Positions 1 to 64,000 of a stretch of 64,000 bases of DNA are shown here, in pieces. Position numbers and translations under genes: made by a program. The notes under the pieces are model-generated. The model made no database searches and was not told the DNA's origin. It worked only from the letters and a program-made list of their open reading frames with translations. Numbering within the stretch: position 1 is the first letter of the stretch; each line of letters opens with the position of its first letter. Origin of the DNA: Carpediemonas membranifera BICM (taxonomy: Eukaryota > Protista > Fornicata); the NCBI GenBank assembly GCA_019828565.1, contig JAHDYR010000067.1:214243-278242 (forward strand). The letters are read 5' to 3'.

Positions 1-372
1 ACCTACCTACGAATCACAAGAATGCCCCTAGCACGTCGTATGCAAGCAAAAATGAGACTTACCCGTACCTTCCGCACGTTTCTCTACGTTTCACAAACGT
101 TGGTGAAACGTGTGAAATAGTGAAAAAGATACGGGTGAATCTCATTTTTTCTTGCAGTTTCTTGTGCAAAAGGGTGTTTATCCTCCGTATATCCCCGGAT
201 TAACTGGCCATTCTAACAGTATGACGACACTCTCCACCGCTGGCTCGACCCTTCCGACCGGCTGCCGAAGCGTGCAGTCCTGCGGTCCTTCGAGTCATCC
301 TGCAAGAGCGCGGCCCCACACACGGTACGTGCGGTTCTGGAGACCCTAACGGCCCTCCAGAAGTATACGACT

Positions 373-3300
373 GTGACCGCGCTCGCCACTGACCTCGTAA
401 GCGAGCTCCGCGCCCTGGAGGTCGCATCAACACGGGCCGCCACTTACGCCCACACTCCCACACAGCCCAAGGTCCAACCTCCGGCTGCCACTGTGGCACC
501 ACCTGCCACGTCAACCTCGGTCGCCCCGTCTGCCGCTACAGCACCCAAGACGCCCGCGACCACCCGCACGCCCACTCAACCGAGACCTCAGGGCGCTGCC
601 AAAGCTACCCACGGCCCTAGAGCCCCAGCATCGAAGGGCTCGAAGGACGATTCAGCGGTCTCAGCCGCGTTCGCCGCAAGATGGTGTGACCCTAAGAAGC
701 CGCCATTCGAGGGGATGACGTGGTGTGATCTTCACGGTCGCTGGGGAAGCCACGAGCGTAGCAAGTGCTCGCTGGCCCAGCCTAAGATCACTGTCACCCC
801 GACTGCGACGACTCAGCCAGCCGCCGCCACCAAGACACACCCCATGAGCCTCCGCCAGAACCCGCCACAGAACAAGTTCCCCAACATGGTCGTCCATGCG
901 GTGGAGGCGCCTGTGAACCAGGTGGCAACCCCCGACTCTAAGCCCATCCGGGTCCACATCACCCTCAACGGGGTCCGGACCACAGCCGAGCTAGACACTG
1001 GCGCAGCGGTCAGTTGTGTCAGCGAGGGTACGCGCGATGTTATCGCAGCTGTTTCGAAGCAGCCGACTTCCCCGGTTGGTACCATCGACCTGAAGGTCGC
1101 CAACCAGGTGACCGTCGCAGCAGACCAGGTCCCTCTACAGCTCACCATGCCAGGTGCCAACACGACGCTCTCCCTAACTTGGAACTTCTCCGTTCTGGAA
1201 GGCCAAGGGCACTCCGTACTGCTGGGCCGGGACGTCCTCCGAGAGGTAGGACTGCTGACTGACTCGGCACTGATCATTCCGACGGAGGCTCCACCGGACG
1301 ATGAAGATGATATCGAGGCGATCGGCTACCTTGGGTCCGACTCTGCCGAGCCCGCTCGAGAAGCCGAGGTCCGCATTGCGGCGGAGCTTGAGAAGGTCAC
1401 TATCCCTGACGGTCCGCTTCACGACCGGCTTGTCGACCTGGTATACGAGTTCCGCGAGTTGTTCGACCCCGTCCTGCCGCCTGAGGGGTCTACCCTCACA
1501 CCGTTCACACTTGAACTCGAGGAGCCTTTCACTGCCAAGGCTAAGCCGCGACCCATCAAGGGTCACCTCGACGTAATTCAGCAGGAGATCCAGCGACTGC
1601 TGGACGAGGGCATCATACGACCGAGCGTCAGCCCGGTCGCGTCCCCACACGTTCTAGCGGACAAGAAGGGCGGCCAGAAGCGCTTCTGCGTGGCCTACAA
1701 CGCCCTTAACGCGGTCACGGTCAAGGACGCGTACCCGCTCCCGGACACCCGTGATTTCATCAACAGCGCATCAGGTTGCTCGTTCTTTGGCAGCCTGGAC
1801 CTGCGTTCGGGGTATAATCAGATGGTCCTCGACCCTTCTGTCTGCTCCTTGACGGCGTTCGTCGTACCAGGGGGTCAGTTCGAGTACGTGCGCCTTCCTT
1901 TTGGCCTCACGAACGCCCCTGGACGTTTCCAACGTGCAATGGATGACGCCCTTCGCGGCGTGGAGGGCACGAGCGTCTACGTCGACGACATATTGAACTA
2001 TGCCAACGACGCCGAAGTGTACCTCGCCAGAACACGACAACTACTGACACGCCTGCGCCAGCACCGTCTTCGGCTGAAGGCCGAAAAGTGCACCCTTGGT
2101 GCACCCGAGACGGAAGCCCTCGGTTTCGTGCTCAACCGCGATGGCCATCGTGTTTCCGAGAGCCGTAAGCAGGCCCTGCTCGATATGCCACGGCCCACGA
2201 CCATCAAGGAGCTTCGCCGAGTTCTCGGCAAGTTTAACTTCCTGGCCCGCTTCATCGACGGGCTGAGCGAGGCCGCCGAGCCGCTCCACCAACTACTCCG
2301 CCCCGAGGCAGACATCACCATGCAGTGGGGGGAGGTTCACGATGCGGCCTACGCTGAACTGAAGCGCCGCGCGACTGCCGACACCATTCTGGCTCTGCCG
2401 GACGTCTCTAAGACCTGGATCCTGGAGACGGATGCCTCCGACGTTGCCTGCGGCGGTGTGTTATGGCAGGTCTCCGATGACGAGTCGCGACTCCCCATCT
2501 CCTTTTTCGGGCACAAGTTCACAGAAACCCAGCGCAGATGGGCCACTGTGGACCAGGAGCTATACGGGATCATACATTGTGTTACCCGGGCAGATTTAGC
2601 TCCTCTGTTGAAGCTCAAACCTTTCCTCATCCGCACGGATCACAAGAACCTCGTCACTATGGTCATCAAGAGCGAGGAAGGCAATCGGAAGCTCACTCGT
2701 TGGCGAACGATACTAGCGGAGTACCCCTACTCCATCGAGCATGTCAAGGGCGCAGACAATGTCGTTGCCGACAGTTTGTCGCGGCCACCCGTGGTTGCGG
2801 CCGTCAACCTGTCCACGGAGGTGCGAGCAGCTCAGGCCGCCGACCCCTCGGTTTCGCGCCTGCCCACTGACGCCGACGGTCTCCACGTTCACGATGGGGT
2901 CGCCGTTATCCCCGAGGGAGCTACCGACTTGAAGGCGAAGCTCATCGCCGAGGCCCACCGCTACCACGCCGGCGCCGTCAACACAGCCGCTAACCTACGC
3001 GCGATGGGTTTCACCTGGCCAGCCGTCATCGACGACTGTCGTTCTTACGTGAGCAAGTGTGCCCTGTGCCAGAAGGCGCGACTCGCCCGTTTCAGAGAGT
3101 CGGCTCTCGCGTCCACCATGGTACACACACCGTTTGACACCGTCTCGGTCGACACAGTCGGCCCCCTTCACACAGACGCATGGGGCAACAGGTTTATCCT
3201 GGTCATCATTGACGCATTCACGCGTTATGTGGAGCTTGTACCCATGCCCAACCACACCGCGGACTCCGTCGCAGGGGCAATTTGGACCGCCATCATGGGC

Positions 3301-4188
3301 AGACATGGCCTACCAACCACAATTCGGACTGACAATGGCCCGGAGTTTGTGAACAGGGTCCTCAATGCCCTCCTCAGACGCCTCAACGTTACACACCACC
3401 GCACTCTGCCGTACCACCCGGCGTCGAACGGGATCGTAGAGCGCGTGAATTACGAGATCAAACGGCATCTCCGCCTCCTTTGCGCGAAGTTTAACACACA
3501 CAGCAACTGGTCCCCGCTGGTGCCGTACGTGCAACATGTCATCAATCACTCTCGTCACTCCGCAACGGGGTTCACCCCGCACCAACTCCTCTTCGGCTAC
3601 CCCTCCGGCCTCACGTTTGTACACGAGCCGGCTGACAGGGCCGAGACCGAGCCACTGGCTTCTCTGGACGACTACATGTCCGACCTTCAGTCGTACCTTG
3701 ACGGGCTGCGCGCGAAGGCGGTGGCGAAGCAGGAGCGCATCATCAGGTCAAGATCCGCTGTCACAGCGCAGTTCAAAGCGGGCGACTTCGTCCTCCTAGC
3801 CAACGAGAGAGAGACCAAGCTCCACGGTGCCATTGGCCCCTTTAAGGTGGTCAGCATAGGGGAAAACAAGGCTGTCACCATTCAGCATCTTGTCGATTTG
3901 TCGGAGCGCACTGTCCACCAGGACAAGCTCTTTCTCTTTGACGCCGACGCCACGCTTGAGCAGATGCGAATGTTTGCCGTCGGTGATCGGGAGGAGTTCC
4001 TCCCATCCCGCATCCTGTCTTGCGACAGAGACGCTCACACATTTCTGATCGAATGGGATGGCTTCCCGGCCTCGGAGGCCACCGAGGAGCCGATGGCCAG
4101 TCTGGCCAACCACCCCAAGGGCAAGCTAATCCTCAAGGATCTTGAGGAGGGGCAGGATGTGGCGTTTCCTGTCTCGTTGCTCCAGTGA
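373..4188 (+). CDS. Gag-Pol polyprotein (CHHC knuckle, protease, RT, RNase H, integrase, chromodomain); N-terminally incomplete
   Basis: WCDLHGRWGSHERSKC, LDTGA, LPFGL..YVDD, ETDASD, HHCC plus DTVG/TDNG/VER integrase core, GPF, terminal FLIEWDGF..ATEEP. Confidence 0.95.
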   Translation: MTALATDLVSELRALEVASTRAATYAHTPTQPKVQPPAATVAPPATSTSVAPSAATAPKTPATTRTPTQPRPQGAAKATHGPRAPASKGSKDDSAVSAAFAARWCDPKKPPFEGMTWCDLHGRWGSHERSKCSLAQPKITVTPTATTQPAAATKTHPMSLRQNPPQNKFPNMVVHAVEAPVNQVATPDSKPIRVHITLNGVRTTAELDTGAAVSCVSEGTRDVIAAVSKQPTSPVGTIDLKVANQVTVAADQVPLQLTMPGANTTLSLTWNFSVLEGQGHSVLLGRDVLREVGLLTDSALIIPTEAPPDDEDDIEAIGYLGSDSAEPAREAEVRIAAELEKVTIPDGPLHDRLVDLVYEFRELFDPVLPPEGSTLTPFTLELEEPFTAKAKPRPIKGHLDVIQQEIQRLLDEGIIRPSVSPVASPHVLADKKGGQKRFCVAYNALNAVTVKDAYPLPDTRDFINSASGCSFFGSLDLRSGYNQMVLDPSVCSLTAFVVPGGQFEYVRLPFGLTNAPGRFQRAMDDALRGVEGTSVYVDDILNYANDAEVYLARTRQLLTRLRQHRLRLKAEKCTLGAPETEALGFVLNRDGHRVSESRKQALLDMPRPTTIKELRRVLGKFNFLARFIDGLSEAAEPLHQLLRPEADITMQWGEVHDAAYAELKRRATADTILALPDVSKTWILETDASDVACGGVLWQVSDDESRLPISFFGHKFTETQRRWATVDQELYGIIHCVTRADLAPLLKLKPFLIRTDHKNLVTMVIKSEEGNRKLTRWRTILAEYPYSIEHVKGADNVVADSLSRPPVVAAVNLSTEVRAAQAADPSVSRLPTDADGLHVHDGVAVIPEGATDLKAKLIAEAHRYHAGAVNTAANLRAMGFTWPAVIDDCRSYVSKCALCQKARLARFRESALASTMVHTPFDTVSVDTVGPLHTDAWGNRFILVIIDAFTRYVELVPMPNHTADSVAGAIWTAIMGRHGLPTTIRTDNGPEFVNRVLNALLRRLNVTHHRTLPYHPASNGIVERVNYEIKRHLRLLCAKFNTHSNWSPLVPYVQHVINHSRHSATGFTPHQLLFGYPSGLTFVHEPADRAETEPLASLDDYMSDLQSYLDGLRAKAVAKQERIIRSRSAVTAQFKAGDFVLLANERETKLHGAIGPFKVVSIGENKAVTIQHLVDLSERTVHQDKLFLFDADATLEQMRMFAVGDREEFLPSRILSCDRDAHTFLIEWDGFPASEATEEPMASLANHPKGKLILKDLEEGQDVAFPVSLLQ

Positions 4189-4295
4189 GTTTTGTCAGTT
4201 TAAACCACTTCACCAGTTCTTGCCTTGATTCGGCACACCGCTTGAATCTACGCCACCGCTGGTGGGTCAGACCGTCTAGCGGGGCTGGGGCATCA

Positions 4296-4353
4296 TGTTA
4301 GTGGTAATCGGGAACATTACTAGTAGATCTACTGTGGTGTTGCCGAGGTAACA
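4296..4353 (+). repeat. Putative 58-bp 3' LTR of E1
   Basis: TGTTA/TAACA inverted termini directly after the PPT. Shares AGATCTAC with the 57-bp LTR of the related element at 48772. The partner LTR is not in the window. Confidence 0.7.
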
Positions 4354-5121
4354 CGCTGTACAAGTTTAATGCAAAACCCGCCATCGACACCAGGGTGTCG
4401 AGAGACCAAACGAGACTTAATCAAATTAAATGACAAGGCCAGGACTATGTCCTAGTTCCGCTTCTCGCGGCCGTCAATGATATCGCCGCCAACACACCGC
4501 TCAAACTGAACTACAGGGAGGAGGATGTCGGGTTTGACGTGCGCTCCATGCCACGACTAGACTCACTCGCCGACGCCATATCAATCCAATCCATACATGA
4601 TCGTGCATCGCGTGGCAGTGCAAAGTGGTCCGTTGTCTTTTGACATGGAAAGTAACGCGGGCGTGGCTTATTCAGAGATTCCAGTCGACCTAACCGGAGA
4701 CTGTCCCAGAGAACATAGTGGCTATCCCCGCCTTCGGGTAGATCGCGTAACAGGGTCGTGGGGGCATTGAAGAGTATCTCCCGGACAGAAGAGAAGATGC
4801 CTATGTCCGAGGAACGCAGAGAATCATCAGAGAATGGAGAGCGCCATAGACAAAAAGACCTGTGGGGGAAGAACCCACCTGCGAAGGTGCCGGGGACAGA
4901 TTTCTACGCCCTAATAGCGTGTCGGGCACTATTAGAGACAGGAAAACGGCAACACCGTACGGAGAGAGCTGAAGAGCTCGTAGACTGATTGGAACCGAAT
5001 CGAAGTCGACGCAGTAAGGTGGCTGGCTCAGAGCGTGTAACCCAGCACTGAGAGAGCCAGGAGTGCCCCGGTTAACCTTAGGCCAGGAAAATGGGAGCAA
5101 GAAGGCCCGGGGTGAGAATCA

Positions 5122-6458
5122 ATGTTCGTGGACGATACAGCGGTCACAGGGGAGACACCGGAAAAGAGCAAGATAGTGGCGAACCTAGTCATAGAAGTTA
5201 TCAAGGAGCACCTCATGAGGGCAAATGCACAAAAGAGTGAGATGATCAGTGTAGACAGGGCAGCAGTGGCGAGAGTGGGGGGAGTTACCCTAATGGCAAA
5301 AGAGGAAGCTAAGTACCTAGGTCTCTGGATAGCCAGCGGAAAAGACCCACTGGCAGCCTGTATCAGAAAGAAGCGGGAGCAGAGCGAAAGGTACAAGAAG
5401 CTAGTGAGAAGAGTGGGATGGACCAGAGGCAACATGCCGGCGCTAGCCAGCAGGCTCCTCCTCGAAGTTTACATATGGCCGAGGATAATGTTTGGAGTGG
5501 AGGTGTGGGGCTACGCAGCAGGGGGGAACAAGATATGGACGGATTGGCAGGGCATCATGGCCGGAACAGGCCCAGGTGGGGGCTCGGTCATGCGCATCTT
5601 GAACGGATGGATGGACCTGCAAGCCCACCTGGAGATGCTAGCAGTCAAGAGGATCGTGACAAGCAGGGGCCAGGATTTACCAATCAGAGACAGGGTCTGG
5701 AAGGAGGGATCGATTATGTGGAAAGCCAGGGACTCAGTGAACGCACTCCTCAGAGGAACAAGAGAGGGAGCAACGAATGCAGGGAAGATAGACTTTGGTA
5801 GGGAGATGGTAAGAATGAACTGGACCAGGAGGTGCAAGAGCAAGACAGCGGTGGGGCTCATGGAAGTCCTAGGACCCAAACGTATGGGAAAGTGCATGGC
5901 GGGGAAACCGGCCATAAGTAGGAAGACAGGGAAGTGGCAGTCAAGGGCAGAGTGGAAAAGGATAGTGTCGGTGGCAGCGAATGTCAGCCCGTCTCCATCA
6001 TCAGCGGAAAGGGGAGAAGGCCCAGAGCGAGCGCTGGCGGACCTGGCGATGGGTGAGGAACTCAAACACAAGATACAAAGGAGGTGCCCCTGTGCACAAA
6101 GGAGAGCGAGATAGAGTTACTGTGGCAAATAGCGAGAGAGCAGCCAAACCAAGCCAGGAAGCAGGCACTAATCAGGGAGTGGGTAAGGGGTCAGCCGCTG
6201 GGATCGGCGGCCCACATTATGTGTGAGTGCCCAGAGGTTGAAAGAGGAGATGACTGGGAAAAGATATGGAAGACAGCTAAGGAGAGGACCAGGGAATTGC
6301 AAGTCAGAAGAGGCCCGAATGGGAGGTGGTATGAGAAGAGGCCAATCTTAGAGGTGCAACAACTAGTGTTAACAGGGTCGGAAGAGATATGGGAAGGACT
6401 GCGAGCTGGGCTGAGAGCCCTGGCAAAGGTCTATGATAGCTATAGAATAGATGGATAG
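5122..6458 (+). pseudogene. LINE ORF2 C-terminal half: RT (FVDD, KYLG) and CCHC knuckle, with one frameshift near 6088
   Basis: ORFs 5122-6114 and 6084-6458 join as RCPLC...SAAHIMCEC if one base is added in the C run. Confidence 0.85.
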
Positions 6459-7231
6459 ATAAGGAACACCACATCCAGAAAGGGGGCAGGGAAGCATAGA
6501 CTCTGGGATCAAGGGGAGACCCCCCATGTTTCCCAGGGAGAGGGCAGGGCCAGGGACAGAGGAAATCCATCAATTGGATGGTTGCACCACTCGCGGTGAA
6601 CCTAAGGAAACTGCAGGGACTGAGCATGGGATACGGGGGGACATGACGTCCCCGCCGCCCTTGTGAACGATAGAGGGACGCTGGGATGTGTAGCACAGGA
6701 GAACTATCATAAGGGGTACTAGGCCTTGCAGATCTAGAGTCTGTGTTAGCCCTAGCCCACGCCGCCTAACAGGGGTAGATGAGAGGGACTTAGTTGCTTT
6801 CCCCGCCCACGGGTAGGCCACTTAACAGAGTCGTGGGGGCACTGAACAGGGAATCTGGAAAGAGGAGAGGGTGCCATGCTTGAACGACCCCGTAGGGACT
6901 GCAGGGAATCAGGGAGTGCTATAGAGAAGGTCTTGCAGGACAAACCTGCCTGTGGAAGCACCGAGGACAGACCCCCAGGCTCCCTGGAAGCTGCCGGGTT
7001 TACAGGGAGACAGGAAAGCGCTCAGCGCACGGAGATGGCGAAGGCCTATGGGGGGAAGTGAAATCGGGAGTGAGCGGAAGCAGTAGCACCGAATCGCTCG
7101 TTGGACGCAGCTGACAAGTTCAATCGCAGGGAGGAGGCAGCGCCCCGGGGAACTCGGCTCCAGTAATAAGGGAGATCAGCCTAAGTAACCGGGGCCCGAT
7201 ACCAGGCACCATAAATTTTCTTTCTTTCTTT
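5122..7231 (+). mobile_element. 5'-truncated LINE (inner copy) nested in the 3' end of the outer one; (TTTC)n tail
   Basis: 16-bp TSD CCCGGGGTGAGAATCA at 5106-5121 and 7232-7247; begins within RT at MFVDD. Confidence 0.9.
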
Positions 7232-7484
7232 CCCGGGGTGAGAATCACAGCACCATCTAAACTTCTTCTTCTTCTCTACATGGAAAGTAACGTTACTGTG
7301 GTCTGTCTTAGGACACAAAAGGTTTTCAAGACTAAAGCTCGACACTCAAAGTGTCGAGATGGACCAATAAAGACCCTATTAAATGGAGGTATTTAATATT
7401 TAGCAAATATGGTTGCCGAAAGTTAAAATGACCTAACCTTCTTGCGCACTTTTAGCACTTTCTGAGCAGCTGAACTAGTAGCCA

Positions 7485-7965
7485 ATGCCGTGCAGTGTCT
7501 GCAAGCGCAATGGTCACAACCGCACATCGTGCCCGTTTAGACACCTGATTGAGCGTTCTGATGACAGGACACTCCTCTCCGTCATGCAGGACTTGGTTGA
7601 ACGGAATGCGATCGCAAAGGAACTGCCTGTGGAGCGAGTGGCTTCATGGGCAGTTCAAATACTGAATGGTAACAGCTTCACATCTTTCTCTTTACACAGG
7701 AACCGCCTCTTTCGATGATCCGCCCACCGGCCTTTGCTCTCCGGCCAGTCCGCAGTATGTGGCCCCCGACCGCCAGAGGGAGCGAGATATAGGCGTCCAG
7801 CAAGCACGCCCGCATCAAGATTACTTGTCTGTTCCAGTCCCGGCCGCCAGACTGATGGAGGTCTACACTCTCCTTGCGTCAGTTCCACCCCAGGAGACAG
7901 TGGCTGCAACACCATCTATCAGCCAGTCTCTCGGCCCCTCCGAGAGCCTCTTCCCAGACGAATAA
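7485..7965 (+). pseudogene. Zinc-knuckle ORF (CSVCKRNGHNRTSC), probably frameshifted and transposon-associated
   Basis: CX2CX4HX4C at the N-terminus of 7485-7718; overlapping ORF 7666-7965. Confidence 0.4.
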
Positions 7966-7985
7966 ACACTTGTTCCTGATGATCT

Positions 7986-8625
7986 TTAGTCGAAGCCGCG
8001 AGAACGGTATAGCGCTGGAATGTCCATCCAGTCCTGGAGCGTGTCGAACTGTGCGATGATATGCTGAAGGTGTTTCTCGCCGCTTGGTTTGAACTTGGCC
8101 ACTCTTGCCTTCACGCCAGCGAAAACAATCTCTATCGGGTTCAGATTGGGCGAATATCCCGGCAAGAACCACCTCGTCTCCGAGATCATGTTGAGCTCCT
8201 CTGTGATCGACACGACAAGTGAACGGCTGGTCCGACGCCGACTTGCCATCTACCAGCGTCTTCAGCTGCCTGCCGATCCTGCTCTTCTTTGTAACCCTTT
8301 TCTTGCGCTCCTTCTTCTGTGAAAGCCCAATAATAATATATGGCCGACAGTTTTGCGATATCTGGTCAAGTGATGCCTTGTTGTTCGGCTTGCAGTACAA
8401 CACAATCACCCTCGTAAGGCTCTTGACCTTCATTCCGGTTCGGTTCTTTACGATGTCTACAGCCATACTGTAGAACTCTTGTTTCGGGGATATCAACTTG
8501 TTCAATGATCTGTGGGCAATGTTCGGTGTTCCTACTAGCCTTAACCTTGATAATAAGCTCTTTAGGCATCGATGCTTCAATCTGTCATTGCCGGTCAAAC
8601 CACACGGGCTCCTCGCCCGTCCCAC
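7986..8625 (-). pseudogene. IS630/Tc1-mariner DDE transposase relic
   Basis: FLPGYSPNLNPIEIVFAGVK motif; frameshifted upstream part; no TIRs identified. Confidence 0.75.
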
Positions 8626-8649
8626 ATCGATAACGACATTGAGCTAATC

Positions 8650-9040
8650 GTCCAGCCAGAGCGCCAGTGGCGCAGGAGTCGGCGGCATGCTACTCCAGGC
8701 ACACCCTGATGGCACGAGAGATACGATAGCTGTGGTGTCTAACGACAGAGTCGATTGTGCAGTTTATAAACAGACTTTTCCCTGATCATTGAAGCTATCC
8801 AGATTCCACAATAGCCTTCACATCGGCGACGCTCACTGCCGCACAAAGAAACTGGACGTTGATCGAGAAAGAGGCGTACGCCCTGTATAGAAGCCTCCAG
8901 GACTTCCGCCCTTATCTCTACTACCACGTGTACGACCACCTCGTGACGCTGACAGCTTCCGTCAGCGCCAAGGTAGAGCGCTGGAGATACCGCATCTCAG
9001 AGTTTGCACTCACTATTCGCCTGGCGCCGAAAACAGACAG
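8650..9040 (+). pseudogene. Gypsy RNase H relic
   Basis: ASGAGVGGMLLQ and IEKEAYAL...KVERW motifs with stops and insertions. Confidence 0.7.
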
Positions 9041-11445
9041 CGTCCAGCTCGGGGTGCTCCAGGTCTACTGCAGGCGGCTCTACAGGTTGATCTCCACTGG
9101 CCGGGCGGGTACTGGCACGACCGACACAGTGGCGGCCATGCCTCTACGTCTGAAACCCCACCCCTCTTCGTCGACCTCGGTGTAGTGATTGTTTATTTGA
9201 GTTTTGTCCTCTTCTGAGGTTTACTCTAAATTCCACTTCTCCTTTGCTTCAGTGTTTCACCACAGTTATAACTGGATCCAATGAATACCGAAGCTCTTTC
9301 CCAATTCCTGGCACCATACCTTAAGAAGACGTCCCAAAAAGCCTGGACGACATTCCGCGAGGAATACTTGGCTTATACAGCACGCGCAACAACTCCAATC
9401 CCCATCCACCAGCTCATCGCTCCCTCCGTCCTCGCAATCTTCTGCCTTCGTGATCCCCAGCTCGAAAGAGTGATCCACAACTCCATCACTCAGAGAATCT
9501 TCGAGGCTGAAGAGGCCAACAACGAGGAACCGGGCAACCTGCTCGCTCACGACGACGCAAGCGATGACAGCGAAGGATCCGACACCGAAGAATCCTCCGA
9601 TTCCGAGGAGGAAATCGTCGTTGATCCCATTCCCCACGGGGATATCGACTACAACGAGGTGATAATGAACGAGATCGATGAGATCTTCGCTCCACTCGAT
9701 ACCCAAGACGCTCTGGACCGCATCGCAGCTGTCTATTTCCAGCCGACTGATGACCTGTAGCAGCCTGTAATCGGCCGTAGATTCACAGTTCACTGCGATC
9801 AGAGAAACTTGCAGTGGATGGAGACTTCGGAGAACCCAAAAGTCGTCAGGTGGCGCCAAGCCTTGGACGGATTCGACTTCAAGGTCATACACGTTCCTGG
9901 TTCAGAGAACGGCGCAGCAGATGCTCTTTCGAGAGTCGTTGCCATATCCTGCGCAGACGCCGACGCAGAAAATCACCATGATGCAATTCAACGCGCACAC
10001 TGCGCAACTCGTGGCCATCAAGGCGTTACGGCTACAATTAACCGCCTAATACAAGACAATTGCTCCTGGAAAGGCATGGCAAGCGACGTTAAGGCATTTA
10101 TCAGCCAATGTCCCGTTTGTCAGCTCGCGAAGGGAAACATGAAGCCACCAGTACAGTTCAGGCATCCTACACACGGCGAGTATCCATTCCAAGTGGTACA
10201 AATCGACGCTATCGGACCTATGACGGAGATCGACGAGTTTTCCCATGCACTCGTCGTAATCGACACCTTTTCGAAGCTCCTTCAGGCATAACCGATCAAG
10301 AACACCTCATCCAGCGAGGCCATCAGAGTTCTTGACACCTTCTTTGGACACTACGGCTTCCCGAGCAGGATCTCATGTGATGGCGCCAGCCAGTTCACGT
10401 CCAAGGAGTTCCGCGACCACGCAGACCAATGCAACATCGCCCTAGAGATCGGCACACCGTACCATCCCGCCGGCCGAGGGATAGTTGAGCGCGCTAACCG
10501 CGAGGTTAAGAAGCATCTCCACGCGCTCGCTCTCGAGGCCGAATAACATTGGGTCAACAACATGCCCATCGCTGTAGACATCATCAACAACACCCCATTC
10601 ACTCGCTCAGGCGTATCACCGTTCCGTATGCTCTTCCACCGAGACGCACCAGTCGGCGAGCCCGACGACTCTATGGCGGAGCTGCTTAAGAAGTTCGCCG
10701 AGCAGACCACGCTGGCGAGACAGAAGCACGCAGCGCACCTTCCCCAAGCTGAACCAGTGTGGTTCGTTTGACGAACTATGTTTACAAGAGGAGAAGACTC
10801 GACACAATGGTGTCGAGGAGAAACTCCTTGACTAACTAATATCATATATAAATCTGTGTAATCTTGGGTGAGACCCATGACACTGCCCCTCCATGCCTCA
10901 ATGAGGCATGACCCCAGACAGCGTGAGCTTTGACGGCTGGCTACTGCCAGTGGGGGTGAATGTTGGCTCTTGGGGGCCGGTCCTGGTGGGTGCCAACCAC
11001 CGATCGAGCCCCTTTTTTGCGACCTTGGCGGGGACACAACAAGAAGCACAACGACGTGCAAAATAGCACAGCTTACAATCGCGCGGTACCGCTGGGTTAG
11101 AAGGATCCTACCATAGGGGTTCTGCCCCTCCTCGGCTTTTCCTCGCCGAAAATCGAAATGTGACGTACCTTAAAATGCTTGGGTGCAGGTTATGGCCATC
11201 CAAGCACAACGATGGTGAAACACCGCCCCTTTCCAACTGTTTGCGCCATTAATCAGGTTGGTGCTGAAAATGGCATTTTCAGGCCTCAACGAGGCCTCTA
11301 CGGCGAGATACGAGCCTTTTTCTTTGCAGCGTGAATTCACACCACGACTACGCTCAGATAGAGCTACTAAACGACTAAACAACATCAAGACAACAATAAA
11401 GAGATCATAACTCCATGTTTGAGCGGCTTTCCATTCGGGATTGGG

Positions 11446-12567
11446 ATGTTTCATTTTGCACCAATCTTGGTGCAAATGGTGACGGAACATTTGGGGGAAT
11501 TGGCGCGGTTGCTGCAGCTAGTAGCTTCTGAGGAATCTGATGATCCTCGAATGCGTTCTCTGCAGCGCCGTTGTGCAACATTGGGCTCCGACATCCAAAA
11601 TCTGCGATCGTCACGCGTAGCGCCGGGCAACAGGAGGCGCAAGAGGCTTGTGCGCCGTCCCGTGTGTCACTCAGAGCCCGCTTCGTCGGTAGACGAGAGC
11701 TCGAACGATGACAGCGAAGAAGACGAATCGCCGACTTCTTCGGACGATGCCCCGGGGAATGACAGCTCCCCAACGCTGCCAGACGGCCAGCCCGAAGCCA
11801 ACCAGCCTGCTGACGTGACTACTACGGTTCGCCAGCTCTCCCACGCCTCAGGAACGGACGTTTCGGACTTGAACCGGCTGGTCCATCGGCTGTTGGGCGA
11901 GCACGCCCATTCGATTGCTCTAACACTCACCCCGCTTATGAATTCTCTCCGTGAACAGCGGTTCGAGCGTGAGTTCTCCCTCGAAGACGTCGAACGCCAA
12001 CTTAAGGGTGTTTCTTGTGCGCGTCGCGTGTTGCTCGATCTTCAGGCCTTCATGAAACTTGCCCAGGCACTACCTGAACTGGACCTGCATCGCGCCGCCA
12101 CTTGGCACCATGAGATGGACGCTATCCGACGCAAGCTCCCTGGTAGGGGTGACAAGTCCCTCTGCCACCTCCTGGCCTTAGCCGTCTTCCCGGGAGTCTA
12201 TGGTTTGCTTCAAGAGGCTTGCTACCGGTCCTCTGATATACCGGAGATGGAGAAGCGATTCCGCTTGGTCATGCGGGTATTCAAAGCCCATCCACAGTGG
12301 GTACCGGTACTCATGACTACGGGCGACGGAGGGCTCCAGTTCACTGATGAGCTCCGTACTTATCGACTGGAACGAGTTGTTGGCAGTCGCAATGGCCCGG
12401 GTGGTCGACTCCTCACGTTGAAATGGGAAGACTACAGGTTTGTGACACGGTCGTACCCGACGCCGGAGTTGCTAGAATTGCCTGAAGTGGTAGCGCACCT
12501 TGCTCGTCACGGGGTTGAACCGCGCAGTACTGGACCTGCCTTCGCTGGTCGGGGCCGCCGACTCTAA
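11446..12567 (+). CDS. Antisense accessory ORF inside E3; unknown protein with acidic low-complexity tract and C-terminal chromodomain-like segment
   Basis: Uninterrupted ~373-codon ORF from the first ATG, converging on the pol stop; YRLERVVGSR...LTLKWEDY..TRSY. Confidence 0.7.
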   Translation: MFHFAPILVQMVTEHLGELARLLQLVASEESDDPRMRSLQRRCATLGSDIQNLRSSRVAPGNRRRKRLVRRPVCHSEPASSVDESSNDDSEEDESPTSSDDAPGNDSSPTLPDGQPEANQPADVTTTVRQLSHASGTDVSDLNRLVHRLLGEHAHSIALTLTPLMNSLREQRFEREFSLEDVERQLKGVSCARRVLLDLQAFMKLAQALPELDLHRAATWHHEMDAIRRKLPGRGDKSLCHLLALAVFPGVYGLLQEACYRSSDIPEMEKRFRLVMRVFKAHPQWVPVLMTTGDGGLQFTDELRTYRLERVVGSRNGPGGRLLTLKWEDYRFVTRSYPTPELLELPEVVAHLARHGVEPRSTGPAFAGRGRRL

Positions 12568-12610
12568 CAACTAATCAACAATAAATCAGGCGAGATGAGA
12601 ATAGGAGGGT

Positions 12611-15600
12611 TTACAACCCTTCCGACTTGGCCTGAGCAGACGACAAGAAGTCATCCAGAGCAGCAGCGTCTCTAAGGGAGCGGTATGGCTCCCAGGTAGC
12701 CTCGGAGTCTTCAAATCCTTGCCAATGGACAAGGTACTCTCTCTTTGAGACCGAGCCCGTGCCACGCGACTTGGATATCCGGTCGATATACCACTCCTCC
12801 ACGCCGGCGGCCGCCACCTGCTTGATCTGTTCCTCTGATAGGGTGCCGGGGACGAACTTTCTGACGCGAGACGCATCGACCCGGATGGGTTCCGCTCCGG
12901 GCTGACCTAAGTCTTTCACCATGTAGGCTACTACAACACCGCTCTGCTTGACAGACGACACTCGTCGCATAGGCCCAATCTCCAGCCCGGGGAAAGCTTG
13001 TTTGGAGGGCGCGAGGGATATTTCACGAGCACAAACCGTGACAAGATCTCCGTGCGGGTGGTGGAGGCCTTCGCCAACGCGTCTTCGCGCATGGCCAGGA
13101 CACGTGCCTTGGCCAATTGTGTAGCGGCTTCGGCAGCGAGGAGATGCGACGTACGAGCTGCTGCCGTGCTGTTCTCGGTAACGTATAACTACTCCGGCAC
13201 CGCCATGTTGCTCCCGAACAGTATCTCGGCGGGGGAAAGGCGTGTTGGTTGTCTTGGCATGGAATTGACAATAAACTGCGCAACCGGTAAATGCTGACGC
13301 CAATTGCCGTTTCTGAGCTCAAACTTCCTTGCCTTGAGCACTCTCTCGACCATCTGGTTAGCTCTCTCAACCATTCCGTTGGACTGAGGGTGATGCGCGG
13401 TGGTAACGTGTGTCTCGAACCCCATGTCCTGTGCCAGCTTCTTCATGAGAGCGTTATTGAACTCGGGACCTCCGTCAGACTGCAGCACTCGTGGGCAACC
13501 GTAACGCAGCACCCATGTGTTGACGAAGGCATCCACGGCATCGCGTGCGGTGGTAGACTTGACGGGGGCTAGCTCCGTCCACCTGGAACACATGTCTATC
13601 ATGACTTGGACGTATTTGTAGCCGTCACGCTCCGGGAGCGGACCTAGAGTATCGATTGCCACCCGCTGGAACGGTGCATCCACAGCCGTGTGTAGACCGT
13701 CTGTTTTTTCAACAGGCGGTCTCTCCAAGACCTGGCAGACAGGGCACTTGGCGACGTAGTCGTAAACGTCACGGCGAGTAACTGAAACACCGGCTTCCCG
13801 CAAACGTTCCATGGTTAACCGTCCGGAGAGGTGGGCGTTACCGAACGGGTGGGCTTTGCTGATCTCATCAACTGACGCTAGCGAGAATACGCGCGACAGA
13901 CCGTCGGCTCCCCCGTTGTCTAAACCGGCCACGTGCTTCAATTCGAAATCTAGGTCTGCAATAGAATCGGCCCATCTACGCACCTTAGCGTTACTCGACC
14001 TATACATGTACAAGAGGTTGCGATGGTCGGTCAGGAGCTCGAATCTCTCCCAGGACAAGAACTTCCTCCACTTCTGAAGGGCTGACACAATCGCAAAGGC
14101 TTCCTTCTCGCCGACACTCCATCTGGATTGGACGTCTGTGAAGGCTTTGGACATATAACACACGGGGCGACCCTCCTGCAGGAGGACAGCCCCGTACCCC
14201 ACGTCGGATGCGTCAGTCATCACGACATGAGGTTTGGTCGCGTCGAACATCGCCAAAGAATCTGCCGAGCACAAGGCTTCTTTGATATCCGCTAGGGCAG
14301 CCTCTAGCTCTTTCTCTGGCACGGCCGTACGGTTAGTCGTTGCAGACACGAGTGGTTTGGCGCGGGTCGCGTAGTTCGGTACGAAGTCGCGGAAGTAGTT
14401 AAAGAATCCGACTAGACCTTGCATCCCCTTGACTGTAGGCGACAGCTTCATGTCTTGGATATCGTTGACTCTCTCTGGTGAGATCCTGACTGACCCCTCG
14501 GAGATGATCCAGCCGAGGAACTCCACCTCGGCCCGACCGAACTGACACTTGTCCCTTCCGAGCTGGAGCTTGTACTCACGGGCGCGCTGGAGGACCTTCC
14601 TCAGGTTCTCGATGTATTCCTCTGGCGTGGCACCCATGACGATCACGTCGTCGATGTAAATGATGCAGGCGGTCCCAAGTAGCCCTCTGAACGCGTTTTC
14701 CATCGCTCTCTGAAAGAAAGCACCGGCATTGCGAAGCCCAAAGGGCATCCGTGTATATTGGAACTGGCCGAAGGTAGTCCTGAACGCGGTATACTTCCGG
14801 CAACGCTCAGTAAGGGCGATCTGGTGGTAGCCGGCAGACAGATCGAGCGTTGCGAACACTCGCTTACCCGAAAGTTGTGTGATAACTTCGTCAATTCGAG
14901 GGATGGGGTAATCAAATGGCTCTGTCATGGTGTTGACTTCACGAAAGTCGACGACAAAGCGAGTCTTGCCACCCTTCTTGGGTACGATGATAGTTGGGCT
15001 GGAATAGGCCGATTGACACGCCTGTATATACCTCTTGGCCAGAAGGGTATCGATGTGTTCCTTGACAACCGGGACCTTTGGGGGCGGAACATAGTAGGGA
15101 CGTACGTGGACGACTCGATCGCCCTTGAGGCATAGGTCGTAGGGCTCGAGCTTGCTCGGTTCAGTACGGTCACGGAAGAGGTCTTCGTACTCCTTGAGCA
15201 GCTTGATCTGCTGGCTCGCGATACCATCGGGGAGGGTAAGAGCCTTAGCTTCAAACTTGCTCGGGACGGGAGGATCGTCAGTTGCTTCGCTCTCCGAGTT
15301 GCTAGGCTGGGCCATTGAGGGCAGCAGTCCGATCTCTACCATCTGGCTGTAACCAAAACTGACTTCGTACGCAGTTTTGAGAACGAAAGCGCGGATCTTC
15401 AGCTCGCAGCCACGTGGCGTGAAGGGAGATGGCCTCAACGTGATCTGCACCGATACGGTGCCTTCAGCTTCTCGTATTCCACCTGCCGTTTGGATGCGTA
15501 CAGTATCGTGGTTGATCCTGGTAACGGCTGGCGAGGAGCACAGATCGGGAGATATCGTGGCACAGTCAGCACCAGAGTCTAGTAAGACCTTCACTTCGGC

Positions 15601-16651
15601 CTTCTCGATGACTCCATTGACTACAGGCAACGACCCTCCACCTGACGCAGCGGAAAATAAACACTTCGCCCCGTTTACTGGGGACTTAAAACGACAGAAC
15701 TTCTCGAGGTGACCCTGCTTCTTGCAAACCGGGCATGTGGCACGATCCCGCGGGCACTTGAAGGATGGATGGCCCGTCTCGCCGCAGTTGTAGCACACCA
15801 GCTCGCGCTTGCCCTCTCCTCGTTGGTTCGGGGGCTCTTGCGGCTGGCTTATCCTGATGATGAGGCTTGGCGATTGGCTTGGGGGCGGGATGGGTGGGTT
15901 CGTGGTGAAGACCGCGATGGGGTTTGCCCGACTTAGCCTTGGTTGACGACTGCTTGTCGGTCATTCCGATGGAACGCAGCATGGCACGGGATTCCTCGAT
16001 ATCGCGAGCGATATCAATCACCCGCGGCATAGCCAGTTCGAGGGAGAAGCCTTCGGTGAGATCCTTAACCTTGTACTGAACGCGCGAATTATCGGGTAGC
16101 TTAAAGCAACGCGCGTAGGTGTCGCAGAGGATCTCAGAGTCTACCCCGGGATCAACAAGGGAGAGGAGGGTTCTGAACCGTCGGTTCACTCGAACCACCT
16201 CCTGCGGAGTAAAGGACGAGATGGAGAGACGGAACAAGTCGAGACGGGCAGAAAAACGGGACGGTTGCAGTGCTCTACCGAGCCGCTTGAGGACGCGGTC
16301 GTCTTTAGCGAGACGCTTGGCCTTGCGCTTACGCTTGTGCGTCTTTCGGACAGCTGCGGTTAGGATGAGGGACTGCTGGAGGGGTTGCTCGTCGTCTTTA
16401 GGCGTTCCGGCTACTGGTGAACCTTCATCGTTCACGGGGACAGAGGCCTCGGCCGAGGGGATGGCTTCAGAGGCCTTGGCGAAGAGGTTAAAGCCGAGAG
16501 CGTCAGCGTACCGTTGGACTTCGGTGTCAATCATGTCGGCAACGTCGGCATCACCGCCTTTGGCTCGGTACTCGGACAAATCCTCGGCGAATCGGACTAA
16601 CGACTCAATGGTCGTCTTCTTTAGCATAGGCATATTGTTATAGAGCGTCAT
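12611..16651 (-). pseudogene. E3 Gag-Pol (2 CCHC knuckles, PR LDSGA, RT YIDD, RH, IN, chromodomain) with two frameshifts and an in-frame TAG
   Basis: Extra base in a C run near 15833; TAG at 13189-13191; shift near 12975; ORFs 15686-16654, 13189-15798 and 12611-13303. Confidence 0.92.
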
Positions 16652-17322
16652 CAAAACGTGGAATACTAGTATTGTGGTTCGTTTGACGAACTATGTTTAC
16701 AAGAGGAGAAGACTCGACACAATGGTGTCGAGGAGAAACTCCTTGACTAACTAATATCATATATAAATCTGTGTAATCTTGGGTGAGACCCATGACACCA
16801 GGCCCTCACCACGACAAGTCCATCGTCGGCAAAGCAGCCATGGTCCGCACCTACACCCGCGTAGGCTACAAGCAGCGCGGCCCCGTCCGAGTTGTTGGTG
16901 TGAGCACCAAGCCCAACACGTACAGCCTGCATGACCCGACCACGGAGACATCATTCGTGGCTCACGCAGACAGCATCCTCCAGTTCCAGGGCGACTACAC
17001 CGACGACGAGCTAAAACACTGGGCGCTGAAACTCGCAAGAGAGTATGAGGTAGACCAGATCGTGGGCCACCGCACCCAAGACGGGACCCTTCAGTTCAAG
17101 ATCCGCTGGCTCGGGTACACAAGCGAGGACGACTCCTGGGAGAACTACACACGCGAGATCAACAAGCTAGAAGCACTAGACATTTACCTTGAACAACACC
17201 CACACCTCAAGCCGACCCTGGCAGCCCAACGTAAGCGGAAATCATACATCAGATAATCGAGATTATGGGGGCTGGGCACGATATCCGCGACATCCACGTG
17301 TGACCGTTTCTTACTTTCCGGG

Positions 17323-17390
17323 AACTCACAGCCTAAGTGGTAGAGCGTTGGCCTGCTGATCACGAGGTTGTTGATTCGAGTCGTATGAGA
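17323..17390 (+). pseudogene. tRNA-like degenerate sequence
   Basis: A-box-like AGCCTAAGTGGTAGAGC and B-box-like GATTCGAGTC at tRNA spacing; stems pair poorly. Confidence 0.3.
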
Positions 17391-17497
17391 TTAGGAAGGC
17401 TGTGTACTGTCGGCCTGGCACATTTGGGACGCTTTGAAGATGGCATATTGACACAGTCACATAAATAATACTTCCTCTGAACCGCTTTTTTATTCTC

Positions 17498-18652
17498 TTA
17501 AGGGATGATCTCGAGGCTGAAATCCGACAGCGCGGGGTCATCGAGGGCCATCTCCAGGGCCGGGTGACCTTCCTCTAGCATCTTCTTGACATCAGGAACA
17601 AGATCCTCCATGATCTTGACCAAATGCCTCACACCCTCACAGATCCAGTCCATACCTTCATCGCCCCACCAGGCTGTCTTGTTAACGTAAAGACAGCGGC
17701 CACCGCAGACGTTACGGATGGAGCACTTGTCGCAGGCACCGGCTACGTCGACGCGCTCAAGGTCAGACTTAGTGGATGTGTGGATGTCGCCAATACAGTT
17801 CCATGGCTCGTCGAAGCCAACCGGACATATCATCAGGCGGCCATCAGTGGTAATTGACCAGGTGTCGACACCAACGCCACAACGGAGGCCATTGATCGCA
17901 GAGCGGCCAAGGACGGTGTTGAGGACACCGAGGAAGGGCACAATGATCGGCGCGCGACCCTCCTTCAGCTCAGCAACGAAGAAATCGCGGAGACGATCGA
18001 GGCTGGGCTTGTACTGATTGTTCATCCAGCCGGGGAAGTCGCCCCAACGTGTGTTCATGGGAGCATCGAAACCGACGTCCATCTGCCAGTAGACCGCGGT
18101 GAATGGGACCGGCGCATCACGGAGAAGATGGATTGCTTCAGCAGCAATGTCCGTCTTCATCGAGCACGTCATGCGGGCTACCAGAGGGCCCTTGTAGCCC
18201 CTGTCGATGGCGTCATGGACGTTATCCATCACCCTCTTGTAGAGTCCTTTTGATCTGTAGCCATCGGTGGTAGCTTCACTGCCGTCAATGGACACAAGAA
18301 TGGACCAAAGGCGGAGGAGGTATTCTGTCGGCAAGGAGTGGAGCAGCGTGACGTTGGACTGGAGGATGAACTGCGCCTTGGGGTAACGGTCCATCACCTT
18401 CCGAAGGAACGGAATGCTTGTAAGCGGCTCGCCACCATAGAAGACGACGGTTATTCCCTCGCCATCCTCAGACTCGAAGAACTTGGCAAGATCATCCACG
18501 GGGTATGTAGGACGGTGTGGCATCTGCAGGTCTTCAGCCGTGGCACCACAGTACGTGCAGGACAGGTTGCAGTCCGCAGAGGTAAACACGAAGAAGAGAC
18601 TGGGATTGGTCTTGGACTTGGTAACCTGAGCAGTACTATCCGCCGCTGACAT
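17498..18652 (-). CDS. Radical SAM/SPASM-domain enzyme resembling the AF0577-type putative peptide-modifying family
   Basis: CNLSCTYC, FYGGEP, SIDG, CGVG...CP, CDKC..RNVCGGRC, C-terminal EIIP. Confidence 0.9.
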   Translation of the reverse strand: MSAADSTAQVTKSKTNPSLFFVFTSADCNLSCTYCGATAEDLQMPHRPTYPVDDLAKFFESEDGEGITVVFYGGEPLTSIPFLRKVMDRYPKAQFILQSNVTLLHSLPTEYLLRLWSILVSIDGSEATTDGYRSKGLYKRVMDNVHDAIDRGYKGPLVARMTCSMKTDIAAEAIHLLRDAPVPFTAVYWQMDVGFDAPMNTRWGDFPGWMNNQYKPSLDRLRDFFVAELKEGRAPIIVPFLGVLNTVLGRSAINGLRCGVGVDTWSITTDGRLMICPVGFDEPWNCIGDIHTSTKSDLERVDVAGACDKCSIRNVCGGRCLYVNKTAWWGDEGMDWICEGVRHLVKIMEDLVPDVKKMLEEGHPALEMALDDPALSDFSLEIIP

Positions 18653-18738
18653 CAACGTTTCAACGTTTTCAGAGCAACGCTCGTTGAGTTTGCCCGATAT
18701 TAGCAAAATCGCAGGATAAGGTCTGCACAAAAAATGCG

Positions 18739-19143
18739 ATGCAGTTTACGGGCCAAGCAGCTCTCTTTGAGCATATCTATCGAGAACGCGAGCAACCGTT
18801 CAGCTCCGTCAAGTGCCCGTGCAAGATCAAGCCCAAGAGAGTAAACGTTGCTGTGAAGAAGACCCCAGGCTACGAATATAAGCAATATCTATCTTGTTCT
18901 ATAAACGGATGCCTCTTTTCAGCTGGATCTAACCCCATCGTAGGCGAAGACACTAAGGTTGTGTCTGCGTCATTCTTTGTCACGATCCCCAGAGTCGGGG
19001 AGAGGCCCTTCGTCATGATCAAGACCAAACACATGAGACACTCCAAGTGGGTGATATCAGGCCTTGCCTCGCATGACATAAAAATGTGGTCTCCCAGAAG
19101 TGACAAAGAAAAATGTTTATTGGGTCAGGTCGACATGAAGTAA
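18739..19143 (+). CDS. Hypothetical protein, possible GRF-type zinc finger
   Basis: CPC...VKKTPG...YLSC...GCLF pattern; ATG start, divergent from the radical SAM gene. Confidence 0.35.
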   Translation: MQFTGQAALFEHIYREREQPFSSVKCPCKIKPKRVNVAVKKTPGYEYKQYLSCSINGCLFSAGSNPIVGEDTKVVSASFFVTIPRVGERPFVMIKTKHMRHSKWVISGLASHDIKMWSPRSDKEKCLLGQVDMK

Positions 19144-19599
19144 CTGGGCCATGTCATTCTTGATTTACGTGTAACACAGCAATACGTCCAAAAAATGCCA
19201 TCCTGAAGAAGGTCCCGGAGGCGGCAGGACACTCGGACGAAAAGGCGCTCATGTGCATATTCCACCACGACTGTAAGGTAAGGTTACCTCACTCCTGCCG
19301 GCCTGGGTGTCCTTCCCATCGTGCTTGCCAATGACAGTCACGGCCGTATGCTCTCTCGCATGGGGCGGTCGAGTCCGGCTCCGAGGGTCGGCTCACTGAG
19401 TGTGGGGTCTGTAATGCCCAGTCGGGCTGCTCTCGACGCCATCAGTGCTGAGCCGTTTCCACTGACCGCGAAGTCCAGCCCGGCACGGCTGAGGCTTCAT
19501 CAGGGTCTCCAGAGTCCACTTGCGACACCGACGACGCCGAGTCACGCTCCAGCGACAGTGACGACGAGTCACCTCATGATCTGGCTGGCTACATCGAGC

Positions 19600-20147
19600 T
19601 AATGTGGAGCCTCTTCCACAACTTCATTGACGGCCCCGCTGCTCTCCTTCGGAAACTCAACAAGGGGCGCCTCTTCAAATTCGCTACCGACACGGTTCGC
19701 ACCGTGCGCTTCTGCTCGTCTCCCGTGTGGCCGACCTGCTAGCGGCTTGGTCGGAAGAGGGTCTCTCAAGATAGCTACCCGATGCCCTGCGGAAGAAGCT
19801 AGCCGAACTCGAGCGGAAGCAGGAAGAATAAGGTCATTGCCGACAAGAACAGCGTGATTAAGAAGCTGAAACGGGATCTGAAGAGTGTAAAAATCCGTCG
19901 TTGTGCTGCTTCATGTGTACCGGATTCGGAGAGGGGCCAAGGATTTACTATCCCATCCGACGTCACTCTTGCTGGCATCAACCACAAGGTCGACCCTGAC
20001 TCGGGTGCTGATTGCTCACTGCTTGTCTCACAGGCAGAGGCCACGAGAGCCCGCCTGAAGGTGAGAGTCATTGCATGCCCGCCGAGAATCTTCGCAGTCG
20101 ATGGCAGACCCATCCACATCGCAGGCCAAGCAACGGTGAAGCTATGA
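19600..20147 (+). pseudogene. Gypsy gag/protease relic
   Basis: DSGADCSLL protease-like motif in ORF 19854-20147; broken frames upstream. Confidence 0.55.
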
Positions 20148-20165
20148 AGCATTTTATGTCGCCGC

Positions 20166-23018
20166 CTAGCTATTGGGGTCGAAGAACGTGGGAGGCATGC
20201 TGCTCGCCACCTCGGTGGGCTGGGCCACTGGCATGTCGGGCATGAACATCCCCTCCCCGGGCATGCCCGCGTCTATGGTCTCAAACGACGGCACGGCCGC
20301 GGTATACCGGCTGACGCCAGCTAGGCCGCGTCGACGACCCGCTGGCCGACGGCGTCCCTCGGAGTTGCCACCGCCGACAACAGGCTCGGGGAGTGGGGCT
20401 GCCGAAAGTGGGGCGTCAAATGGCGAGGGTGGGGCCGCGTGGCTGGAGGCAGAGACTGACCCGGGGAGATCATACATTGGCGGGCCGGCCGGCACGGCGT
20501 TGAACTCCCCCATGTCTGAGGGCGGAGGGATAGACACGCTCACACCAGGCACGGGCGGGGCGGTACTCACGCCGCCGGGGGGCGGGGGAGGTCCGTCGGT
20601 CTCGCCGGATAGAGGAACGCCGTTGGCATCCACCCATGTCTCGCCGTTGAAGGTGAACTGCATGTCCTCGCCGAGATCTGCCTCAACGGGGCGCATGCGG
20701 CTGAACAGACGCGAGAGGGTGCTCTCCTTGCGTGCCTTTTTCGGCTTCTCCTTTTTCTCTTTCTTCGGCTTTTCCTTCTTTTCCTTAGGCTTGTCTGAGT
20801 CAACCGAGGGTCTGCGAGAGGTAGGAACTGACTGGGTCGCCCCAGGAATGGTCAGCACTGGGGCATGCGAGATGGCCGACGATGACGACCCGCGCCCCTC
20901 GTCGTCGCTCCCGGCAGCCCAAGCGATGGTCTTTTGGGCGAGCTGGCGGCCCTTGTCAATGAAGCTGATGTTCCTGCTCATCGCCTGTCCGTCCTTGCGC
21001 GACAGGATGGACGCGACCTTTTCCTGTCCCATCGAAGTGGCAATGAGCTCCACAATCGACTGGGATCTGCGGTAGAGCGCGACCATGGCGCCTGTGGCCT
21101 TTTCGATGCTCCCACCGGGCACCTTGATGCCAAGGGGGAAGTGGGCCGTCTTACCCTGTGCCGCCTCGTCGTCAAAGGTCAGGCTCGCCCCAGCCTTGAG
21201 CTGAGCTTGCACGTCTCCCGGGAGATAAGCGAAGACCTGATCTCTCACGGCCTTGGCGTAGAGCAGCGCGATGCCGGGCATGCCATGGTCGAAGAAGAGA
21301 AGGGCCAGCGCGGCCAGGAACGGCATGAGGTACGGGGGGACGCGGAGCTCCTCGTCCGCCGACAGGTGGTGGAACGCCTCGGCGAGAAGCACGCTGAGCA
21401 CGGACACGCCCTCGAGGGCAGGGGCGTTGGCGAACAGCAGGGAGCCGGTCATGTGCTTCTCACGGCCGACATTGTCTCTGAACAACCCGCGGTGATCACT
21501 ACCGGGGAAGCCGATCCTGTCCGAGCCCCCGCCGCCCGTGGGCAGGCCCATGCCCGCCTTAGTCACCAGGCGTAGGAAGTGCGCCGCGGCGAGTCGGTTC
21601 CCGTTGATGAGTTCATTTTGGATCCTGTCGAGCACCTCGATCTTGTACTCGGGCGACGACCGAGACTTGACCAGGACAGCAACGTTGCCACGCCAGTTAG
21701 CAGCGAGCGGACCCGGCTGGTTCGTGAGCTTCGTGCGGCCCGTCTTGTGCGCCATCATCAGATACAGCGCCCTCAGCGGGCTCCCCACGGCCAGCGTCTC
21801 AGCGTACTCCACGATGGTGTCGTAGCAGTTGTTCTCGGCCTCCTGGTCCGTGATGAGGGATGACAGCAGTATGGCGTGCGACCACAGGCCCTCCGCCTTC
21901 GCCCTGCCGACCGCCTCGCTGAGGTCGCCGTGCATGGCGAGCTCCTGGACCTTGGCCACGGAAGCGGGCGAGAGGACGTGGGCCTGACTCGCCGCCTTGG
22001 CGACTGAGTCGGGAGTGGCTGGGGCAGGGGCGGACGAGGCAGAGAGGGCGTCGAGTACCCGCTTGAGCAGGGTGGCGCGGGCCTCCTTCTTCTTGTCGTT
22101 GGTCTCCACACTCGGTGTGACGACTGCACTCGGCGTGAGCTTCGTCTCCACACAGGCCGCGGCCAGGCGCCACAGCATGACGCTGTCCCCGACGGCCCCG
22201 CTCATGTGCTCGCCGCTCGTCTGCTGGGAGAGACTGTCTGCCAGGCGGGGCACGACGGACTGTGGGCTGCTGTGGATGGGCACTTTCATCGTGTCGAGCC
22301 CAAAGATGGTGGGCACACCGTCGACAGTGCGTCTGAGATATGCGCTGGGGCCGAGCTGAGTGAAGCCGTTAGAGCGGGTCATGACAAGCCGACCGCCAGC
22401 GCCGAATCTGATCCGGAATCTGACTGGTACGGAAGATGGGCGCGGAACGGAGGCAGGAGAGTTTGCCACGAACGTCGACGGCATGCTTGGCATGGTCTGG
22501 CGTGCATGAGGGGGCATAGGGCTGGGGATGAGTGGGGAGGGGCTTGTCTCCGCCTGGACCGGTGCTGGGGCGAAGATGTCCTCGGGCACAGCGTCAAATG
22601 AGGGCTCGGGAACAGGCATGGTGGTCGATGGGGCGTTGACAACGTCGGCTGGTGCTGGGGCGAAGATGTCCTCGGGCACAGCGTCAAATGAGGGCTCAGG
22701 AACAGGAATGGTGGTCGATGGGGCGTTGACAACGTCGGCTGGTGCTGGAGCGAAGATGTCCTCGGGCACAGCGTCAAATGAGGGCTCAGGAACAGGAATG
22801 GTGGTCGATGGGGCGTTGACAACGTCGGCTGGTGCTGGGGCGAAGATGTCCTCGGGCACAGCGTCAAATGAGGGCTCAGGAACAGGAATGGTGGTCGATG
22901 GGGCGTTGACAACGTCGGCTGGTGCTGGGGCGAAGAATCCGTCAGTGTTTGGAACAATAGTAGGTTCTACTGGGCCAATATCGGCCACAGTATCGAAGAA
23001 GGAGATGTCATCGTCCAT
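20166..23018 (-). CDS. SEC16: COPII scaffold Sec16-like protein
   Basis: Central-domain motifs WSHAILLS, GSPLRALY, NWRGNVA, AAAHF; EADLGEDMQFTF..W motif; Pro-rich termini. Confidence 0.85.
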   Translation of the reverse strand: MDDDISFFDTVADIGPVEPTIVPNTDGFFAPAPADVVNAPSTTIPVPEPSFDAVPEDIFAPAPADVVNAPSTTIPVPEPSFDAVPEDIFAPAPADVVNAPSTTIPVPEPSFDAVPEDIFAPAPADVVNAPSTTMPVPEPSFDAVPEDIFAPAPVQAETSPSPLIPSPMPPHARQTMPSMPSTFVANSPASVPRPSSVPVRFRIRFGAGGRLVMTRSNGFTQLGPSAYLRRTVDGVPTIFGLDTMKVPIHSSPQSVVPRLADSLSQQTSGEHMSGAVGDSVMLWRLAAACVETKLTPSAVVTPSVETNDKKKEARATLLKRVLDALSASSAPAPATPDSVAKAASQAHVLSPASVAKVQELAMHGDLSEAVGRAKAEGLWSHAILLSSLITDQEAENNCYDTIVEYAETLAVGSPLRALYLMMAHKTGRTKLTNQPGPLAANWRGNVAVLVKSRSSPEYKIEVLDRIQNELINGNRLAAAHFLRLVTKAGMGLPTGGGGSDRIGFPGSDHRGLFRDNVGREKHMTGSLLFANAPALEGVSVLSVLLAEAFHHLSADEELRVPPYLMPFLAALALLFFDHGMPGIALLYAKAVRDQVFAYLPGDVQAQLKAGASLTFDDEAAQGKTAHFPLGIKVPGGSIEKATGAMVALYRRSQSIVELIATSMGQEKVASILSRKDGQAMSRNISFIDKGRQLAQKTIAWAAGSDDEGRGSSSSAISHAPVLTIPGATQSVPTSRRPSVDSDKPKEKKEKPKKEKKEKPKKARKESTLSRLFSRMRPVEADLGEDMQFTFNGETWVDANGVPLSGETDGPPPPPGGVSTAPPVPGVSVSIPPPSDMGEFNAVPAGPPMYDLPGSVSASSHAAPPSPFDAPLSAAPLPEPVVGGGNSEGRRRPAGRRRGLAGVSRYTAAVPSFETIDAGMPGEGMFMPDMPVAQPTEVASSMPPTFFDPNS
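22561..22936 (-). repeat. Coding tandem repeat, ~4 x 90 bp (PAPADVVNAPSTTIPVPEPSFDAVPEDIFA)
   Basis: Near-identical 90-bp units visible in the DNA. Confidence 0.97.
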
Positions 23019-23037
23019 TTTTGGCCGATGATCGTGA

Positions 23038-26000
23038 TGTAGCACGACATAAACTGCATCCTGTCTTTTAGTTCACACAGTGCCACAGAAGCTTCTACAG
23101 CATCAAGAACACATGGACAAGACTATTGAGCCGCCCGACACTGCGGATATCGCAAAATGGGCCGCTTGGGGCGATGCAATTCAGACGCAAGCCCAAACGA
23201 AGAAGAAACCCACGCCCCTGAGAGGACACCTCACTGGCGCTGGCGAGAAGGTTATACACACCATATATAGACCCAACGTGCCCTATATCACGCTCAAGGG
23301 CACCGAGCTGAAACATCAATCCGGTCCTCAGAAGTTCCTCCAACGGCTGGGTGACGAAATTGAGGAGTTCCTCTCCAAGCCTCTCACGACCACGTCAGCA
23401 GATACACGACACACTCAGTCACAAATAGAGAATCTACAGGCCCTCATCGCCATGTCGGAAGAGGACGAGACCCTCAAGGACGAAGTGGGACCCATGAAGG
23501 CGGAACTCAGAACCCTACGGATGGAGCTCCGTCAGAAGCTCAAGACCGCCAACGCCTCCTCCTCCACTAACACGACTAATATGACACTCTCCCAGGCCAT
23601 CTGCAGACAAGTACAAAACTTCATGCAGTGGTTCCGCTTGAGTGCAAGCATTGGAGATGAGAAGTGCAAAGCCGCACTCAGGGCACTGTCCCGCCCTGGT
23701 CCACGCAGGACGCGCCAGGAGGCGCTCTCAGCAATCCTCACCTACCTGGCCGAGTTCGAGCGACTTTATACGCTCCTATACCCTCCTGACGACTCAGATG
23801 AGACACCACAACTATCCACGGACTTGTGCATCGAGATCAAAACGATCCTTGTCCACGCCATGGATCACCTCGACGCCAGGAGCCTGGAGCAGCTCCTAGG
23901 CACGTCCGATCATCGCATCCACAGGGCGAGTGAAAGCGTCAGCACCCTCATCAACGCCATGCGCGATAACGCGATTCTCGCTAAGGAGAAGGCGGAGTTT
24001 ATCGAGCCCCTATACACATTTGATCATGCCAGACCGACAGCCGCCGAGGCGAGGAAGCCCGGCCAGGGCCCAGTCCAGCCCGCTGGCTCGTCCGGCAAGT
24101 CATGCGCGTTCCACCTGAGCAAGACGCACACCACGGCGGACTGTACCGTCTGTAAGCAGCTGACCGACAAGACCGTCCAGAACCCGGACGTTACCGATGC
24201 CCAGTTGCTCTCTCATTATGCCACCTGCCATAAGCACGGGAAGAAACCTTACGGCCCGGCCAAGGCGCTATTCGATAAGCGCAAGCTGAAGGAGCCGGCC
24301 TATGGGACTGCCGCCGCGACCGTCAAGCGTGCCCCGCGGCCCGGCAAGGTTTCCTTCATCCCTGACGATCAAGTCGAGCCCCTCATGACCGACATGCCCG
24401 AGAGCACCATGGTCTATCAGGCTCTCATGCAAGCCGAATCCAAGGGCAAGGCCATCGTCGTGCGCCTGGACACGGCGAACGAGCAGTTCCCGATCCTCAT
24501 GCGCCCCGACGCGGCGGAGTACCTTGGCCTTACAGTCACGCCCGAGCGCGGCGACGTCAATGGTTGGAAGGCTGTCCATGGAGAATACGTGGGCACCACA
24601 CGCTTCACGCCGATCATCTCGCAGCCCTATTTCGACATACCCGTCCGCGCTGCCGAGCCCCTCGCGGCTTATATCGTAGAGGACCTACCTGTCGCTGTGC
24701 TATACGGCACCGTTGCCCTCCGCGCAGTGGGTATGGACTTCCTCAAGAACAACCGGGCCAAGCCCGAGTCGACCCCATCCATGACGAAAGATCCTACGGA
24801 CTTCCGCTCATTGTTCAACCTCTTCATCAGGTCACCCGGAGAGTCAACCCCGACACTCCCAACTATATACGATGAGAACCTCGGCTCGCTCGCCGAGCAG
24901 TTCCATGCGCTCGTGGTAGAGTACGCCGACATCTTCGGCCCGTTCGACGAGCAAGGCTCCGATCTGCCACCCTTTGAGATACACCTCAAGCCCGACGTCC
25001 TCCCCTCCCAGGTTCTACGCCCGATCAGAAATAAGGCGCAGAAGGACGCCATGCGGCTCTTCATTGATGACATGCTGGCCAAGAACATCATCTCGGCAAC
25101 GACCGACACCCTCGACTGGCTGTCGCCCGTATTTATGGTGGACAAGCCGTCCGCTACACCCCCGTTCCGGCCCGTGTTAGATTACCGAGCCCTCAATGAC
25201 GCTACGCGCCCTGAGATTTACACCATGCCCACAGCAGATGAACTGTTCGAGCAATGCAGAGGTGCCGAGGTTTTTGCCTCATTCGACCTCACCGCTGGCT
25301 TTCACCAGCTCGTTATGGACCCAGACTCAGCCAAACTGACAGGCTTCGAGTTCGACGACGTCCGTTATATCTTTAACAGGCTTCCGTTCGGTGTCACCAA
25401 CGGCCCCATGGCGTTCCAGAAACGCATTGACGACCTACGCCGCCAGTATAAGCTCCCATGCCTGGCGTTTGTAGACGATATACTGTGCTTCGCTGGCTCT
25501 GTCCAGCAGCTCCTCGATGTCCTCCGCGAGCTATTCCCTGTCCTCCAGCAGCACCGCATACGCCTCTCTGGTCGGAAATCGCACATCGGACTGAAGGAGA
25601 TCGTCTATCTGGGTTGCCTCGTCAGCGGCACCGGTGTCCGCATCGACCCTGCCCGCGTCGAGAGCATACATAAGCTCAGCACCCCTCGCACTGCCAAGAT
25701 GGCCCATCACATTGTCGGCATCTTCGGCTTTGTGAGGAGGCACATCCCAGATTTCATCCGCCTCGCCGCACCGCTCGAAGCACTGAAGAACGGTGAGACC
25801 GTCGAGCCGGAGCAGCTCGAGTGGGCTATGACCAGCCTCAAGCAAGCTGTCGCCAGACAGATCGAGCTGACGCACTTCGACCCCAACAGCCGCGTGGACC
25901 TCTATACTGACGCCTCAACCACCGGCATTGGCGCAGTGCTTATGCAGGGCGACCGCCCTCTCGCGTTCTACTCCAGGCGCTTCGACAAGCAACAACAGGT

Positions 26001-27677
26001 CTGGAAGATCGTCGAACAGGAGATGTTTGCGGTATACTCTGCCCTTGAGCGCTTCCGCTCACTACTGATCGGGACCGAGACGATACTGCACACCGACAAC
26101 AGCTGCCTCGTACAGATGGTTAGCTCGGATACGCCCAAGGTGATACGCTGGGCTCTTGAGATCGCACGGTTCCCGGTCACCGAGATCGTCCACGTACCGG
26201 GCGACATGAACACCGCCGCTGACGGGCTGAGCCGCCTGCCGTTCGTAATGTCCGTCATCGCCACATCGGGTCTCACTGACACGCAGAAGCGCGAGCGCTT
26301 CCTCATGGTGCACCATCGACACCACGCCGGACTCGAGACCACCCTCGCCCTCCTCGAGAAGGCAGGTCTCCTCTGGGCAAGCGCCAGGACCGATGTCGAC
26401 AAGATGATCAAGAGGTGTGTGACCTGCCAACGAGACCGAGCGACGCCGAACGTGGCTTACAACCCGGGCCATCTCCCGCCTGCCCGTCCACTCGCCACCT
26501 TATACATCGACACAGTGGGACCGATCGACCGACCGGACAACGGTTATCGGTACATCATGACGTGCATTGATAGCGCGACTCATCTGACTCACCTGATCCC
26601 ACTCAAGACTTTAGATGCGCGGTCCACCATCCGAGCAATTCGCTCGCAGATCATCGCACGATGGGCCTGCCCAGATACCATTGTTACCGACAGTGGAACA
26701 CAATTCTGCAACGCGGAGTTCGACCATTTCTGCGCAACATTCGGGATCATACACCATAACACGACGCCCGAGCGCCACGAGGGTAATGCACTCGTTGAGC
26801 GAACGAACAGAGAGGTGAATAAGCACCTCCGCATCTCACTATCCTCTTTGCCTGACTGCTCCCGCGCAGGCTGGCGTTCAGCTATGATACAGGCTGAAAT
26901 CAACATTAACGCCACGCCATCCAGAGTTTTAGGCGGTGCAACGCCTCGTGAAGCTGCACTCGCTGCTGCACTCGCCTACCACCAAGTTAAGAATGCCGAG
27001 CCTTCGACTCGCACTGCCATAACCGATGAAACCATGAAGAACGCTGCGGAAGTACTCGGTAAGCTCCAGGAGTTCCAACTCCGTCAGAAGGGGGTGAAAG
27101 ACCAGTACTATCCCTCCGCTCGCTTCACCAGCCTGCCTCTGGGGAGCTGGGTGCTCGTCAAGCGCGACAAGCCCATCTCCAGACTGCAGTACACTATGAG
27201 AGGCCCTTACTACGTTCAAGGCAACGGTGAGGAGCCCGATTCCTATGTCCTCGTCAATCCTGTCACCAGGAAGACCATTATCCGTTTCGCCGACCGCTTG
27301 GCCAAGCTGCCCAACACGGGCCCGACGCTGACGATGGCCGAGGCGGCCAGAGCGTTCACCGCTGACAGCAACTGGAAGGTTGTCGACCATGTGGTCCAGT
27401 ACAGACTGGATTCTCAGACCAACGAGCCTATCGTTACGGTGAACTGGCTTGGCTTCGAGCACGATGAAGACTCAGAGCTCGCCTTCTCCGACTGTATGAC
27501 ACTTGATGCCCTGCTTAAGTATCGAGACCAGCATCCTCAATTCGATCGCGCCTGTAAGCGATTCGAAGCTACCACGCGCAACCATCCGCGCCCCCGCCGC
27601 TAATGATGTGCCGGCTCTAGGGGGGAATGTAGCACGACATAAACTGCATCCTGTCTTTTAGTTCACACAGTGCCACA
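23038..27677 (+). mobile_element. Intact gypsy element E4 with identical 50-bp LTRs and 6-bp TSD
   Basis: LTRs at 23038-23087 and 27628-27677; TSD TCGTGA (23032-23037, 27678-27683); PPT AGGGGGGAA at 27619-27627. Confidence 0.97.
23113..27603 (+). CDS. E4 single-ORF Gag-Pol with chromodomain
   Basis: CAFHLSKTHTTADC, LDTAN protease-like site, LPFG..FVDD, TDAS, integrase core, GPY, VNWLGFE; no stops. Confidence 0.95.
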   Translation: MDKTIEPPDTADIAKWAAWGDAIQTQAQTKKKPTPLRGHLTGAGEKVIHTIYRPNVPYITLKGTELKHQSGPQKFLQRLGDEIEEFLSKPLTTTSADTRHTQSQIENLQALIAMSEEDETLKDEVGPMKAELRTLRMELRQKLKTANASSSTNTTNMTLSQAICRQVQNFMQWFRLSASIGDEKCKAALRALSRPGPRRTRQEALSAILTYLAEFERLYTLLYPPDDSDETPQLSTDLCIEIKTILVHAMDHLDARSLEQLLGTSDHRIHRASESVSTLINAMRDNAILAKEKAEFIEPLYTFDHARPTAAEARKPGQGPVQPAGSSGKSCAFHLSKTHTTADCTVCKQLTDKTVQNPDVTDAQLLSHYATCHKHGKKPYGPAKALFDKRKLKEPAYGTAAATVKRAPRPGKVSFIPDDQVEPLMTDMPESTMVYQALMQAESKGKAIVVRLDTANEQFPILMRPDAAEYLGLTVTPERGDVNGWKAVHGEYVGTTRFTPIISQPYFDIPVRAAEPLAAYIVEDLPVAVLYGTVALRAVGMDFLKNNRAKPESTPSMTKDPTDFRSLFNLFIRSPGESTPTLPTIYDENLGSLAEQFHALVVEYADIFGPFDEQGSDLPPFEIHLKPDVLPSQVLRPIRNKAQKDAMRLFIDDMLAKNIISATTDTLDWLSPVFMVDKPSATPPFRPVLDYRALNDATRPEIYTMPTADELFEQCRGAEVFASFDLTAGFHQLVMDPDSAKLTGFEFDDVRYIFNRLPFGVTNGPMAFQKRIDDLRRQYKLPCLAFVDDILCFAGSVQQLLDVLRELFPVLQQHRIRLSGRKSHIGLKEIVYLGCLVSGTGVRIDPARVESIHKLSTPRTAKMAHHIVGIFGFVRRHIPDFIRLAAPLEALKNGETVEPEQLEWAMTSLKQAVARQIELTHFDPNSRVDLYTDASTTGIGAVLMQGDRPLAFYSRRFDKQQQVWKIVEQEMFAVYSALERFRSLLIGTETILHTDNSCLVQMVSSDTPKVIRWALEIARFPVTEIVHVPGDMNTAADGLSRLPFVMSVIATSGLTDTQKRERFLMVHHRHHAGLETTLALLEKAGLLWASARTDVDKMIKRCVTCQRDRATPNVAYNPGHLPPARPLATLYIDTVGPIDRPDNGYRYIMTCIDSATHLTHLIPLKTLDARSTIRAIRSQIIARWACPDTIVTDSGTQFCNAEFDHFCATFGIIHHNTTPERHEGNALVERTNREVNKHLRISLSSLPDCSRAGWRSAMIQAEININATPSRVLGGATPREAALAAALAYHQVKNAEPSTRTAITDETMKNAAEVLGKLQEFQLRQKGVKDQYYPSARFTSLPLGSWVLVKRDKPISRLQYTMRGPYYVQGNGEEPDSYVLVNPVTRKTIIRFADRLAKLPNTGPTLTMAEAARAFTADSNWKVVDHVVQYRLDSQTNEPIVTVNWLGFEHDEDSELAFSDCMTLDALLKYRDQHPQFDRACKRFEATTRNHPRPRR

Positions 27678-27928
27678 TCGTGATGATGGTCATAAAGTGC
27701 GATGCGTCGCCCGTAGCCAAGGCAACACGCCAGGAGTGGCACTGATGCTTCCCTGTAGATCCATTCAGTCAACCCGGCTCTGATTTAGTCATCTGCCAAC
27801 AGTGCGACGCCCTCATCCTGAGAACCCCTCTGCTCGTCACATGTGCCGACTGTTCTTCGACCTGTTTCCCGTGGAGGACAGCCCCCAAGAGTCATCAAGT
27901 GGCACAGCCCCCTTCACTCTTGTCTAAT

Positions 27929-28498
27929 CTATTTACCCAGTGACAGAGCCTTCCACAGCACCGTTGCCGCCGTTCTCGGCCCATATGGCCCTGCCACAAC
28001 ATATGGGGTGTCCCTCATCACCTCAGCAAGTCCCCCTGCCGTGACTGGGGCATCATTCGTGGTGGTTACGATCACCACGACGGGCTTTGTTGGCAGGGTA
28101 CCGGGAAGGTTGCCCATCGCCTCTACCAGCCGACTGTGGGATGTCAGGGAGGGGTGGCCCAGTGGGAGCACCAATAGAGTCGCGGCAGCCTCTGAGATGT
28201 GGCCTACAAGATGCTTGTATCGAGATAGCGACCACTCGCCTGTGTCAAAAAGGACAACGCGGGCACTCTCGGTGCCATTGAGCGGAAATAAGGCTACTCT
28301 TTGGTGCATACCGATTGTTTCGCCACGATTTGGCGGCCTCTCGAACGGGCAACACAACATGTCGCATATTGTGGTGCAACCAGAGCCGATCACCGCTAAT
28401 GAGAGGTGCCGATCAAACTGTTTCCTCGAAAATCGCTCTGCGAGCAGCGCCTTGTACGCCTGCTCGCCTTCCACCGTTTCGTACCATATCGAAGTCAT
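27929..28498 (-). CDS. Divergent RSG1/CPLANE2-like small GTPase with degenerate P-loop
   Basis: WYETVEGEQAY, ETIG..VALFP and FDTGEWSLSRYKHL match RSG1 motifs as I recall them (WHESAEGKEY, ETTG..VFWP, WDCGESALKKFDHM). Confidence 0.6.
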   Translation of the reverse strand: MTSIWYETVEGEQAYKALLAERFSRKQFDRHLSLAVIGSGCTTICDMLCCPFERPPNRGETIGMHQRVALFPLNGTESARVVLFDTGEWSLSRYKHLVGHISEAAATLLVLPLGHPSLTSHSRLVEAMGNLPGTLPTKPVVVIVTTTNDAPVTAGGLAEVMRDTPYVVAGPYGPRTAATVLWKALSLGK

Positions 28499-30035
28499 TA
28501 TGCCGACTGCGTGCAGTTGATGTGAGGCAGGAGCTCGAATAAAGCGGCGCCTGTGGTTTATCTGTCGAGTATACTGCTGTGGGAGCCTCGTGGTGTGCTC
28601 GGAAGGCTTGCAAAGGACGAACAATGCCGGTCATCTATGAGGCGGCAAATTGTTCAATTGTGGCGACACCAAGAGTAAGAAACTCAAAGAAGGACCATGT
28701 CGCTATCCTGAGCATCCGAATGGTCTTTGCGGTGATTCTAACCTTCAAAACGGTTCCTTCAATCTCAAACTCTTTCGCGGAGTCATCATTGCGCTCGCCG
28801 TCAACAGTAAATGAGTTGATGATGTACTGTATGTGTGTAGCATCATTGAATGGAATCTCTAGCTCACAGCTGTGATTCATCCTCGTTGCCAGCTCCGTAG
28901 CTTGGCATAAAGTGCACCGCCTCAAATCGTTGTTCACGCAAGAGATCAAGCTGGAATCGACACCACCATGCATCAACTGCATGTTGCTGGCTGACTTGTC
29001 GAATATGTGGCCCGGCTCGAGGTTGAGTAGTTCGAACACTTCGAACACAGCATTTTCTGCTAGGATTGGTCCCAGCCGGCCTTCGCATCAGCTACCCGAA
29101 CGTAAGCTCGTGCTACTGACTGCTGAGGCGAGGAGATGACCCTGCGCCGGAACTGGAGTGCCTAAAAAGGCATCACTGGCTGTGCCGGACTCCCCATTCC
29201 CGCCGAGGAGGCCGAGTTCGAGTCTGCCTCGCCCAACCCGCCCCCGACGAGGTCATCCGCAGTGATTGTACTCCCCGGAGTCACCACGTGCAGGTAGCCA
29301 GACATCTGAGGCGGGTGGTGCCGTCGCCCTGGACGACAGGGTTGTAGGTGTTGAGTCATCTGACGGTGCCGTGGACGAGACATCTCGGCAGGATACCCCG
29401 GCATCCACGCAACCTTGCTCGAGCTCAGGCGGCAGTCCTGCTGCTGTGACCATGCCACATTCGACGAGTGGGTCCCCGACGCCATGCGCGCCGTTCCCTA
29501 CAAGCGCCCGACCGAGCAGCGCCGGGTCGATAACATTCCGTCGTACATGGTCATCGCGCTCATTACGATGCTCGACATGGTCAAAGCAGCTGAGGGGGGC
29601 GATGATTTCGAGGCCTGCGACGAAGCGCGGGTCTGGCTGAGGGACAAGCTCAAGCTCATCGAGTTCGCCGATGATAACAGACGCGACTTCCTGTCCCTTA
29701 AGCAGCTCGGTGACCTCGATGATCCACTTGCTCTTGCGCTCTTGCGGACGAGTTCGACGTGGCTTCGGGCGAGCTCCCGTAGCGCCCGGACAAGTTGGAT
29801 GCACTGGTCCGCTCGAAGGCCAAACTCGGCAAGCCGGGTAACAGCTTCGAACGTGGTATTTTCGGGCACATATCGCGTGTGGTGATATGCAAGGAGCGAC
29901 TGCTCTGAACACGTTTCAACGGGAATCGACGTGCTCATCGCTGAGTGTGCCCGTCGATGCTGCAGAGTACTGCTGCCAACGCTTCTTATCGACCTGGCCA
30001 AGGACCGGCGTGTCCGTGTGACCACGTGACATCGA

Positions 30036-30660
30036 GACCACGGAGGATAAGAGGTTCCACGCCCCGGCACGTCACTTCGACCCAGTAAGGCAGGTACTGG
30101 TGCGAGAGCTGGTGCGAGACCTCCTCTCGAAAGGGGTCATTCGGAGGAGCAGGTCTCCATACGCGTCGAAGGTCGTCTTAGCGGACAAGAAGGGTGGGAA
30201 GGTCCGCCTGTGCATTGACTTCAGGGAGCTGAACAACATCACAAAGGTCCTGGTCCACGACCTCCCCGACCCGGTTGTCCTGTCAGTGCTGCTGGCGGAC
30301 AAGAAGAGGTTCGCTACGCTCGACCTCAAGACGGCTTTCCACCAGATACCGATTAAGGAGGAAGTCACGGGACTCGCGGCGTTCTCAACTGCCGACGGGC
30401 ACTTCGAGTACGTCCGCATGCCGTTCGGACTCAAGAACGCCGCGGCGTACATGCAGCGCTGCATGGAGATACTGGGGGTCCTCCTGTACACGGCAATGAT
30501 CGCTTACATTGATGATATCACGGTCTTCGGACGCACGAAGGAGGAGTACGACTCGAACCTTGAAGCAGTGATGCGTCGCCTGACGTCGTTCGGGGTGGGG
30601 CTCAACAGGGAGAAGTGCCATTTCGACCTCACCGAGATCGAGTACCTAGGCATTTACATA
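30036..30660 (+). pseudogene. Gypsy RT fragment (copy A)
   Basis: RLCIDFRELN, LDLKTAFHQ, MPFGL, YIDD, EYLG. Confidence 0.9.
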
Positions 30661-30749
30661 AGGCCTGCCAGTAGCTCTTGCTGCTGCCTTCGGTGAGCAA
30701 GGCGGCTGCGAGGTTAGTTAGGCAGTTGCTGCAGCGAGGGGTTCGCCGC

Positions 30750-31110
30750 TTGCCTTTTGATAAACACTGAAGTTGCCCCGGGCTAGGCCCGCAGCGAGGT
30801 CAAAGATGAGTTGGTCTAGGGACCAGGGGTGACAGAGTCGCCCGCGAAGGTGTTCTTGCCAGCGTGATTGCGGATCTCGTTGAGGATCTGGAATGACTTC
30901 TTGCCGATTTCGCCCGAAGTCGACAGTGCAAGGACGCGGAAGCTGTGGTCCTTGAAGTTCGCGTTTGCGTACTTGGTAATCTTCGCGTCCTCTCTTGCAG
31001 CAAGTCCTCCCGGTCTTGCGCAGATTGTGACGTCGACAGCAACGAGTACCTGGGGTGGATCATTGCTGACGGAACGCCCCAGATAGGGTCAAGGCTATCC
31101 GGGATTACCC
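30750..31110 (-). pseudogene. Restriction-like endonuclease (RLE) non-LTR retrotransposon 3' relic
   Basis: Hand translation: (V)IPDS / LVAVDVTIC..AAREDAKITKY...FRVLALSTSGEIGK; this frame is absent from the ORF track. Confidence 0.7.
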
Positions 31111-31180
31111 CACCCCCACGATTGTGCCGTGCCTCGTCACCGTGTGCTCAGCAGTGTGCTCATTTATCATTTACATTTGA

Positions 31181-32692
31181 TTAAATCTGATCAGCGGACT
31201 TCTTGGGCTCGAAGTTAGCCGTGATCTGGAGAACAGGGGGCGCATACGAGGTCGCGACGTCCGAGAACTCCACGTTGTTGATCAGAGGCGTCGGGATGCC
31301 GAGAGTGCTGCCGTCGTACAACGCAGTCAGGTGGTTAGCCACACCCTTGCCGAGGACCTTGAACATCGCGGTAATCGGCCCGGTAACGGCAAAGTCCCCG
31401 ACCTTGCTGGAGGCCACGGACAGAGTCTGGTTATACGACTCGAACTTGAAGAGGAAGAGGTCAGAGGAGGGTCCAGTGGTCATGCTGGCACTATAGCCGG
31501 TGCCCCAGTTCAATGTGGCCAGCTCGCCCGAGATGGAGCCCTTGACTGTGACCGTGGTGTCGAACCCGACGTACAGCGCGGCGGGGAACACCTTGACGTA
31601 CGGCTTGGCGTTGGCATTGATGTGGAGGGTGAGGTCCTGGCTAGGCAGGCCGCGGACGCCGGGGATAGAGCTCTTCCAGCCGTCCGTGTTCATGAAACGG
31701 GCCATAGAGGGGGCTGCGGTGGCCTTGGCGGCGTCACCGGCGTAGTATCCGTGTCTGAAGCCAGTTCCGATCATCGAGTCGATCGCCTCCTCATGGATAA
31801 AGATCTGGAGGGCCTTGGAGTTGATGAGGTCGGGCAGGGCCTTGGACAGGCCGGGGAGGGTGGCGGACTGGTTCATATAGCGGGTCACCCCGGCAGTGGT
31901 GAAGGCAGCGAAGTTGTCGCCGTACTCGACTGAACCGACGAGGCGCTCATCCCAGGTGTCTCCGTTGGTGAACGCGTAGTAGGGAACCCACTTGGAGAGC
32001 TGCTCGTGCATGACCTGCTTCACAATCCTGGTACCCTGAATCGAACCCTGCTCCTCAAGCATGCGGATGACGGTGGACTTGAAGATAGCGACGAACATGT
32101 CAATGAGCCAGGAAGCACCGCCGTGTAGGGAGACGTTCATATCCTTCACGGACATGAGGCAGCTGGTGACGGTTTCCGTGGGGATCAGCGTGACGGGGTC
32201 GGGGTGGATGTTCACGCGGACAGTGAGGGTGGCGCCCTTGAGGGAGCCAGAGCCGGTGCCGGCCTCGTGGACGTGAGGGAACGAGACTTTGTCGCCGACG
32301 TAGTCGAACGTGGCGTCTGGGTTGAAATCGGACATGACGATAACGAGCTCTTTCGTCTTGGGATCAGTGGTAGCCTGAAGACCACCAAGAGTGTAGGAAG
32401 TGAGCTTCAGGTTGCTGATGGTGTAGGTAACGTTGCCAACGAGGGCAACCTGCTGCCATCCGCTGATGGGGGGGAACTTCGACTGCGCCATGCCGTCCAG
32501 AATTTGGTCTACGAAGGTGGAAGACCATTTGGTAAGACCTTCGGTGGTAATAGCGACCTTATAGGGGCCGTTAGCGTTATTCGTGAACTCATCGGCAGTA
32601 ACAGTCGTCTGAGAAAGCAAGTTGGCGTGATTCATGGAATCAGCAACAGCTAGACAGACAAAGAGCAAGAGGAGTGCGGTAAATGTTCGCAT
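31181..32692 (-). CDS. Secreted BPI/LBP (TULIP) family lipid-binding protein
   Basis: Signal peptide MRTFTALLLLFVCLAVA; ITTEGL, VSLHGGASWLIDMF; two-domain length. Confidence 0.85.
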   Translation of the reverse strand: MRTFTALLLLFVCLAVADSMNHANLLSQTTVTADEFTNNANGPYKVAITTEGLTKWSSTFVDQILDGMAQSKFPPISGWQQVALVGNVTYTISNLKLTSYTLGGLQATTDPKTKELVIVMSDFNPDATFDYVGDKVSFPHVHEAGTGSGSLKGATLTVRVNIHPDPVTLIPTETVTSCLMSVKDMNVSLHGGASWLIDMFVAIFKSTVIRMLEEQGSIQGTRIVKQVMHEQLSKWVPYYAFTNGDTWDERLVGSVEYGDNFAAFTTAGVTRYMNQSATLPGLSKALPDLINSKALQIFIHEEAIDSMIGTGFRHGYYAGDAAKATAAPSMARFMNTDGWKSSIPGVRGLPSQDLTLHINANAKPYVKVFPAALYVGFDTTVTVKGSISGELATLNWGTGYSASMTTGPSSDLFLFKFESYNQTLSVASSKVGDFAVTGPITAMFKVLGKGVANHLTALYDGSTLGIPTPLINNVEFSDVATSYAPPVLQITANFEPKKSADQI

Positions 32693-33038
32693 CGGTGTCA
32701 AAGAGTCTCGTCTTCTTAGAACTTTGGATCGCTAAGCAAAATTGAGATGATCCCCATATATCTCCAAGATTAGCACACTAACATGGGCCCTGGGTCGAAA
32801 CAATCTTGATTGAACGGGCTACTGATACAGCTCGCCCCCAACTCCCTTTTGTATCTTTGTCTTGAAGTTGAAATATGATTGACTCAAGCGTATGCGCCTC
32901 TATATGGGCGTGCGAAAGCTGTGCTTGTACAATGACGGACCCGAGAGTCGGCGTTCTTGCCGAAGAAGGGGACAATTGTTGATATTGTCAGTTTTGACCA
33001 GGTCGACAACAAGGCTATGATTGACAGCGAGTTAGCCG

Positions 33039-33405
33039 GACCACGGAGGATAAGAGGTTCCACGCCCCGGCACGTCACTTCGACCCAGTAAGGCAGGTAC
33101 TGGTGCGAGAGCTGGTGCGAGACCTCCTCTCGAAAGGGGTCATTCGGAGGAGCAGGTCTCCATACGCGTCGAAGGTCGTCTTAGCGGACAAGAAGGGTGG
33201 GAAGGTCCGCCTGTGCATTGACTTCAGGGAGCTGAACAACATCACAAAGGTCCTGGTCCACGACCTCCCCGACCCGGTTGTCCTGTCAGTGCTGCTGGCG
33301 GACAAGAAGAGGTTCGCTACGCTCGACCTCAAGACGGCTTTCCACCAGATACCGATTAAGGAGGAAGTCACGGGACTCACGGCGTTCTCAACTGCCGACG
33401 GGCAC
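33039..33405 (+). repeat. 367-bp near-identical duplicate of 30036-30402 (RT fragment copy B)
   Basis: Constant 3003-bp offset; one substitution seen. Confidence 0.95.
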
Positions 33406-33456
33406 GAGGACAGCAAGAATCGCCCGAGGGGGTTCGGGAGAAGGTCGCTGAGGCTT

Positions 33457-34080
33457 TGTGGTGTGACACCCAATATTTACATAGATTTATTATTGATATC
33501 AGGCAAAGAGTTTCTTGCCGACACCTATTGTGTCGACTCTTCCCTTGTTGTTTTGATAAGCTATAAAGTCTGCGTCAGACCACAATACTAGTATTTCAAC
33601 ATGACTAAGACCGACATAAGCTTGTTCCCCCTCTACTTTGTCGTAGACGACACCATTGTGTCGAATAAATTCATTCCCCTTGAGCTTGTCAACTTTACTG
33701 GGCCAGGATGGCGACTCTGCTCCACGTCGGGGCCAACGTCACCATGGTGAACGCTGCCACGCCCAAGTACTTCCTTCAGACATGAGATCTTTGAGATGTC
33801 TGGAAGCCATAGACAAGCTATGTCAAGTGATCGACTCGATCTCGTGATTTTTGGAGGTGCGCTCGGGGATTTATTGGATATCGTGCAAGCCAATGCCCGC
33901 TGAGAAGGGGGTCTACAATTGCGCCTCCGTTTCAAACCATGGAATCTACACTCAGTTTCACTACCGAAGGATGGCTTTCGGACTGAAAGGCGCGGCAGCG
34001 TTTTGCCAGAAAACGTTAGAAGAAGTCCTGGCAGACGCAGTGTGGACACGCTGTCTCGTATACATTGATGACGATCATTT
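33457..34080 (+). mobile_element. Gypsy remnant: 128-bp LTR of the E3 family, palindrome, gag start and RT relic
   Basis: TGTGGT...ACCACA 33457-33584 aligns by eye with the reverse complement of the E3 LTR; AATACTAGTATT; ATG 33601; MAFGL..YIDD at 33970-34072. Confidence 0.8.
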
Positions 34081-34254
34081 ACCTCACAGACCAGTGTGAC
34101 AGGCAGGGAATAGCATTCCGGGGTCCACTAACGCTCGAGAGATGGCGAGGTATGACATAATATCATATTATAATACGTATTTATGGGTTATGTAGACATA
34201 ACTCAGACCAACGGCGGGACTCACCAATAAACAAGAGAGACAGCCTTGAACCAC

Positions 34255-35874
34255 TCACCCGAGTTTACCCCTAACCGGCGCCGCCTTTCTCCGGACGGCC
34301 GCCTTGCTGAGAATGCCCTTAATCTGCACAATGAACGGTACGACGCCCCACTCTCGCCTGCTGCGGACGGCCTTGGCATCCCGCTCGTCTTTGGGCCCGC
34401 TGAACCACAGACTCTGGGGCTTCCCCCCCTCAGGGTGCCTGTCCTCGACGAACGCCTCCGACGTGACCATCTCTCGGCTCTGGTCGACCCCTCCCGCCCG
34501 CCACGTCTCGATGCACCGCTCCTCGAGCCCGGGCATGCGGAGAACGAGGTCGGGGTCCTCCATGCAGGACTGGATGTCCTGTAGGGCCTGCAGCTGGGCC
34601 TTCCCGATGGCGTCGTTGGTGTCCCTGAGGTACTTGAGGAAGTCGCCGTCCTTCTTGATCACTTCGGGGTCCACGAGAGAGGCGACGTCCTCGAACTCCG
34701 CGATATGGGACGTGGGCACCCGCACCTCGCCCTGGGCGTCCGCGGCCTTCCACAGATGCTCCATGAGCGCCTCCCTCGCCGGGTATTGGACTCTGTTCTG
34801 GCAGACGACGTACCGCTCGCTGTTGGCGGGGCGGGATGAGTACGGCTTGATGATGGTGAACGTCTCGAACTGGGTGTACAGGATGTAAAGGACAGAGACG
34901 GTGAAGGGGCTGAAGCTGTCGAAGATCTTCAGGACGAAGTGGCCGCCCTTTCGCACGATAGTCAGCGCCACTATCGCCTGGCAGAGAACCAGCCGCTTGC
35001 TCTCGATCTCCTGCATGTTGTAGTTGTGCGAGACGTCGTCACCACCGTCGCACGTCAGCATGTCCACCGACCGGACGCCCTTCAGCTCCTCGTACGCCGC
35101 CCCAAGGCTGTAGATTGACGAGTGGAGCTTCATCACGTTCTCCCGGACGAAGACGGAGCCATCCGAGAACCGATCCGGGCCGTAGATGCGGAGGAACCGG
35201 TTCTCGGGCCGGTTGTGGTGCAGCGTGTACGTCCTCACGTGAAAGTTCTTCAAGTTAAAGTCGTGCTTGCCCTTCAGAGTCATCCCGAACTGCAGCAACC
35301 GTTCAGGGCCCATGCGCCAGAACATGTACTCCGTGAAACCGCCCGGGCCGGCGCACACGTCCGCGCAGACCAGTTGGCCGGCCCCGGCATCCTTCCGGAG
35401 GGACGACGTGAGTTTGAAGAGGTGGTCTATGTTCATGAGCTTAACTGCGGCCCTATTGATGAAGATGTCCTTCTTGCAGTTCTCGTAGGGGTTAGCCCTG
35501 TCACGAGCCTGGTAGAACTCCTCGAGGTTCTTGTCGTCAAAGTACGACTTCTGCTTCATGATCTCAATGAGAAGCTGTGGATCCATCACAGGAGTCCCGA
35601 AGGCCTCCGTCCACCAGCTGCTGTCGCTGAACTTGATCGTGTGCAGCTCAAGTTGAAGGGCCTTGATTACACCCTCACGCAGCTTGTCACCATTGCGTTT
35701 CACTCCCTTATCGCATTGAATGCTGTCAAACTTTTGCTCCGAGGGCCATTCAGCGGGCCAGTTGGACCGATCGTGCGATTTGTACGCAACGACGCCGTTA
35801 CGGCCAGAACTAGCGCCGTAGCCGGCAAGGATATTCGGGTTGGTGTCCTCTTCTTCCTCACCGAACGCAGACAT
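34255..35874 (-). CDS. CMTR1: Cap-specific mRNA 2'-O-methyltransferase 1 (FtsJ family)
   Basis: RANPYE, FINRAAVKL, DVCAGPGGF, DGG, LKIFD, KPYSSRPANSERY. Confidence 0.92.
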   Translation of the reverse strand: MSAFGEEEEDTNPNILAGYGASSGRNGVVAYKSHDRSNWPAEWPSEQKFDSIQCDKGVKRNGDKLREGVIKALQLELHTIKFSDSSWWTEAFGTPVMDPQLLIEIMKQKSYFDDKNLEEFYQARDRANPYENCKKDIFINRAAVKLMNIDHLFKLTSSLRKDAGAGQLVCADVCAGPGGFTEYMFWRMGPERLLQFGMTLKGKHDFNLKNFHVRTYTLHHNRPENRFLRIYGPDRFSDGSVFVRENVMKLHSSIYSLGAAYEELKGVRSVDMLTCDGGDDVSHNYNMQEIESKRLVLCQAIVALTIVRKGGHFVLKIFDSFSPFTVSVLYILYTQFETFTIIKPYSSRPANSERYVVCQNRVQYPAREALMEHLWKAADAQGEVRVPTSHIAEFEDVASLVDPEVIKKDGDFLKYLRDTNDAIGKAQLQALQDIQSCMEDPDLVLRMPGLEERCIETWRAGGVDQSREMVTSEAFVEDRHPEGGKPQSLWFSGPKDERDAKAVRSRREWGVVPFIVQIKGILSKAAVRRKAAPVRGKLG

Positions 35875-35969
35875 CTCTTCTGTCGAGAAATGAGAAAAAA
35901 GTGAAGCCCGTCGTCCCTAAACTGCACATCGACTCAACAGTGTCGCGTCTGACATAAAAGGCTCTTTAC

Positions 35970-36446
35970 TCAGGAGCAGTACTTGCGGCGCATCTCCTTC
36001 ATGCGGCTCTCGAGCTGGGGGTCGAACTTGAAGAGCAGCCGGTTGTTCTGGAGCACCAGTCGCACAGCGCTGTCCTCCATCCGCTCGATGGCCTCGCCGA
36101 ACTCAGCCGTTGTCGCCATCAGCTCCTTCTGTTGCCGGTACAGCTTTTCGTGGTCGAGCGTGTCCTCTATGCGCTTTGTCACGTCGGCCATGGCCACCGT
36201 CGTGTCGGTCCGGAGGCCGGCCCAGTCGTCCGTGCCGAGGGCCGGGGCAACAGGCTCCTCCGGCTGGGCACACTTCGCGTTGCTTGACGACTTGACCGCG
36301 ATTTGTGACAATGGACGACGCGGTGTGATGGGGTGCATTGAGCGGCATGCTTCAGCTCGCGACTTCACGATCGATCCAAGGAGTAGGGTAGAGCTCATAC
36401 TCCCCTGGACGACACATCTTCCTACATTGACGCGCTCACTGAGCAT
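35970..36446 (-). CDS. Hypothetical coiled-coil protein (start uncertain)
   Basis: Host-like codon bias in the 3' two-thirds. Confidence 0.5.
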   Translation of the reverse strand: MLSERVNVGRCVVQGSMSSTLLLGSIVKSRAEACRSMHPITPRRPLSQIAVKSSSNAKCAQPEEPVAPALGTDDWAGLRTDTTVAMADVTKRIEDTLDHEKLYRQQKELMATTAEFGEAIERMEDSAVRLVLQNNRLLFKFDPQLESRMKEMRRKYCS

Positions 36447-36479
36447 CTCCAGATCCTCTCCGAGCAGGCCCCTCGACCG

Positions 36480-36670
36480 CCAGCAGGCGATGACAAGGAC
36501 CGAAGAGCTGACTCAGCCGATCGAACCAGGCACCCTCGTCCTGTGTAACAACGAGAACCCCACGAAGCTCCATGGCCACTGCGGCCCCTTCCGTGTCAGA
36601 GCGGACTGATGATGCACCCCACACTGGCGGCAACAGTCGAGTCCACCTTAGCCAGCTAATCCGTATGACG
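36480..36670 (+). pseudogene. Integrase C-terminal (GPF) relic
   Basis: GTLVLCNNENPTKLHGHCGPFRV resembles E1 GDFVLLANERETKLHGAIGPFKV. Confidence 0.7.
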
Positions 36671-36777
36671 CAATTCCCCTCAGCGACGCCGACGCGGCCC
36701 GCACATCAAAGAACAAGAGTTTTGACAGACTTAACCTGCCTTGGAATCGACTCGGCCGACAATGAAACCGAAACTGT

Positions 36778-38712
36778 TTAATGGCGCATGGACTTGTACA
36801 TCGCCTCCACCTCATCCTTAAAATACTCTACGAACTTGTTACGCCGCAGCTTGAACGTGGCCGTGAGCAGCTCGTTGCTGGGGTCGAACATCTCGGACGT
36901 CAGATGGAACGCTGCGATGCGCATGAACGAGGGCAGCTTCTCCTCGGCGCGGTACTTGTCGAAGTCCTCGGTCAGGCGGGCGACGAGGCGGGGGTCCTGG
37001 CCGTCCACGATCTTGGCAGCCTCCTCGGTGGTGCAGCCGAGCATCTCGACGACGGTGGGCAGGTCGACCGAGATGACGGCGACGAGCTTGCTCTCATCCG
37101 AGGACCCGTGGACCCACATCTGGTCGACGAGTGCGGCGTTGCCGTAGATGGCCTCGAGGTTCTCGGGGGAGACGTACTCGCCCTGTGAGAGCTTGAATAT
37201 GTTCTTCTTACGGTCCACGATAGAGACCTTCTTGCCGTCCACGAAGCGGGCAATGTCGCCCGTCGCGAACCAGCCATCCTCGTCGAAGGCGCGTCTCGTC
37301 TCCTCGTCGTTGTGGTAGTACTCGCCGAAGACGGCCGGGCCACGGAGCATGATCTCCCCGGCATCGCCGCCCTCGTAGCCCATCTCGGGGACGGGGGCCA
37401 GCTTGAGCTCCATGTTAGGCACGGCCGGGCCGACGTTGGTGACGGACGTGTCGCCGACGTCCTGCACACAGCAGCCGGCGACGCACTCGGTGAGGCCATA
37501 GCCCTGGATGAAGTGCGCCGAGAAGGCGGCCGACATGAACTCCTGAACCTTCTCGGACAGGGGCGCGCCGCCCGAGATGAAGAGCTGCAGGTTGTTGCCG
37601 AAACCGGCGCGGAGCTCCTTGAAGATCTTGTCGAACACGGAGAGGATGGCGCCAGTGCGGCGCATACGGGCCATCTTGTACTTGAGGGCGAGCTTGAAGA
37701 TGGACTGCTTGAGCATGCTCTCGGCGCCGACCTTCTTCATGACGCCGTCGAAGATTCGCGTGTAGACGCGGGGCACGCCGACGAAGATGTTGGGCTTTGC
37801 CATGCCGATGTCGGTGAGGATGTCGTCGAGGCTGCCGCTGTAGAAGCAGACCGTGCCCGTCACGTAGACGCCGACGGCGAAGATGGCCCGCTCCAGGACA
37901 TGGGCGAGGGGCAGGTAGCTGAAGTAGACGGCCTTCTCGTTGAGCTGGGGGATGCCGTGGGTGTAGTAGCCGTAGACCGCCGCGATGAAGTTCGAGTGGG
38001 TCAGTACGACGCCCTTGGGGACGCCAGTGGTGCCGGACGTGTAGATGATGGAGGCGACGTCCGCGGGCTGGGGCGGGTTGGGCGGGGTGATGTCGTCAAC
38101 GGTCTCGATGATGTCGTAGAGGAAAGACGTACGGATGCCGCGCCCCTCCCCGAGGGCCTCGAGCTCGGCCAGCAGGTCGCTCTTGAGCTCCGTCTTGGGC
38201 TGGATCACGACGACGTTCTTGACGACGATCTGCTCCTGGATGCCCGTCTCCATGGTCAGTGCCGTGAGAATAGTGCGGGCCCGCTTGGCGCTGCACACGA
38301 CGGCCGACACAGCGGCATGTGCGAGGATGTAGTTGATCTCCTTGGCTGTGAGGGAGTCGTAGAAGGGCACGGTGACGATGCTGTTGCGGTTGGCTGCCTG
38401 CTCGGCAAGGACCCACTCCTTGCAGTTCGGGGTGAAGATGCTCACTCGGTCGCCCTGCTCGAGACCAAAGGTCTTCGTGAAGACAGAGGAGAGCTTCTCA
38501 AGCTGCCTACCGATGATGTGCATGTCCTCAAAGACGTACTCGCCGAGAGATCCATCGGGAAGAACCTCTCTGTTGCCGCAGAACTTCCTTTCGCCGTAGC
38601 GGCGGGCAGCGGAGGACCAGTTCTCCCAGAGCGTGGTGATGTGGATGCTAGGATCGACGGGGTCCGGTAAAAACGGTACCTCGGTGTTGTGGATGGTGCT
38701 CATGTCCGACAT
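36778..38712 (-). CDS. Long-chain fatty acyl-CoA synthetase
   Basis: IIYTSGTTGVPKGV, YLPLAHVLER, QGYGLTE, TGDI, DRKKNIFKLSQGEY. Confidence 0.96.
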   Translation of the reverse strand: MSDMSTIHNTEVPFLPDPVDPSIHITTLWENWSSAARRYGERKFCGNREVLPDGSLGEYVFEDMHIIGRQLEKLSSVFTKTFGLEQGDRVSIFTPNCKEWVLAEQAANRNSIVTVPFYDSLTAKEINYILAHAAVSAVVCSAKRARTILTALTMETGIQEQIVVKNVVVIQPKTELKSDLLAELEALGEGRGIRTSFLYDIIETVDDITPPNPPQPADVASIIYTSGTTGVPKGVVLTHSNFIAAVYGYYTHGIPQLNEKAVYFSYLPLAHVLERAIFAVGVYVTGTVCFYSGSLDDILTDIGMAKPNIFVGVPRVYTRIFDGVMKKVGAESMLKQSIFKLALKYKMARMRRTGAILSVFDKIFKELRAGFGNNLQLFISGGAPLSEKVQEFMSAAFSAHFIQGYGLTECVAGCCVQDVGDTSVTNVGPAVPNMELKLAPVPEMGYEGGDAGEIMLRGPAVFGEYYHNDEETRRAFDEDGWFATGDIARFVDGKKVSIVDRKKNIFKLSQGEYVSPENLEAIYGNAALVDQMWVHGSSDESKLVAVISVDLPTVVEMLGCTTEEAAKIVDGQDPRLVARLTEDFDKYRAEEKLPSFMRIAAFHLTSEMFDPSNELLTATFKLRRNKFVEYFKDEVEAMYKSMRH

Positions 38713-39659
38713 TAGGAGCTGGTTGGGATATTGTCTGTGAACCAATTGTAATCAGATGATGTCCGCAGGCAGAATATGCAGGGTGACTCACCGGCAGTCG
38801 CCTGGCGAAAGCCAATCCGAGGTGCACAGCTGGTATTGTGGAGCGGCATGCCATGCCCCGCTTGACCGTTGAAACCCATGGTCGGGCAGGGATGATGATG
38901 CAGGGAGACTTTGTCAGCACGCCGTTGTCAACCTGTCTTTACGGGCATGTCACGTTGGACGGCTAGGCTCAGTGATCCACCACTAGTGTAGCACTTTTTC
39001 AACCATTCAAAGTTCAGCGGTCCAGGGCAGCTGTACCCCGATATCTATTTTTAGTCAGATCCTGCACATTTGACTTGGACAGACCTACAGGTTAAATGAT
39101 ACAATACAGGGCATGGCACGGTCTGATTGCCATGTGATTGATAGCTGTGTTCTCCTTGAACAGTGACCGAGTCTGCCGCCTGCTGAATGGTCCGCTCAGA
39201 GACTGTTCCCTCACCTTCTTCTGATGAGTTCTTCTGATGAGTTGAGAACGAGGCGTGAGTCAGTAACGGGATGAGCGTGTGTCGAGGGAAGCGAGGAAGG
39301 GTCGGCAGCATATCTGCCGCACTGCGCTGACCCCCCGGCCCCAATGGCGACGGCCTGGACAGGCAAGCCATCTCGGGGTCGACCAAACACAGGGTTGAGT
39401 CTGGTCCGCGTGGCGAGGGCCCTGTCTTGTCTCTGGGCATGTCAATCTCAAGACTCAAGATAAGATCGACAACCACGAGCCAGCCCGACCAGGAATGAAA
39501 ACCTGCGAAACCCGGACAAAAGACCACCCCCAGCCCCAGCCCCGTACATAGGACCGGGGTGGCAGTTCCACTTCATAAACCACCCGACAAAGTGCTGCCG
39601 AGTGAACAAGCTAGCGAAGACGGAACCCAGCCAAGCTGACTAACCATCACCTCGACGTC

Positions 39660-40660
39660 CACATCAAGACCCTACAAGGCGACCTCTGCCTCCTCCAGGC
39701 AGGCATCAGGTGGCTCGTGCAGCAACTGGAGGAGGTGGAGACGACCGAGACTGAGCGCAACTGTCTTGGCCGTTACGCGCTGGCTCACGACGACTTGGTC
39801 CGAATCCACCAGGCATTCGGCCTGGAGTGCCTCGGCGGTGCTGAACGCACAAGAATAGGCCCTATTTTTATGGAGGAATCTAGGCAGGTGATCATCACCC
39901 AAGGTGGGCTGAATGCGGACGAGCTGCGGGCGATGCAGCTCGCCGAGGATGAACGAGGCACGTGGCACGAAGTAGAAGCCCCGAACGAAGCACCCGAGGG
40001 CGTAGAGCTCGTCGACAGGGGTGAACAGTGGACCATGCTGCACCGATTGCATGCAGTCGTCACGCGATCAAGGAAGAGGACCGACGACGGTAAAGTCTCC
40101 CAATCAATTGATTAAACTCTTTGAAGCTCAACTCTTCCACGGCCGAGGCAAACCGCCTCCTCGCCCGCCTTTCAGCACCTCGCCCCTCCGCCACTGCCAT
40201 CCTCGCGTTCCTTGACCACTTCGACAACGACGCCGAAATCATCTCCGACTCCCTTGTATCTCCCGCGGCTAAAGCCCGAAAACTTCGTACCCTCCTCCTG
40301 GACCAGCTGCTCTGTCTTATGGCTGATCCGGACGAGGACGACTACCCAACCCTCATCGGCGACGCCTTTAACGCCGCTGAGGAGCTGAAAAACCACGAAG
40401 ATCTCCACGCCGCCATCTATGGACAAAAGCCAGCAATCCAAGTTTCTGGTCTTCCACAACGCCCTCCCAGACGCCCGGGCCGCGGCCTCGTGCCGGCCCC
40501 TCATGAGCCTCCTCAGCAACCCACCCCTGCTCCCCCGCACACCAAGTCCCAGATGACACCGCCTCAGCCCCAGAACTACGCCCAACCCCAAGTACAACTC
40601 AAGCCCCTCTCGCAGGAAGAGCGAGAGAAATGCCGCTCCAATGACCTGCGCCACACACTT
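39660..40660 (+). pseudogene. Probable retrotransposon gag relic
   Basis: Broken ORFs ending in a Pro/Gln-rich linker and LSQEEREKCRSNDL, a pre-knuckle-like motif. Confidence 0.5.
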
Positions 40661-40726
40661 TACGCTCTCATGGCTTCAACTCGAACAATGTGTCCCATAT
40701 CATAATTTACTCGCACCGCCCATCAT

Positions 40727-43684
40727 CTACAGCATATAATCGAGCTCAGGCCTCGAGTACCTCCCCCCCGCATCGGGGTACGCCGCAGTCAACCCGTCGA
40801 CGTCCCCCACAACCATGGCGTTGTAAAGCTGCCAGTACAGCTCCCGGATCCGTCGGGCTGGGTGATACAGCCCGGCGAGCATGTAGGCGAGCGTCAGAGG
40901 CGACCCCAGAGAAAGACGACATGCCTCAACTGCGTCAAGCGCCGCCTGCAGCAGGTGTGGCGTGGGCTCGAGTACGTTGGGCCACACGTGGTTCAGTAGA
41001 TGCGTCACGGCATCCTGGTGATCTTTCCCGCAGTTTAAGGCGATATGCTTCACACAGGTGCACGCCGTTTGTCTGTGTATTGCACTGCGGCTAGTGAGCG
41101 CGTCAGTGAGCAGGTCGACCACGAAGGGCACGTATTCGGACCCTTCGGACCCCATATACTCGAAGAGGAAGGAGATGGCCTTCAGAGCCCCAGTCTGGAC
41201 GCTGCCGTCGGGCACGCGATACTCGTTCATGAGGTACGGCAGCACGGTGAACGGTCCGCAGTCTGATGCGATAACGGCGATGGCGATGGTCGAACAAACC
41301 TTCTGCTGCCGTTCTTGGACACGAAGATTGTTGAGCAGCGCGGCCAACACGTCCTGTGGCCCGATAACTTGTGCTACCCGCCCGAACGTCGCGATACATG
41401 CCCGGCGGACGTTCTTCGACGGCGCCCTGAACATGTCCAGCATGGCGAAGCAGATCCTCATCCACTCAGCGGGGGCCACCTCGGTCCCGTCGCCTCTGCC
41501 CGCAGTCCGGGCGAGCTGGTCTACTAGGTGGATGGCTGCCTCCTCGACGTGCTCGTTACGGTTCTTGAGCACCGCTGTGGTGTTGCAGACGACGTCGGAC
41601 AGCGCCACAGACGCCTCACCGAGGTCCGGCGGGCCGTCCAGGGCGACTATAATGGCCGCCATGCCCTCGAGCACGGCGCTCAGGGCCTCGGGGTAGTCCT
41701 CCGTCTGCATCTGCGTGTACAGACTTATAAACACGGTCCCCAGCTTGACCCGGCCGTCCGCGGACTGGGCGATCAGCGGGGCGATGCGGGCGAGGGCTTG
41801 GGTCACCCTGACCTTAACATGCGGGTTCGTCTCAGTCACCCCGCTGAGGTGCAGGCTAAGGCGGCTGAGAGCGAGGTCGAAGAGGTCATCCTTGGGGCCT
41901 GGGAGGGCCTTCAGGGCCGCCTCCAGGGCAGACATTACAGGCTCAGTGTCGTCCGTGACCTGAAGCTCGACCGCCCTCACGAGGTTGACCACGATCGCTG
42001 TGCGGTGGTGCGGGTGGGCCGAGCCCTCCTCCACAAAGTACCCGCCGTGCTGGTTGAAGATGGCAGCTAGCACTTTGCACACCATGCGTCGCGTGGGCTC
42101 CATGTGGTCGATGTCTACCGCCGTGGCCAGCATCTGAGCCAAAATCTGGGTCATGTCACACACGGCCACCGTGGCCAGGGCTGCACCGACATCGACAGCG
42201 GCATGGAAGTTGGGCCAGTCGAGGAGCAGTCGGTTGAGACAGAGCCCCGCGAACACTGGCACGAGTCGCTCCCTCATCCTGGCCTGTACGGCGTCCCAGA
42301 CGGCACGGTCGGCGTCATCGTCGGGCGGGGTGGCGAGAGCGCGGTGCTTCGTGATCTGCCGGAGGACGGTGAGTGCTGCTGCCTTGATCTCTGCGTCGTC
42401 ACTCCGCTCGGCGAGCTGGATGCGGGGGAGCAGGAGGTTCAGGTGGGCTGCAAAGAGACCCAGGTCGGGGGCGAGCGCCGTGATGTACCCGGCCGCGGTC
42501 AGTAGACTCAACGAGCCCCTGAACGACCGTGCGTCGAGCAGTGGGACGAGCAGAGGCATCAGCGGGGCGAGGGTCGCCCCGGCGTACGGGAACACCCCGC
42601 GGGCCAGGGCCGCACAGGCGATGGCCGCGAGCCTAGAGATGCTCTGGATGCCCTCGAACGCGATCAGGAAGTTGCTGTCGTCCGGGAGCTCCTCCAAGGC
42701 CTCGAGATCTGTGGTGAGCGGCACTCCAATGGCACACAGCGCCAGCCCAGCCGCAGACGGTGCGATGCTCGTGCCGCCCATGATACATACCTGCTGCACC
42801 GCCCTCAGCCCGCACAGACGGCGGCAGTACCAGGCTGGCGGGGCGCCGGGCTCGGGCTCCGGGTCGCGGGGAGAGGACTTGGAGCAACACAGGGCGTTGA
42901 TCAGCGGCAACATTGAGTCTAGACCGAGCGTGGTGGCGACTACGGCGAGGAGAGAGGCGACGGCGTTCCGCAGCAGCTGGTTGGGAGAGGCCACGTGGGA
43001 CCGGACCGACGCGATGATGGCGGGCGCCCCGACCACATGAGTGAGCGCTGATATCGTCTGCCGGCCCTGCGTCCTCTCCACAAACGTGTCCGCGAGCAGC
43101 ATGGGCGAGAGTACCCGGACGAGCTGTCGGACGAGCACTTTAAGGTCGTCGCGAGACATGGCCGAGGTGTCGATCAGGGGCACCAGGGCGTCCAGCAGAC
43201 GGCATACGAAGTACCTGGCGCTCGGTGGCAGTGCTGGGGCTGTCATATAAGCGCACAAGTACCTGATTACAGTCGCGGGGTCAGGCCGGCCGTGACCCCG
43301 CGATGTGAGGTTGTTGAAAGCTGTCTTCCGCTGTGATGAATCACCGTTGAGATAGCGGATGACGAGGCGCATCATATGGCGTTCTTGGTGAAGCGCTGCC
43401 GGGATGAAGCCCGCTTCGGACTGCTCCTCGGCTTCAATGATGCGTTCCATGAGATCGTAGAAGACAAGACGGTCAGTAGGAGTTAGCTCAGGTGTGTCTT
43501 CACCGAGACTGATCTCTAGCTCGGGCATTTCAAGCTCATTCGGGTCTCCAGGGGGCATGTCAACGGTCTCCGCATGCTCCTCCTTGATTGATGCTTCAAA
43601 CCCCCTTGGAGGTATCAATATTTCAAAGCCATCAATTGGCAATGTTGCTATCGCTTCCTCGAGCGATAATTCACTGCCTTTCAT
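40727..43684 (-). CDS. SF3B1: Splicing factor 3B subunit 1 (divergent, short N-terminus)
   Basis: EWMRICF, IGPQDVLAALLNNLRVQERQ, CGPFTVLP.LMNEYRVP, GLYHPARR, Y.RPEL. Confidence 0.96.
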   Translation of the reverse strand: MKGSELSLEEAIATLPIDGFEILIPPRGFEASIKEEHAETVDMPPGDPNELEMPELEISLGEDTPELTPTDRLVFYDLMERIIEAEEQSEAGFIPAALHQERHMMRLVIRYLNGDSSQRKTAFNNLTSRGHGRPDPATVIRYLCAYMTAPALPPSARYFVCRLLDALVPLIDTSAMSRDDLKVLVRQLVRVLSPMLLADTFVERTQGRQTISALTHVVGAPAIIASVRSHVASPNQLLRNAVASLLAVVATTLGLDSMLPLINALCCSKSSPRDPEPEPGAPPAWYCRRLCGLRAVQQVCIMGGTSIAPSAAGLALCAIGVPLTTDLEALEELPDDSNFLIAFEGIQSISRLAAIACAALARGVFPYAGATLAPLMPLLVPLLDARSFRGSLSLLTAAGYITALAPDLGLFAAHLNLLLPRIQLAERSDDAEIKAAALTVLRQITKHRALATPPDDDADRAVWDAVQARMRERLVPVFAGLCLNRLLLDWPNFHAAVDVGAALATVAVCDMTQILAQMLATAVDIDHMEPTRRMVCKVLAAIFNQHGGYFVEEGSAHPHHRTAIVVNLVRAVELQVTDDTEPVMSALEAALKALPGPKDDLFDLALSRLSLHLSGVTETNPHVKVRVTQALARIAPLIAQSADGRVKLGTVFISLYTQMQTEDYPEALSAVLEGMAAIIVALDGPPDLGEASVALSDVVCNTTAVLKNRNEHVEEAAIHLVDQLARTAGRGDGTEVAPAEWMRICFAMLDMFRAPSKNVRRACIATFGRVAQVIGPQDVLAALLNNLRVQERQQKVCSTIAIAVIASDCGPFTVLPYLMNEYRVPDGSVQTGALKAISFLFEYMGSEGSEYVPFVVDLLTDALTSRSAIHRQTACTCVKHIALNCGKDHQDAVTHLLNHVWPNVLEPTPHLLQAALDAVEACRLSLGSPLTLAYMLAGLYHPARRIRELYWQLYNAMVVGDVDGLTAAYPDAGGRYSRPELDYML

Positions 43685-44914
43685 CCTCCTCCTCAACTGA
43701 AATGCCTTAACCTGCGGTTTCTGTCCCGATCGCCCAAGGCACCTGCAGCATGCGCCGGTGTGATGAACGTGGCACTGAGCTCACATAAAACCACTGTCGC
43801 TGGAGAGGATGGAGCGGGCGCGCGGCTGGTTCGAGAGGTCTCTGAGAGCGTGATTCAAGTGATTCAAGGCCACGCCGATTTGAACTGCCGCTGGGTCGGC
43901 TCGCCTGTGATTCTTCTGTCGTCTTGTGAGGGCTGGCTCTTGTGGGCTTTTATGTCGAGATCTGAGCTTTCGGTTCGGGCTTCGCATGGTGTCGTGATGC
44001 GAGTGATGAAAGCGGTAATAAACGGTCATGCGAGCAATTATGTGGGTGTATCTCGCCGAGGGTTGGGTGTAGCAGGGTTTGGGCCGTTGCTGGGCAAAAG
44101 GGGGCAAATCTGACAAATCAATATGATCAGGCGAATATGACCCCCGAGGCGTGTGAATCCAATAGGGGCTCCACGCCGCGGGTTTGCCCTCCCGCATACA
44201 CTCGCCAACCGCCAGCAGCTGCTGGGGTCGTCCAAGTGTATCATCTAGGCTCACTGTCCTAGGTCCATCTGATGTCCGCGCGGCAGTCTCACACCGCCCG
44301 CGCGCTCCTAGCCAAGACCCGGGTTCCGCGCCGTACAAAGTGGCGCGGATGTCCCGGGTGTGCAGCAAGGGCCAAGGCCAATGCATTGCCACGGGTCCGA
44401 AGACGCCGTGGTGCACAGCTAGGATGTAACATCATATGATGGTGGCGGACTTACCTTGTTGCCGCTCCAGGGTCCCGTCGGCGCACCTGATTGATGTTGC
44501 TTAGTTCGGCACGAGAAGTGACCGAAACAGAGAGAGAACAGAGAGTGAAAAGTGAATTCTCGTGATCTAGAAAAGAGCATTGAGCGTGCATTCGTCCCAT
44601 TGCGGTGAAAGAACACGACAGTTCACCGACGGATAGTTTTGTAGAAAACTTTTTCACAATGGCACATCGTGGCATGGCAATCAGCTCTCGCGCCAAGGAG
44701 GCGCACATGCAACGGCAGGCGCCACGAACACAGGCGCAAGCATCTGGCATTACCGCATCCTGCAAAGGCCTTAATGCGTTGATCACGGCAAGGGCCGAGG
44801 TCTGTGGCATGGTCGGCCCTCGTGTTCCATCGGCAATCGCCACCGCCGGTACTACTGCGAGGTCAAGCATACGTTGATGGATGCCGGACAGCAGTCGATC
44901 CAACTTAAAAAGTT

Positions 44915-45570
44915 ATGAGTTCTGCGATAATAGGGTATCTAATGAGGAATGGAACCCCTCTATGGGCCATTGTTCTCTTCCCGCTCATCTGGCTTGAGTT
45001 CATGCAGATCGCGATGACATACTTTGTTTTCCAGAAGAAGGCAAATGTACTGGACATGAAGCGCACCATAGACCTCCGCTCAGCAAAGGACAATATCATC
45101 AACTCTTCTGAATCGTTCGTTCAGAAGAGCAAGATTGAGCGGCGGATCATCAAGTTCGACAAGCAGCTCGACGAGCTGAAGAAGAAGACCCGTAAGGCCA
45201 ACACCCTGGCCATGTTCGTCACCTTCATCGCCGGGAACGTCATGCAGGCTCTCCTGCTCGCTGTCCTCCTCTTCTCGGTCGACCCCGACTCCCGCGCCGT
45301 CTTCGCCCTCCCCGCCACCAGCACGTAGCCGTCCCCGCTGTGGTTAAGCGGGTCTTCGTATACAAGTGCGACGCCCCCATCGCCCCCGAGACCCCGCTGG
45401 TGGTTGGGCTCGTCGCGTTCTTCGTCCTCTGCACGCACACGGTCGGCCTCGCACTTGGATTCCTCCGGCCGCCCCAGATGGAGACGGGCAACGGCATGCT
45501 GGGCCAGGCGAAGGCGCTGTACAAGCTCTATAGGATGACGCACGACATGGCCAAGGTCAAGGTCGTTTGA
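44915..45570 (+). CDS. Membrane protein with coiled coil, Get1/WRB-like; one apparent indel near 45320
   Basis: TM, coiled coil (SKIERRIIKFDKQLDELKK), TM, TM; ORFs 44915-45328 and 45340-45570 join after a 1-nt shift. Confidence 0.55.
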
Positions 45571-45707
45571 GGCGTCTTTAATTGATATATGGTAGACCAG
45601 CGATGCTTATAAATAAGTCCATCAGCAGATTATGACTGCCATTCCATGCTAGCATGCTTGCCAAGTACTTTAAGGGGCGGCTACTACTTTACACGGCGGG
45701 CGGTGGC

Positions 45708-46814
45708 TCACATGATCCCCACGGTGTCGATGTATCTGATCAAATTTGATATCAAATTCCCCTCCTCGAAGGCGTCTTTCGACCGAATCATAGTGACCTC
45801 CTTGGCTCTGCGGCCCAGTATGTCTCTGAGCTCGCCAAGCTGCTCGAACAGAAGCGGCGTGCGGATGGGCAGCACCGTGTTCAACGTTTCCAGACAGGAG
45901 ATGCGGATCTGACGCACTGGGACGGTTAGCTGTGTGCCGAGAACAGGTACAATCCCCAGCTCGACAGCTTTCCGGGCAGAGGTTTCGCTGACGGCGACCA
46001 GTGCGGCCAGTGAACACGCCCACTTCCGGACTGATGTAACGGTTGACCCGCACGCCTTGATCATCCCCTCTAGGAGCCCTGGGACATCAGGGAAAGGTGC
46101 CGTGCCCAGCTGAGTCTTCGCGAAGGTGCACAGGATCGGCAGGGCCCCGACCTCACCCCCGGTCTGCAGCTGCACGGCCAGACCCTTCAGGACAGAGTGT
46201 TCAGTGGCCATGTCCAGCTCGATGAGACGCAGGGTCGCCTGGTCCTGTCTAATGATGTTCCGCAGGACAGAAAGGGCGACCCTGGTGGACTTGGGCTCGG
46301 CAGCGGCCAGTACCGCGTTCAGGGCTGGGAGGATCGAGTGGTCGTGGATGAGTCGATCTGTGGTCGGAGTCGTGAGCGACAGATCGGTGTAAGCTGCGAG
46401 GACCAGGGCGCTTTCCAGGACCACGGGCGGGGCAGCGTGTGTCAGGTCCGAGACGAGCTGCCGTTCGATCGCTGGCATGTATAAGTCGCGGCCGAACTGG
46501 AGCTCGGCGACCTTGGAAAGTGCTTTGAGGGCGCGGACATGCTCATTTGTCGTCCCGTGCTCGCACATGTGAAGGAGAGCATCGGTAATGCCCGATTTGA
46601 GGCAGGTGACAAGGTCAACCTTGTTGCTAAACTCTTCTATGATGAGATCGATGGCTTCCAGATGCGTCTCCTCAGATTCTGTCGACGCATTGAGAATTGT
46701 GCTCATTTTGTGGGTGAAAAAGGCAGGATTCTCCACGCCCATTGTGACATGACTTGATTCAATGATCTCTGTCCTTGCTCGATGCGACTGAAGGACATAG
46801 CCGGCTTTGTTCAT
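45708..46814 (-). CDS. Armadillo-repeat protein, RSPH14/RTDR1-like
   Basis: ARM-like helical repeats, size, and AELQFGR motif. Confidence 0.55.
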   Translation of the reverse strand: MNKAGYVLQSHRARTEIIESSHVTMGVENPAFFTHKMSTILNASTESEETHLEAIDLIIEEFSNKVDLVTCLKSGITDALLHMCEHGTTNEHVRALKALSKVAELQFGRDLYMPAIERQLVSDLTHAAPPVVLESALVLAAYTDLSLTTPTTDRLIHDHSILPALNAVLAAAEPKSTRVALSVLRNIIRQDQATLRLIELDMATEHSVLKGLAVQLQTGGEVGALPILCTFAKTQLGTAPFPDVPGLLEGMIKACGSTVTSVRKWACSLAALVAVSETSARKAVELGIVPVLGTQLTVPVRQIRISCLETLNTVLPIRTPLLFEQLGELRDILGRRAKEVTMIRSKDAFEEGNLISNLIRYIDTVGIM

Positions 46815-47112
46815 TCTGACGATTTTTGTCACTAATCTGCACTTTCGCCTTGGTCCCTCTGGACCTGATACGTCAGTAGTGTGCCAGATGAGCAGTAGTG
46901 CGGGTCCTTATGTGTCTCAAGGTATCAACAAGTTTCACTGAGCCTTGACTTTGGAATTGAGGAATGTGCGCTCCAGTGAACAAGATGTCTGCCTTAAGGA
47001 CACGATCAGCATGTCAGCGCGAGATGGTATGAGGCCCTTAGCCTTGTGGACAGGTGAACGCGCCACACGCTGTTTCGTCAGATTTGCTCACGTTTGTCTG
47101 AGAGAGCGAATT

Positions 47113-48195
47113 ATGGCAAATGGAAGGCAACCTCGTCGCAAGGGTGCGCCAGTTGCTGTAAACCGGCGTAATCCGCGCAATGCCAAGAGAGAGGCCGAGA
47201 ATGTGGGCCGGTTACTCAACACAGTCCGTGAAGTGCACAATACAATGCAGAACCTCCTTGAAGAAGGCAACGACGAATCTGAAGCACAGTTCATTGAGCT
47301 TCTGAACCGTTGCGTGGAGAATCTGGGCAACATGGAGCAGGCGTATCCCGAGAACGTCGAGGTGCTGGACACGTACTGCGAGTTCCTCGTGGAGTACAGC
47401 AGCTTCCTGGATGGCGATCCCGTCGCAGCAGCAGCCGGGTTCCTCGACAGGGCCATAGCGATCGAGCCGGACACGAGCCTCAGCCGGTACATCCAGCGGG
47501 CAAGACTGAACCCCGACCCCGCCGCCTCCGTGGGGCAGTTCATCGAGGGGATCAACAGAATGGTCGCAACGAACGATCGTGAGCTCAAGGACGCCGTGTG
47601 CGACATGCTTGACACTGTCGTCGAGAAGTACGGCGAGCTGACTGAGAAGCTGCCCGTCCAGCAGCTGCACGCTGCGGTAGATCAGACGCTTGCCAGCATC
47701 GGACCGCTTCGTAGCAACCCCGAGGTACTTATCAGCGAGGCGTCGTACGTCATCCAGTGCACGGTCGGCAACACGGACGAGGAGGCCGTACAGGCGGCCT
47801 ACCACCATGCCAGCGGCCTGCTCACCCGCTCCCTCGAGCAGTGGGTCCCTCGCATCAATGAGGACCTCACTGGCGACGCTACCCCGCCCGCTGAAGCCCG
47901 CGAGAGCGCTGCGACCATGCTCATGGAGGTGGGCGACTACGACTCCGTCCTGGCGGTGTGCGATCAGTTGCTCAACATGCAGCCCGACCACTTCGACCTG
48001 CGCATGATGGTGGCCCGCGCGTTCAACGAGCAGTCCCAGTTTGATGAGGCCCGCGAGGTGCTCGAGGATCTCCGCGTCGATATTTCACAGGCGGACGGGC
48101 AGGACCCCGAGGTCGCCCAGTTCCGGCAGATGGTGGAGGACGCGCTTGAGCAGCTGGCAAGGGTCCAGCGCCAGGCCCCGGAAGCCGGGAAGTAA
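47113..48195 (+). CDS. TPR protein, Acl4-like (Rpl4 assembly chaperone)
   Basis: AIAIEPD..SRYIQRARL, NPEVLISEASYVI, SLEQW, PPAEARE..LMEVGDY. Confidence 0.65.
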   Translation: MANGRQPRRKGAPVAVNRRNPRNAKREAENVGRLLNTVREVHNTMQNLLEEGNDESEAQFIELLNRCVENLGNMEQAYPENVEVLDTYCEFLVEYSSFLDGDPVAAAAGFLDRAIAIEPDTSLSRYIQRARLNPDPAASVGQFIEGINRMVATNDRELKDAVCDMLDTVVEKYGELTEKLPVQQLHAAVDQTLASIGPLRSNPEVLISEASYVIQCTVGNTDEEAVQAAYHHASGLLTRSLEQWVPRINEDLTGDATPPAEARESAATMLMEVGDYDSVLAVCDQLLNMQPDHFDLRMMVARAFNEQSQFDEAREVLEDLRVDISQADGQDPEVAQFRQMVEDALEQLARVQRQAPEAGK

Positions 48196-51100
48196 ATACG
48201 GATAAGGCACAGGTTAGTTGGGCTTTTAATCTTTGGTGGTGACACACGCTCGGCTGGCTGGCTGTCTTGAACTTGCCCTGATCATAAAATAAAAGGGGTC
48301 AGGCCAGACCGTGGTTTGGCATCCCAAAGCAGAGATAGACGGAGATGCAGATGTTGGTGATAACAACGATAAATGCTGTTGCTGGCCCCAATGCTGCTAA
48401 GTCTAACTAAGTTGCTCCTGAGACATGGTTCTTGCTGATGTACCTTACCTTACCTTACATTTTCTTGAGTCGGGCTAACACACTTATTGGCATCATTTCT
48501 CGACTCCATTGGACAGAGTCATGTGGCGATGGTATCGGCTTCAGGAAGATCGCGGCAGGGTCAGCTCATTATGGCGTGAGAGCTTGCCTGGTGGAAGGCG
48601 AATGATATGCAGATCCGAGCGATCGCAGTGCCGAGTTACGTATAGCAGACAGAAAATTGTCCGAGTTAGTGACCGAGTGACACAAGACGACAGGGCGGCC
48701 ATGATGCAAGGAAGCGGGCTAGGCTATATCGCAGTGGAGTTCGGCCTCTGAACAAACGCAAGGTTGGGCGGTGAGAGCCAGTGCAGTTTATGTAAACAGA
48801 TCTACCTGCGCAAGCCAACAATGGCACAATATCGATATTCTGCTTCTACAGAATCACACAGTGGTCTATCCGTGATAGACGTCTCTTCCCTCACAACGGG
48901 GTACGAGATCTGGTTACGGGAAGTCGGTAACGTCAAAAGACCCCGTTCTTTCCCCCACGCATTCACGGCAAAGACCCTCGAGCTTCTACAAGCCACATGG
49001 CGGCCCACCTCCACGTTCCCGACCTTCGAGTCGTTCTGGGACTCCCTTATCCCTGACGTGGTCTCGCAGGCACAACACGCCAAGCAAGAACCTGACAGAC
49101 ACGCCACGTCGTGCCGCGCAAGATACCGCGCGATCATCGACGCTCTGCAGGACGATCTCTTCTTGCTCTGTGCTGCAGCCGCCAACACCTATAAGGACAG
49201 CCCGCTTCTCGACCCGGCGATGCGCCGGATGCAGGCTGTTTACGACCGCGCCGAGGCCGAGCTGAACGATAAGCTCGCCAGCCTCTGCACGGCCAGCCAC
49301 GACCGCCACGAGGCGGACCCGGATGCGACCCTCACCTTCGCGACGCTAACGAACCCCCTGGACGACAAACCGGCCCGATCGGCCGCGGATGTCGCGAGAA
49401 TCGTCAACTCTCTCCCGTCAGCGGCAACGGCCGCCCCCTCCGCCCCCGTGTCCGTGCGTGACCAGCTTCGCGCCGAGGCCAGGACCATCCTGCCTCACCT
49501 GTACCTTACCCTGATGCCAACACTCGACCGCGGTGCACGCCTCAAGGCCATCACAAGCAAGGGCACCCAACTGTACGGCCAGAACGCGGCCCACCGCCTT
49601 AACACTCTGCGCCTGCAGAAGGCGTGCGACGGGTACAACCCCGTCGTCGAGGCCGATGGCTACCATAAGATCCCCGACAGCGCCCTCCGCGCTGCGGTCC
49701 GGTCTGTCGCCCTCAAGGGATACGACGACGACGCGATCCCGCTATACGAGGCGCTGATCGAGCGGGATTCGGACGGCAACTGGCGTCCCGCCCGCGACTG
49801 CATAGACGCCCTCTCGACCCTCGAGACCGACCATCTCGGCCAGATCGTCGTCCCCTGGCAGGCCTATGCCGTGTCGACCAAGACGAAGCCGATCCCGGCC
49901 GACAACAAGGCACCGCATGATAACAGTCAGTGCTCGAACAAGGACACCTCTGCTCGCGAGGGCCAGCCGCTGAAGCCGAAGGCCCACAAGGTCGAAGGCC
50001 AGGACCCGTTCAAGCAGTTTAAGGACAAGGAGCATTTCTACATCCCGAAGTCTTTCAATCGCTGGTGTGACAGGCATGGCTGGAACTCAAAGCATACAAC
50101 CAAGGACTGCGGAGCGAACCAACGCGATGGCGCCGTCGGCGAGGTCCAAACGACCTCCATTCCCATACAGACAACCGTAACGGTCGCCGGAACCGTCCAA
50201 CTTCCAGCCAAGCTCGACACTGGCGCAGATGTCTGCGTCATATCCGAGCACCTCGCCCCAAAGATACCAGGAAACATCCAATGGCGCGAGTCGGACCTCC
50301 GCCTGTTCGCCGCGGACGACCGCGTTATCTCCGCGGGCAAGATCGCCACCATGTCCATCACACTCCCTGGCATGGATGGCAAAACCGTCACGCTCGACTG
50401 GGACGTCCACATGATCACAGGCACCAGCGACAGGATGCTGATCGGCAAGGACCTCCTCAGGCACATCGGCTACGTCCTCAACGACCGCCTACTGATACTC
50501 CCGTCCGAGAAGCCGGATGATAAGGACGATCTAGAAGAGCACAACATGATCGACGCCGACGTCTTCGAAGCGGCGTCAACCTCGGACTCGAAGCATTCGC
50601 TCGCCGTCACGATCCCGGACGACCACGGCACCGAGTTCGCCAACAAGGTCCGAAGCATCGTCGAGGAGTTCGATGAGGTGTTCGACCCGGCTCTCCCGCC
50701 CGAAGGCAGCAAACTACAGCCTCACAAGATCGAACTCACACGCGATTTTCACCTCAAGTGCCGTCCTCGACAGCTTGTCGGAGAGGCTGGCTCAGCCGCC
50801 CTCTCCGAGATCGAGAAGATGAAGAAGCTCGGCATCATACGAGACAGCCAGTCCGAGCACGCCAGCCGCCACACGATGGCAACCAAGAAGAACGGCGAAC
50901 CCCGCTTCTGCGTCGCATTCAACGATCTTAACGACGCCACGAAGGACGACGCCTTTCCCCTCCCCGATCTGAGGGACCTGCCCCACGAAGCCGGCGGATG
51001 CTCTTACTTTGCATCACTCGATCTCCGGTCCGGATACTGGCAGCAGCTGATGGAGCCGGCCAGCATCCCCCTTACCTCGTTCGTAGTCCCCGGGCACCAA

Positions 51101-51757
51101 TTCGAGTTCCTCAGGGTCCCGTTTGGACTTAAGAACGCCCCCTCCAAGTTTCAACGAGCGATGGAGGCCGTGCTAGATGGCATCCCCGGCCACCGGGTCT
51201 ACGTGGATGACATATTCCTCTACGCACGGACCGAAGAAGGATTCCTCAACACCCTGAGACTCACCCTCCAGAGAGCCAAGGACAACCGCCTGCGCCTCCG
51301 TGCGGACAAATGTACCATCGGCGCCGCCGAAGTGGAGGTCTGCGGATTCATCATCAACAGCTCCGGCCGCTCGGTGAGCCCAGGCCGCGTCGCCGCGCTG
51401 AAGGAGCTGCCCGCCCCCACCACCGTCACAGAGCTCAGACGCACGATGGGCAAGTTTAACCACCTCGCAAACTACCTCCCGCAACTCAGCTCAGCCACAG
51501 CCCCCCTCAACGCCCTCCTCAAGGGGTCACCCAAGAAGCTAGACAAGCTCCCTTGGACTGAGGAACACGACAAGGCATTCGCGGCTCTGAAGGAGCTGTG
51601 CACCGACAACAAGGCATTGGCACTACCCAACCTGACCTGCAAGTGGACACTTGAGACAGACGCGTCCACAATCGCAGCCGGCGGAGTGCTGTGGCAACAC
51701 GAGGGCGACACGAAGAAACCCCTCGCGTACTTCTCAAAGACGTTCACAGAGACCCAA

Positions 51758-54700
51758 TGTGATCTTGTCGAGGTTAAAGGTTTCAAAACAAACTGTTTAT
51801 AGGGTTCGCACGTGTAGTTGGTACCCTAAACTGCTCACACTTCCCCTCTAAAGGTGCAGCTCCGGGTGAGCCTCGGCATAAATGTCGAGGGCTTCGAGGT
51901 CGCGGACCTCGTGGTACGGGAGCCACTCATCGGCGCCTGGGTAGCCATCCCAGGCGACGAGGAATTCGAGGGTAGACTTCGTGGGGCCACCACGGTGGCG
52001 GGTGATGGCCTCGACTTCGTAGGTGTCGTCGTCAAGGGAGGCGACGGTGATGTCATCGAAGGCCAGGGGAGTCGTCGTACTCCACGAGCCGGGAACCGTG
52101 ATACTGGAAGGTGGCGCCGGCAGTGGGGTTGTGTACGGTGTAGATGTCGTGCTCGCGGTCAGTGATCGTGTATGGGCCAACGAGCTTAGTAGACAGCTTG
52201 GTGGGGCGCTTCGAAGGGCGCGTGACAAGCACCTTCGAGCCAATAGGAAGGGGCTCGTCGCCGAAAGCCGGACGTTTCGAGAGGACGTTCTCTTGGTGCT
52301 GGCGTGCTGTCTCAATGAGCTTGGGCTGGGCCTGGAGAACACGGCTAAAGAAGCGGCCGTATTCACTCTTCTCCTCCCTCAACGTGGGCGTCGGACGACA
52401 GGAAGGGGGTGACGTTCTGTGAAGCGAACATGAGCTGTGCGGGGGCAATGCCCGTGGTGGCACATATCGTGGTGTTCATGATCCGCTGGACGACTGGGAG
52501 GTAAAGGGACCAGTTGTTAACGTCGCGCAGCTCCTGAGTGATGGTACGTAGGTGTCGTGAGAGCTCGGCGTTAGCTCTTTCGACGAGCCCGTTGGCTCTG
52601 GGGTGGTATGGAAGAGAGACAACGTGTTGGGCGCCGAAGAGCTTAATGAGCTGTTGGAAAGCGGTGGCAAGGTACTGAGAACCGCGATCACTTCGGAAAG
52701 AAGACGGAGTACCGTAGCGTCCCGTGACGGAGATAAGAGCGCGAAGGGCCTCTGCAGAAGAAGCATCCTTGCATGGGACCAGCTCTACGAAGCGTGTGAA
52801 GGTGTCAATGAAGGTGATAACGTAGCGGCATCCGTTGGAGTCTGCAGGATAAGGCCCGACCGTATCAAACGCCCAGCAGGAGCGTGGGGTGACGCCCATG
52901 GTAGGGCGGAGGCCTGTCTGAAGGCGCTTGGGAAGTCTGGCGTTCTTCTGACATATCGGGCAAGCCTTGATATACTCGGCGACAGCGTTGCTCATTCCAC
53001 GGAAGTCAAGGTTTCGTTCCTTAAGGAGGCGGAGTGTAGCCTCTCGGCCGAGGTGTCCCTCGACGGCATTGTGGACAGAGGCTATGATAAGTCGCTGGAG
53101 TGTAGGGGCATTCTCGGGGGGTTGGACGATGAAGCACCTGGATATGCCATCAGTGAGGGTGTTGGAGACGCCAGAGATGTGTTCAACGACAAAGTCGAAC
53201 TCTTGGAGTCTGAGGTTCCAGCGGACGACCTTGGGTGTGGTAGAACGGCGCATATAAACTAGGTTACGGTGGTCTGTCTGTATAGCGAACGAGTGGCCGA
53301 GGAGATAGGGGGAGTACTTCTCGACAACCGCGAAGAAGATGCCGAAGGCTTCCTTTTCGATGACAGCCCAGTTGCGCTCTGCGGTGGTGAATGCGTGGCT
53401 ACAGTAGGAGACTACGTGTTCAACGCCATCCTTGACGTTGAGGAGCACGCCTCCACAGCCAATGTCGCTAGCATCGGTGCGAACGATAATTGGGGGCAGA
53501 GTAGTCCAGGAAGGCTAAACACGGCGTGTGGGCGGCGAGGTTCTTGCTCTCTTCGAAAGCAGTCTGGGCCTCCTTTGTCCATTTCCACCGGACCTTCCCA
53601 GAGGTGAGGGCGTATAGTGGCTGTAGGATCGAGCTGAGGTTGGGGATGAACCTACGGAAATAATTCATCGCTCCACAGAAGGCCCGCGTGGTCTTGATGT
53701 CCTTAGGAGGAGCCATGGCCTGAACGGCCTTGACCCGGGCGGGGGACATGCGGATTCCCTCGGGGGAGATGATATGGCCGAGGTATTCCACCTGCTCAGC
53801 GTACAGACAGCACTTGCTGGGATGAAGGACGAAGCGATGTTCCTTGAGAACGGCAAGGATCTCAGCTAGGCGTGTAGCTAGTTCGTCCGTGGTTGATGCG
53901 TGAATGATGATGTCGTCTATGAAGACCTCGCACGTAGTTCCGACAAACTTGGAGAGCAATTGGGTCATGATGGCCTGGAAGGTAGCAGGAGCCGTTTTGA
54001 CGCCAAATGGAACGCGCGTATACTCATAAAGGCCGGTTGGAGTTGAAAACGCGGTTATCGGAATGGAACTTTCGGACAGTGGGATCTGGTGGTATCCACT
54101 AACGAGATCTAACGTCGCAAAGCAACGTTGGCCTGCGAGATGCGACATCAGCTCTTCTTGGTGTGCAAGTGGGAAACTGACTTGCTTGATGCGATCATTC
54201 GCCTGACGGTAGTCCACGACGAGGCGGCGGGCACCGCCCTTTTTGGGGACAGTAAAGACGGGTGCAGCCCAGGGAGAGCGTGAGGGGCGGACGATTCCTT
54301 GAGCAAGGAGCTCGTTCACCTGGTCATCAACCTCCTGCTGGATTGCAGGGGATAGACGACGCGGCGGTTGAGCAGCCGGTGTGGCGCCCTCAAGCAGCTC
54401 TATCTCCATAGGGGGAACGTCTGCTCCGTCTGGGTGGGGACGGCTGGTGAAGACTTCGGCATACTCATCATAGACGGCTCTGATGGCTGGCGGGAGGGCA
54501 GACGCGGTTGAACCTACGTCAGGGAGCTGCTCTCCTTCATCTAGGCGAGTGACGGGTGCGTGATCCTCATCGATCGTCTCCTCATCGGCCGTTGGGGCCA
54601 AGGAGAGGGAGAGATCTTGGATAGTGGAGTTTGAGAGGATCAGATCCTCCGACATAGAGGGGAGGATGTAGAATGGCCGAATGGAGCGAACGCCATCAAT

Positions 54701-55784
54701 GAGCATGGCAAGGAACACAGCTCTCTTGATGAAAACTGGACCGTTCGCGGTATCCAAACGAACGTTAGCGACGGCTGGAAGAGCGCCACGTTGGATAAAT
54801 GATTCGGCTATCGTGGGGGAGATGAGGTCAATAGTTGCACCAGTATCAAGTACTGCACAGACCTCTGTGGCAGTACTCTCGTTGATGGGAACATAGAGAG
54901 TGGCTTGGCGACAGATGAGGCCGTCGTGATCAGTGGCGGCCAGATTCGCCTTTTCGCGCTTGACTGGCGGACCCTGGATGGGAGTCTTGCGCACGCCAGA
55001 GCGGAAGAAATCTCTGTGTCCTTGATAGGGACAGTTGGGGCGGATGTGGCCCGTATGGCCACAGCCGTGGCAGGGGGCAGACGATCGTTGGGGTAGTCTA
55101 GCCCCAGCGGCGGCGCCGGGAGTCGGGCGCTTACCAGCTGGCTGGGCCGGTTCCGGCTGCAGGAGCGACTGGAGGTTAAGGAGTTCCTCCAGTTCATCAA
55201 TGGCGTGGTCCTGCGCCTCTGCGACGTCATCTGGCTGCTCCATGCGGATACGCTCCGCAAGAGGATCTGGAAGTGCCTGCAGGTATGCCTTCACCATTAG
55301 CTTCTCTGGTGGTGTGACGTCGGCTGTGAACGAGCTCCGGATAGTTTCGAAGCGTTCGATATGGTTGAGAAGCTGTGCAGGCGTTGATAAGGGGCCTGTT
55401 CGGGCGCACCGCAGCGACTTCAGCTTGGCTAGTGCTTGAACGTTACTGCGGGGGCTATAGAATGTTTGGTAGACTGTGTCCAAGACAGTATCCGCCGGAA
55501 GATCGGCCGGATTGTCGTTGAGACGGCGTGTGATGAGAAGAAGAGGCGTAGGATCCATCAGGGCAGTCGGATGGAGAAGAGGATCGTCAAGGCGTTGAGC
55601 TCGGTACGCACGGTAGGACGATCGGAACTTGGTGAACGCCTGTTCTTCTAGTGTTAGTAAGAAAGGTCTTGGTATGTAGTCGGACATTAGATGAGTGTAC
55701 ACTGTGATCTTGTCGAGGTTAAAGGTTTCAAAACAAACTGTTTATAGGGTTCGCACGTGTAGTTGGTACCCTAAACTGCTCACA
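51758..55784 (-). mobile_element. Gypsy element E6 with identical 82-bp LTRs, nested in E5
   Basis: LTRs at 51758-51839 and 55703-55784; TSD CCAA; PPT (plus-strand CTTCCCCTC) at 51840-51848. Confidence 0.97.
51848..55687 (-). pseudogene. E6 Gag-Pol (CCHC, PR, RT FIDD, RH, IN, chromodomain) with several frameshifts
   Basis: ORFs 53468-55702, 52363-53448, 52053-52463 and 51848-52366. Confidence 0.92.
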
Positions 55785-57655
55785 CCAACGCCGCTGGGCG
55801 ACGGTCGAGCAAGAGCTCTACGCAGTCATATACTGCATCACCCGGCCAGAGTTTAGCCAGATTCTCAAGCTGAAGCCATTCACCGTACTCACAGATCACA
55901 AGAACATCGTGTGGATGATTCGCAAGGCTGAGGAAGGGACGCGCAAGCTCACGCGATGGAGACTCATCCTATCCGAGTACCCCTTCGACATCATGCATAT
56001 CGCAGGGACAAATAACGTCGTCGCGGACGCCCTCTCCCGCCCCAGCGGCGCGGCGATCAGCGAAATCGCCAGCAGCACCCACCGCTTCGACATTCAGCAG
56101 GCCCACGCTGGAGCCAACGGCCATGCTTCGATCAAACAAACGATCGCCCATCTCAAGGAAGCCGGCAAGACCTGGTCTTCCATGAACTCAGACGTCGCGG
56201 AGCACGTCGCGACTTGCCCAGTCTGCCAGAAGCTCAAATCCCACCCCATCGCCAAGGCCCAGTGGCATACGACCCAGAAGACCCGCCCATTCGAGGCGGT
56301 GCAGATAGACACGCTCGGCCCGCTTCCAAAGACGAATGGCCTCGCTCACGTGATCGTGTTCATCGACGTCTTCAGCAAGTTCACTGTGCTCAAGCCGGTT
56401 GCGTCAACCTCGGCAGAAGAAGCCGCCGACGCGATGCTCCAGGTGTGGTCGCTCTTCGGCGCACCCAGCCTGATCCAGACAGACCAGGGAAGTCAGTTCA
56501 AGAACTCAACCATCGCCGCTCTCAACAAGAAGATCAGCCTGAACCACAGGTTCTCCACGGCGTACCACCCACAGAGTAACGGCGTTGTCGAGAGAGTCAA
56601 TGGGACCATCATGCGCAGACTGCGCGCCCTGCTACTAGACTCAGAAACGACCGACTGGCCCGCACTTATCCCAATCGTGCAACACATTATCAACACTTCG
56701 ACACACTCGACTACCGGCTTCACGCCGTTCGAGCTGCTTTTCGGACACACGTCCGCGCTCACGGCCCTCCCGGAGTCACGCATCATCAGCGCCGCCAAGG
56801 CGACGCAAGACACACCTACCATCCAGGCCATTAACGCATTCCACACCGACATACAGGCCATGCACGACGCAGCCCGCGCGAAGATCGCCGCATACGAGCG
56901 TCACAAGGCCGCACAAACCCAACCGGCGGACAACTTCGACTGGAAACTCGAACGCCTAGTGCTCCTGAGATATCCTCACAAGGCCCCATCCAAGATTCTG
57001 CCTCCAGTCCGCGGCCCGCTACAACTCCTCAGGGAAGGGAAGAGCCCCAACACATTCGTCCTCCGTGACCTCGTCACCAAGTCCGAGCTGCTCGTCCACC
57101 AGGACCGCCTCATTCGCTTCGACCCAGGCACAGCAGACCTCAAGACACTCGAGCGCATCGCCGCATACGAACAAGACGAACAACAAGTCTCCGCCATCGT
57201 CGGCCACCGCGAGCGCAACCGACGCCTCGAGCTCCTCGTCCACTGGGAAGGCCTAGAAGACTCCGAGGACTCGTACATTCCGTATAACGCATATTACGAC
57301 CGCCTCGCCGCCCTGGATGACTACCTACGCCTCAACCCAGGTCTCACGCCCCTCTTCGCACGTTACAAGCGGAAGTTCCGGGGCAATGGCCGCCGTTAGC
57401 TGGCTAGCTTCGCCTTGAGGAGGGAAGTGAGAGCCAGTGCAGTTTATGTAAACAGATCTACCTGCGCAAGCCAACAATGGCACAGCGGCACTGTTTGAAC
57501 ACCTGAGGTCGCACCACTTGGCATTCATGTGAATGAAACCGGGCCTCTGACGTAAATATTGCCCTCAGACCACGCGTATGCCATCACAAAATGCTTGCTT
57601 TCACCCTCAACCAAGCAAACCTGCTTTTTACGATATGGTAATCCCTATGGTACAT

Positions 57656-59242
57656 TCATTCGAGCGGCCTTACAATCACAAGGTCACCCCTCCTCTCGTC
57701 CGGCAGCACCTCCTTTGCCTCCCATCGCCGCCACACCGTCAGGCCCGGGTTGGACGGCCGGACCTGACTCCAAACCGAGTCATACATGACGAGACAGCTC
57801 AGCCGCTCCATGTCAAATAGCTCCCCAGCGGCCAGAAGCTCGCCCAAGGCCGGGTCATCGAGCACGGCATCCTCGCGGGCTGGGCTTGGCGGAGGATCGC
57901 ACTTTAAGGTCAGTAAAGGTCGAGACAAGGGGAACTCGGGGATGGAGTGGCAGGGGGCCAGCACGGCAACGTCTCCAGCGGCCAGACACTGGTTGATCGA
58001 GGGTAACGCGAGTACTGGCGGCGCCTGCTGGAGGAAACCGTAAACTGAGAAAAGTACGACAGTCCAGACGATCCAGACGAAGCCGGTGACTCGGAACTTC
58101 CAGATGCCGACGGGGGTGACTACCGGTATGGCTAGGAACGGGATGACGGGGAGGATGAACCGCATCTCCTTGTGGGGGGAGAGGGACAGCACGCCCACGG
58201 TCACCAGGGCCGCGAGGAAGAGCTTTCGCTGGGCAGGGGACTTTGGGAGGGTGGGGGCGAGGAAGATGGGCCACACGGCCAGGGCGGCGACGGCGAGGAA
58301 GTACCACGGTGCGTTCGTGCCGTAAAATGCGGCGTTGCCTTCGAGAACGTTGAATTTGATGAATTCAAGGGGCGGGATGACGATACGGCCATAGTAGAGG
58401 TACTCAGCGCCGCCGCATGTCAGCAGCACGCCTGGGACAGCAGCCAGGCCGAGTGCGACGTGTCTGAAGAAGGGCCGGGCCGACATGAGGAAGAGGGCGA
58501 GGAAGAACACGGCGCTCGTCGGGCGAATCCAGCAGCAGACGCCGGCGATGGAATAGGCTGCGAAGGCATGACTGCTGGTGACTGATGATGTCAGCGGGAA
58601 GAAGCTGACCGAGAGCAGGACTAGGGCGGCCTCTAGGGCGTTGGCGTATGTTCTGCAACCGTACAGCAGGGCAAGGATGTTTCCTGTCACGAGGATAGTA
58701 AACCGGATCGTGCCCAGCCCCACGAGGCGTCTGAACCGGAGGAACACGAGGTCAGACCCCAGCGTGACCGCCAGCTGAATGAGCCGGGCGACGAGTATGC
58801 GGCCCCACGGGTGCAGGGCCAGGCCGGCCGGGGCGATGAGGGCCGGGTGTAGGATGGACCGAAGCCCGCGGGCCCACTCCCACGTCAGCCCGTCTCTCGG
58901 CCGTACCACAGGGTCCCCGGCCTGAAAGAACTCGTCCGGGTCGAGGTACGAGAGCTGAAAGACGGCGATGATGCGGATGACGAGCATGAGGAGGACGTGG
59001 ATCCAGTGGGCCGATGAGGCGTTCCTCGCAAACTTCTTCCGCTTCGAACGGCGTCTCTTGACAGTTGGAAGTGACTGAGAAGACCCAATTTTCCTTATGA
59101 ACGACGATGGACCCCGAACAACAGTAACGTAGGCCTCCTCCATGCAAGATACGAGCTCCTCGACCGTCTTGTCATCCATATGACTGTCATAGCGAATTGT
59201 ATGAATGGCTGTGAGCAACCGAGAGGCCAACACGTCATCCAT
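57656..59242 (-). CDS. PIGB: GPI mannosyltransferase 3 (PIG-B/Gpi10); start uncertain
   Basis: PDEFFQ, LTWEW..GLRS.LHP, RTYANALE, IRPT, HKEMRF, PCHSIP. Confidence 0.9.
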   Translation of the reverse strand: MDDVLASRLLTAIHTIRYDSHMDDKTVEELVSCMEEAYVTVVRGPSSFIRKIGSSQSLPTVKRRRSKRKKFARNASSAHWIHVLLMLVIRIIAVFQLSYLDPDEFFQAGDPVVRPRDGLTWEWARGLRSILHPALIAPAGLALHPWGRILVARLIQLAVTLGSDLVFLRFRRLVGLGTIRFTILVTGNILALLYGCRTYANALEAALVLLSVSFFPLTSSVTSSHAFAAYSIAGVCCWIRPTSAVFFLALFLMSARPFFRHVALGLAAVPGVLLTCGGAEYLYYGRIVIPPLEFIKFNVLEGNAAFYGTNAPWYFLAVAALAVWPIFLAPTLPKSPAQRKLFLAALVTVGVLSLSPHKEMRFILPVIPFLAIPVVTPVGIWKFRVTGFVWIVWTVVLFSVYGFLQQAPPVLALPSINQCLAAGDVAVLAPCHSIPEFPLSRPLLTLKCDPPPSPAREDAVLDDPALGELLAAGELFDMERLSCLVMYDSVWSQVRPSNPGLTVWRRWEAKEVLPDERRGDLVIVRPLE

Positions 59243-59381
59243 AGCGGATTAATGCCGTCCGTGATCGTGGTCTTTTCTGGCAAAACTCACTCCAGAAGTA
59301 ACGACGCCATTTACCGTGTTTATAGCATAATAGTGTGGTATAGTCTTGAAAATATGAGCCAGTCCAGACGCATCCAGCGCT

Positions 59382-59960
59382 CTATACGCCCCTGTCGGCC
59401 CCGGCCTTGGATGCTCTCTCATACATGAGGACGCGCTGTGGGATGTACTGCCTGGTGAAGTCTTTGACACTGATCTCTCCGTACAGCAGCTGCTTGGCCA
59501 GATTGGTGGTGTCTGCGTCGTTCCTGGATGCCATCTGGCCCAGTATCCTGGTCGCCGCCACCCGCTTGGCTGCGAGGAGGTCGCGCTTCTCCGCAGTCTG
59601 CTTGGCGAGAATAAAGTATCGTTCCTGCATGACCTTGAGCATGTCGCTGCTGCTAGTGATCTCCGAGGACTCCTTCGCGTACACTGCTCCAGCGCGAGAC
59701 TGCGCTTCCTCCAGGCGGCGCTGGACAAGATCAAGCTGCCTGGAGTATCGATCGCTCTTCAACAGCTTAGCATATGCAGCAGGATCCTTGGCAGCTTGCT
59801 CGAGGACCATGTAATCCGCCTGGTCCAGAGATTCGAAGCGCATCGGTAGCTCCGGGATGATACTAACGCTTCCTGTGCTTGCATATGGTGATTTCATAGT
59901 ATTTGGTTTGTGGGACTGTTCATCGCCTCTCTTTTGTTGCTTCTTAAAGGAAAGGCCCAT
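59382..59960 (-). CDS. ESCRT-I subunit Vps37-like
   Basis: Coiled coil followed by LLYGEISVKDFTRQYIPQR..YER..K (Mod_r-like C-terminus). Confidence 0.7.
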   Translation of the reverse strand: MGLSFKKQQKRGDEQSHKPNTMKSPYASTGSVSIIPELPMRFESLDQADYMVLEQAAKDPAAYAKLLKSDRYSRQLDLVQRRLEEAQSRAGAVYAKESSEITSSSDMLKVMQERYFILAKQTAEKRDLLAAKRVAATRILGQMASRNDADTTNLAKQLLYGEISVKDFTRQYIPQRVLMYERASKAGADRGV

Positions 59961-60722
59961 TGTTGACCTTCTTGGCGAGATCGAGATTTCGAACCCGAGC
60001 CCCAGATTTGACCAAAACCCCGGAAGTCGCGCAAGCCGCTATTAGTGCCACGCACGCTAGTATAGCTCGGGGTTGGTACTGCCGGCCTATAAATAGCGGT
60101 GGCGGCAGTTTTAGGCTTCTTCAGATGGAGTCAACAGAAGCGGCAGCAGTATACAACATCGGACCCGACGGCTGTGTCCGAGAAGGCTTGCACATGGTGG
60201 CTGGCCCATCGGCATCACGATTCGCACCCGCCAACAAGCTGCCTGATGACGAAGAGATGACCGAAACTTGGCGCAGGCGGAAATGAGGGCAGGAATATCG
60301 ACCTAATGAGAAAATCCAACCATTTAAACTTAAAACCCATCCTGCTTTCGAGCTTAATGCCCTTGTTGGCCAGATTGGCAGCATCATGCTGCTTAAAGGA
60401 ACAATTTCGCAAAAGAAACCGCCCTCTTACCGTCCTTGATGCTTCCATTCTTGAGCGTGATCTTAATCACCTTCATTGCGATCTTAACCTTCAGCGCGGT
60501 CATGCCCATGACAAATATTACGATATCGGATGTCCGAAGGAAAGTAAGAAACAATCCCATCAAATGATGAGCAGGGCGATTTAGGACTCCTCCAAGAACT
60601 ACCTGCCATCAATCTGTCAGACCGTTTTCTTGGCCTCATGCCCTGCTTGCCTGAAGCCCCCAACTTGACCCCGCCACTCAAACCCTGACAATGCGGGTCC
60701 TCTATTTAACATCACGCGGCTC

Positions 60723-61150
60723 TCATACGGCCTGAGACTGACTGGCAGCCTGAAGGAATGACACGTGCAGCTGTATCTCCTCATCAGTCTTCCCTACGCC
60801 CTGGGCTCTAAGCTCATCAAAGTTCAACGGCCCGCCCCTCGCCATGGCTGCCTCTAGCTTCTGGTCCTCCACTGTCCAGCTGGCGGCATGCCTCTGGAAG
60901 TTTGGTGGAACCGACACGTTTTCCCGCTTCGACTCGGGGGTATCCTCGACCTTCGCCCGCTTCACACCCTCCGCGCCAGGGACATGTGGCTCAAAGTCCA
61001 CGGCTTTGCGGGTGAGGTTGATCTTGACCTGGCCGCCTGGGCGGGGGAGCTCCTTGTCATCCTCGTTGACGTAGCCCACATCGGCATGTCGTGTGAGGTC
61101 GGGCGATCAGGGTAGTCTTCGAAGAAGCTGCTCACCCCCTCGGCCGGCAC
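60723..61150 (-). CDS. Hypothetical protein, possible C-terminal SANT/Myb-like motif; 5' part frameshifted
   Basis: WTVEDQKL...VGKTDEEIQLH; two overlapping ORFs. Confidence 0.35.
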
Positions 61151-61534
61151 GGTGCCCGTCGCCTTTGGATCGGTCTCGAACTGGGCGTTCGCTGTGGTGG
61201 AGCACCAAGACGAGGACCTATATGGACACGATCATGCGGCTGGCCTCCGAAGGGTCCTTAGATGAGAGCGGCTATCTCATTTCCATCTCATTTCTCATTT
61301 CTTTCTCCATTTCAATCTCTCGTGGCGGATTCGCCGGTTACTTGATAACTATTAGATCTATCATCCATTGTAACCTTCACTGTAGCTTCTGAAGCTCGTT
61401 ATAAAACTCCTGCTGGGCCATTTGTCGACAACTCGAAATTTGTCATAACCTGCGAAAAATTTCAACGCACAACGCAACAGAGACAGTCGGCGGCGACGAT
61501 GTCGGACACGCTGTGGGTGCGTGTTATGACGTCA

Positions 61535-62675
<1,141 letters not shown>

Positions 62676-63199
62676 TCTTGTTCTTTGCTAAGACAAGCTT
62701 GTTCGAGAATTCGACTCCAGCAGAGTCGCACTAGATCTGCACAAGATCAAATCACTTACAGCACAAAATTGAGATCAGCCCCATGAATACGTATAGAATC
62801 AAGAGGCACATTGGTAGAACTGGTAGCCCAGCCACTAGCTTCAGATGGAGGTGATGGGCACCATGGTCGGCCGATCTGGGTCAAATTGATCTCATCAATC
62901 GACGCGACAAGGCAGTTCTGGAGAGGCGCAGGCTTCTAGTCTACACGTAGAAGCGACTGGTAGCCCACATATCAGGGTCCATGACAGATTTGGTTGGACC
63001 ACCTCCTTCATCCTGCCCTGTCTCGAGGGTGTCTCGTCATCATTTACCTCAACTACCAGGATGCATGAGAAATAATAGTGTTTAGATGTCCGAGATGGCT
63101 TGTTTCTTGAGGCTGACTTGTTTTATACGAGAGCACTTCCCAGTAAGCAGCCCACAGACCCTGGCCCAGGACTCGTCGATACACGGAACGAAAGAGGGA

Positions 63200-64000
63200 T
63201 TACTGCATGAAGTCCTCGAGGTGGAACTGCCCGTCCTCCCTCCGCTTGAGCACGAACGGCTCGCCACACACTGACACTGCGGCGGGGATGTCCTTGATGC
63301 CCGTCCCCGTCATCACAGCCACCACGGTCGACCCACCCTCAAAGTAGCCCTTGGACGCCAGCTTGGTGATCCCAGCAGCGGCACAGGCGGCGGCGGGCTC
63401 AGGGAAGACGCCGGTCGCCTGGGAGACCGTCTTGATGTGGGCCAGGATCGAGTCGTCGTCGACCTCGACGAAGCAGCCCTGGGTGTCCCGGATGGCCTGC
63501 ACGGCGTTGATGCCGTCCCTGGCGATCCCTGCGGAGATGGAGTCGGCGCGGGTGTTGGCCTCGACGGGCTCCATGGTGAGCATCTCGGCTGGGGTGAGGT
63601 TCTTCTTCCAGGCCGTGGCGCACCAGTTGGACTTGTCGGAGTTGACTCCAACGAGCTTGGGCATCTTCTCAATGAGGCCAGCCTTGTACAGGTCGCGGAG
63701 GCCCTTGTATACGCCTGTGATGATGTTACCGTCGCCCACACTAACGGCAACGAAGTCGGGCGCCACGAACTGGGCACGGCGGGGGCCGCCGAACTGCCCG
63801 CCGTGGGCAAGCTGCTCGCACATCTCCAGAGAGACGGTCTTCTTGCCCTCGGCGGTGTAGGCGTTGTAGCCGGTGTTGCGGCAATACCAGCCGTGCTTGC
63901 TGGACGCCTCAAGGCACAGCGCAAAGGCGTCGTCGTAGGTGCCGTCAACAAGGATCACCTCGGCGCCGAAGATCTGCAACTGGGCAATCTTAGCGGCAGG
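63200..64000 (-). CDS. Threonine synthase (short prokaryote-type, PLP fold II); 5' end outside the window
   Basis: EGKKTVSLE, VSVGDGNIITG, GVFPEPAAA, VMTGTGIKD. Confidence 0.88.
   Translation of the reverse strand, partial: PAAKIAQLQIFGAEVILVDGTYDDAFALCLEASSKHGWYCRNTGYNAYTAEGKKTVSLEMCEQLAHGGQFGGPRRAQFVAPDFVAVSVGDGNIITGVYKGLRDLYKAGLIEKMPKLVGVNSDKSNWCATAWKKNLTPAEMLTMEPVEANTRADSISAGIARDGINAVQAIRDTQGCFVEVDDDSILAHIKTVSQATGVFPEPAAACAAAGITKLASKGYFEGGSTVVAVMTGTGIKDIPAAVSVCGEPFVLKRREDGQFHLEDFMQ

Follow-up and report, generated by a model that had tools for sequence, protein, structure and literature searches.

Palindromes at the primer position of chromovirus-type Ty3/gypsy elements in Carpediemonas membranifera suggest that self-pairing replaces a tRNA site

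Introduction

How do the LTR retrotransposons at this locus of Carpediemonas membranifera prime reverse transcription? Priming is one of the steps that define retroelement biology; LTR elements have two established solutions for it, host tRNAs and Tf1-type self-priming. In the latter, Tf1, Tf2, Tj1, sushi and Tcn1 use their own RNA as primer, independently of tRNA (PMC4600332; PMC6317226). The original prediction described seven palindromes at 5′ LTR/internal junctions within the window, the 64,000-nt stretch of contig JAHDYR010000067.1 analyzed here, and proposed that symmetry and register, not sequence, are maintained. We examined these junctions, further loci of the same genome and relatives from other assemblies.

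Results

All seven predicted palindromes are present on the expected strands at the positions given below, and each starts on the terminal A of the LTR. CAC precedes every one of them, so the window LTRs end in ..CACA with the palindrome running from the final A. As had been claimed, none begins with TGG. We additionally found an eighth junction palindrome at 4322–4333 (minus strand). Across these eight and 20 further genomic loci, a perfect palindrome begins at the LTR terminal A at every definable 5′ junction. The palindromes are 8–18 nt long, perfectly self-complementary and located where other elements bind tRNA, and the leader between palindrome and ATG measures 4–16 nt in most of 27 junctions.

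For four junctions, the LTR ends were said to be set independently of the palindrome; here LTR pairs, polypurine tracts and target duplications agree, with a purine tract before each 3′ LTR and target duplications of 4–6 bp. Also in line with the prediction, no palindrome follows any 3′ LTR of these four paired elements. The complete Ty3/gypsy element at 10758–16798 (minus strand) has 126-nt LTRs (16673–16798 and 10758–10883, 100% identical), the palindrome AATACTAGTATT at 16662–16673, a purine tract at 10884–10892, protease, reverse transcriptase (RT), RNase H and integrase domains, and the target duplication CTG(G). A second complete element, at 23037–27677 (plus strand), combines 51-nt LTRs (23037–23087 and 27627–27677, 100% identical) with the palindrome AGAAGCTTCT at 23087–23096 and a purine tract at 27619–27626. 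Its reading frame is free of stops from 23080 to 27603 (1507 codons), the first ATG lies 16 nt past the palindrome and gives a 1426-codon ORF, and copies with 99–100% identity occur elsewhere in the genome. The element at 48771–57484 (plus strand) carries 58-nt LTRs (48771–48828 and 57427–57484, 100% identical), the palindrome AATATCGATATT at 48828–48839 and a purine tract at 57417–57426. Its first in-frame gag-pol ATG, at 48821, falls within the LTR, and the palindrome is nonetheless at the LTR end; if this ATG is the start codon, the palindrome would be translated. This element is interrupted by a nested one at 51758–55785 (minus strand) with LTRs of ~83 nt (55703–55785 and 51758–51840, 99% identical), the palindrome AGTGTACACT at 55694–55703, a purine tract at 51841–51849, the target duplication TTG(G), and RT and integrase ORFs at 53471–55702 and 52366–53448, respectively.

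The remaining junctions belong to interrupted, nested or truncated elements. In element E1, the palindrome AGTAACGTTACT (7286–7297, minus strand) stands where the 5′ LTR ends and is directly followed by an inserted LINE (~4657–7278) flanked by a 13-nt target duplication (CATGGAAAGTAAC at 4644 and 7279); joining the E1 flanks across the LINE restores palindrome, TTCC, ATG and gag. The newly found palindrome at 4322–4333, AGTAGATCTACT, marks where the 5′ LTR of a nested element meets its internal region. It is preceded by ..CACCAC and by LTR-like sequence with a CTCGACAC..GTGTCGA hairpin and a TAAAC motif, and an ATG follows after 4 nt. ..CACCAC likewise precedes the palindrome at 9264–9273 (plus strand; AGTTATAACT, 12 nt including the flanking C..G), which ends a 5′ LTR 7 nt before an ATG; the insertion at 10758 cuts this element short, leaving a pol fragment at 9767–10513. 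Finally, AATACTAGTATT recurs at 33584–33595 (plus strand), where the 5′ LTR of a truncated element ends, with an ATG 5 nt downstream and upstream LTR-like sequence that contains a hairpin and a TATAAAG motif and ends in ..GACCACA.

Five window ORFs gave Pfam matches in the order protease, RT, RNase H, integrase, and the nearest solved relative of pol is the Ty3 Gag-Pol structure 7q5b (E = 2e-116). The LTRs have TG..CA ends and are unusually short (51–126 nt in the window, 43–126 nt in this genome); a polypurine tract precedes the 3′ LTR, and target duplications are short. A chromodomain (PF00385) in the ORF at 55909–57396 scored 21.9 bits against a Pfam gathering score of 25.1 (E = 1.6e-4). 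Among the part of the families inspected for this domain, it is listed for the relatives P0166, P0208, P0227, P0237 and P0239 and is weak for P0215. By these sequence features, the palindrome elements classify as Ty3/gypsy (Metaviridae) of chromovirus type. The genome is rich in them, with 1529 pol candidates at a first look.

Palindromes of at least 10 nt show no overall enrichment in 261 kb of genome sequence (307 versus ~268 in shuffles); the non-random feature of the junction palindromes is their position. In one family, LTR-only matches (3′ and solo LTRs) end on the terminal A in 14 of 14 cases, so the U5 boundary coincides with the first base of the palindrome, as the 3′ end of a primer would set it.

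The most conventional explanation would be an overlooked classical tRNA, half-tRNA or Tf1-type site, the modes of priming known from the Ty3/gypsy and Ty1/copia superfamilies (PMC6317226). Against 15 distinct host tRNAs (an incomplete set sampled from 30 loci and confined to tRNAs among host small RNAs), 3′-end-anchored runs did not exceed 2 nt and internal matches did not exceed 7 nt, equal to shuffles. The prediction that the LTRs lack a complement of the site holds over 27 junctions: within 100 nt upstream, the longest Tf1-type complement of the palindrome plus 6 nt has a mean length of 4.6 nt, compared with 4.9 nt for shuffled sequence. TGG-type sites do occur in the related elements L021, L106, L111 and L140, which lie beyond the palindrome branch of the pol tree described below, showing that sites of this kind are picked up where they exist. 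Together with the missing TGG start, these results leave a classical site with almost no credibility.

Fungal GalEa elements have been proposed to form a cis hairpin at their Conserved Hairpin Site; applied here, the palindrome would pair with a nearby complementary segment of the same RNA. The register is that of GalEa CHSeq1, whose palindrome also takes in the final A of the 5′ LTR. In the 27 junctions, however, the search for a second palindrome copy in the 70 nt downstream gave best matches no better than those in shuffles, and the 100 nt upstream likewise held no partner above shuffles. Each palindrome occurs once per element, and the computed folding energy of the monomer is 0 to −1.8 kcal/mol, meaning that it cannot fold on its own. 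We consider the cis hairpin very improbable. Homoduplexes, by comparison, reach computed energies of −9.0 to −19.3 kcal/mol, the palindromes richer in AT being the longer ones. As the site pairs only with itself, pairing in trans is implied. Given the lack of a tRNA match, of an LTR complement and of a downstream hairpin partner, the view that self-pairing has taken over from a tRNA site appears well supported.

Such pairing could also serve dimer linkage or packaging only, similar to the retroviral DIS or Ty1 PAL, with something else (a host small RNA, a tRNA fragment or nicked RNA) acting as primer. The homoduplex energies are suitable for this, leader palindromes are known dimerization signals of retroelements (PMC5445492; PMC5371799), and the tRNA comparison took in only 15 tRNAs. 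On the other hand, none of these tRNAs matched above shuffles, the 4–16-nt leader has no room for a separate primer site, and the LTR ends exactly on the first base of the palindrome in every family, so any primer must anneal to a family-specific palindrome sequence. We therefore regard a role restricted to dimer linkage as rather unlikely.

We evaluated symmetry genome-wide through pattern counts, which also served to read polymorphism within families, while sequence loci were sampled for 20 elements beyond the window. The pattern CCACAGTA-NNNN-TACT (CCACAGTANNNNTACT) has 117 genome matches versus 1 for the control, and AGTG-NNNN-CACT served as a second pattern. Of the 100 CCACAGTANNNNTACT matches listed, 98 have palindromic centers, where 1 in 16 would be expected. 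The mirror positions 2 and 11 read G..C in 117 and A..T in 37 cases genome-wide, compared with 0 for G..T and 1 for A..C. The central 4 nt vary freely yet stay palindromic (CTAG, ATAT, ACGT, AGCT, TTAA, TCGA). Two further sequences were rejected as junctions: CACAGTGCAAGCACT (40 copies) is junction-like with an A.A center, but no copy has an ATG within 2–20 nt, and ACAGAAAGTTCT (22 copies) is probably internal to the AGTACTAGTACT family rather than a junction of its own, as it lies ~5.45 kb from the AGTACTAGTACT junction in the 2 copies checked (contig C39).

These counts bear on a function at the DNA level, namely symmetric binding or cleavage of double-stranded DNA by a dimeric protein (integrase, host factor or endonuclease). 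Dimeric DNA-binding proteins typically bind at palindromes, one clade shows partial conservation of the outer bases A(G/A)TA..TA(C/T)T, and the target duplication of one LINE insertion starts at the palindrome center. Nevertheless, a center that is free but complementary argues for base pairing and against half-site recognition by a dimeric protein, since protein half-sites do not require it. The lengths of 8–18 nt and the 22 distinct sequences among the 29 palindrome elements of the pol tree also speak against such a site, and we know of no role of the inner edge of the 5′ LTR in integration. A DNA-level site is thus improbable.

The same junction palindrome was found in seven of seven protein relatives fetched from other assemblies and at no fewer than 15 metagenome loci, and relatives carrying it span GC contents of 39–62%. 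In an unrooted pol tree of 35 rows, the 29 palindrome elements split from the 6 without, a small comparison group, on a single branch (SH-aLRT 96; 0 of 500 shuffles as low). A smaller tree of 18 rows had left monophyly unresolved; the 35-row tree resolved it. Along this tree, half-site positions changed at least 35 times and were mirrored each time, which bears out the predicted compensatory substitutions and the claim that symmetry and register are kept while sequence is not. Outside this genome, the hits of a word-based protein search were all distant gypsy elements (26–34% identity); three that we fetched all lack the palindrome, and one, L021, has a TGG-type site. The Andalucia godoyi protein P0212, which is not one of the 35 tree rows, matched the Carpediemonas pol profile strongly (578 bits). 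Judged by their pol sequences, the palindrome elements, which are very compact, form a deep gypsy-type branch in Carpediemonas membranifera and many environmental microbes.

The RNA-side data comprise three small public runs from 2017, available as contigs whose type ('RNA?') is a guess and which carry no information on ends, strand or joints. Over 22980–27740, two contigs cover 23058–23582 and 23077–23582, starting in the 5′ LTR and crossing the palindrome into gag. In one contig, the 24 letters before 23058 are absent from the genome.

Discussion

We see about an even chance that the palindrome is a primer site that replaces the tRNA site through Watson-Crick pairing of two plus-sense RNA copies. 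The dimer, cut and priming steps set out here are what we infer. Antiparallel annealing through the 8–18-nt palindrome would join either a pair of element RNAs or a pair of short 5′ leader fragments (R-U5-palindrome). A 3′ hydroxyl would then arise at the palindrome's 3′ edge or one base short of it, either through a hypothetical nuclease step (RNase H-type cleavage of the paired RNAs) or as the end of a short transcript. The primer would thus be the element's own leader RNA ending at that edge. Its 3′ end, opposite the last A of the LTR, would be extended through the U5 and R of the partner into minus-strand strong-stop DNA, and its palindrome copy would later be copied into plus-strand DNA, as the 18 nt of a tRNA are. 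Under this proposal, an asymmetric mutation could not persist and both halves would change together, which, if trans-priming is true, would explain why 22 or more sequences are all perfect.

For the 3′ end, Tf1 offers a plausible route: work of the Levin laboratory reportedly found that a cut of the duplex follows the 11-bp self-primer pairing. An Rfam scan of the window gave no match and hence no known ribozyme that would make this end. An RNA cut after the palindrome would lose its cap together with the palindrome, and the scheme would then also call for a template left intact or for separate leader RNAs. In LTRs of 43–58 nt, R can only be very short, which counts against self-priming.

Whether such a system had already been described was asked at the outset. 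A partial counterpart exists in fungal GalEa elements of the Ty1/copia superfamily, whose Conserved Hairpin Site fits no known model (Donnart et al. 2017, BMC Genomics 18:410; PMC5445492); for Ty3/gypsy elements, our literature search found nothing comparable. GalEa shares the position and register, having no tRNA site and a sequence after the 5′ LTR that is palindromic with the final A of the LTR (ACTGATCAGT, ACTAATTAGT). It differs in that integrase precedes RT, as in copia elements, whereas here integrase follows RNase H; two sequences cover 85% of GalEa families, compared with 22 or more here; and GalEa LTRs measure 138–311 bp, compared with 43–170 nt. Moreover, GalEa has CHSeq2 12–41 bp downstream, forming a hairpin with an A/A mismatch, while our 27 junctions showed no partner.

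The Tf1 duplex of ~11 bp is close to these palindromes in length, but the partner of the Tf1 site is the very start of the same mRNA, in cis, and lies inside the LTR, where we found no complement here. The retroviral DIS is also a short palindrome; unlike the site described here, it sits in a hairpin loop and is additional to a separate tRNA-binding site. Ty3 initiation complexes dimerize via a 12-nt palindrome at the 5′ ends of the tRNAs (PMC5371799), that is, in the tRNA primer and not in the element.

Tentatively, and with somewhat less than even confidence, these elements could represent a third general priming mode: symmetric trans-priming by two leader RNAs, in which the palindrome serves as primer site, primer 3′ end and dimer linkage at once, in a deep chromovirus clade of diverse protists and perhaps convergently in GalEa copia elements. 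This would offer a simple explanation for the GalEa Conserved Hairpin Site, unexplained since 2017. Annotation tools that demand a tRNA-binding site and LTRs of at least 100 nt will miss these elements (LTRs of 43–126 nt). A clade that lacks both established priming modes and carries a self-complementary site at the primer position points to another solution, and a self-pairing primer site would tie genome dimerization directly to priming.

Palindromes at the 5' LTR junctions

All seven palindromes that the original prediction had placed at 5' LTR/internal junctions, the position of a tRNA primer site, were recovered in place and on the predicted strand. Each is preceded by CAC, confirming the claimed register in which the LTR ends in CACA and its last A is the first base of the palindrome. 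Self-comparison of the window yielded four LTR pairs, in agreement with the four junctions said to have independently fixed LTR ends: 23037-23087/27627-27677 (51 nt), 48771-48828/57427-57484 (58 nt), 55703-55785/51758-51840 (minus strand, ~83 nt; an element nested in that of 48771-57484) and 16673-16798/10758-10883 (minus strand, 126 nt). A target duplication of 4-6 bp flanks each of these elements. As predicted, no palindrome lies behind any 3' LTR of the four pairs, and a TGG start is absent from every junction. The palindrome of the element at 23037-27677, a member of a young family, is AGAAGCTTCT.

Long ORFs of the window encode protease, RT, RNase H and integrase in Ty3/gypsy order, with Ty3 Gag-Pol as the nearest solved relative of the pol; one ORF additionally gave a weak chromodomain match, under Pfam's gathering score. 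Directly before each 3' LTR, the four elements carry a purine tract (AGGGGGGA, GAGGAGGGAA, AGAGGGGAA and GGAGGGGCA). We also found an eighth junction, missing from the original prediction, at 4322-4333 (minus strand; AGTAGATCTACT).

Behind the junction at 7286-7297 lies a LINE-like insertion (4644-7291) with a weak RT match in its ORF 5122-6114. Its target duplication of 13 nt (CATGGAAAGTAAC), with copies at 4644 and 7279, starts precisely at the palindrome centre, and taking the LINE out in silico rejoined palindrome, TTCC, ATG and gag at 7286-7297. The ATG usually follows the palindrome by 4-16 nt. In the element at 48771, the first in-frame gag-pol ATG (48821) is located inside the 5' LTR and the palindrome (to 48839) is still at the LTR edge, so the palindrome is not tied to the start codon; it would be translated here if ATG 48821 were the start codon.

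Immediately upstream of a Sec16-like gene, whose ORF (20166-23045, minus strand) contains a tandem array of 90-nt units (22471-23010), lies the insertion of the young element at 23037. A 382-codon ORF lacking a Pfam match (11419-12567, plus strand) runs antisense to the minus-strand element at 10758-16798.

Symmetry and register across the genome

Palindromes of at least 10 nt are not enriched overall (307 versus ~268 in shuffles, 261 kb examined); the non-randomness is one of position, not of abundance. Across 20 further pol-bearing loci of the same genome, every element with an intact 5' end carries a perfect palindrome on the last A of its LTR. All 14 LTR-only copies (3' or solo) of one family end on this A, which assigns the first base of the palindrome to the LTR. 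One copy of the AGTAATATTACT family with 100% identical LTRs (L015, G000:C26:1002021-1011876) has a 7-nt deletion (AGTAATA, at oriented ~2680) that takes out the last A of the LTR together with the left palindrome half.

Whole-genome pattern counts, each accompanied by a control pattern, provided an independent test of symmetry. The pattern CCACAGTANNNNTACT matched 117 times (control 1), and 98 of the 100 listed centres were palindromic (CTAG, ATAT, ACGT, AGCT, TTAA and TCGA), the other two being singletons. With A..T at the mirror positions 2 and 11, CCACAATANNNNTATT gave 37 matches (control 1) with the centres CTAG and TCGA. CCACAGTANNNNTATT (G..T) had no match (control 0), and CCACAATANNNNTACT (A..C) a single one (control 0) whose centre, CCGT, is non-palindromic too and which is probably a decayed copy. 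The pattern CACAGTGNNNNCACT matched 61 times (control 3) and added the palindromic centres AATT, TTAA and ACGT. It also caught CACAGTGCAAGCACT, present in ~40 copies (e.g. C13:615274-615291), in which complementary arms (5+5) flank an A.A centre. We rejected this sequence as a junction, as no copy has an ATG within 2-20 nt; a non-autonomous element and an unrelated repeat are both possible readings.

A pol tree of 35 rows separates 29 elements with a palindrome from 6 without by one branch (SH-aLRT 96), a split that none of 500 label shuffles equalled. The tree is unrooted, and hence compatible with a single origin of the palindrome elements but no proof of it. Among the 29 elements we counted 22 distinct palindromes of 8-18 nt, bearing out the claim that symmetry and register are conserved rather than sequence. 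Compensatory substitutions were seen: half-site positions 2, 3, 4 and 5 changed at least 7, 9, 10 and 9 times on the tree, respectively, and all of these changes are mirrored.

Relatives in other assemblies and metagenomes

Outside this genome, a word-based protein search returned distant gypsy elements only; the palindrome is absent from three of them, one of which has a TGG-type PBS. An exhaustive profile search yielded single-ORF gag-pol proteins, several carrying a chromodomain. All seven of these relatives that were taken as DNA have a palindrome on the terminal A of the LTR, followed by an ATG within 5-15 nt: L054 (AATAACGTTATT) and L055 (AGTAATATTACT) from GCA_002919055.1, L056 (AGTGTTAACACT) from a Logan assembly, L057 (AGTATTAATACT; LTR pair of 158 nt, 100% identical) from a JGI metagenome, L058 (AGTGTCGACACT) from an ENA assembly, and L059 and L060 (both AGAAAATTTTCT) from Logan assemblies. 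The GC content of their contigs ranges from 39 to 62%. At the protein-profile level, an Andalucia godoyi protein strongly matches the same pol profile (578 bits). A metagenome scan added 80 loci, at least 15 of them with the signature. Where real flank follows the 3' LTR, the palindrome is present in four loci (L080, L082, L087 and L088; up to 18 nt) and a TGG-type site in three (L106, L111 and L140).

Comparison with known primer sites

Against 15 distinct host tRNAs with CCA added, an incomplete set, no 3'-anchored run of complementarity exceeded 2 nt and no internal match exceeded 7 nt, as with shuffles; judged by these sequences, the palindrome is no tRNA site. A Tf1-type site was likewise rejected: in 27 junctions, the longest complement of the palindrome plus 6 nt within 100 nt upstream averaged 4.6 nt versus 4.9 nt in shuffles, in line with the lack of a PBS complement in the LTRs that the original prediction had covered. 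No Rfam family was found in the window.

The original prediction had left prior description open. The closest precedent, a partial one, comes from fungal GalEa elements, whose Conserved Hairpin Site is a palindrome after the 5' LTR that takes in the LTR's final A (Donnart 2017, PMC5445492). GalEa, however, belongs to the copia superfamily, whereas the elements described here are Ty3/gypsy, with far more diverse palindromes and much shorter LTRs. They also lack the hairpin partner: each palindrome is present only once per element, and in 27 junctions a second copy is absent within 70 nt downstream, which makes a GalEa-type hairpin unlikely. The Ty3 initiation complex dimerises via a 12-nt palindrome (PMC5371799), which resides in the tRNA and not, as here, in the element itself. 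The full-text literature searched, with incomplete coverage, held no description of a palindrome as primer site, be it in Ty3/gypsy elements or in Carpediemonas.

Design of the short LTRs

LTRs are as short as 43 nt (L010-L012), and several young families whose LTR pairs are 100% identical (including 23037-23087 and 48771-48828) fall within 43-58 nt, leaving room for only minimal U3 and R. The length limits of LTR-finding programs are far above this range. Every LTR contains T(G/A)TAAAC 18-37 nt before its end (e.g. 23048-23054 and 48791-48797), and in host genes of the window NTAAA follows the stop codon by 5-25 nt. The TAAA-type motif probably signals polyadenylation and, in the LTR, may double as an initiator. 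The only public runs gave contigs that start at 23058 and 23077, immediately past the TAAAC motif, and continue through the palindrome into gag. They would fit transcription starting beside the motif and an R that is very short, though contigs cannot show ends. One contig (run X2) has 24 letters (TCTGGACCTTGGCTGTCACTCAAA) ahead of the LTR join at 23058; they are absent from the genome and may stem from an adaptor, from a chimera or from a leader.

LTRs of several different families further share a hairpin, CTCGACAC-N4/5-GTGTCGAG, whose stem is conserved without covariation (16673-16798, 4334-4440 and 7298-7400, all minus strand, and 33500-33530; L016-L019).

Self-pairing as a candidate priming system

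Since reverse-complement identity is kept whatever the sequence, the palindrome appears to be under constraint to pair with a second copy of its own strand. By computed energies, the monomer is unable to fold (0 to -1.8 kcal/mol), the homoduplex reaches -9.0 to -19.3 kcal/mol, and the longer palindromes are the AT-richer ones. The LTR boundary falls on the first base of the palindrome, so the sequence in which the minus-strand primer ends has to be the 3' half of the palindrome itself. In the simplest case, the element's own plus-strand RNA would serve as primer, with its 3' end at the last or next-to-last base of the palindrome. Work from the Levin laboratory reportedly describes a Tf1 step that cuts an RNA duplex. 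Annealed to a second copy of the element RNA, the element's own RNA would act as in Tf1 self-priming (PMC4600332), but in trans and symmetrically.

The palindrome ends in an invariant T, which pairs with the last A of the LTR, the base that integrase chemistry requires. This arrangement points to the A:U pair as part of the duplex that is recognised.

The 18 nt of a tRNA primer are copied into plus-strand DNA, and the primer's palindrome would be copied likewise. An asymmetric mutation would then create a heteroduplex that is resolved to either the old palindrome or a new perfect one. If copied back in this way, both halves would change in concert, because asymmetric mutations would resolve to perfect palindromes. 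The original interpretation is partly supported. While we infer the identity of the primer and its cleavage, the proposal that self-pairing replaces the tRNA site in these elements is well supported by the symmetry, register and mirrored change of their sequences.

Follow-up and report, generated by a model that had tools for sequence, protein, structure and literature searches.

E3, a Ty3/gypsy LTR retrotransposon of Carpediemonas membranifera, carries a gene that runs antisense to gag-pol and whose protein is predicted to end in a chromodomain. Chromodomains are domains that read histone marks. This antisense gene is almost certainly real and inherited across a clade of three element families, namely E3 and its sister families L001 and L002. 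The window analysed here is a stretch of 64,000 nucleotides from contig JAHDYR010000067.1 of strain BICM. E3 and its antisense gene are organised in it as follows:

10754..10757, no strand: target-site duplication (TSD), left copy, 4 bp
10758-16797, minus strand: E3 element, Ty3/gypsy LTR retrotransposon with a chromodomain integrase
10758..10882, minus strand: 3' LTR, 125 bp, TG..CA
10883..10892, minus strand: polypurine tract (PPT); L002 has the same PPT and the same initial 8 LTR bases
10893..11445, plus strand: non-coding spacer of about 0.55 kb, putative antisense promoter region
11446..12567, plus strand: antisense accessory ORF, 373 aa from the ATG at 11446
11632..11646, plus strand: cluster of basic residues, RRRKR at 63-67, as a candidate nuclear localisation signal; an acidic Ser-rich linker comes next
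11851..12290, plus strand: middle domain, helical by sequence pattern
12295..12342, plus strand: predicted beta-hairpin directly before the chromodomain, a motif also present in L001 and L002
12358..12513, plus strand: predicted chromodomain, spanning residues 305-356, with Y306, W327 and Y330 at the cage positions
12580..12585, plus strand: AATAAA, candidate polyadenylation signal 12 nt past the stop; in L001 and L002 it overlaps the stop
12611..13318, minus strand: integrase C-terminal frame with the canonical chromodomain (Pfam PF00385, E 1.7e-8)
13189..15960, minus strand: zinc knuckle-PR-RT-RH-IN core frame, which stops at an in-frame stop codon
15686..16690, minus strand: gag frame
16673..16797, minus strand: 5' LTR, 125 bp, TG..CA, with no difference from the 3' LTR
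16798..16801, no strand: TSD, right copy, 4 bp

Paired TG..CA LTRs, the TSD and the PPT were all found for E3, and a Pfam search recovered the PR-RT-RH-IN order followed by a C-terminal chromodomain. A self-priming test of the primer-binding site did not find the complement in the LTR. The E3 gag shares about 29% identity with those of P0003 and P0004, and the host site of the element is the integrase of another Ty3-type element. Because both LTRs are identical, the E3 family is considered to have transposed recently with the antisense gene aboard. Gag-pol is broken in three places. In the coding direction, the frame first changes near 15870, perhaps through a programmed frameshift or because of an assembly error; the second lesion is the in-frame stop (13189-13191), and the third is another change of frame, near 12975. 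An earlier note on this DNA had set these lesions against the intactness of the antisense ORF. The ORF is indeed open, but the argument is weak on its own, since three random lesions would all miss the ORF with P=0.48.

The antisense ORF of about 373 aa that the note had placed between pol and the 3' LTR was confirmed, as was its distance from pol: on the minus strand, 12611 is the last position of the pol frame, and the intervening gap (12568-12610) measures 43 bp. The plus-strand frame is open from 11371 to 12567 (398 aa from stop to stop), and none of 2000 dinucleotide shuffles of 10883-12610 yielded a stop-free frame of at least 373 aa (maximum 356). The GC content at the three codon positions (0.67/0.46/0.60) is similar to that of gag (0.65/0.46/0.63). 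The E3 ORF has no intron where its relatives have their second one. A 25-nt intron candidate at 11650-11674 was rejected, as the uninterrupted frame aligns with the relatives on either side. With respect to domain content, Pfam gave no match to the ORF at E<=10, and searches of PDB sequences, of NCBIfam and of PHROGs gave nothing significant for the middle domain. A hint of a helix-hairpin-helix in this domain was dropped, because it appeared in L002 only (Pfam E 0.2) and was unsupported in E3 and L001.

Relatives of the E3 protein are scarce. P0002, an annotated C. membranifera protein of equal length, is identical at 369 of 373 positions when compared as a protein. A phmmer search over 1.84 billion representatives, together with word-indexed searches, returned only P0002 and the last exon of L002 itself; no relatives were found in viral contigs or genome contigs, and the ESM Atlas gave no usable match. 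The closest pol relatives found are L001 and L002, which are about 50% identical to the E3 pol. In an RT tree that contained no named reference elements, and thus no named chromoviruses, E3, L001 and L002 form one clade with support of 100/99. Both sister families carry an antisense gene at the matching position, 34-44 bp from the pol stop, and a spacer of similar length with TATA-like tracts. A basic-then-acidic profile is common to the three proteins. The ORF, whose absence from sister copies would have contradicted the earlier note, is present in a near-identical sister protein and in two diverged sister families.

The antisense genes of L001 and L002 are interrupted by two predicted introns (30/29 and 29/28 nt) at aligned positions, both in phase 0. 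Because the intron lengths differ, the frame offsets vary between the two loci, and GT..AG excision repairs both. For the same reason, a programmed frameshift or a shared sequencing error was rejected as the cause of these breaks. The spliced models encode 391-393 aa without internal stops, and their predicted splice signals are similar to those of a GAPDH intron-like break within the window. Between L001 and L002, the last exon of the antisense gene (61-62% identical, pN/pS 0.37-0.39) is conserved as strongly as pol (59%, pN/pS 0.41) and is under purifying selection; the values for gag are 24% and 0.86.

The identity of the E3 ORF to its counterparts in L001 and L002 is 22%. Against L002, its Smith-Waterman score was 86 versus a shuffle maximum of 63 (1000 shuffles), and 135 versus 89 with BLOSUM45 (300 shuffles). 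Against a profile of L001 plus L002 it scored 30.4 over 126 colinear columns (shuffle maximum 21.7, n=60). The pairwise comparison with L001 was not significant, its score being reached by 512 of 1000 and 34 of 300 shuffles, and an HMM of L001 plus L002 does not recover the E3 ORF among 19,290 segments. The tie of E3 to the sister-family genes depends mainly on L002, for which homology is significant.

The earlier note had aligned the ORF tail by eye with the integrase chromodomain of the element. Both peptides that it quoted were located, and the resemblance is borne out by profile-profile comparison: hhalign of the three ORF tails against 13 integrase chromodomains gave Prob 91% and E 9e-7, a result equalled by none of 150 column shuffles. 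The profile score of the tails was 33.3 versus control maxima of 14.7 (57 pol windows) and 10.6 (14 gag windows). The L002 tail by itself reached a Prob of only 1.5% against the chromodomain profile, the E3 ORF scored just 3.8 bits with an HMM built from 8 integrase chromodomains, and none of the three tails matched Pfam Chromo (PF00385) at E<=10, so the gathering score was missed. The top match among 177,635 PDB sequences was CBX5/HP1-alpha, over 49 aa without gaps (E 0.73).

The aromatic cage of chromodomains is defined by Y24, W45 and Y48 (as described in PMC3350952). By alignment, these positions are occupied by Y/W/Y in E3 and by Y/F/Y in L001 and L002, and they are the only 3 all-aromatic columns out of 60 across the three proteins. 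According to the same source, chromoshadow domains mostly lack Y24 and Y48, whereas both of these positions are an invariant Tyr in the three proteins. The TWE motif of strand 3 is absent from all three tails; it is typical of retrotransposon chromodomains, although a few classical domains likewise lack it, as stated in PMC3350952.

AlphaFold2 (AF2) with a 4-row alignment of the ORF tail gave a beta-beta-beta-alpha model (pLDDT 69.6, core 77-87) consisting of a three-stranded sheet with a C-terminal capping helix. The best 8 rows of a Foldseek search with this model were chromo or chromoshadow domains (best E 0.15), and in a VIA search chromo-type entries occupied ranks 1-34 of 48,161 chains, with a best Z of 6.2-6.3, below the tool's caution level of 8. 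None of these structural matches is significant taken singly, and the chromo-type ranks are modest in Z. A single-sequence AF2 model had a pLDDT of 42 and gave no chromodomain match in the fold search; a BFVD fold search returned nothing at E<=0.001. Chromoshadow domains and the entries of eEF3, New1, cpSRP43 and GEN1, proteins with non-histone chromodomains, score level with HP1 chromodomains. The model also has an extra hairpin N-terminal to the chromo fold that could occupy the peptide groove. With hhalign profiles, AF2, Foldseek and VIA all predicting it, as the earlier note had proposed to check, the ORF tail very probably adopts a chromo fold.

Antisense extra genes are known in Grande, Retand, Ogre and Boty, the latter with brtn. 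The earlier note mentioned such ORFs in some plant Tat/Retand elements; they are reported in the fungal chromodomain element Boty too (PMC7264820, PMC4227169). Boty brtn of Botrytis cinerea and Sclerotinia resembles the E3 gene in being an antisense additional gene of a Ty3/gypsy element with a chromodomain integrase, but no chromodomain is reported for brtn in the portions available of PMC7264820, PMC4227169 and PMC8365987, the comparison being by description only. The plant aORF-3R genes (Grande gene23, RIRE2, Retand, PvRetro13) are likewise antisense, lie in the interval between pol and the 3' LTR, and are described as conserved as other element proteins; gene23 of Grande has its own promoter and encodes a nuclear protein (PMC7264820, PMC11963269). 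Retand differs from E3 in belonging to a non-chromovirus plant lineage with a 3' region of 3-6.5 kb, and the domains described for aORF-3R proteins in these two sources are TRP28/PF04195 (Retand), SMC-like (PvRetro13) and DUFs, none of them matched by the E3 ORF. For Ogre eORF-3'R proteins, Additional file 4 of PMC6317226 lists the Plant mobile domain (PF10536); Pfam found neither PF04195 nor PF10536 in the E3 ORF.

Ogre eORF-3'R and VANC, the VANDAL anti-silencer whose fold is described as resembling the host chromatin factor MAIL1 (10.1101/2024.04.02.587720), are accessory proteins encoded by elements, as is the E3 protein (PMC6317226; 10.1101/2024.04.02.587720). Their domains differ from that of E3, and VANC comes from a DNA transposon (10.1101/2024.04.02.587720). 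Group I chromodomains, such as that of the MAGGY integrase, and those of HP1/CBX share with the E3 tail the aromatic Y24/W45/Y48 and the fold of three strands plus helix, predicted in the case of E3 (PMC3350952; PDB 8uxq, 6mha). Unlike group I chromodomains, the E3 tail is the end of a separate antisense protein, scores below the Pfam cut-off, has no TWE and is preceded by an extra hairpin. EpiLTR and DAM-LTR are also protist LTR elements that combine extra epigenetic modules with a chromodomain, but theirs are methyltransferase domains added to or beside the polyprotein, and the word "antisense" occurs 0 times in the text available (10.64898/2026.05.21.726589). In agreement with the earlier note, no antisense ORF with a chromodomain was found in the literature searched or in the eORF table of PMC6317226, which covers only hits at E<=1e-10 in at least 5 elements.

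We tentatively propose that the antisense protein of E3, L001 and L002 is a nuclear, trans-acting methyl-lysine reader that loosens or competes with host silencing of element copies. The gene would be transcribed from a promoter inside the 0.55-kb spacer, and the protein would be imported to the nucleus by means of its basic cluster. The chromodomain would then bind H3K9me- or H3K27me-type histone marks through its aromatic cage, and the bound protein would relieve or outcompete the silencing of element copies in trans. If separately promoted, the antisense mRNA could be produced even when the LTR promoter is shut. Introns would persist in such a gene because it is antisense to the genomic RNA that undergoes reverse transcription. 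That the chromodomain protein is a methyl-lysine reader is slightly more probable than the contrary, and anti-silencing as the overall outcome is put forward with reserve. The more specific proposal of a stand-alone HP1 mimic, encoded by a spliced antisense gene and acting as a nuclear reader of repressive marks that reactivates silenced copies through its middle domain, is more doubtful.

Other functions can be considered for the same protein. As an integration co-factor, it might enter the pre-integration complex as an additional tether or targeting module and steer the complex to marked chromatin or to other repeats. Integrase chromodomains, for instance that of MAGGY, have H3K9me as a ligand, and a role in directing integration has been put forward for them (PMC3350952); nuclear-import or accessory roles have been proposed for such ORFs (PMC7264820), and E3 is inserted within another retroelement and encodes the basic cluster. 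However, the integrases of all three elements already have a chromodomain above the Pfam cut-off, and a separate antisense mRNA would be uncoupled from gag-pol stoichiometry. Since the integrase already has an intact-cage chromodomain, anti-silencing is favoured over targeting, which we regard as fairly unlikely. A non-histone use of the chromo fold is also unlikely, whether in a dimer or adaptor of the chromoshadow type or in a module that binds nucleic acids (e.g., element RNA or DNA). It would fit the presence of HP1 chromoshadow domains and eEF3/New1 entries at the very top of the fold ranks, the extra hairpin of the model, the lack of TWE and the F instead of W in the cage of two of the three proteins, but not the Tyr residues retained at the two positions that shadow domains mostly lack (PMC3350952).

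HP1-like readers ordinarily silence, and the antisense unit lies entirely within the genomic RNA. The element might be damped by its antisense protein, by the convergent antisense RNA or by both, through the spreading or recruitment of silencing or through dsRNA formed with the genomic transcript, a mode of regulation by such transcripts that is discussed in PMC7264820. This self-restraint is improbable: an action of the RNA only leaves the pol-level amino-acid conservation unexplained, and the identical LTRs indicate recent transposition with the gene in place. Finally, the gene could be a passenger (a captured host gene, a useless nested insertion, or an ORF unrelated to those of L001 and L002), as the low identity and the non-significant comparison with L001 would allow. 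A weak 20-nt A/C-rich imperfect repeat is present on both ORF flanks (11381 and 12566), but it has a third copy at 10136, outside them, and no TSD of its own, the mark of a separate insertion, was found for the ORF. Position, orientation, size and domain order are all shared in the three-family clade, the gene is under purifying selection, and no host homolog exists among the 1.84 billion representatives, the sister protein aside. A passenger is thus highly improbable, and the capture suggested in the earlier note is disfavoured as a recent event, given the inheritance across three families.

If the reading of the protein as an HP1 mimic is true, it would be an LTR-element counterpart of VANC, and among the antisense accessory ORFs found, that of E3 would be the first to include a histone-reader module. 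The role played by such ORFs in LTR retrotransposons is treated as an open question in PMC7264820 and PMC11963269, and it is hard to read partly because most of them have no interpretable domain. The E3 ORF ends in a module of known binding mode with three mutable residues, which makes the question directly testable. It also shows that such genes can be old, under selection of pol strength and endowed with predicted spliceosomal introns, in a eukaryotic lineage distant from plants and fungi. Because the domain scores below thresholds of the Pfam and CD-search type, similar cases may hide among ORFs labelled as "unknown".

E3 is a minus-strand, Ty3-type LTR retrotransposon that lies within the integrase of a second Ty3-type element. 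Along its polyprotein, Pfam recognises a zinc knuckle, protease, RT, RNase H and integrase, with a Chromo domain at the C terminus (E 1.7e-8). The pol stop is at 12611, and the 1.7 kb from there to the PPT hold one plus-strand frame, the converging antisense ORF described in the earlier note:

16797 to 10758, minus strand: E3, with an identical 125-bp LTR pair, a 4-bp TSD and a PPT
11371-12567, plus strand: antisense frame, 373 aa from the ATG at 11446, with 43 bp between its end and the pol stop

None of 2000 dinucleotide shuffles of this extra region yielded a frame as long as the antisense ORF, whose codon-position GC resembles the pattern of gag. The contrast formerly drawn between this unbroken ORF and the three lesions of gag-pol holds as an observation, since the three breaks are present, but it carries little weight as an argument because three random lesions in E3 would miss the ORF with P=0.48. 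The published assembly of Carpediemonas membranifera combines Nanopore and Illumina reads, as described in PMC8516963, and errors in the repeats of the window are possible if it shares that origin.

Several other features were observed in E3. An upstream ORF of 38 codons in another frame (11415-11531) begins 31 nt ahead of the antisense ATG. The antisense ORF is bracketed by an imperfect A/C-rich direct repeat of 20 nt (11381-11400 and 12566-12585) containing an exact 10-mer with AATAAA at its end, a weaker third copy being present at 10136. At the primer-binding position, both E3 (16663-16672) and the sister element L001 (about 1861-1870) carry a 10-bp palindrome in place of a tRNA complement; a self-priming complement was looked for in the E3 LTR and none was found. 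The hairpin TCGACA-N6/7-TGTCGA is present in both E3 LTRs and in two LTR-like ends of neighbouring elements (4384-4401, 7339-7357, 10799-10816 and 16714-16731; four observed versus 0.05 expected) and may be a cis-element common to several families.

The sole homolog of the antisense ORF retrieved by a word search of 5.8 billion clusters and by phmmer against 1.84 billion representatives was P0002, annotated as Carpediemonas membranifera J8273_3784. This protein, of equal length (373 aa), shares 369 residues with that of E3. The exact protein of the window is absent from the collection searched and, therefore, P0002 represents a second copy or version, known as a protein.

More distant relatives were found with E3 pol as query, which led to two proteins (50% identical). 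Their loci, L001 and L002, are among the 79 obtained from the best 80 of 158 relatives, and form with E3 one RT clade (support 100/99) in a 25-row tree (5 rows from the window, 20 from loci, selected by us out of 77 RT-bearing rows). L002 is complete: it has both LTRs and one gag-pol of 1328 aa, and its PPT and LTR start match those of E3. The L001 contig is a circular permutation of its element. In both, an antisense coding region converges on the pol stop and contains intron-like GT..AG segments, all in phase 0 and at aligned positions:

L001 982-953 and 325-297: segments of 30 and 29 nt
L002 5177-5149 and 4533-4506: segments of 29 and 28 nt

Once these are removed, the antisense proteins have 391-393 aa, zero internal stops and 48% mutual identity. 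Since segment lengths differ between loci, introns are preferred to a frameshift signal, although the exact junctions stay predicted because each site offers 12-20 alternative GT..AG pairs. The GAPDH gene of the window shows a comparable intron-like break of 37 nt. Between L001 and L002, the antisense last exon (61-62% identity, pN/pS 0.37-0.39) is similar to pol (59%, 0.41), with values of 0.60 for exon 1, 0.67 for exon 2 and 0.86 for gag, all of them rough ratios because synonymous sites are close to saturation. The L001 last exon is broken by a solo-LTR-like TG..CA insertion with a 4-bp duplication (L001 1-129, 6209-6308).

The E3 antisense protein is 22% identical to that of L001 and likewise to that of L002. 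Its local score with L002 is 86 (shuffle maximum 63, n=1000), or 135 with BLOSUM45 (maximum 89, n=300), and hhalign against the two-sequence L001+L002 profile gives 30.4 over 126 colinear columns (maximum 21.7 in 60 shuffles). The comparison with L001 alone was not significant, its score being reached by 512 of 1000 and 34 of 300 shuffles. The L002 last exon alone ranks the E3 ORF 5 of 2632 segments; an HMM of L001+L002 did not recover it among 19,290 segments. The three also agree in where they lie and which way they run, in size, in charge profile and in having AATAAA downstream, which rounds off the case for one gene in three elements. Neither a further family match nor a second chromodomain was found in the window or in the 79 loci from the best 80 of the 158 relatives.

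Standard HMMs fail to detect a chromodomain in the antisense tails (the C-terminal ends of these proteins), but four more sensitive approaches, which partly depend on one another, agree in supporting one. A phmmer search with the 60-aa tail against 177,635 PDB sequences placed CBX5/HP1-alpha at the top (49 residues without gaps, E 0.73). The profile of the three tails matched that of 13 integrase chromodomains with Prob 91%, E 9e-7 and score 33.3, a score reached by none of 150 column shuffles (maximum 18.3). Single tails gave 58% (E3), 33% (L001) and 1.5% (L002); sliding windows along the antisense proteins score at the tail only, and control windows from the same three families reached at most 14.7 (57 from pol) and 10.6 (14 from gag).

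The AF2 model from a single sequence (94 aa) had a pLDDT of 42, and that built with antisense homologs only (112 aa) had 69.6, with a core of 77-87. Chromo or chromoshadow domains fill the top 8 Foldseek rows obtained with the AF2 model, none with E<=0.001. In VIA, covering 48,161 chains, ranks 1-34 are of chromo type and the first different fold appears at Z 3.8. The best match is an eEF3 entry (Z 6.2, rmsd 2.5, 63 aligned), and the HP1-alpha shadow domain (Z 5.6) and the HP1 chromodomain (Z 5.3, rmsd 2.2, 51 aligned) also match; a repeat comparison gave a best Z of 6.3. We take the matched ranges of eEF3, New1, GEN1, ZMET2, cpSRP43 and some CHD proteins to be chromodomains. Since every Z is below the VIA caution level of 8, the structural case leans on the consistency of the matches. 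Exactly 3 of the 60 ungapped tail columns are aromatic in all three proteins, and in the alignment they fall on the methyl-lysine cage positions Y24, W45 and Y48 described in PMC3350952:

E3: Y306, W327, Y330
L001 and L002: Y/F/Y

The gag of the element hosting E3 (9272-9760) is 41% identical to that of L003 (L003:432-1400), a locus of the same contig series as L001 and L002, which suggests a related host for that series. The window contains five more integrase-type ORFs whose chromodomains diverge to varying degrees, some lacking a cage aromatic:

217-4188
16777-17256
23053-27603
51848-52378
55723-57399

Where a PPT can be seen in these elements, the 3' region is short. Next to the retroelement cluster is an unbroken radical SAM ORF (17498-18745, minus strand; Pfam PF04055), possibly acquired laterally. 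A non-LTR-type RT fragment (5116-6458, plus strand; weak RVT_1 match) has an imperfect 62-nt repeat on both sides (4713 and 6788). Other Ty3/gypsy relatives (L007, L008, L010, L013 and L020) carry a long sense third ORF past pol, env-like by eye.

The antisense protein begins with a stretch bearing a basic cluster, followed by an acidic linker, a middle domain, a hairpin and the predicted chromodomain; it has no strong transmembrane segment (maximum hydropathy 1.5-1.8). We tentatively place first among the readings, short of an even chance, a function against silencing exerted in trans. A promoter inside the 0.55-kb spacer would give a separate antisense mRNA, whose production could go on even with a silent LTR, and the product would be a nuclear reader of methylated histone tails. 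This order is based on that possible separate mRNA and on the complete chromodomain of the E3 integrase. The same domain argues against the protein being an integration co-factor that tethers the element to chromatin, a task for which the integrase appears already equipped; this alternative is unlikely. It is followed by a non-histone adaptor, in which the chromo fold would serve without histone reading, also an unlikely option and placed below the tether. That the gene dampens its own element is quite improbable, and a captured, nested or unrelated passenger gene is highly improbable.

Antisense ORFs located 3' of pol have been described before, as a class without a known function, in PMC7264820, PMC11963269, PMC4227169 and PMC8365987. 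For instance, the layout of E3 is shared by Grande gene23, whose product is nuclear and which has its own promoter, by RIRE2 and Retand (PMC7264820, PMC11963269), and by brtn of the fungal Boty (PMC7264820, PMC4227169, PMC8365987). The cargoes differ: plant eORFs are known to encode TRP28, SMC, the Plant mobile domain or DUFs, and no chromodomain appears in the table in Additional file 4 of PMC6317226, the extra ORFs of bdelloid elements described in PMC5408684 are enzymes, and EpiLTRs have added methyltransferases (described in 10.64898/2026.05.21.726589), whereas E3 has added a predicted chromodomain protein. Since no antisense ORF with a chromodomain was found in the open-access papers searched, the layout of E3 is known but its chromodomain cargo appears to be new.
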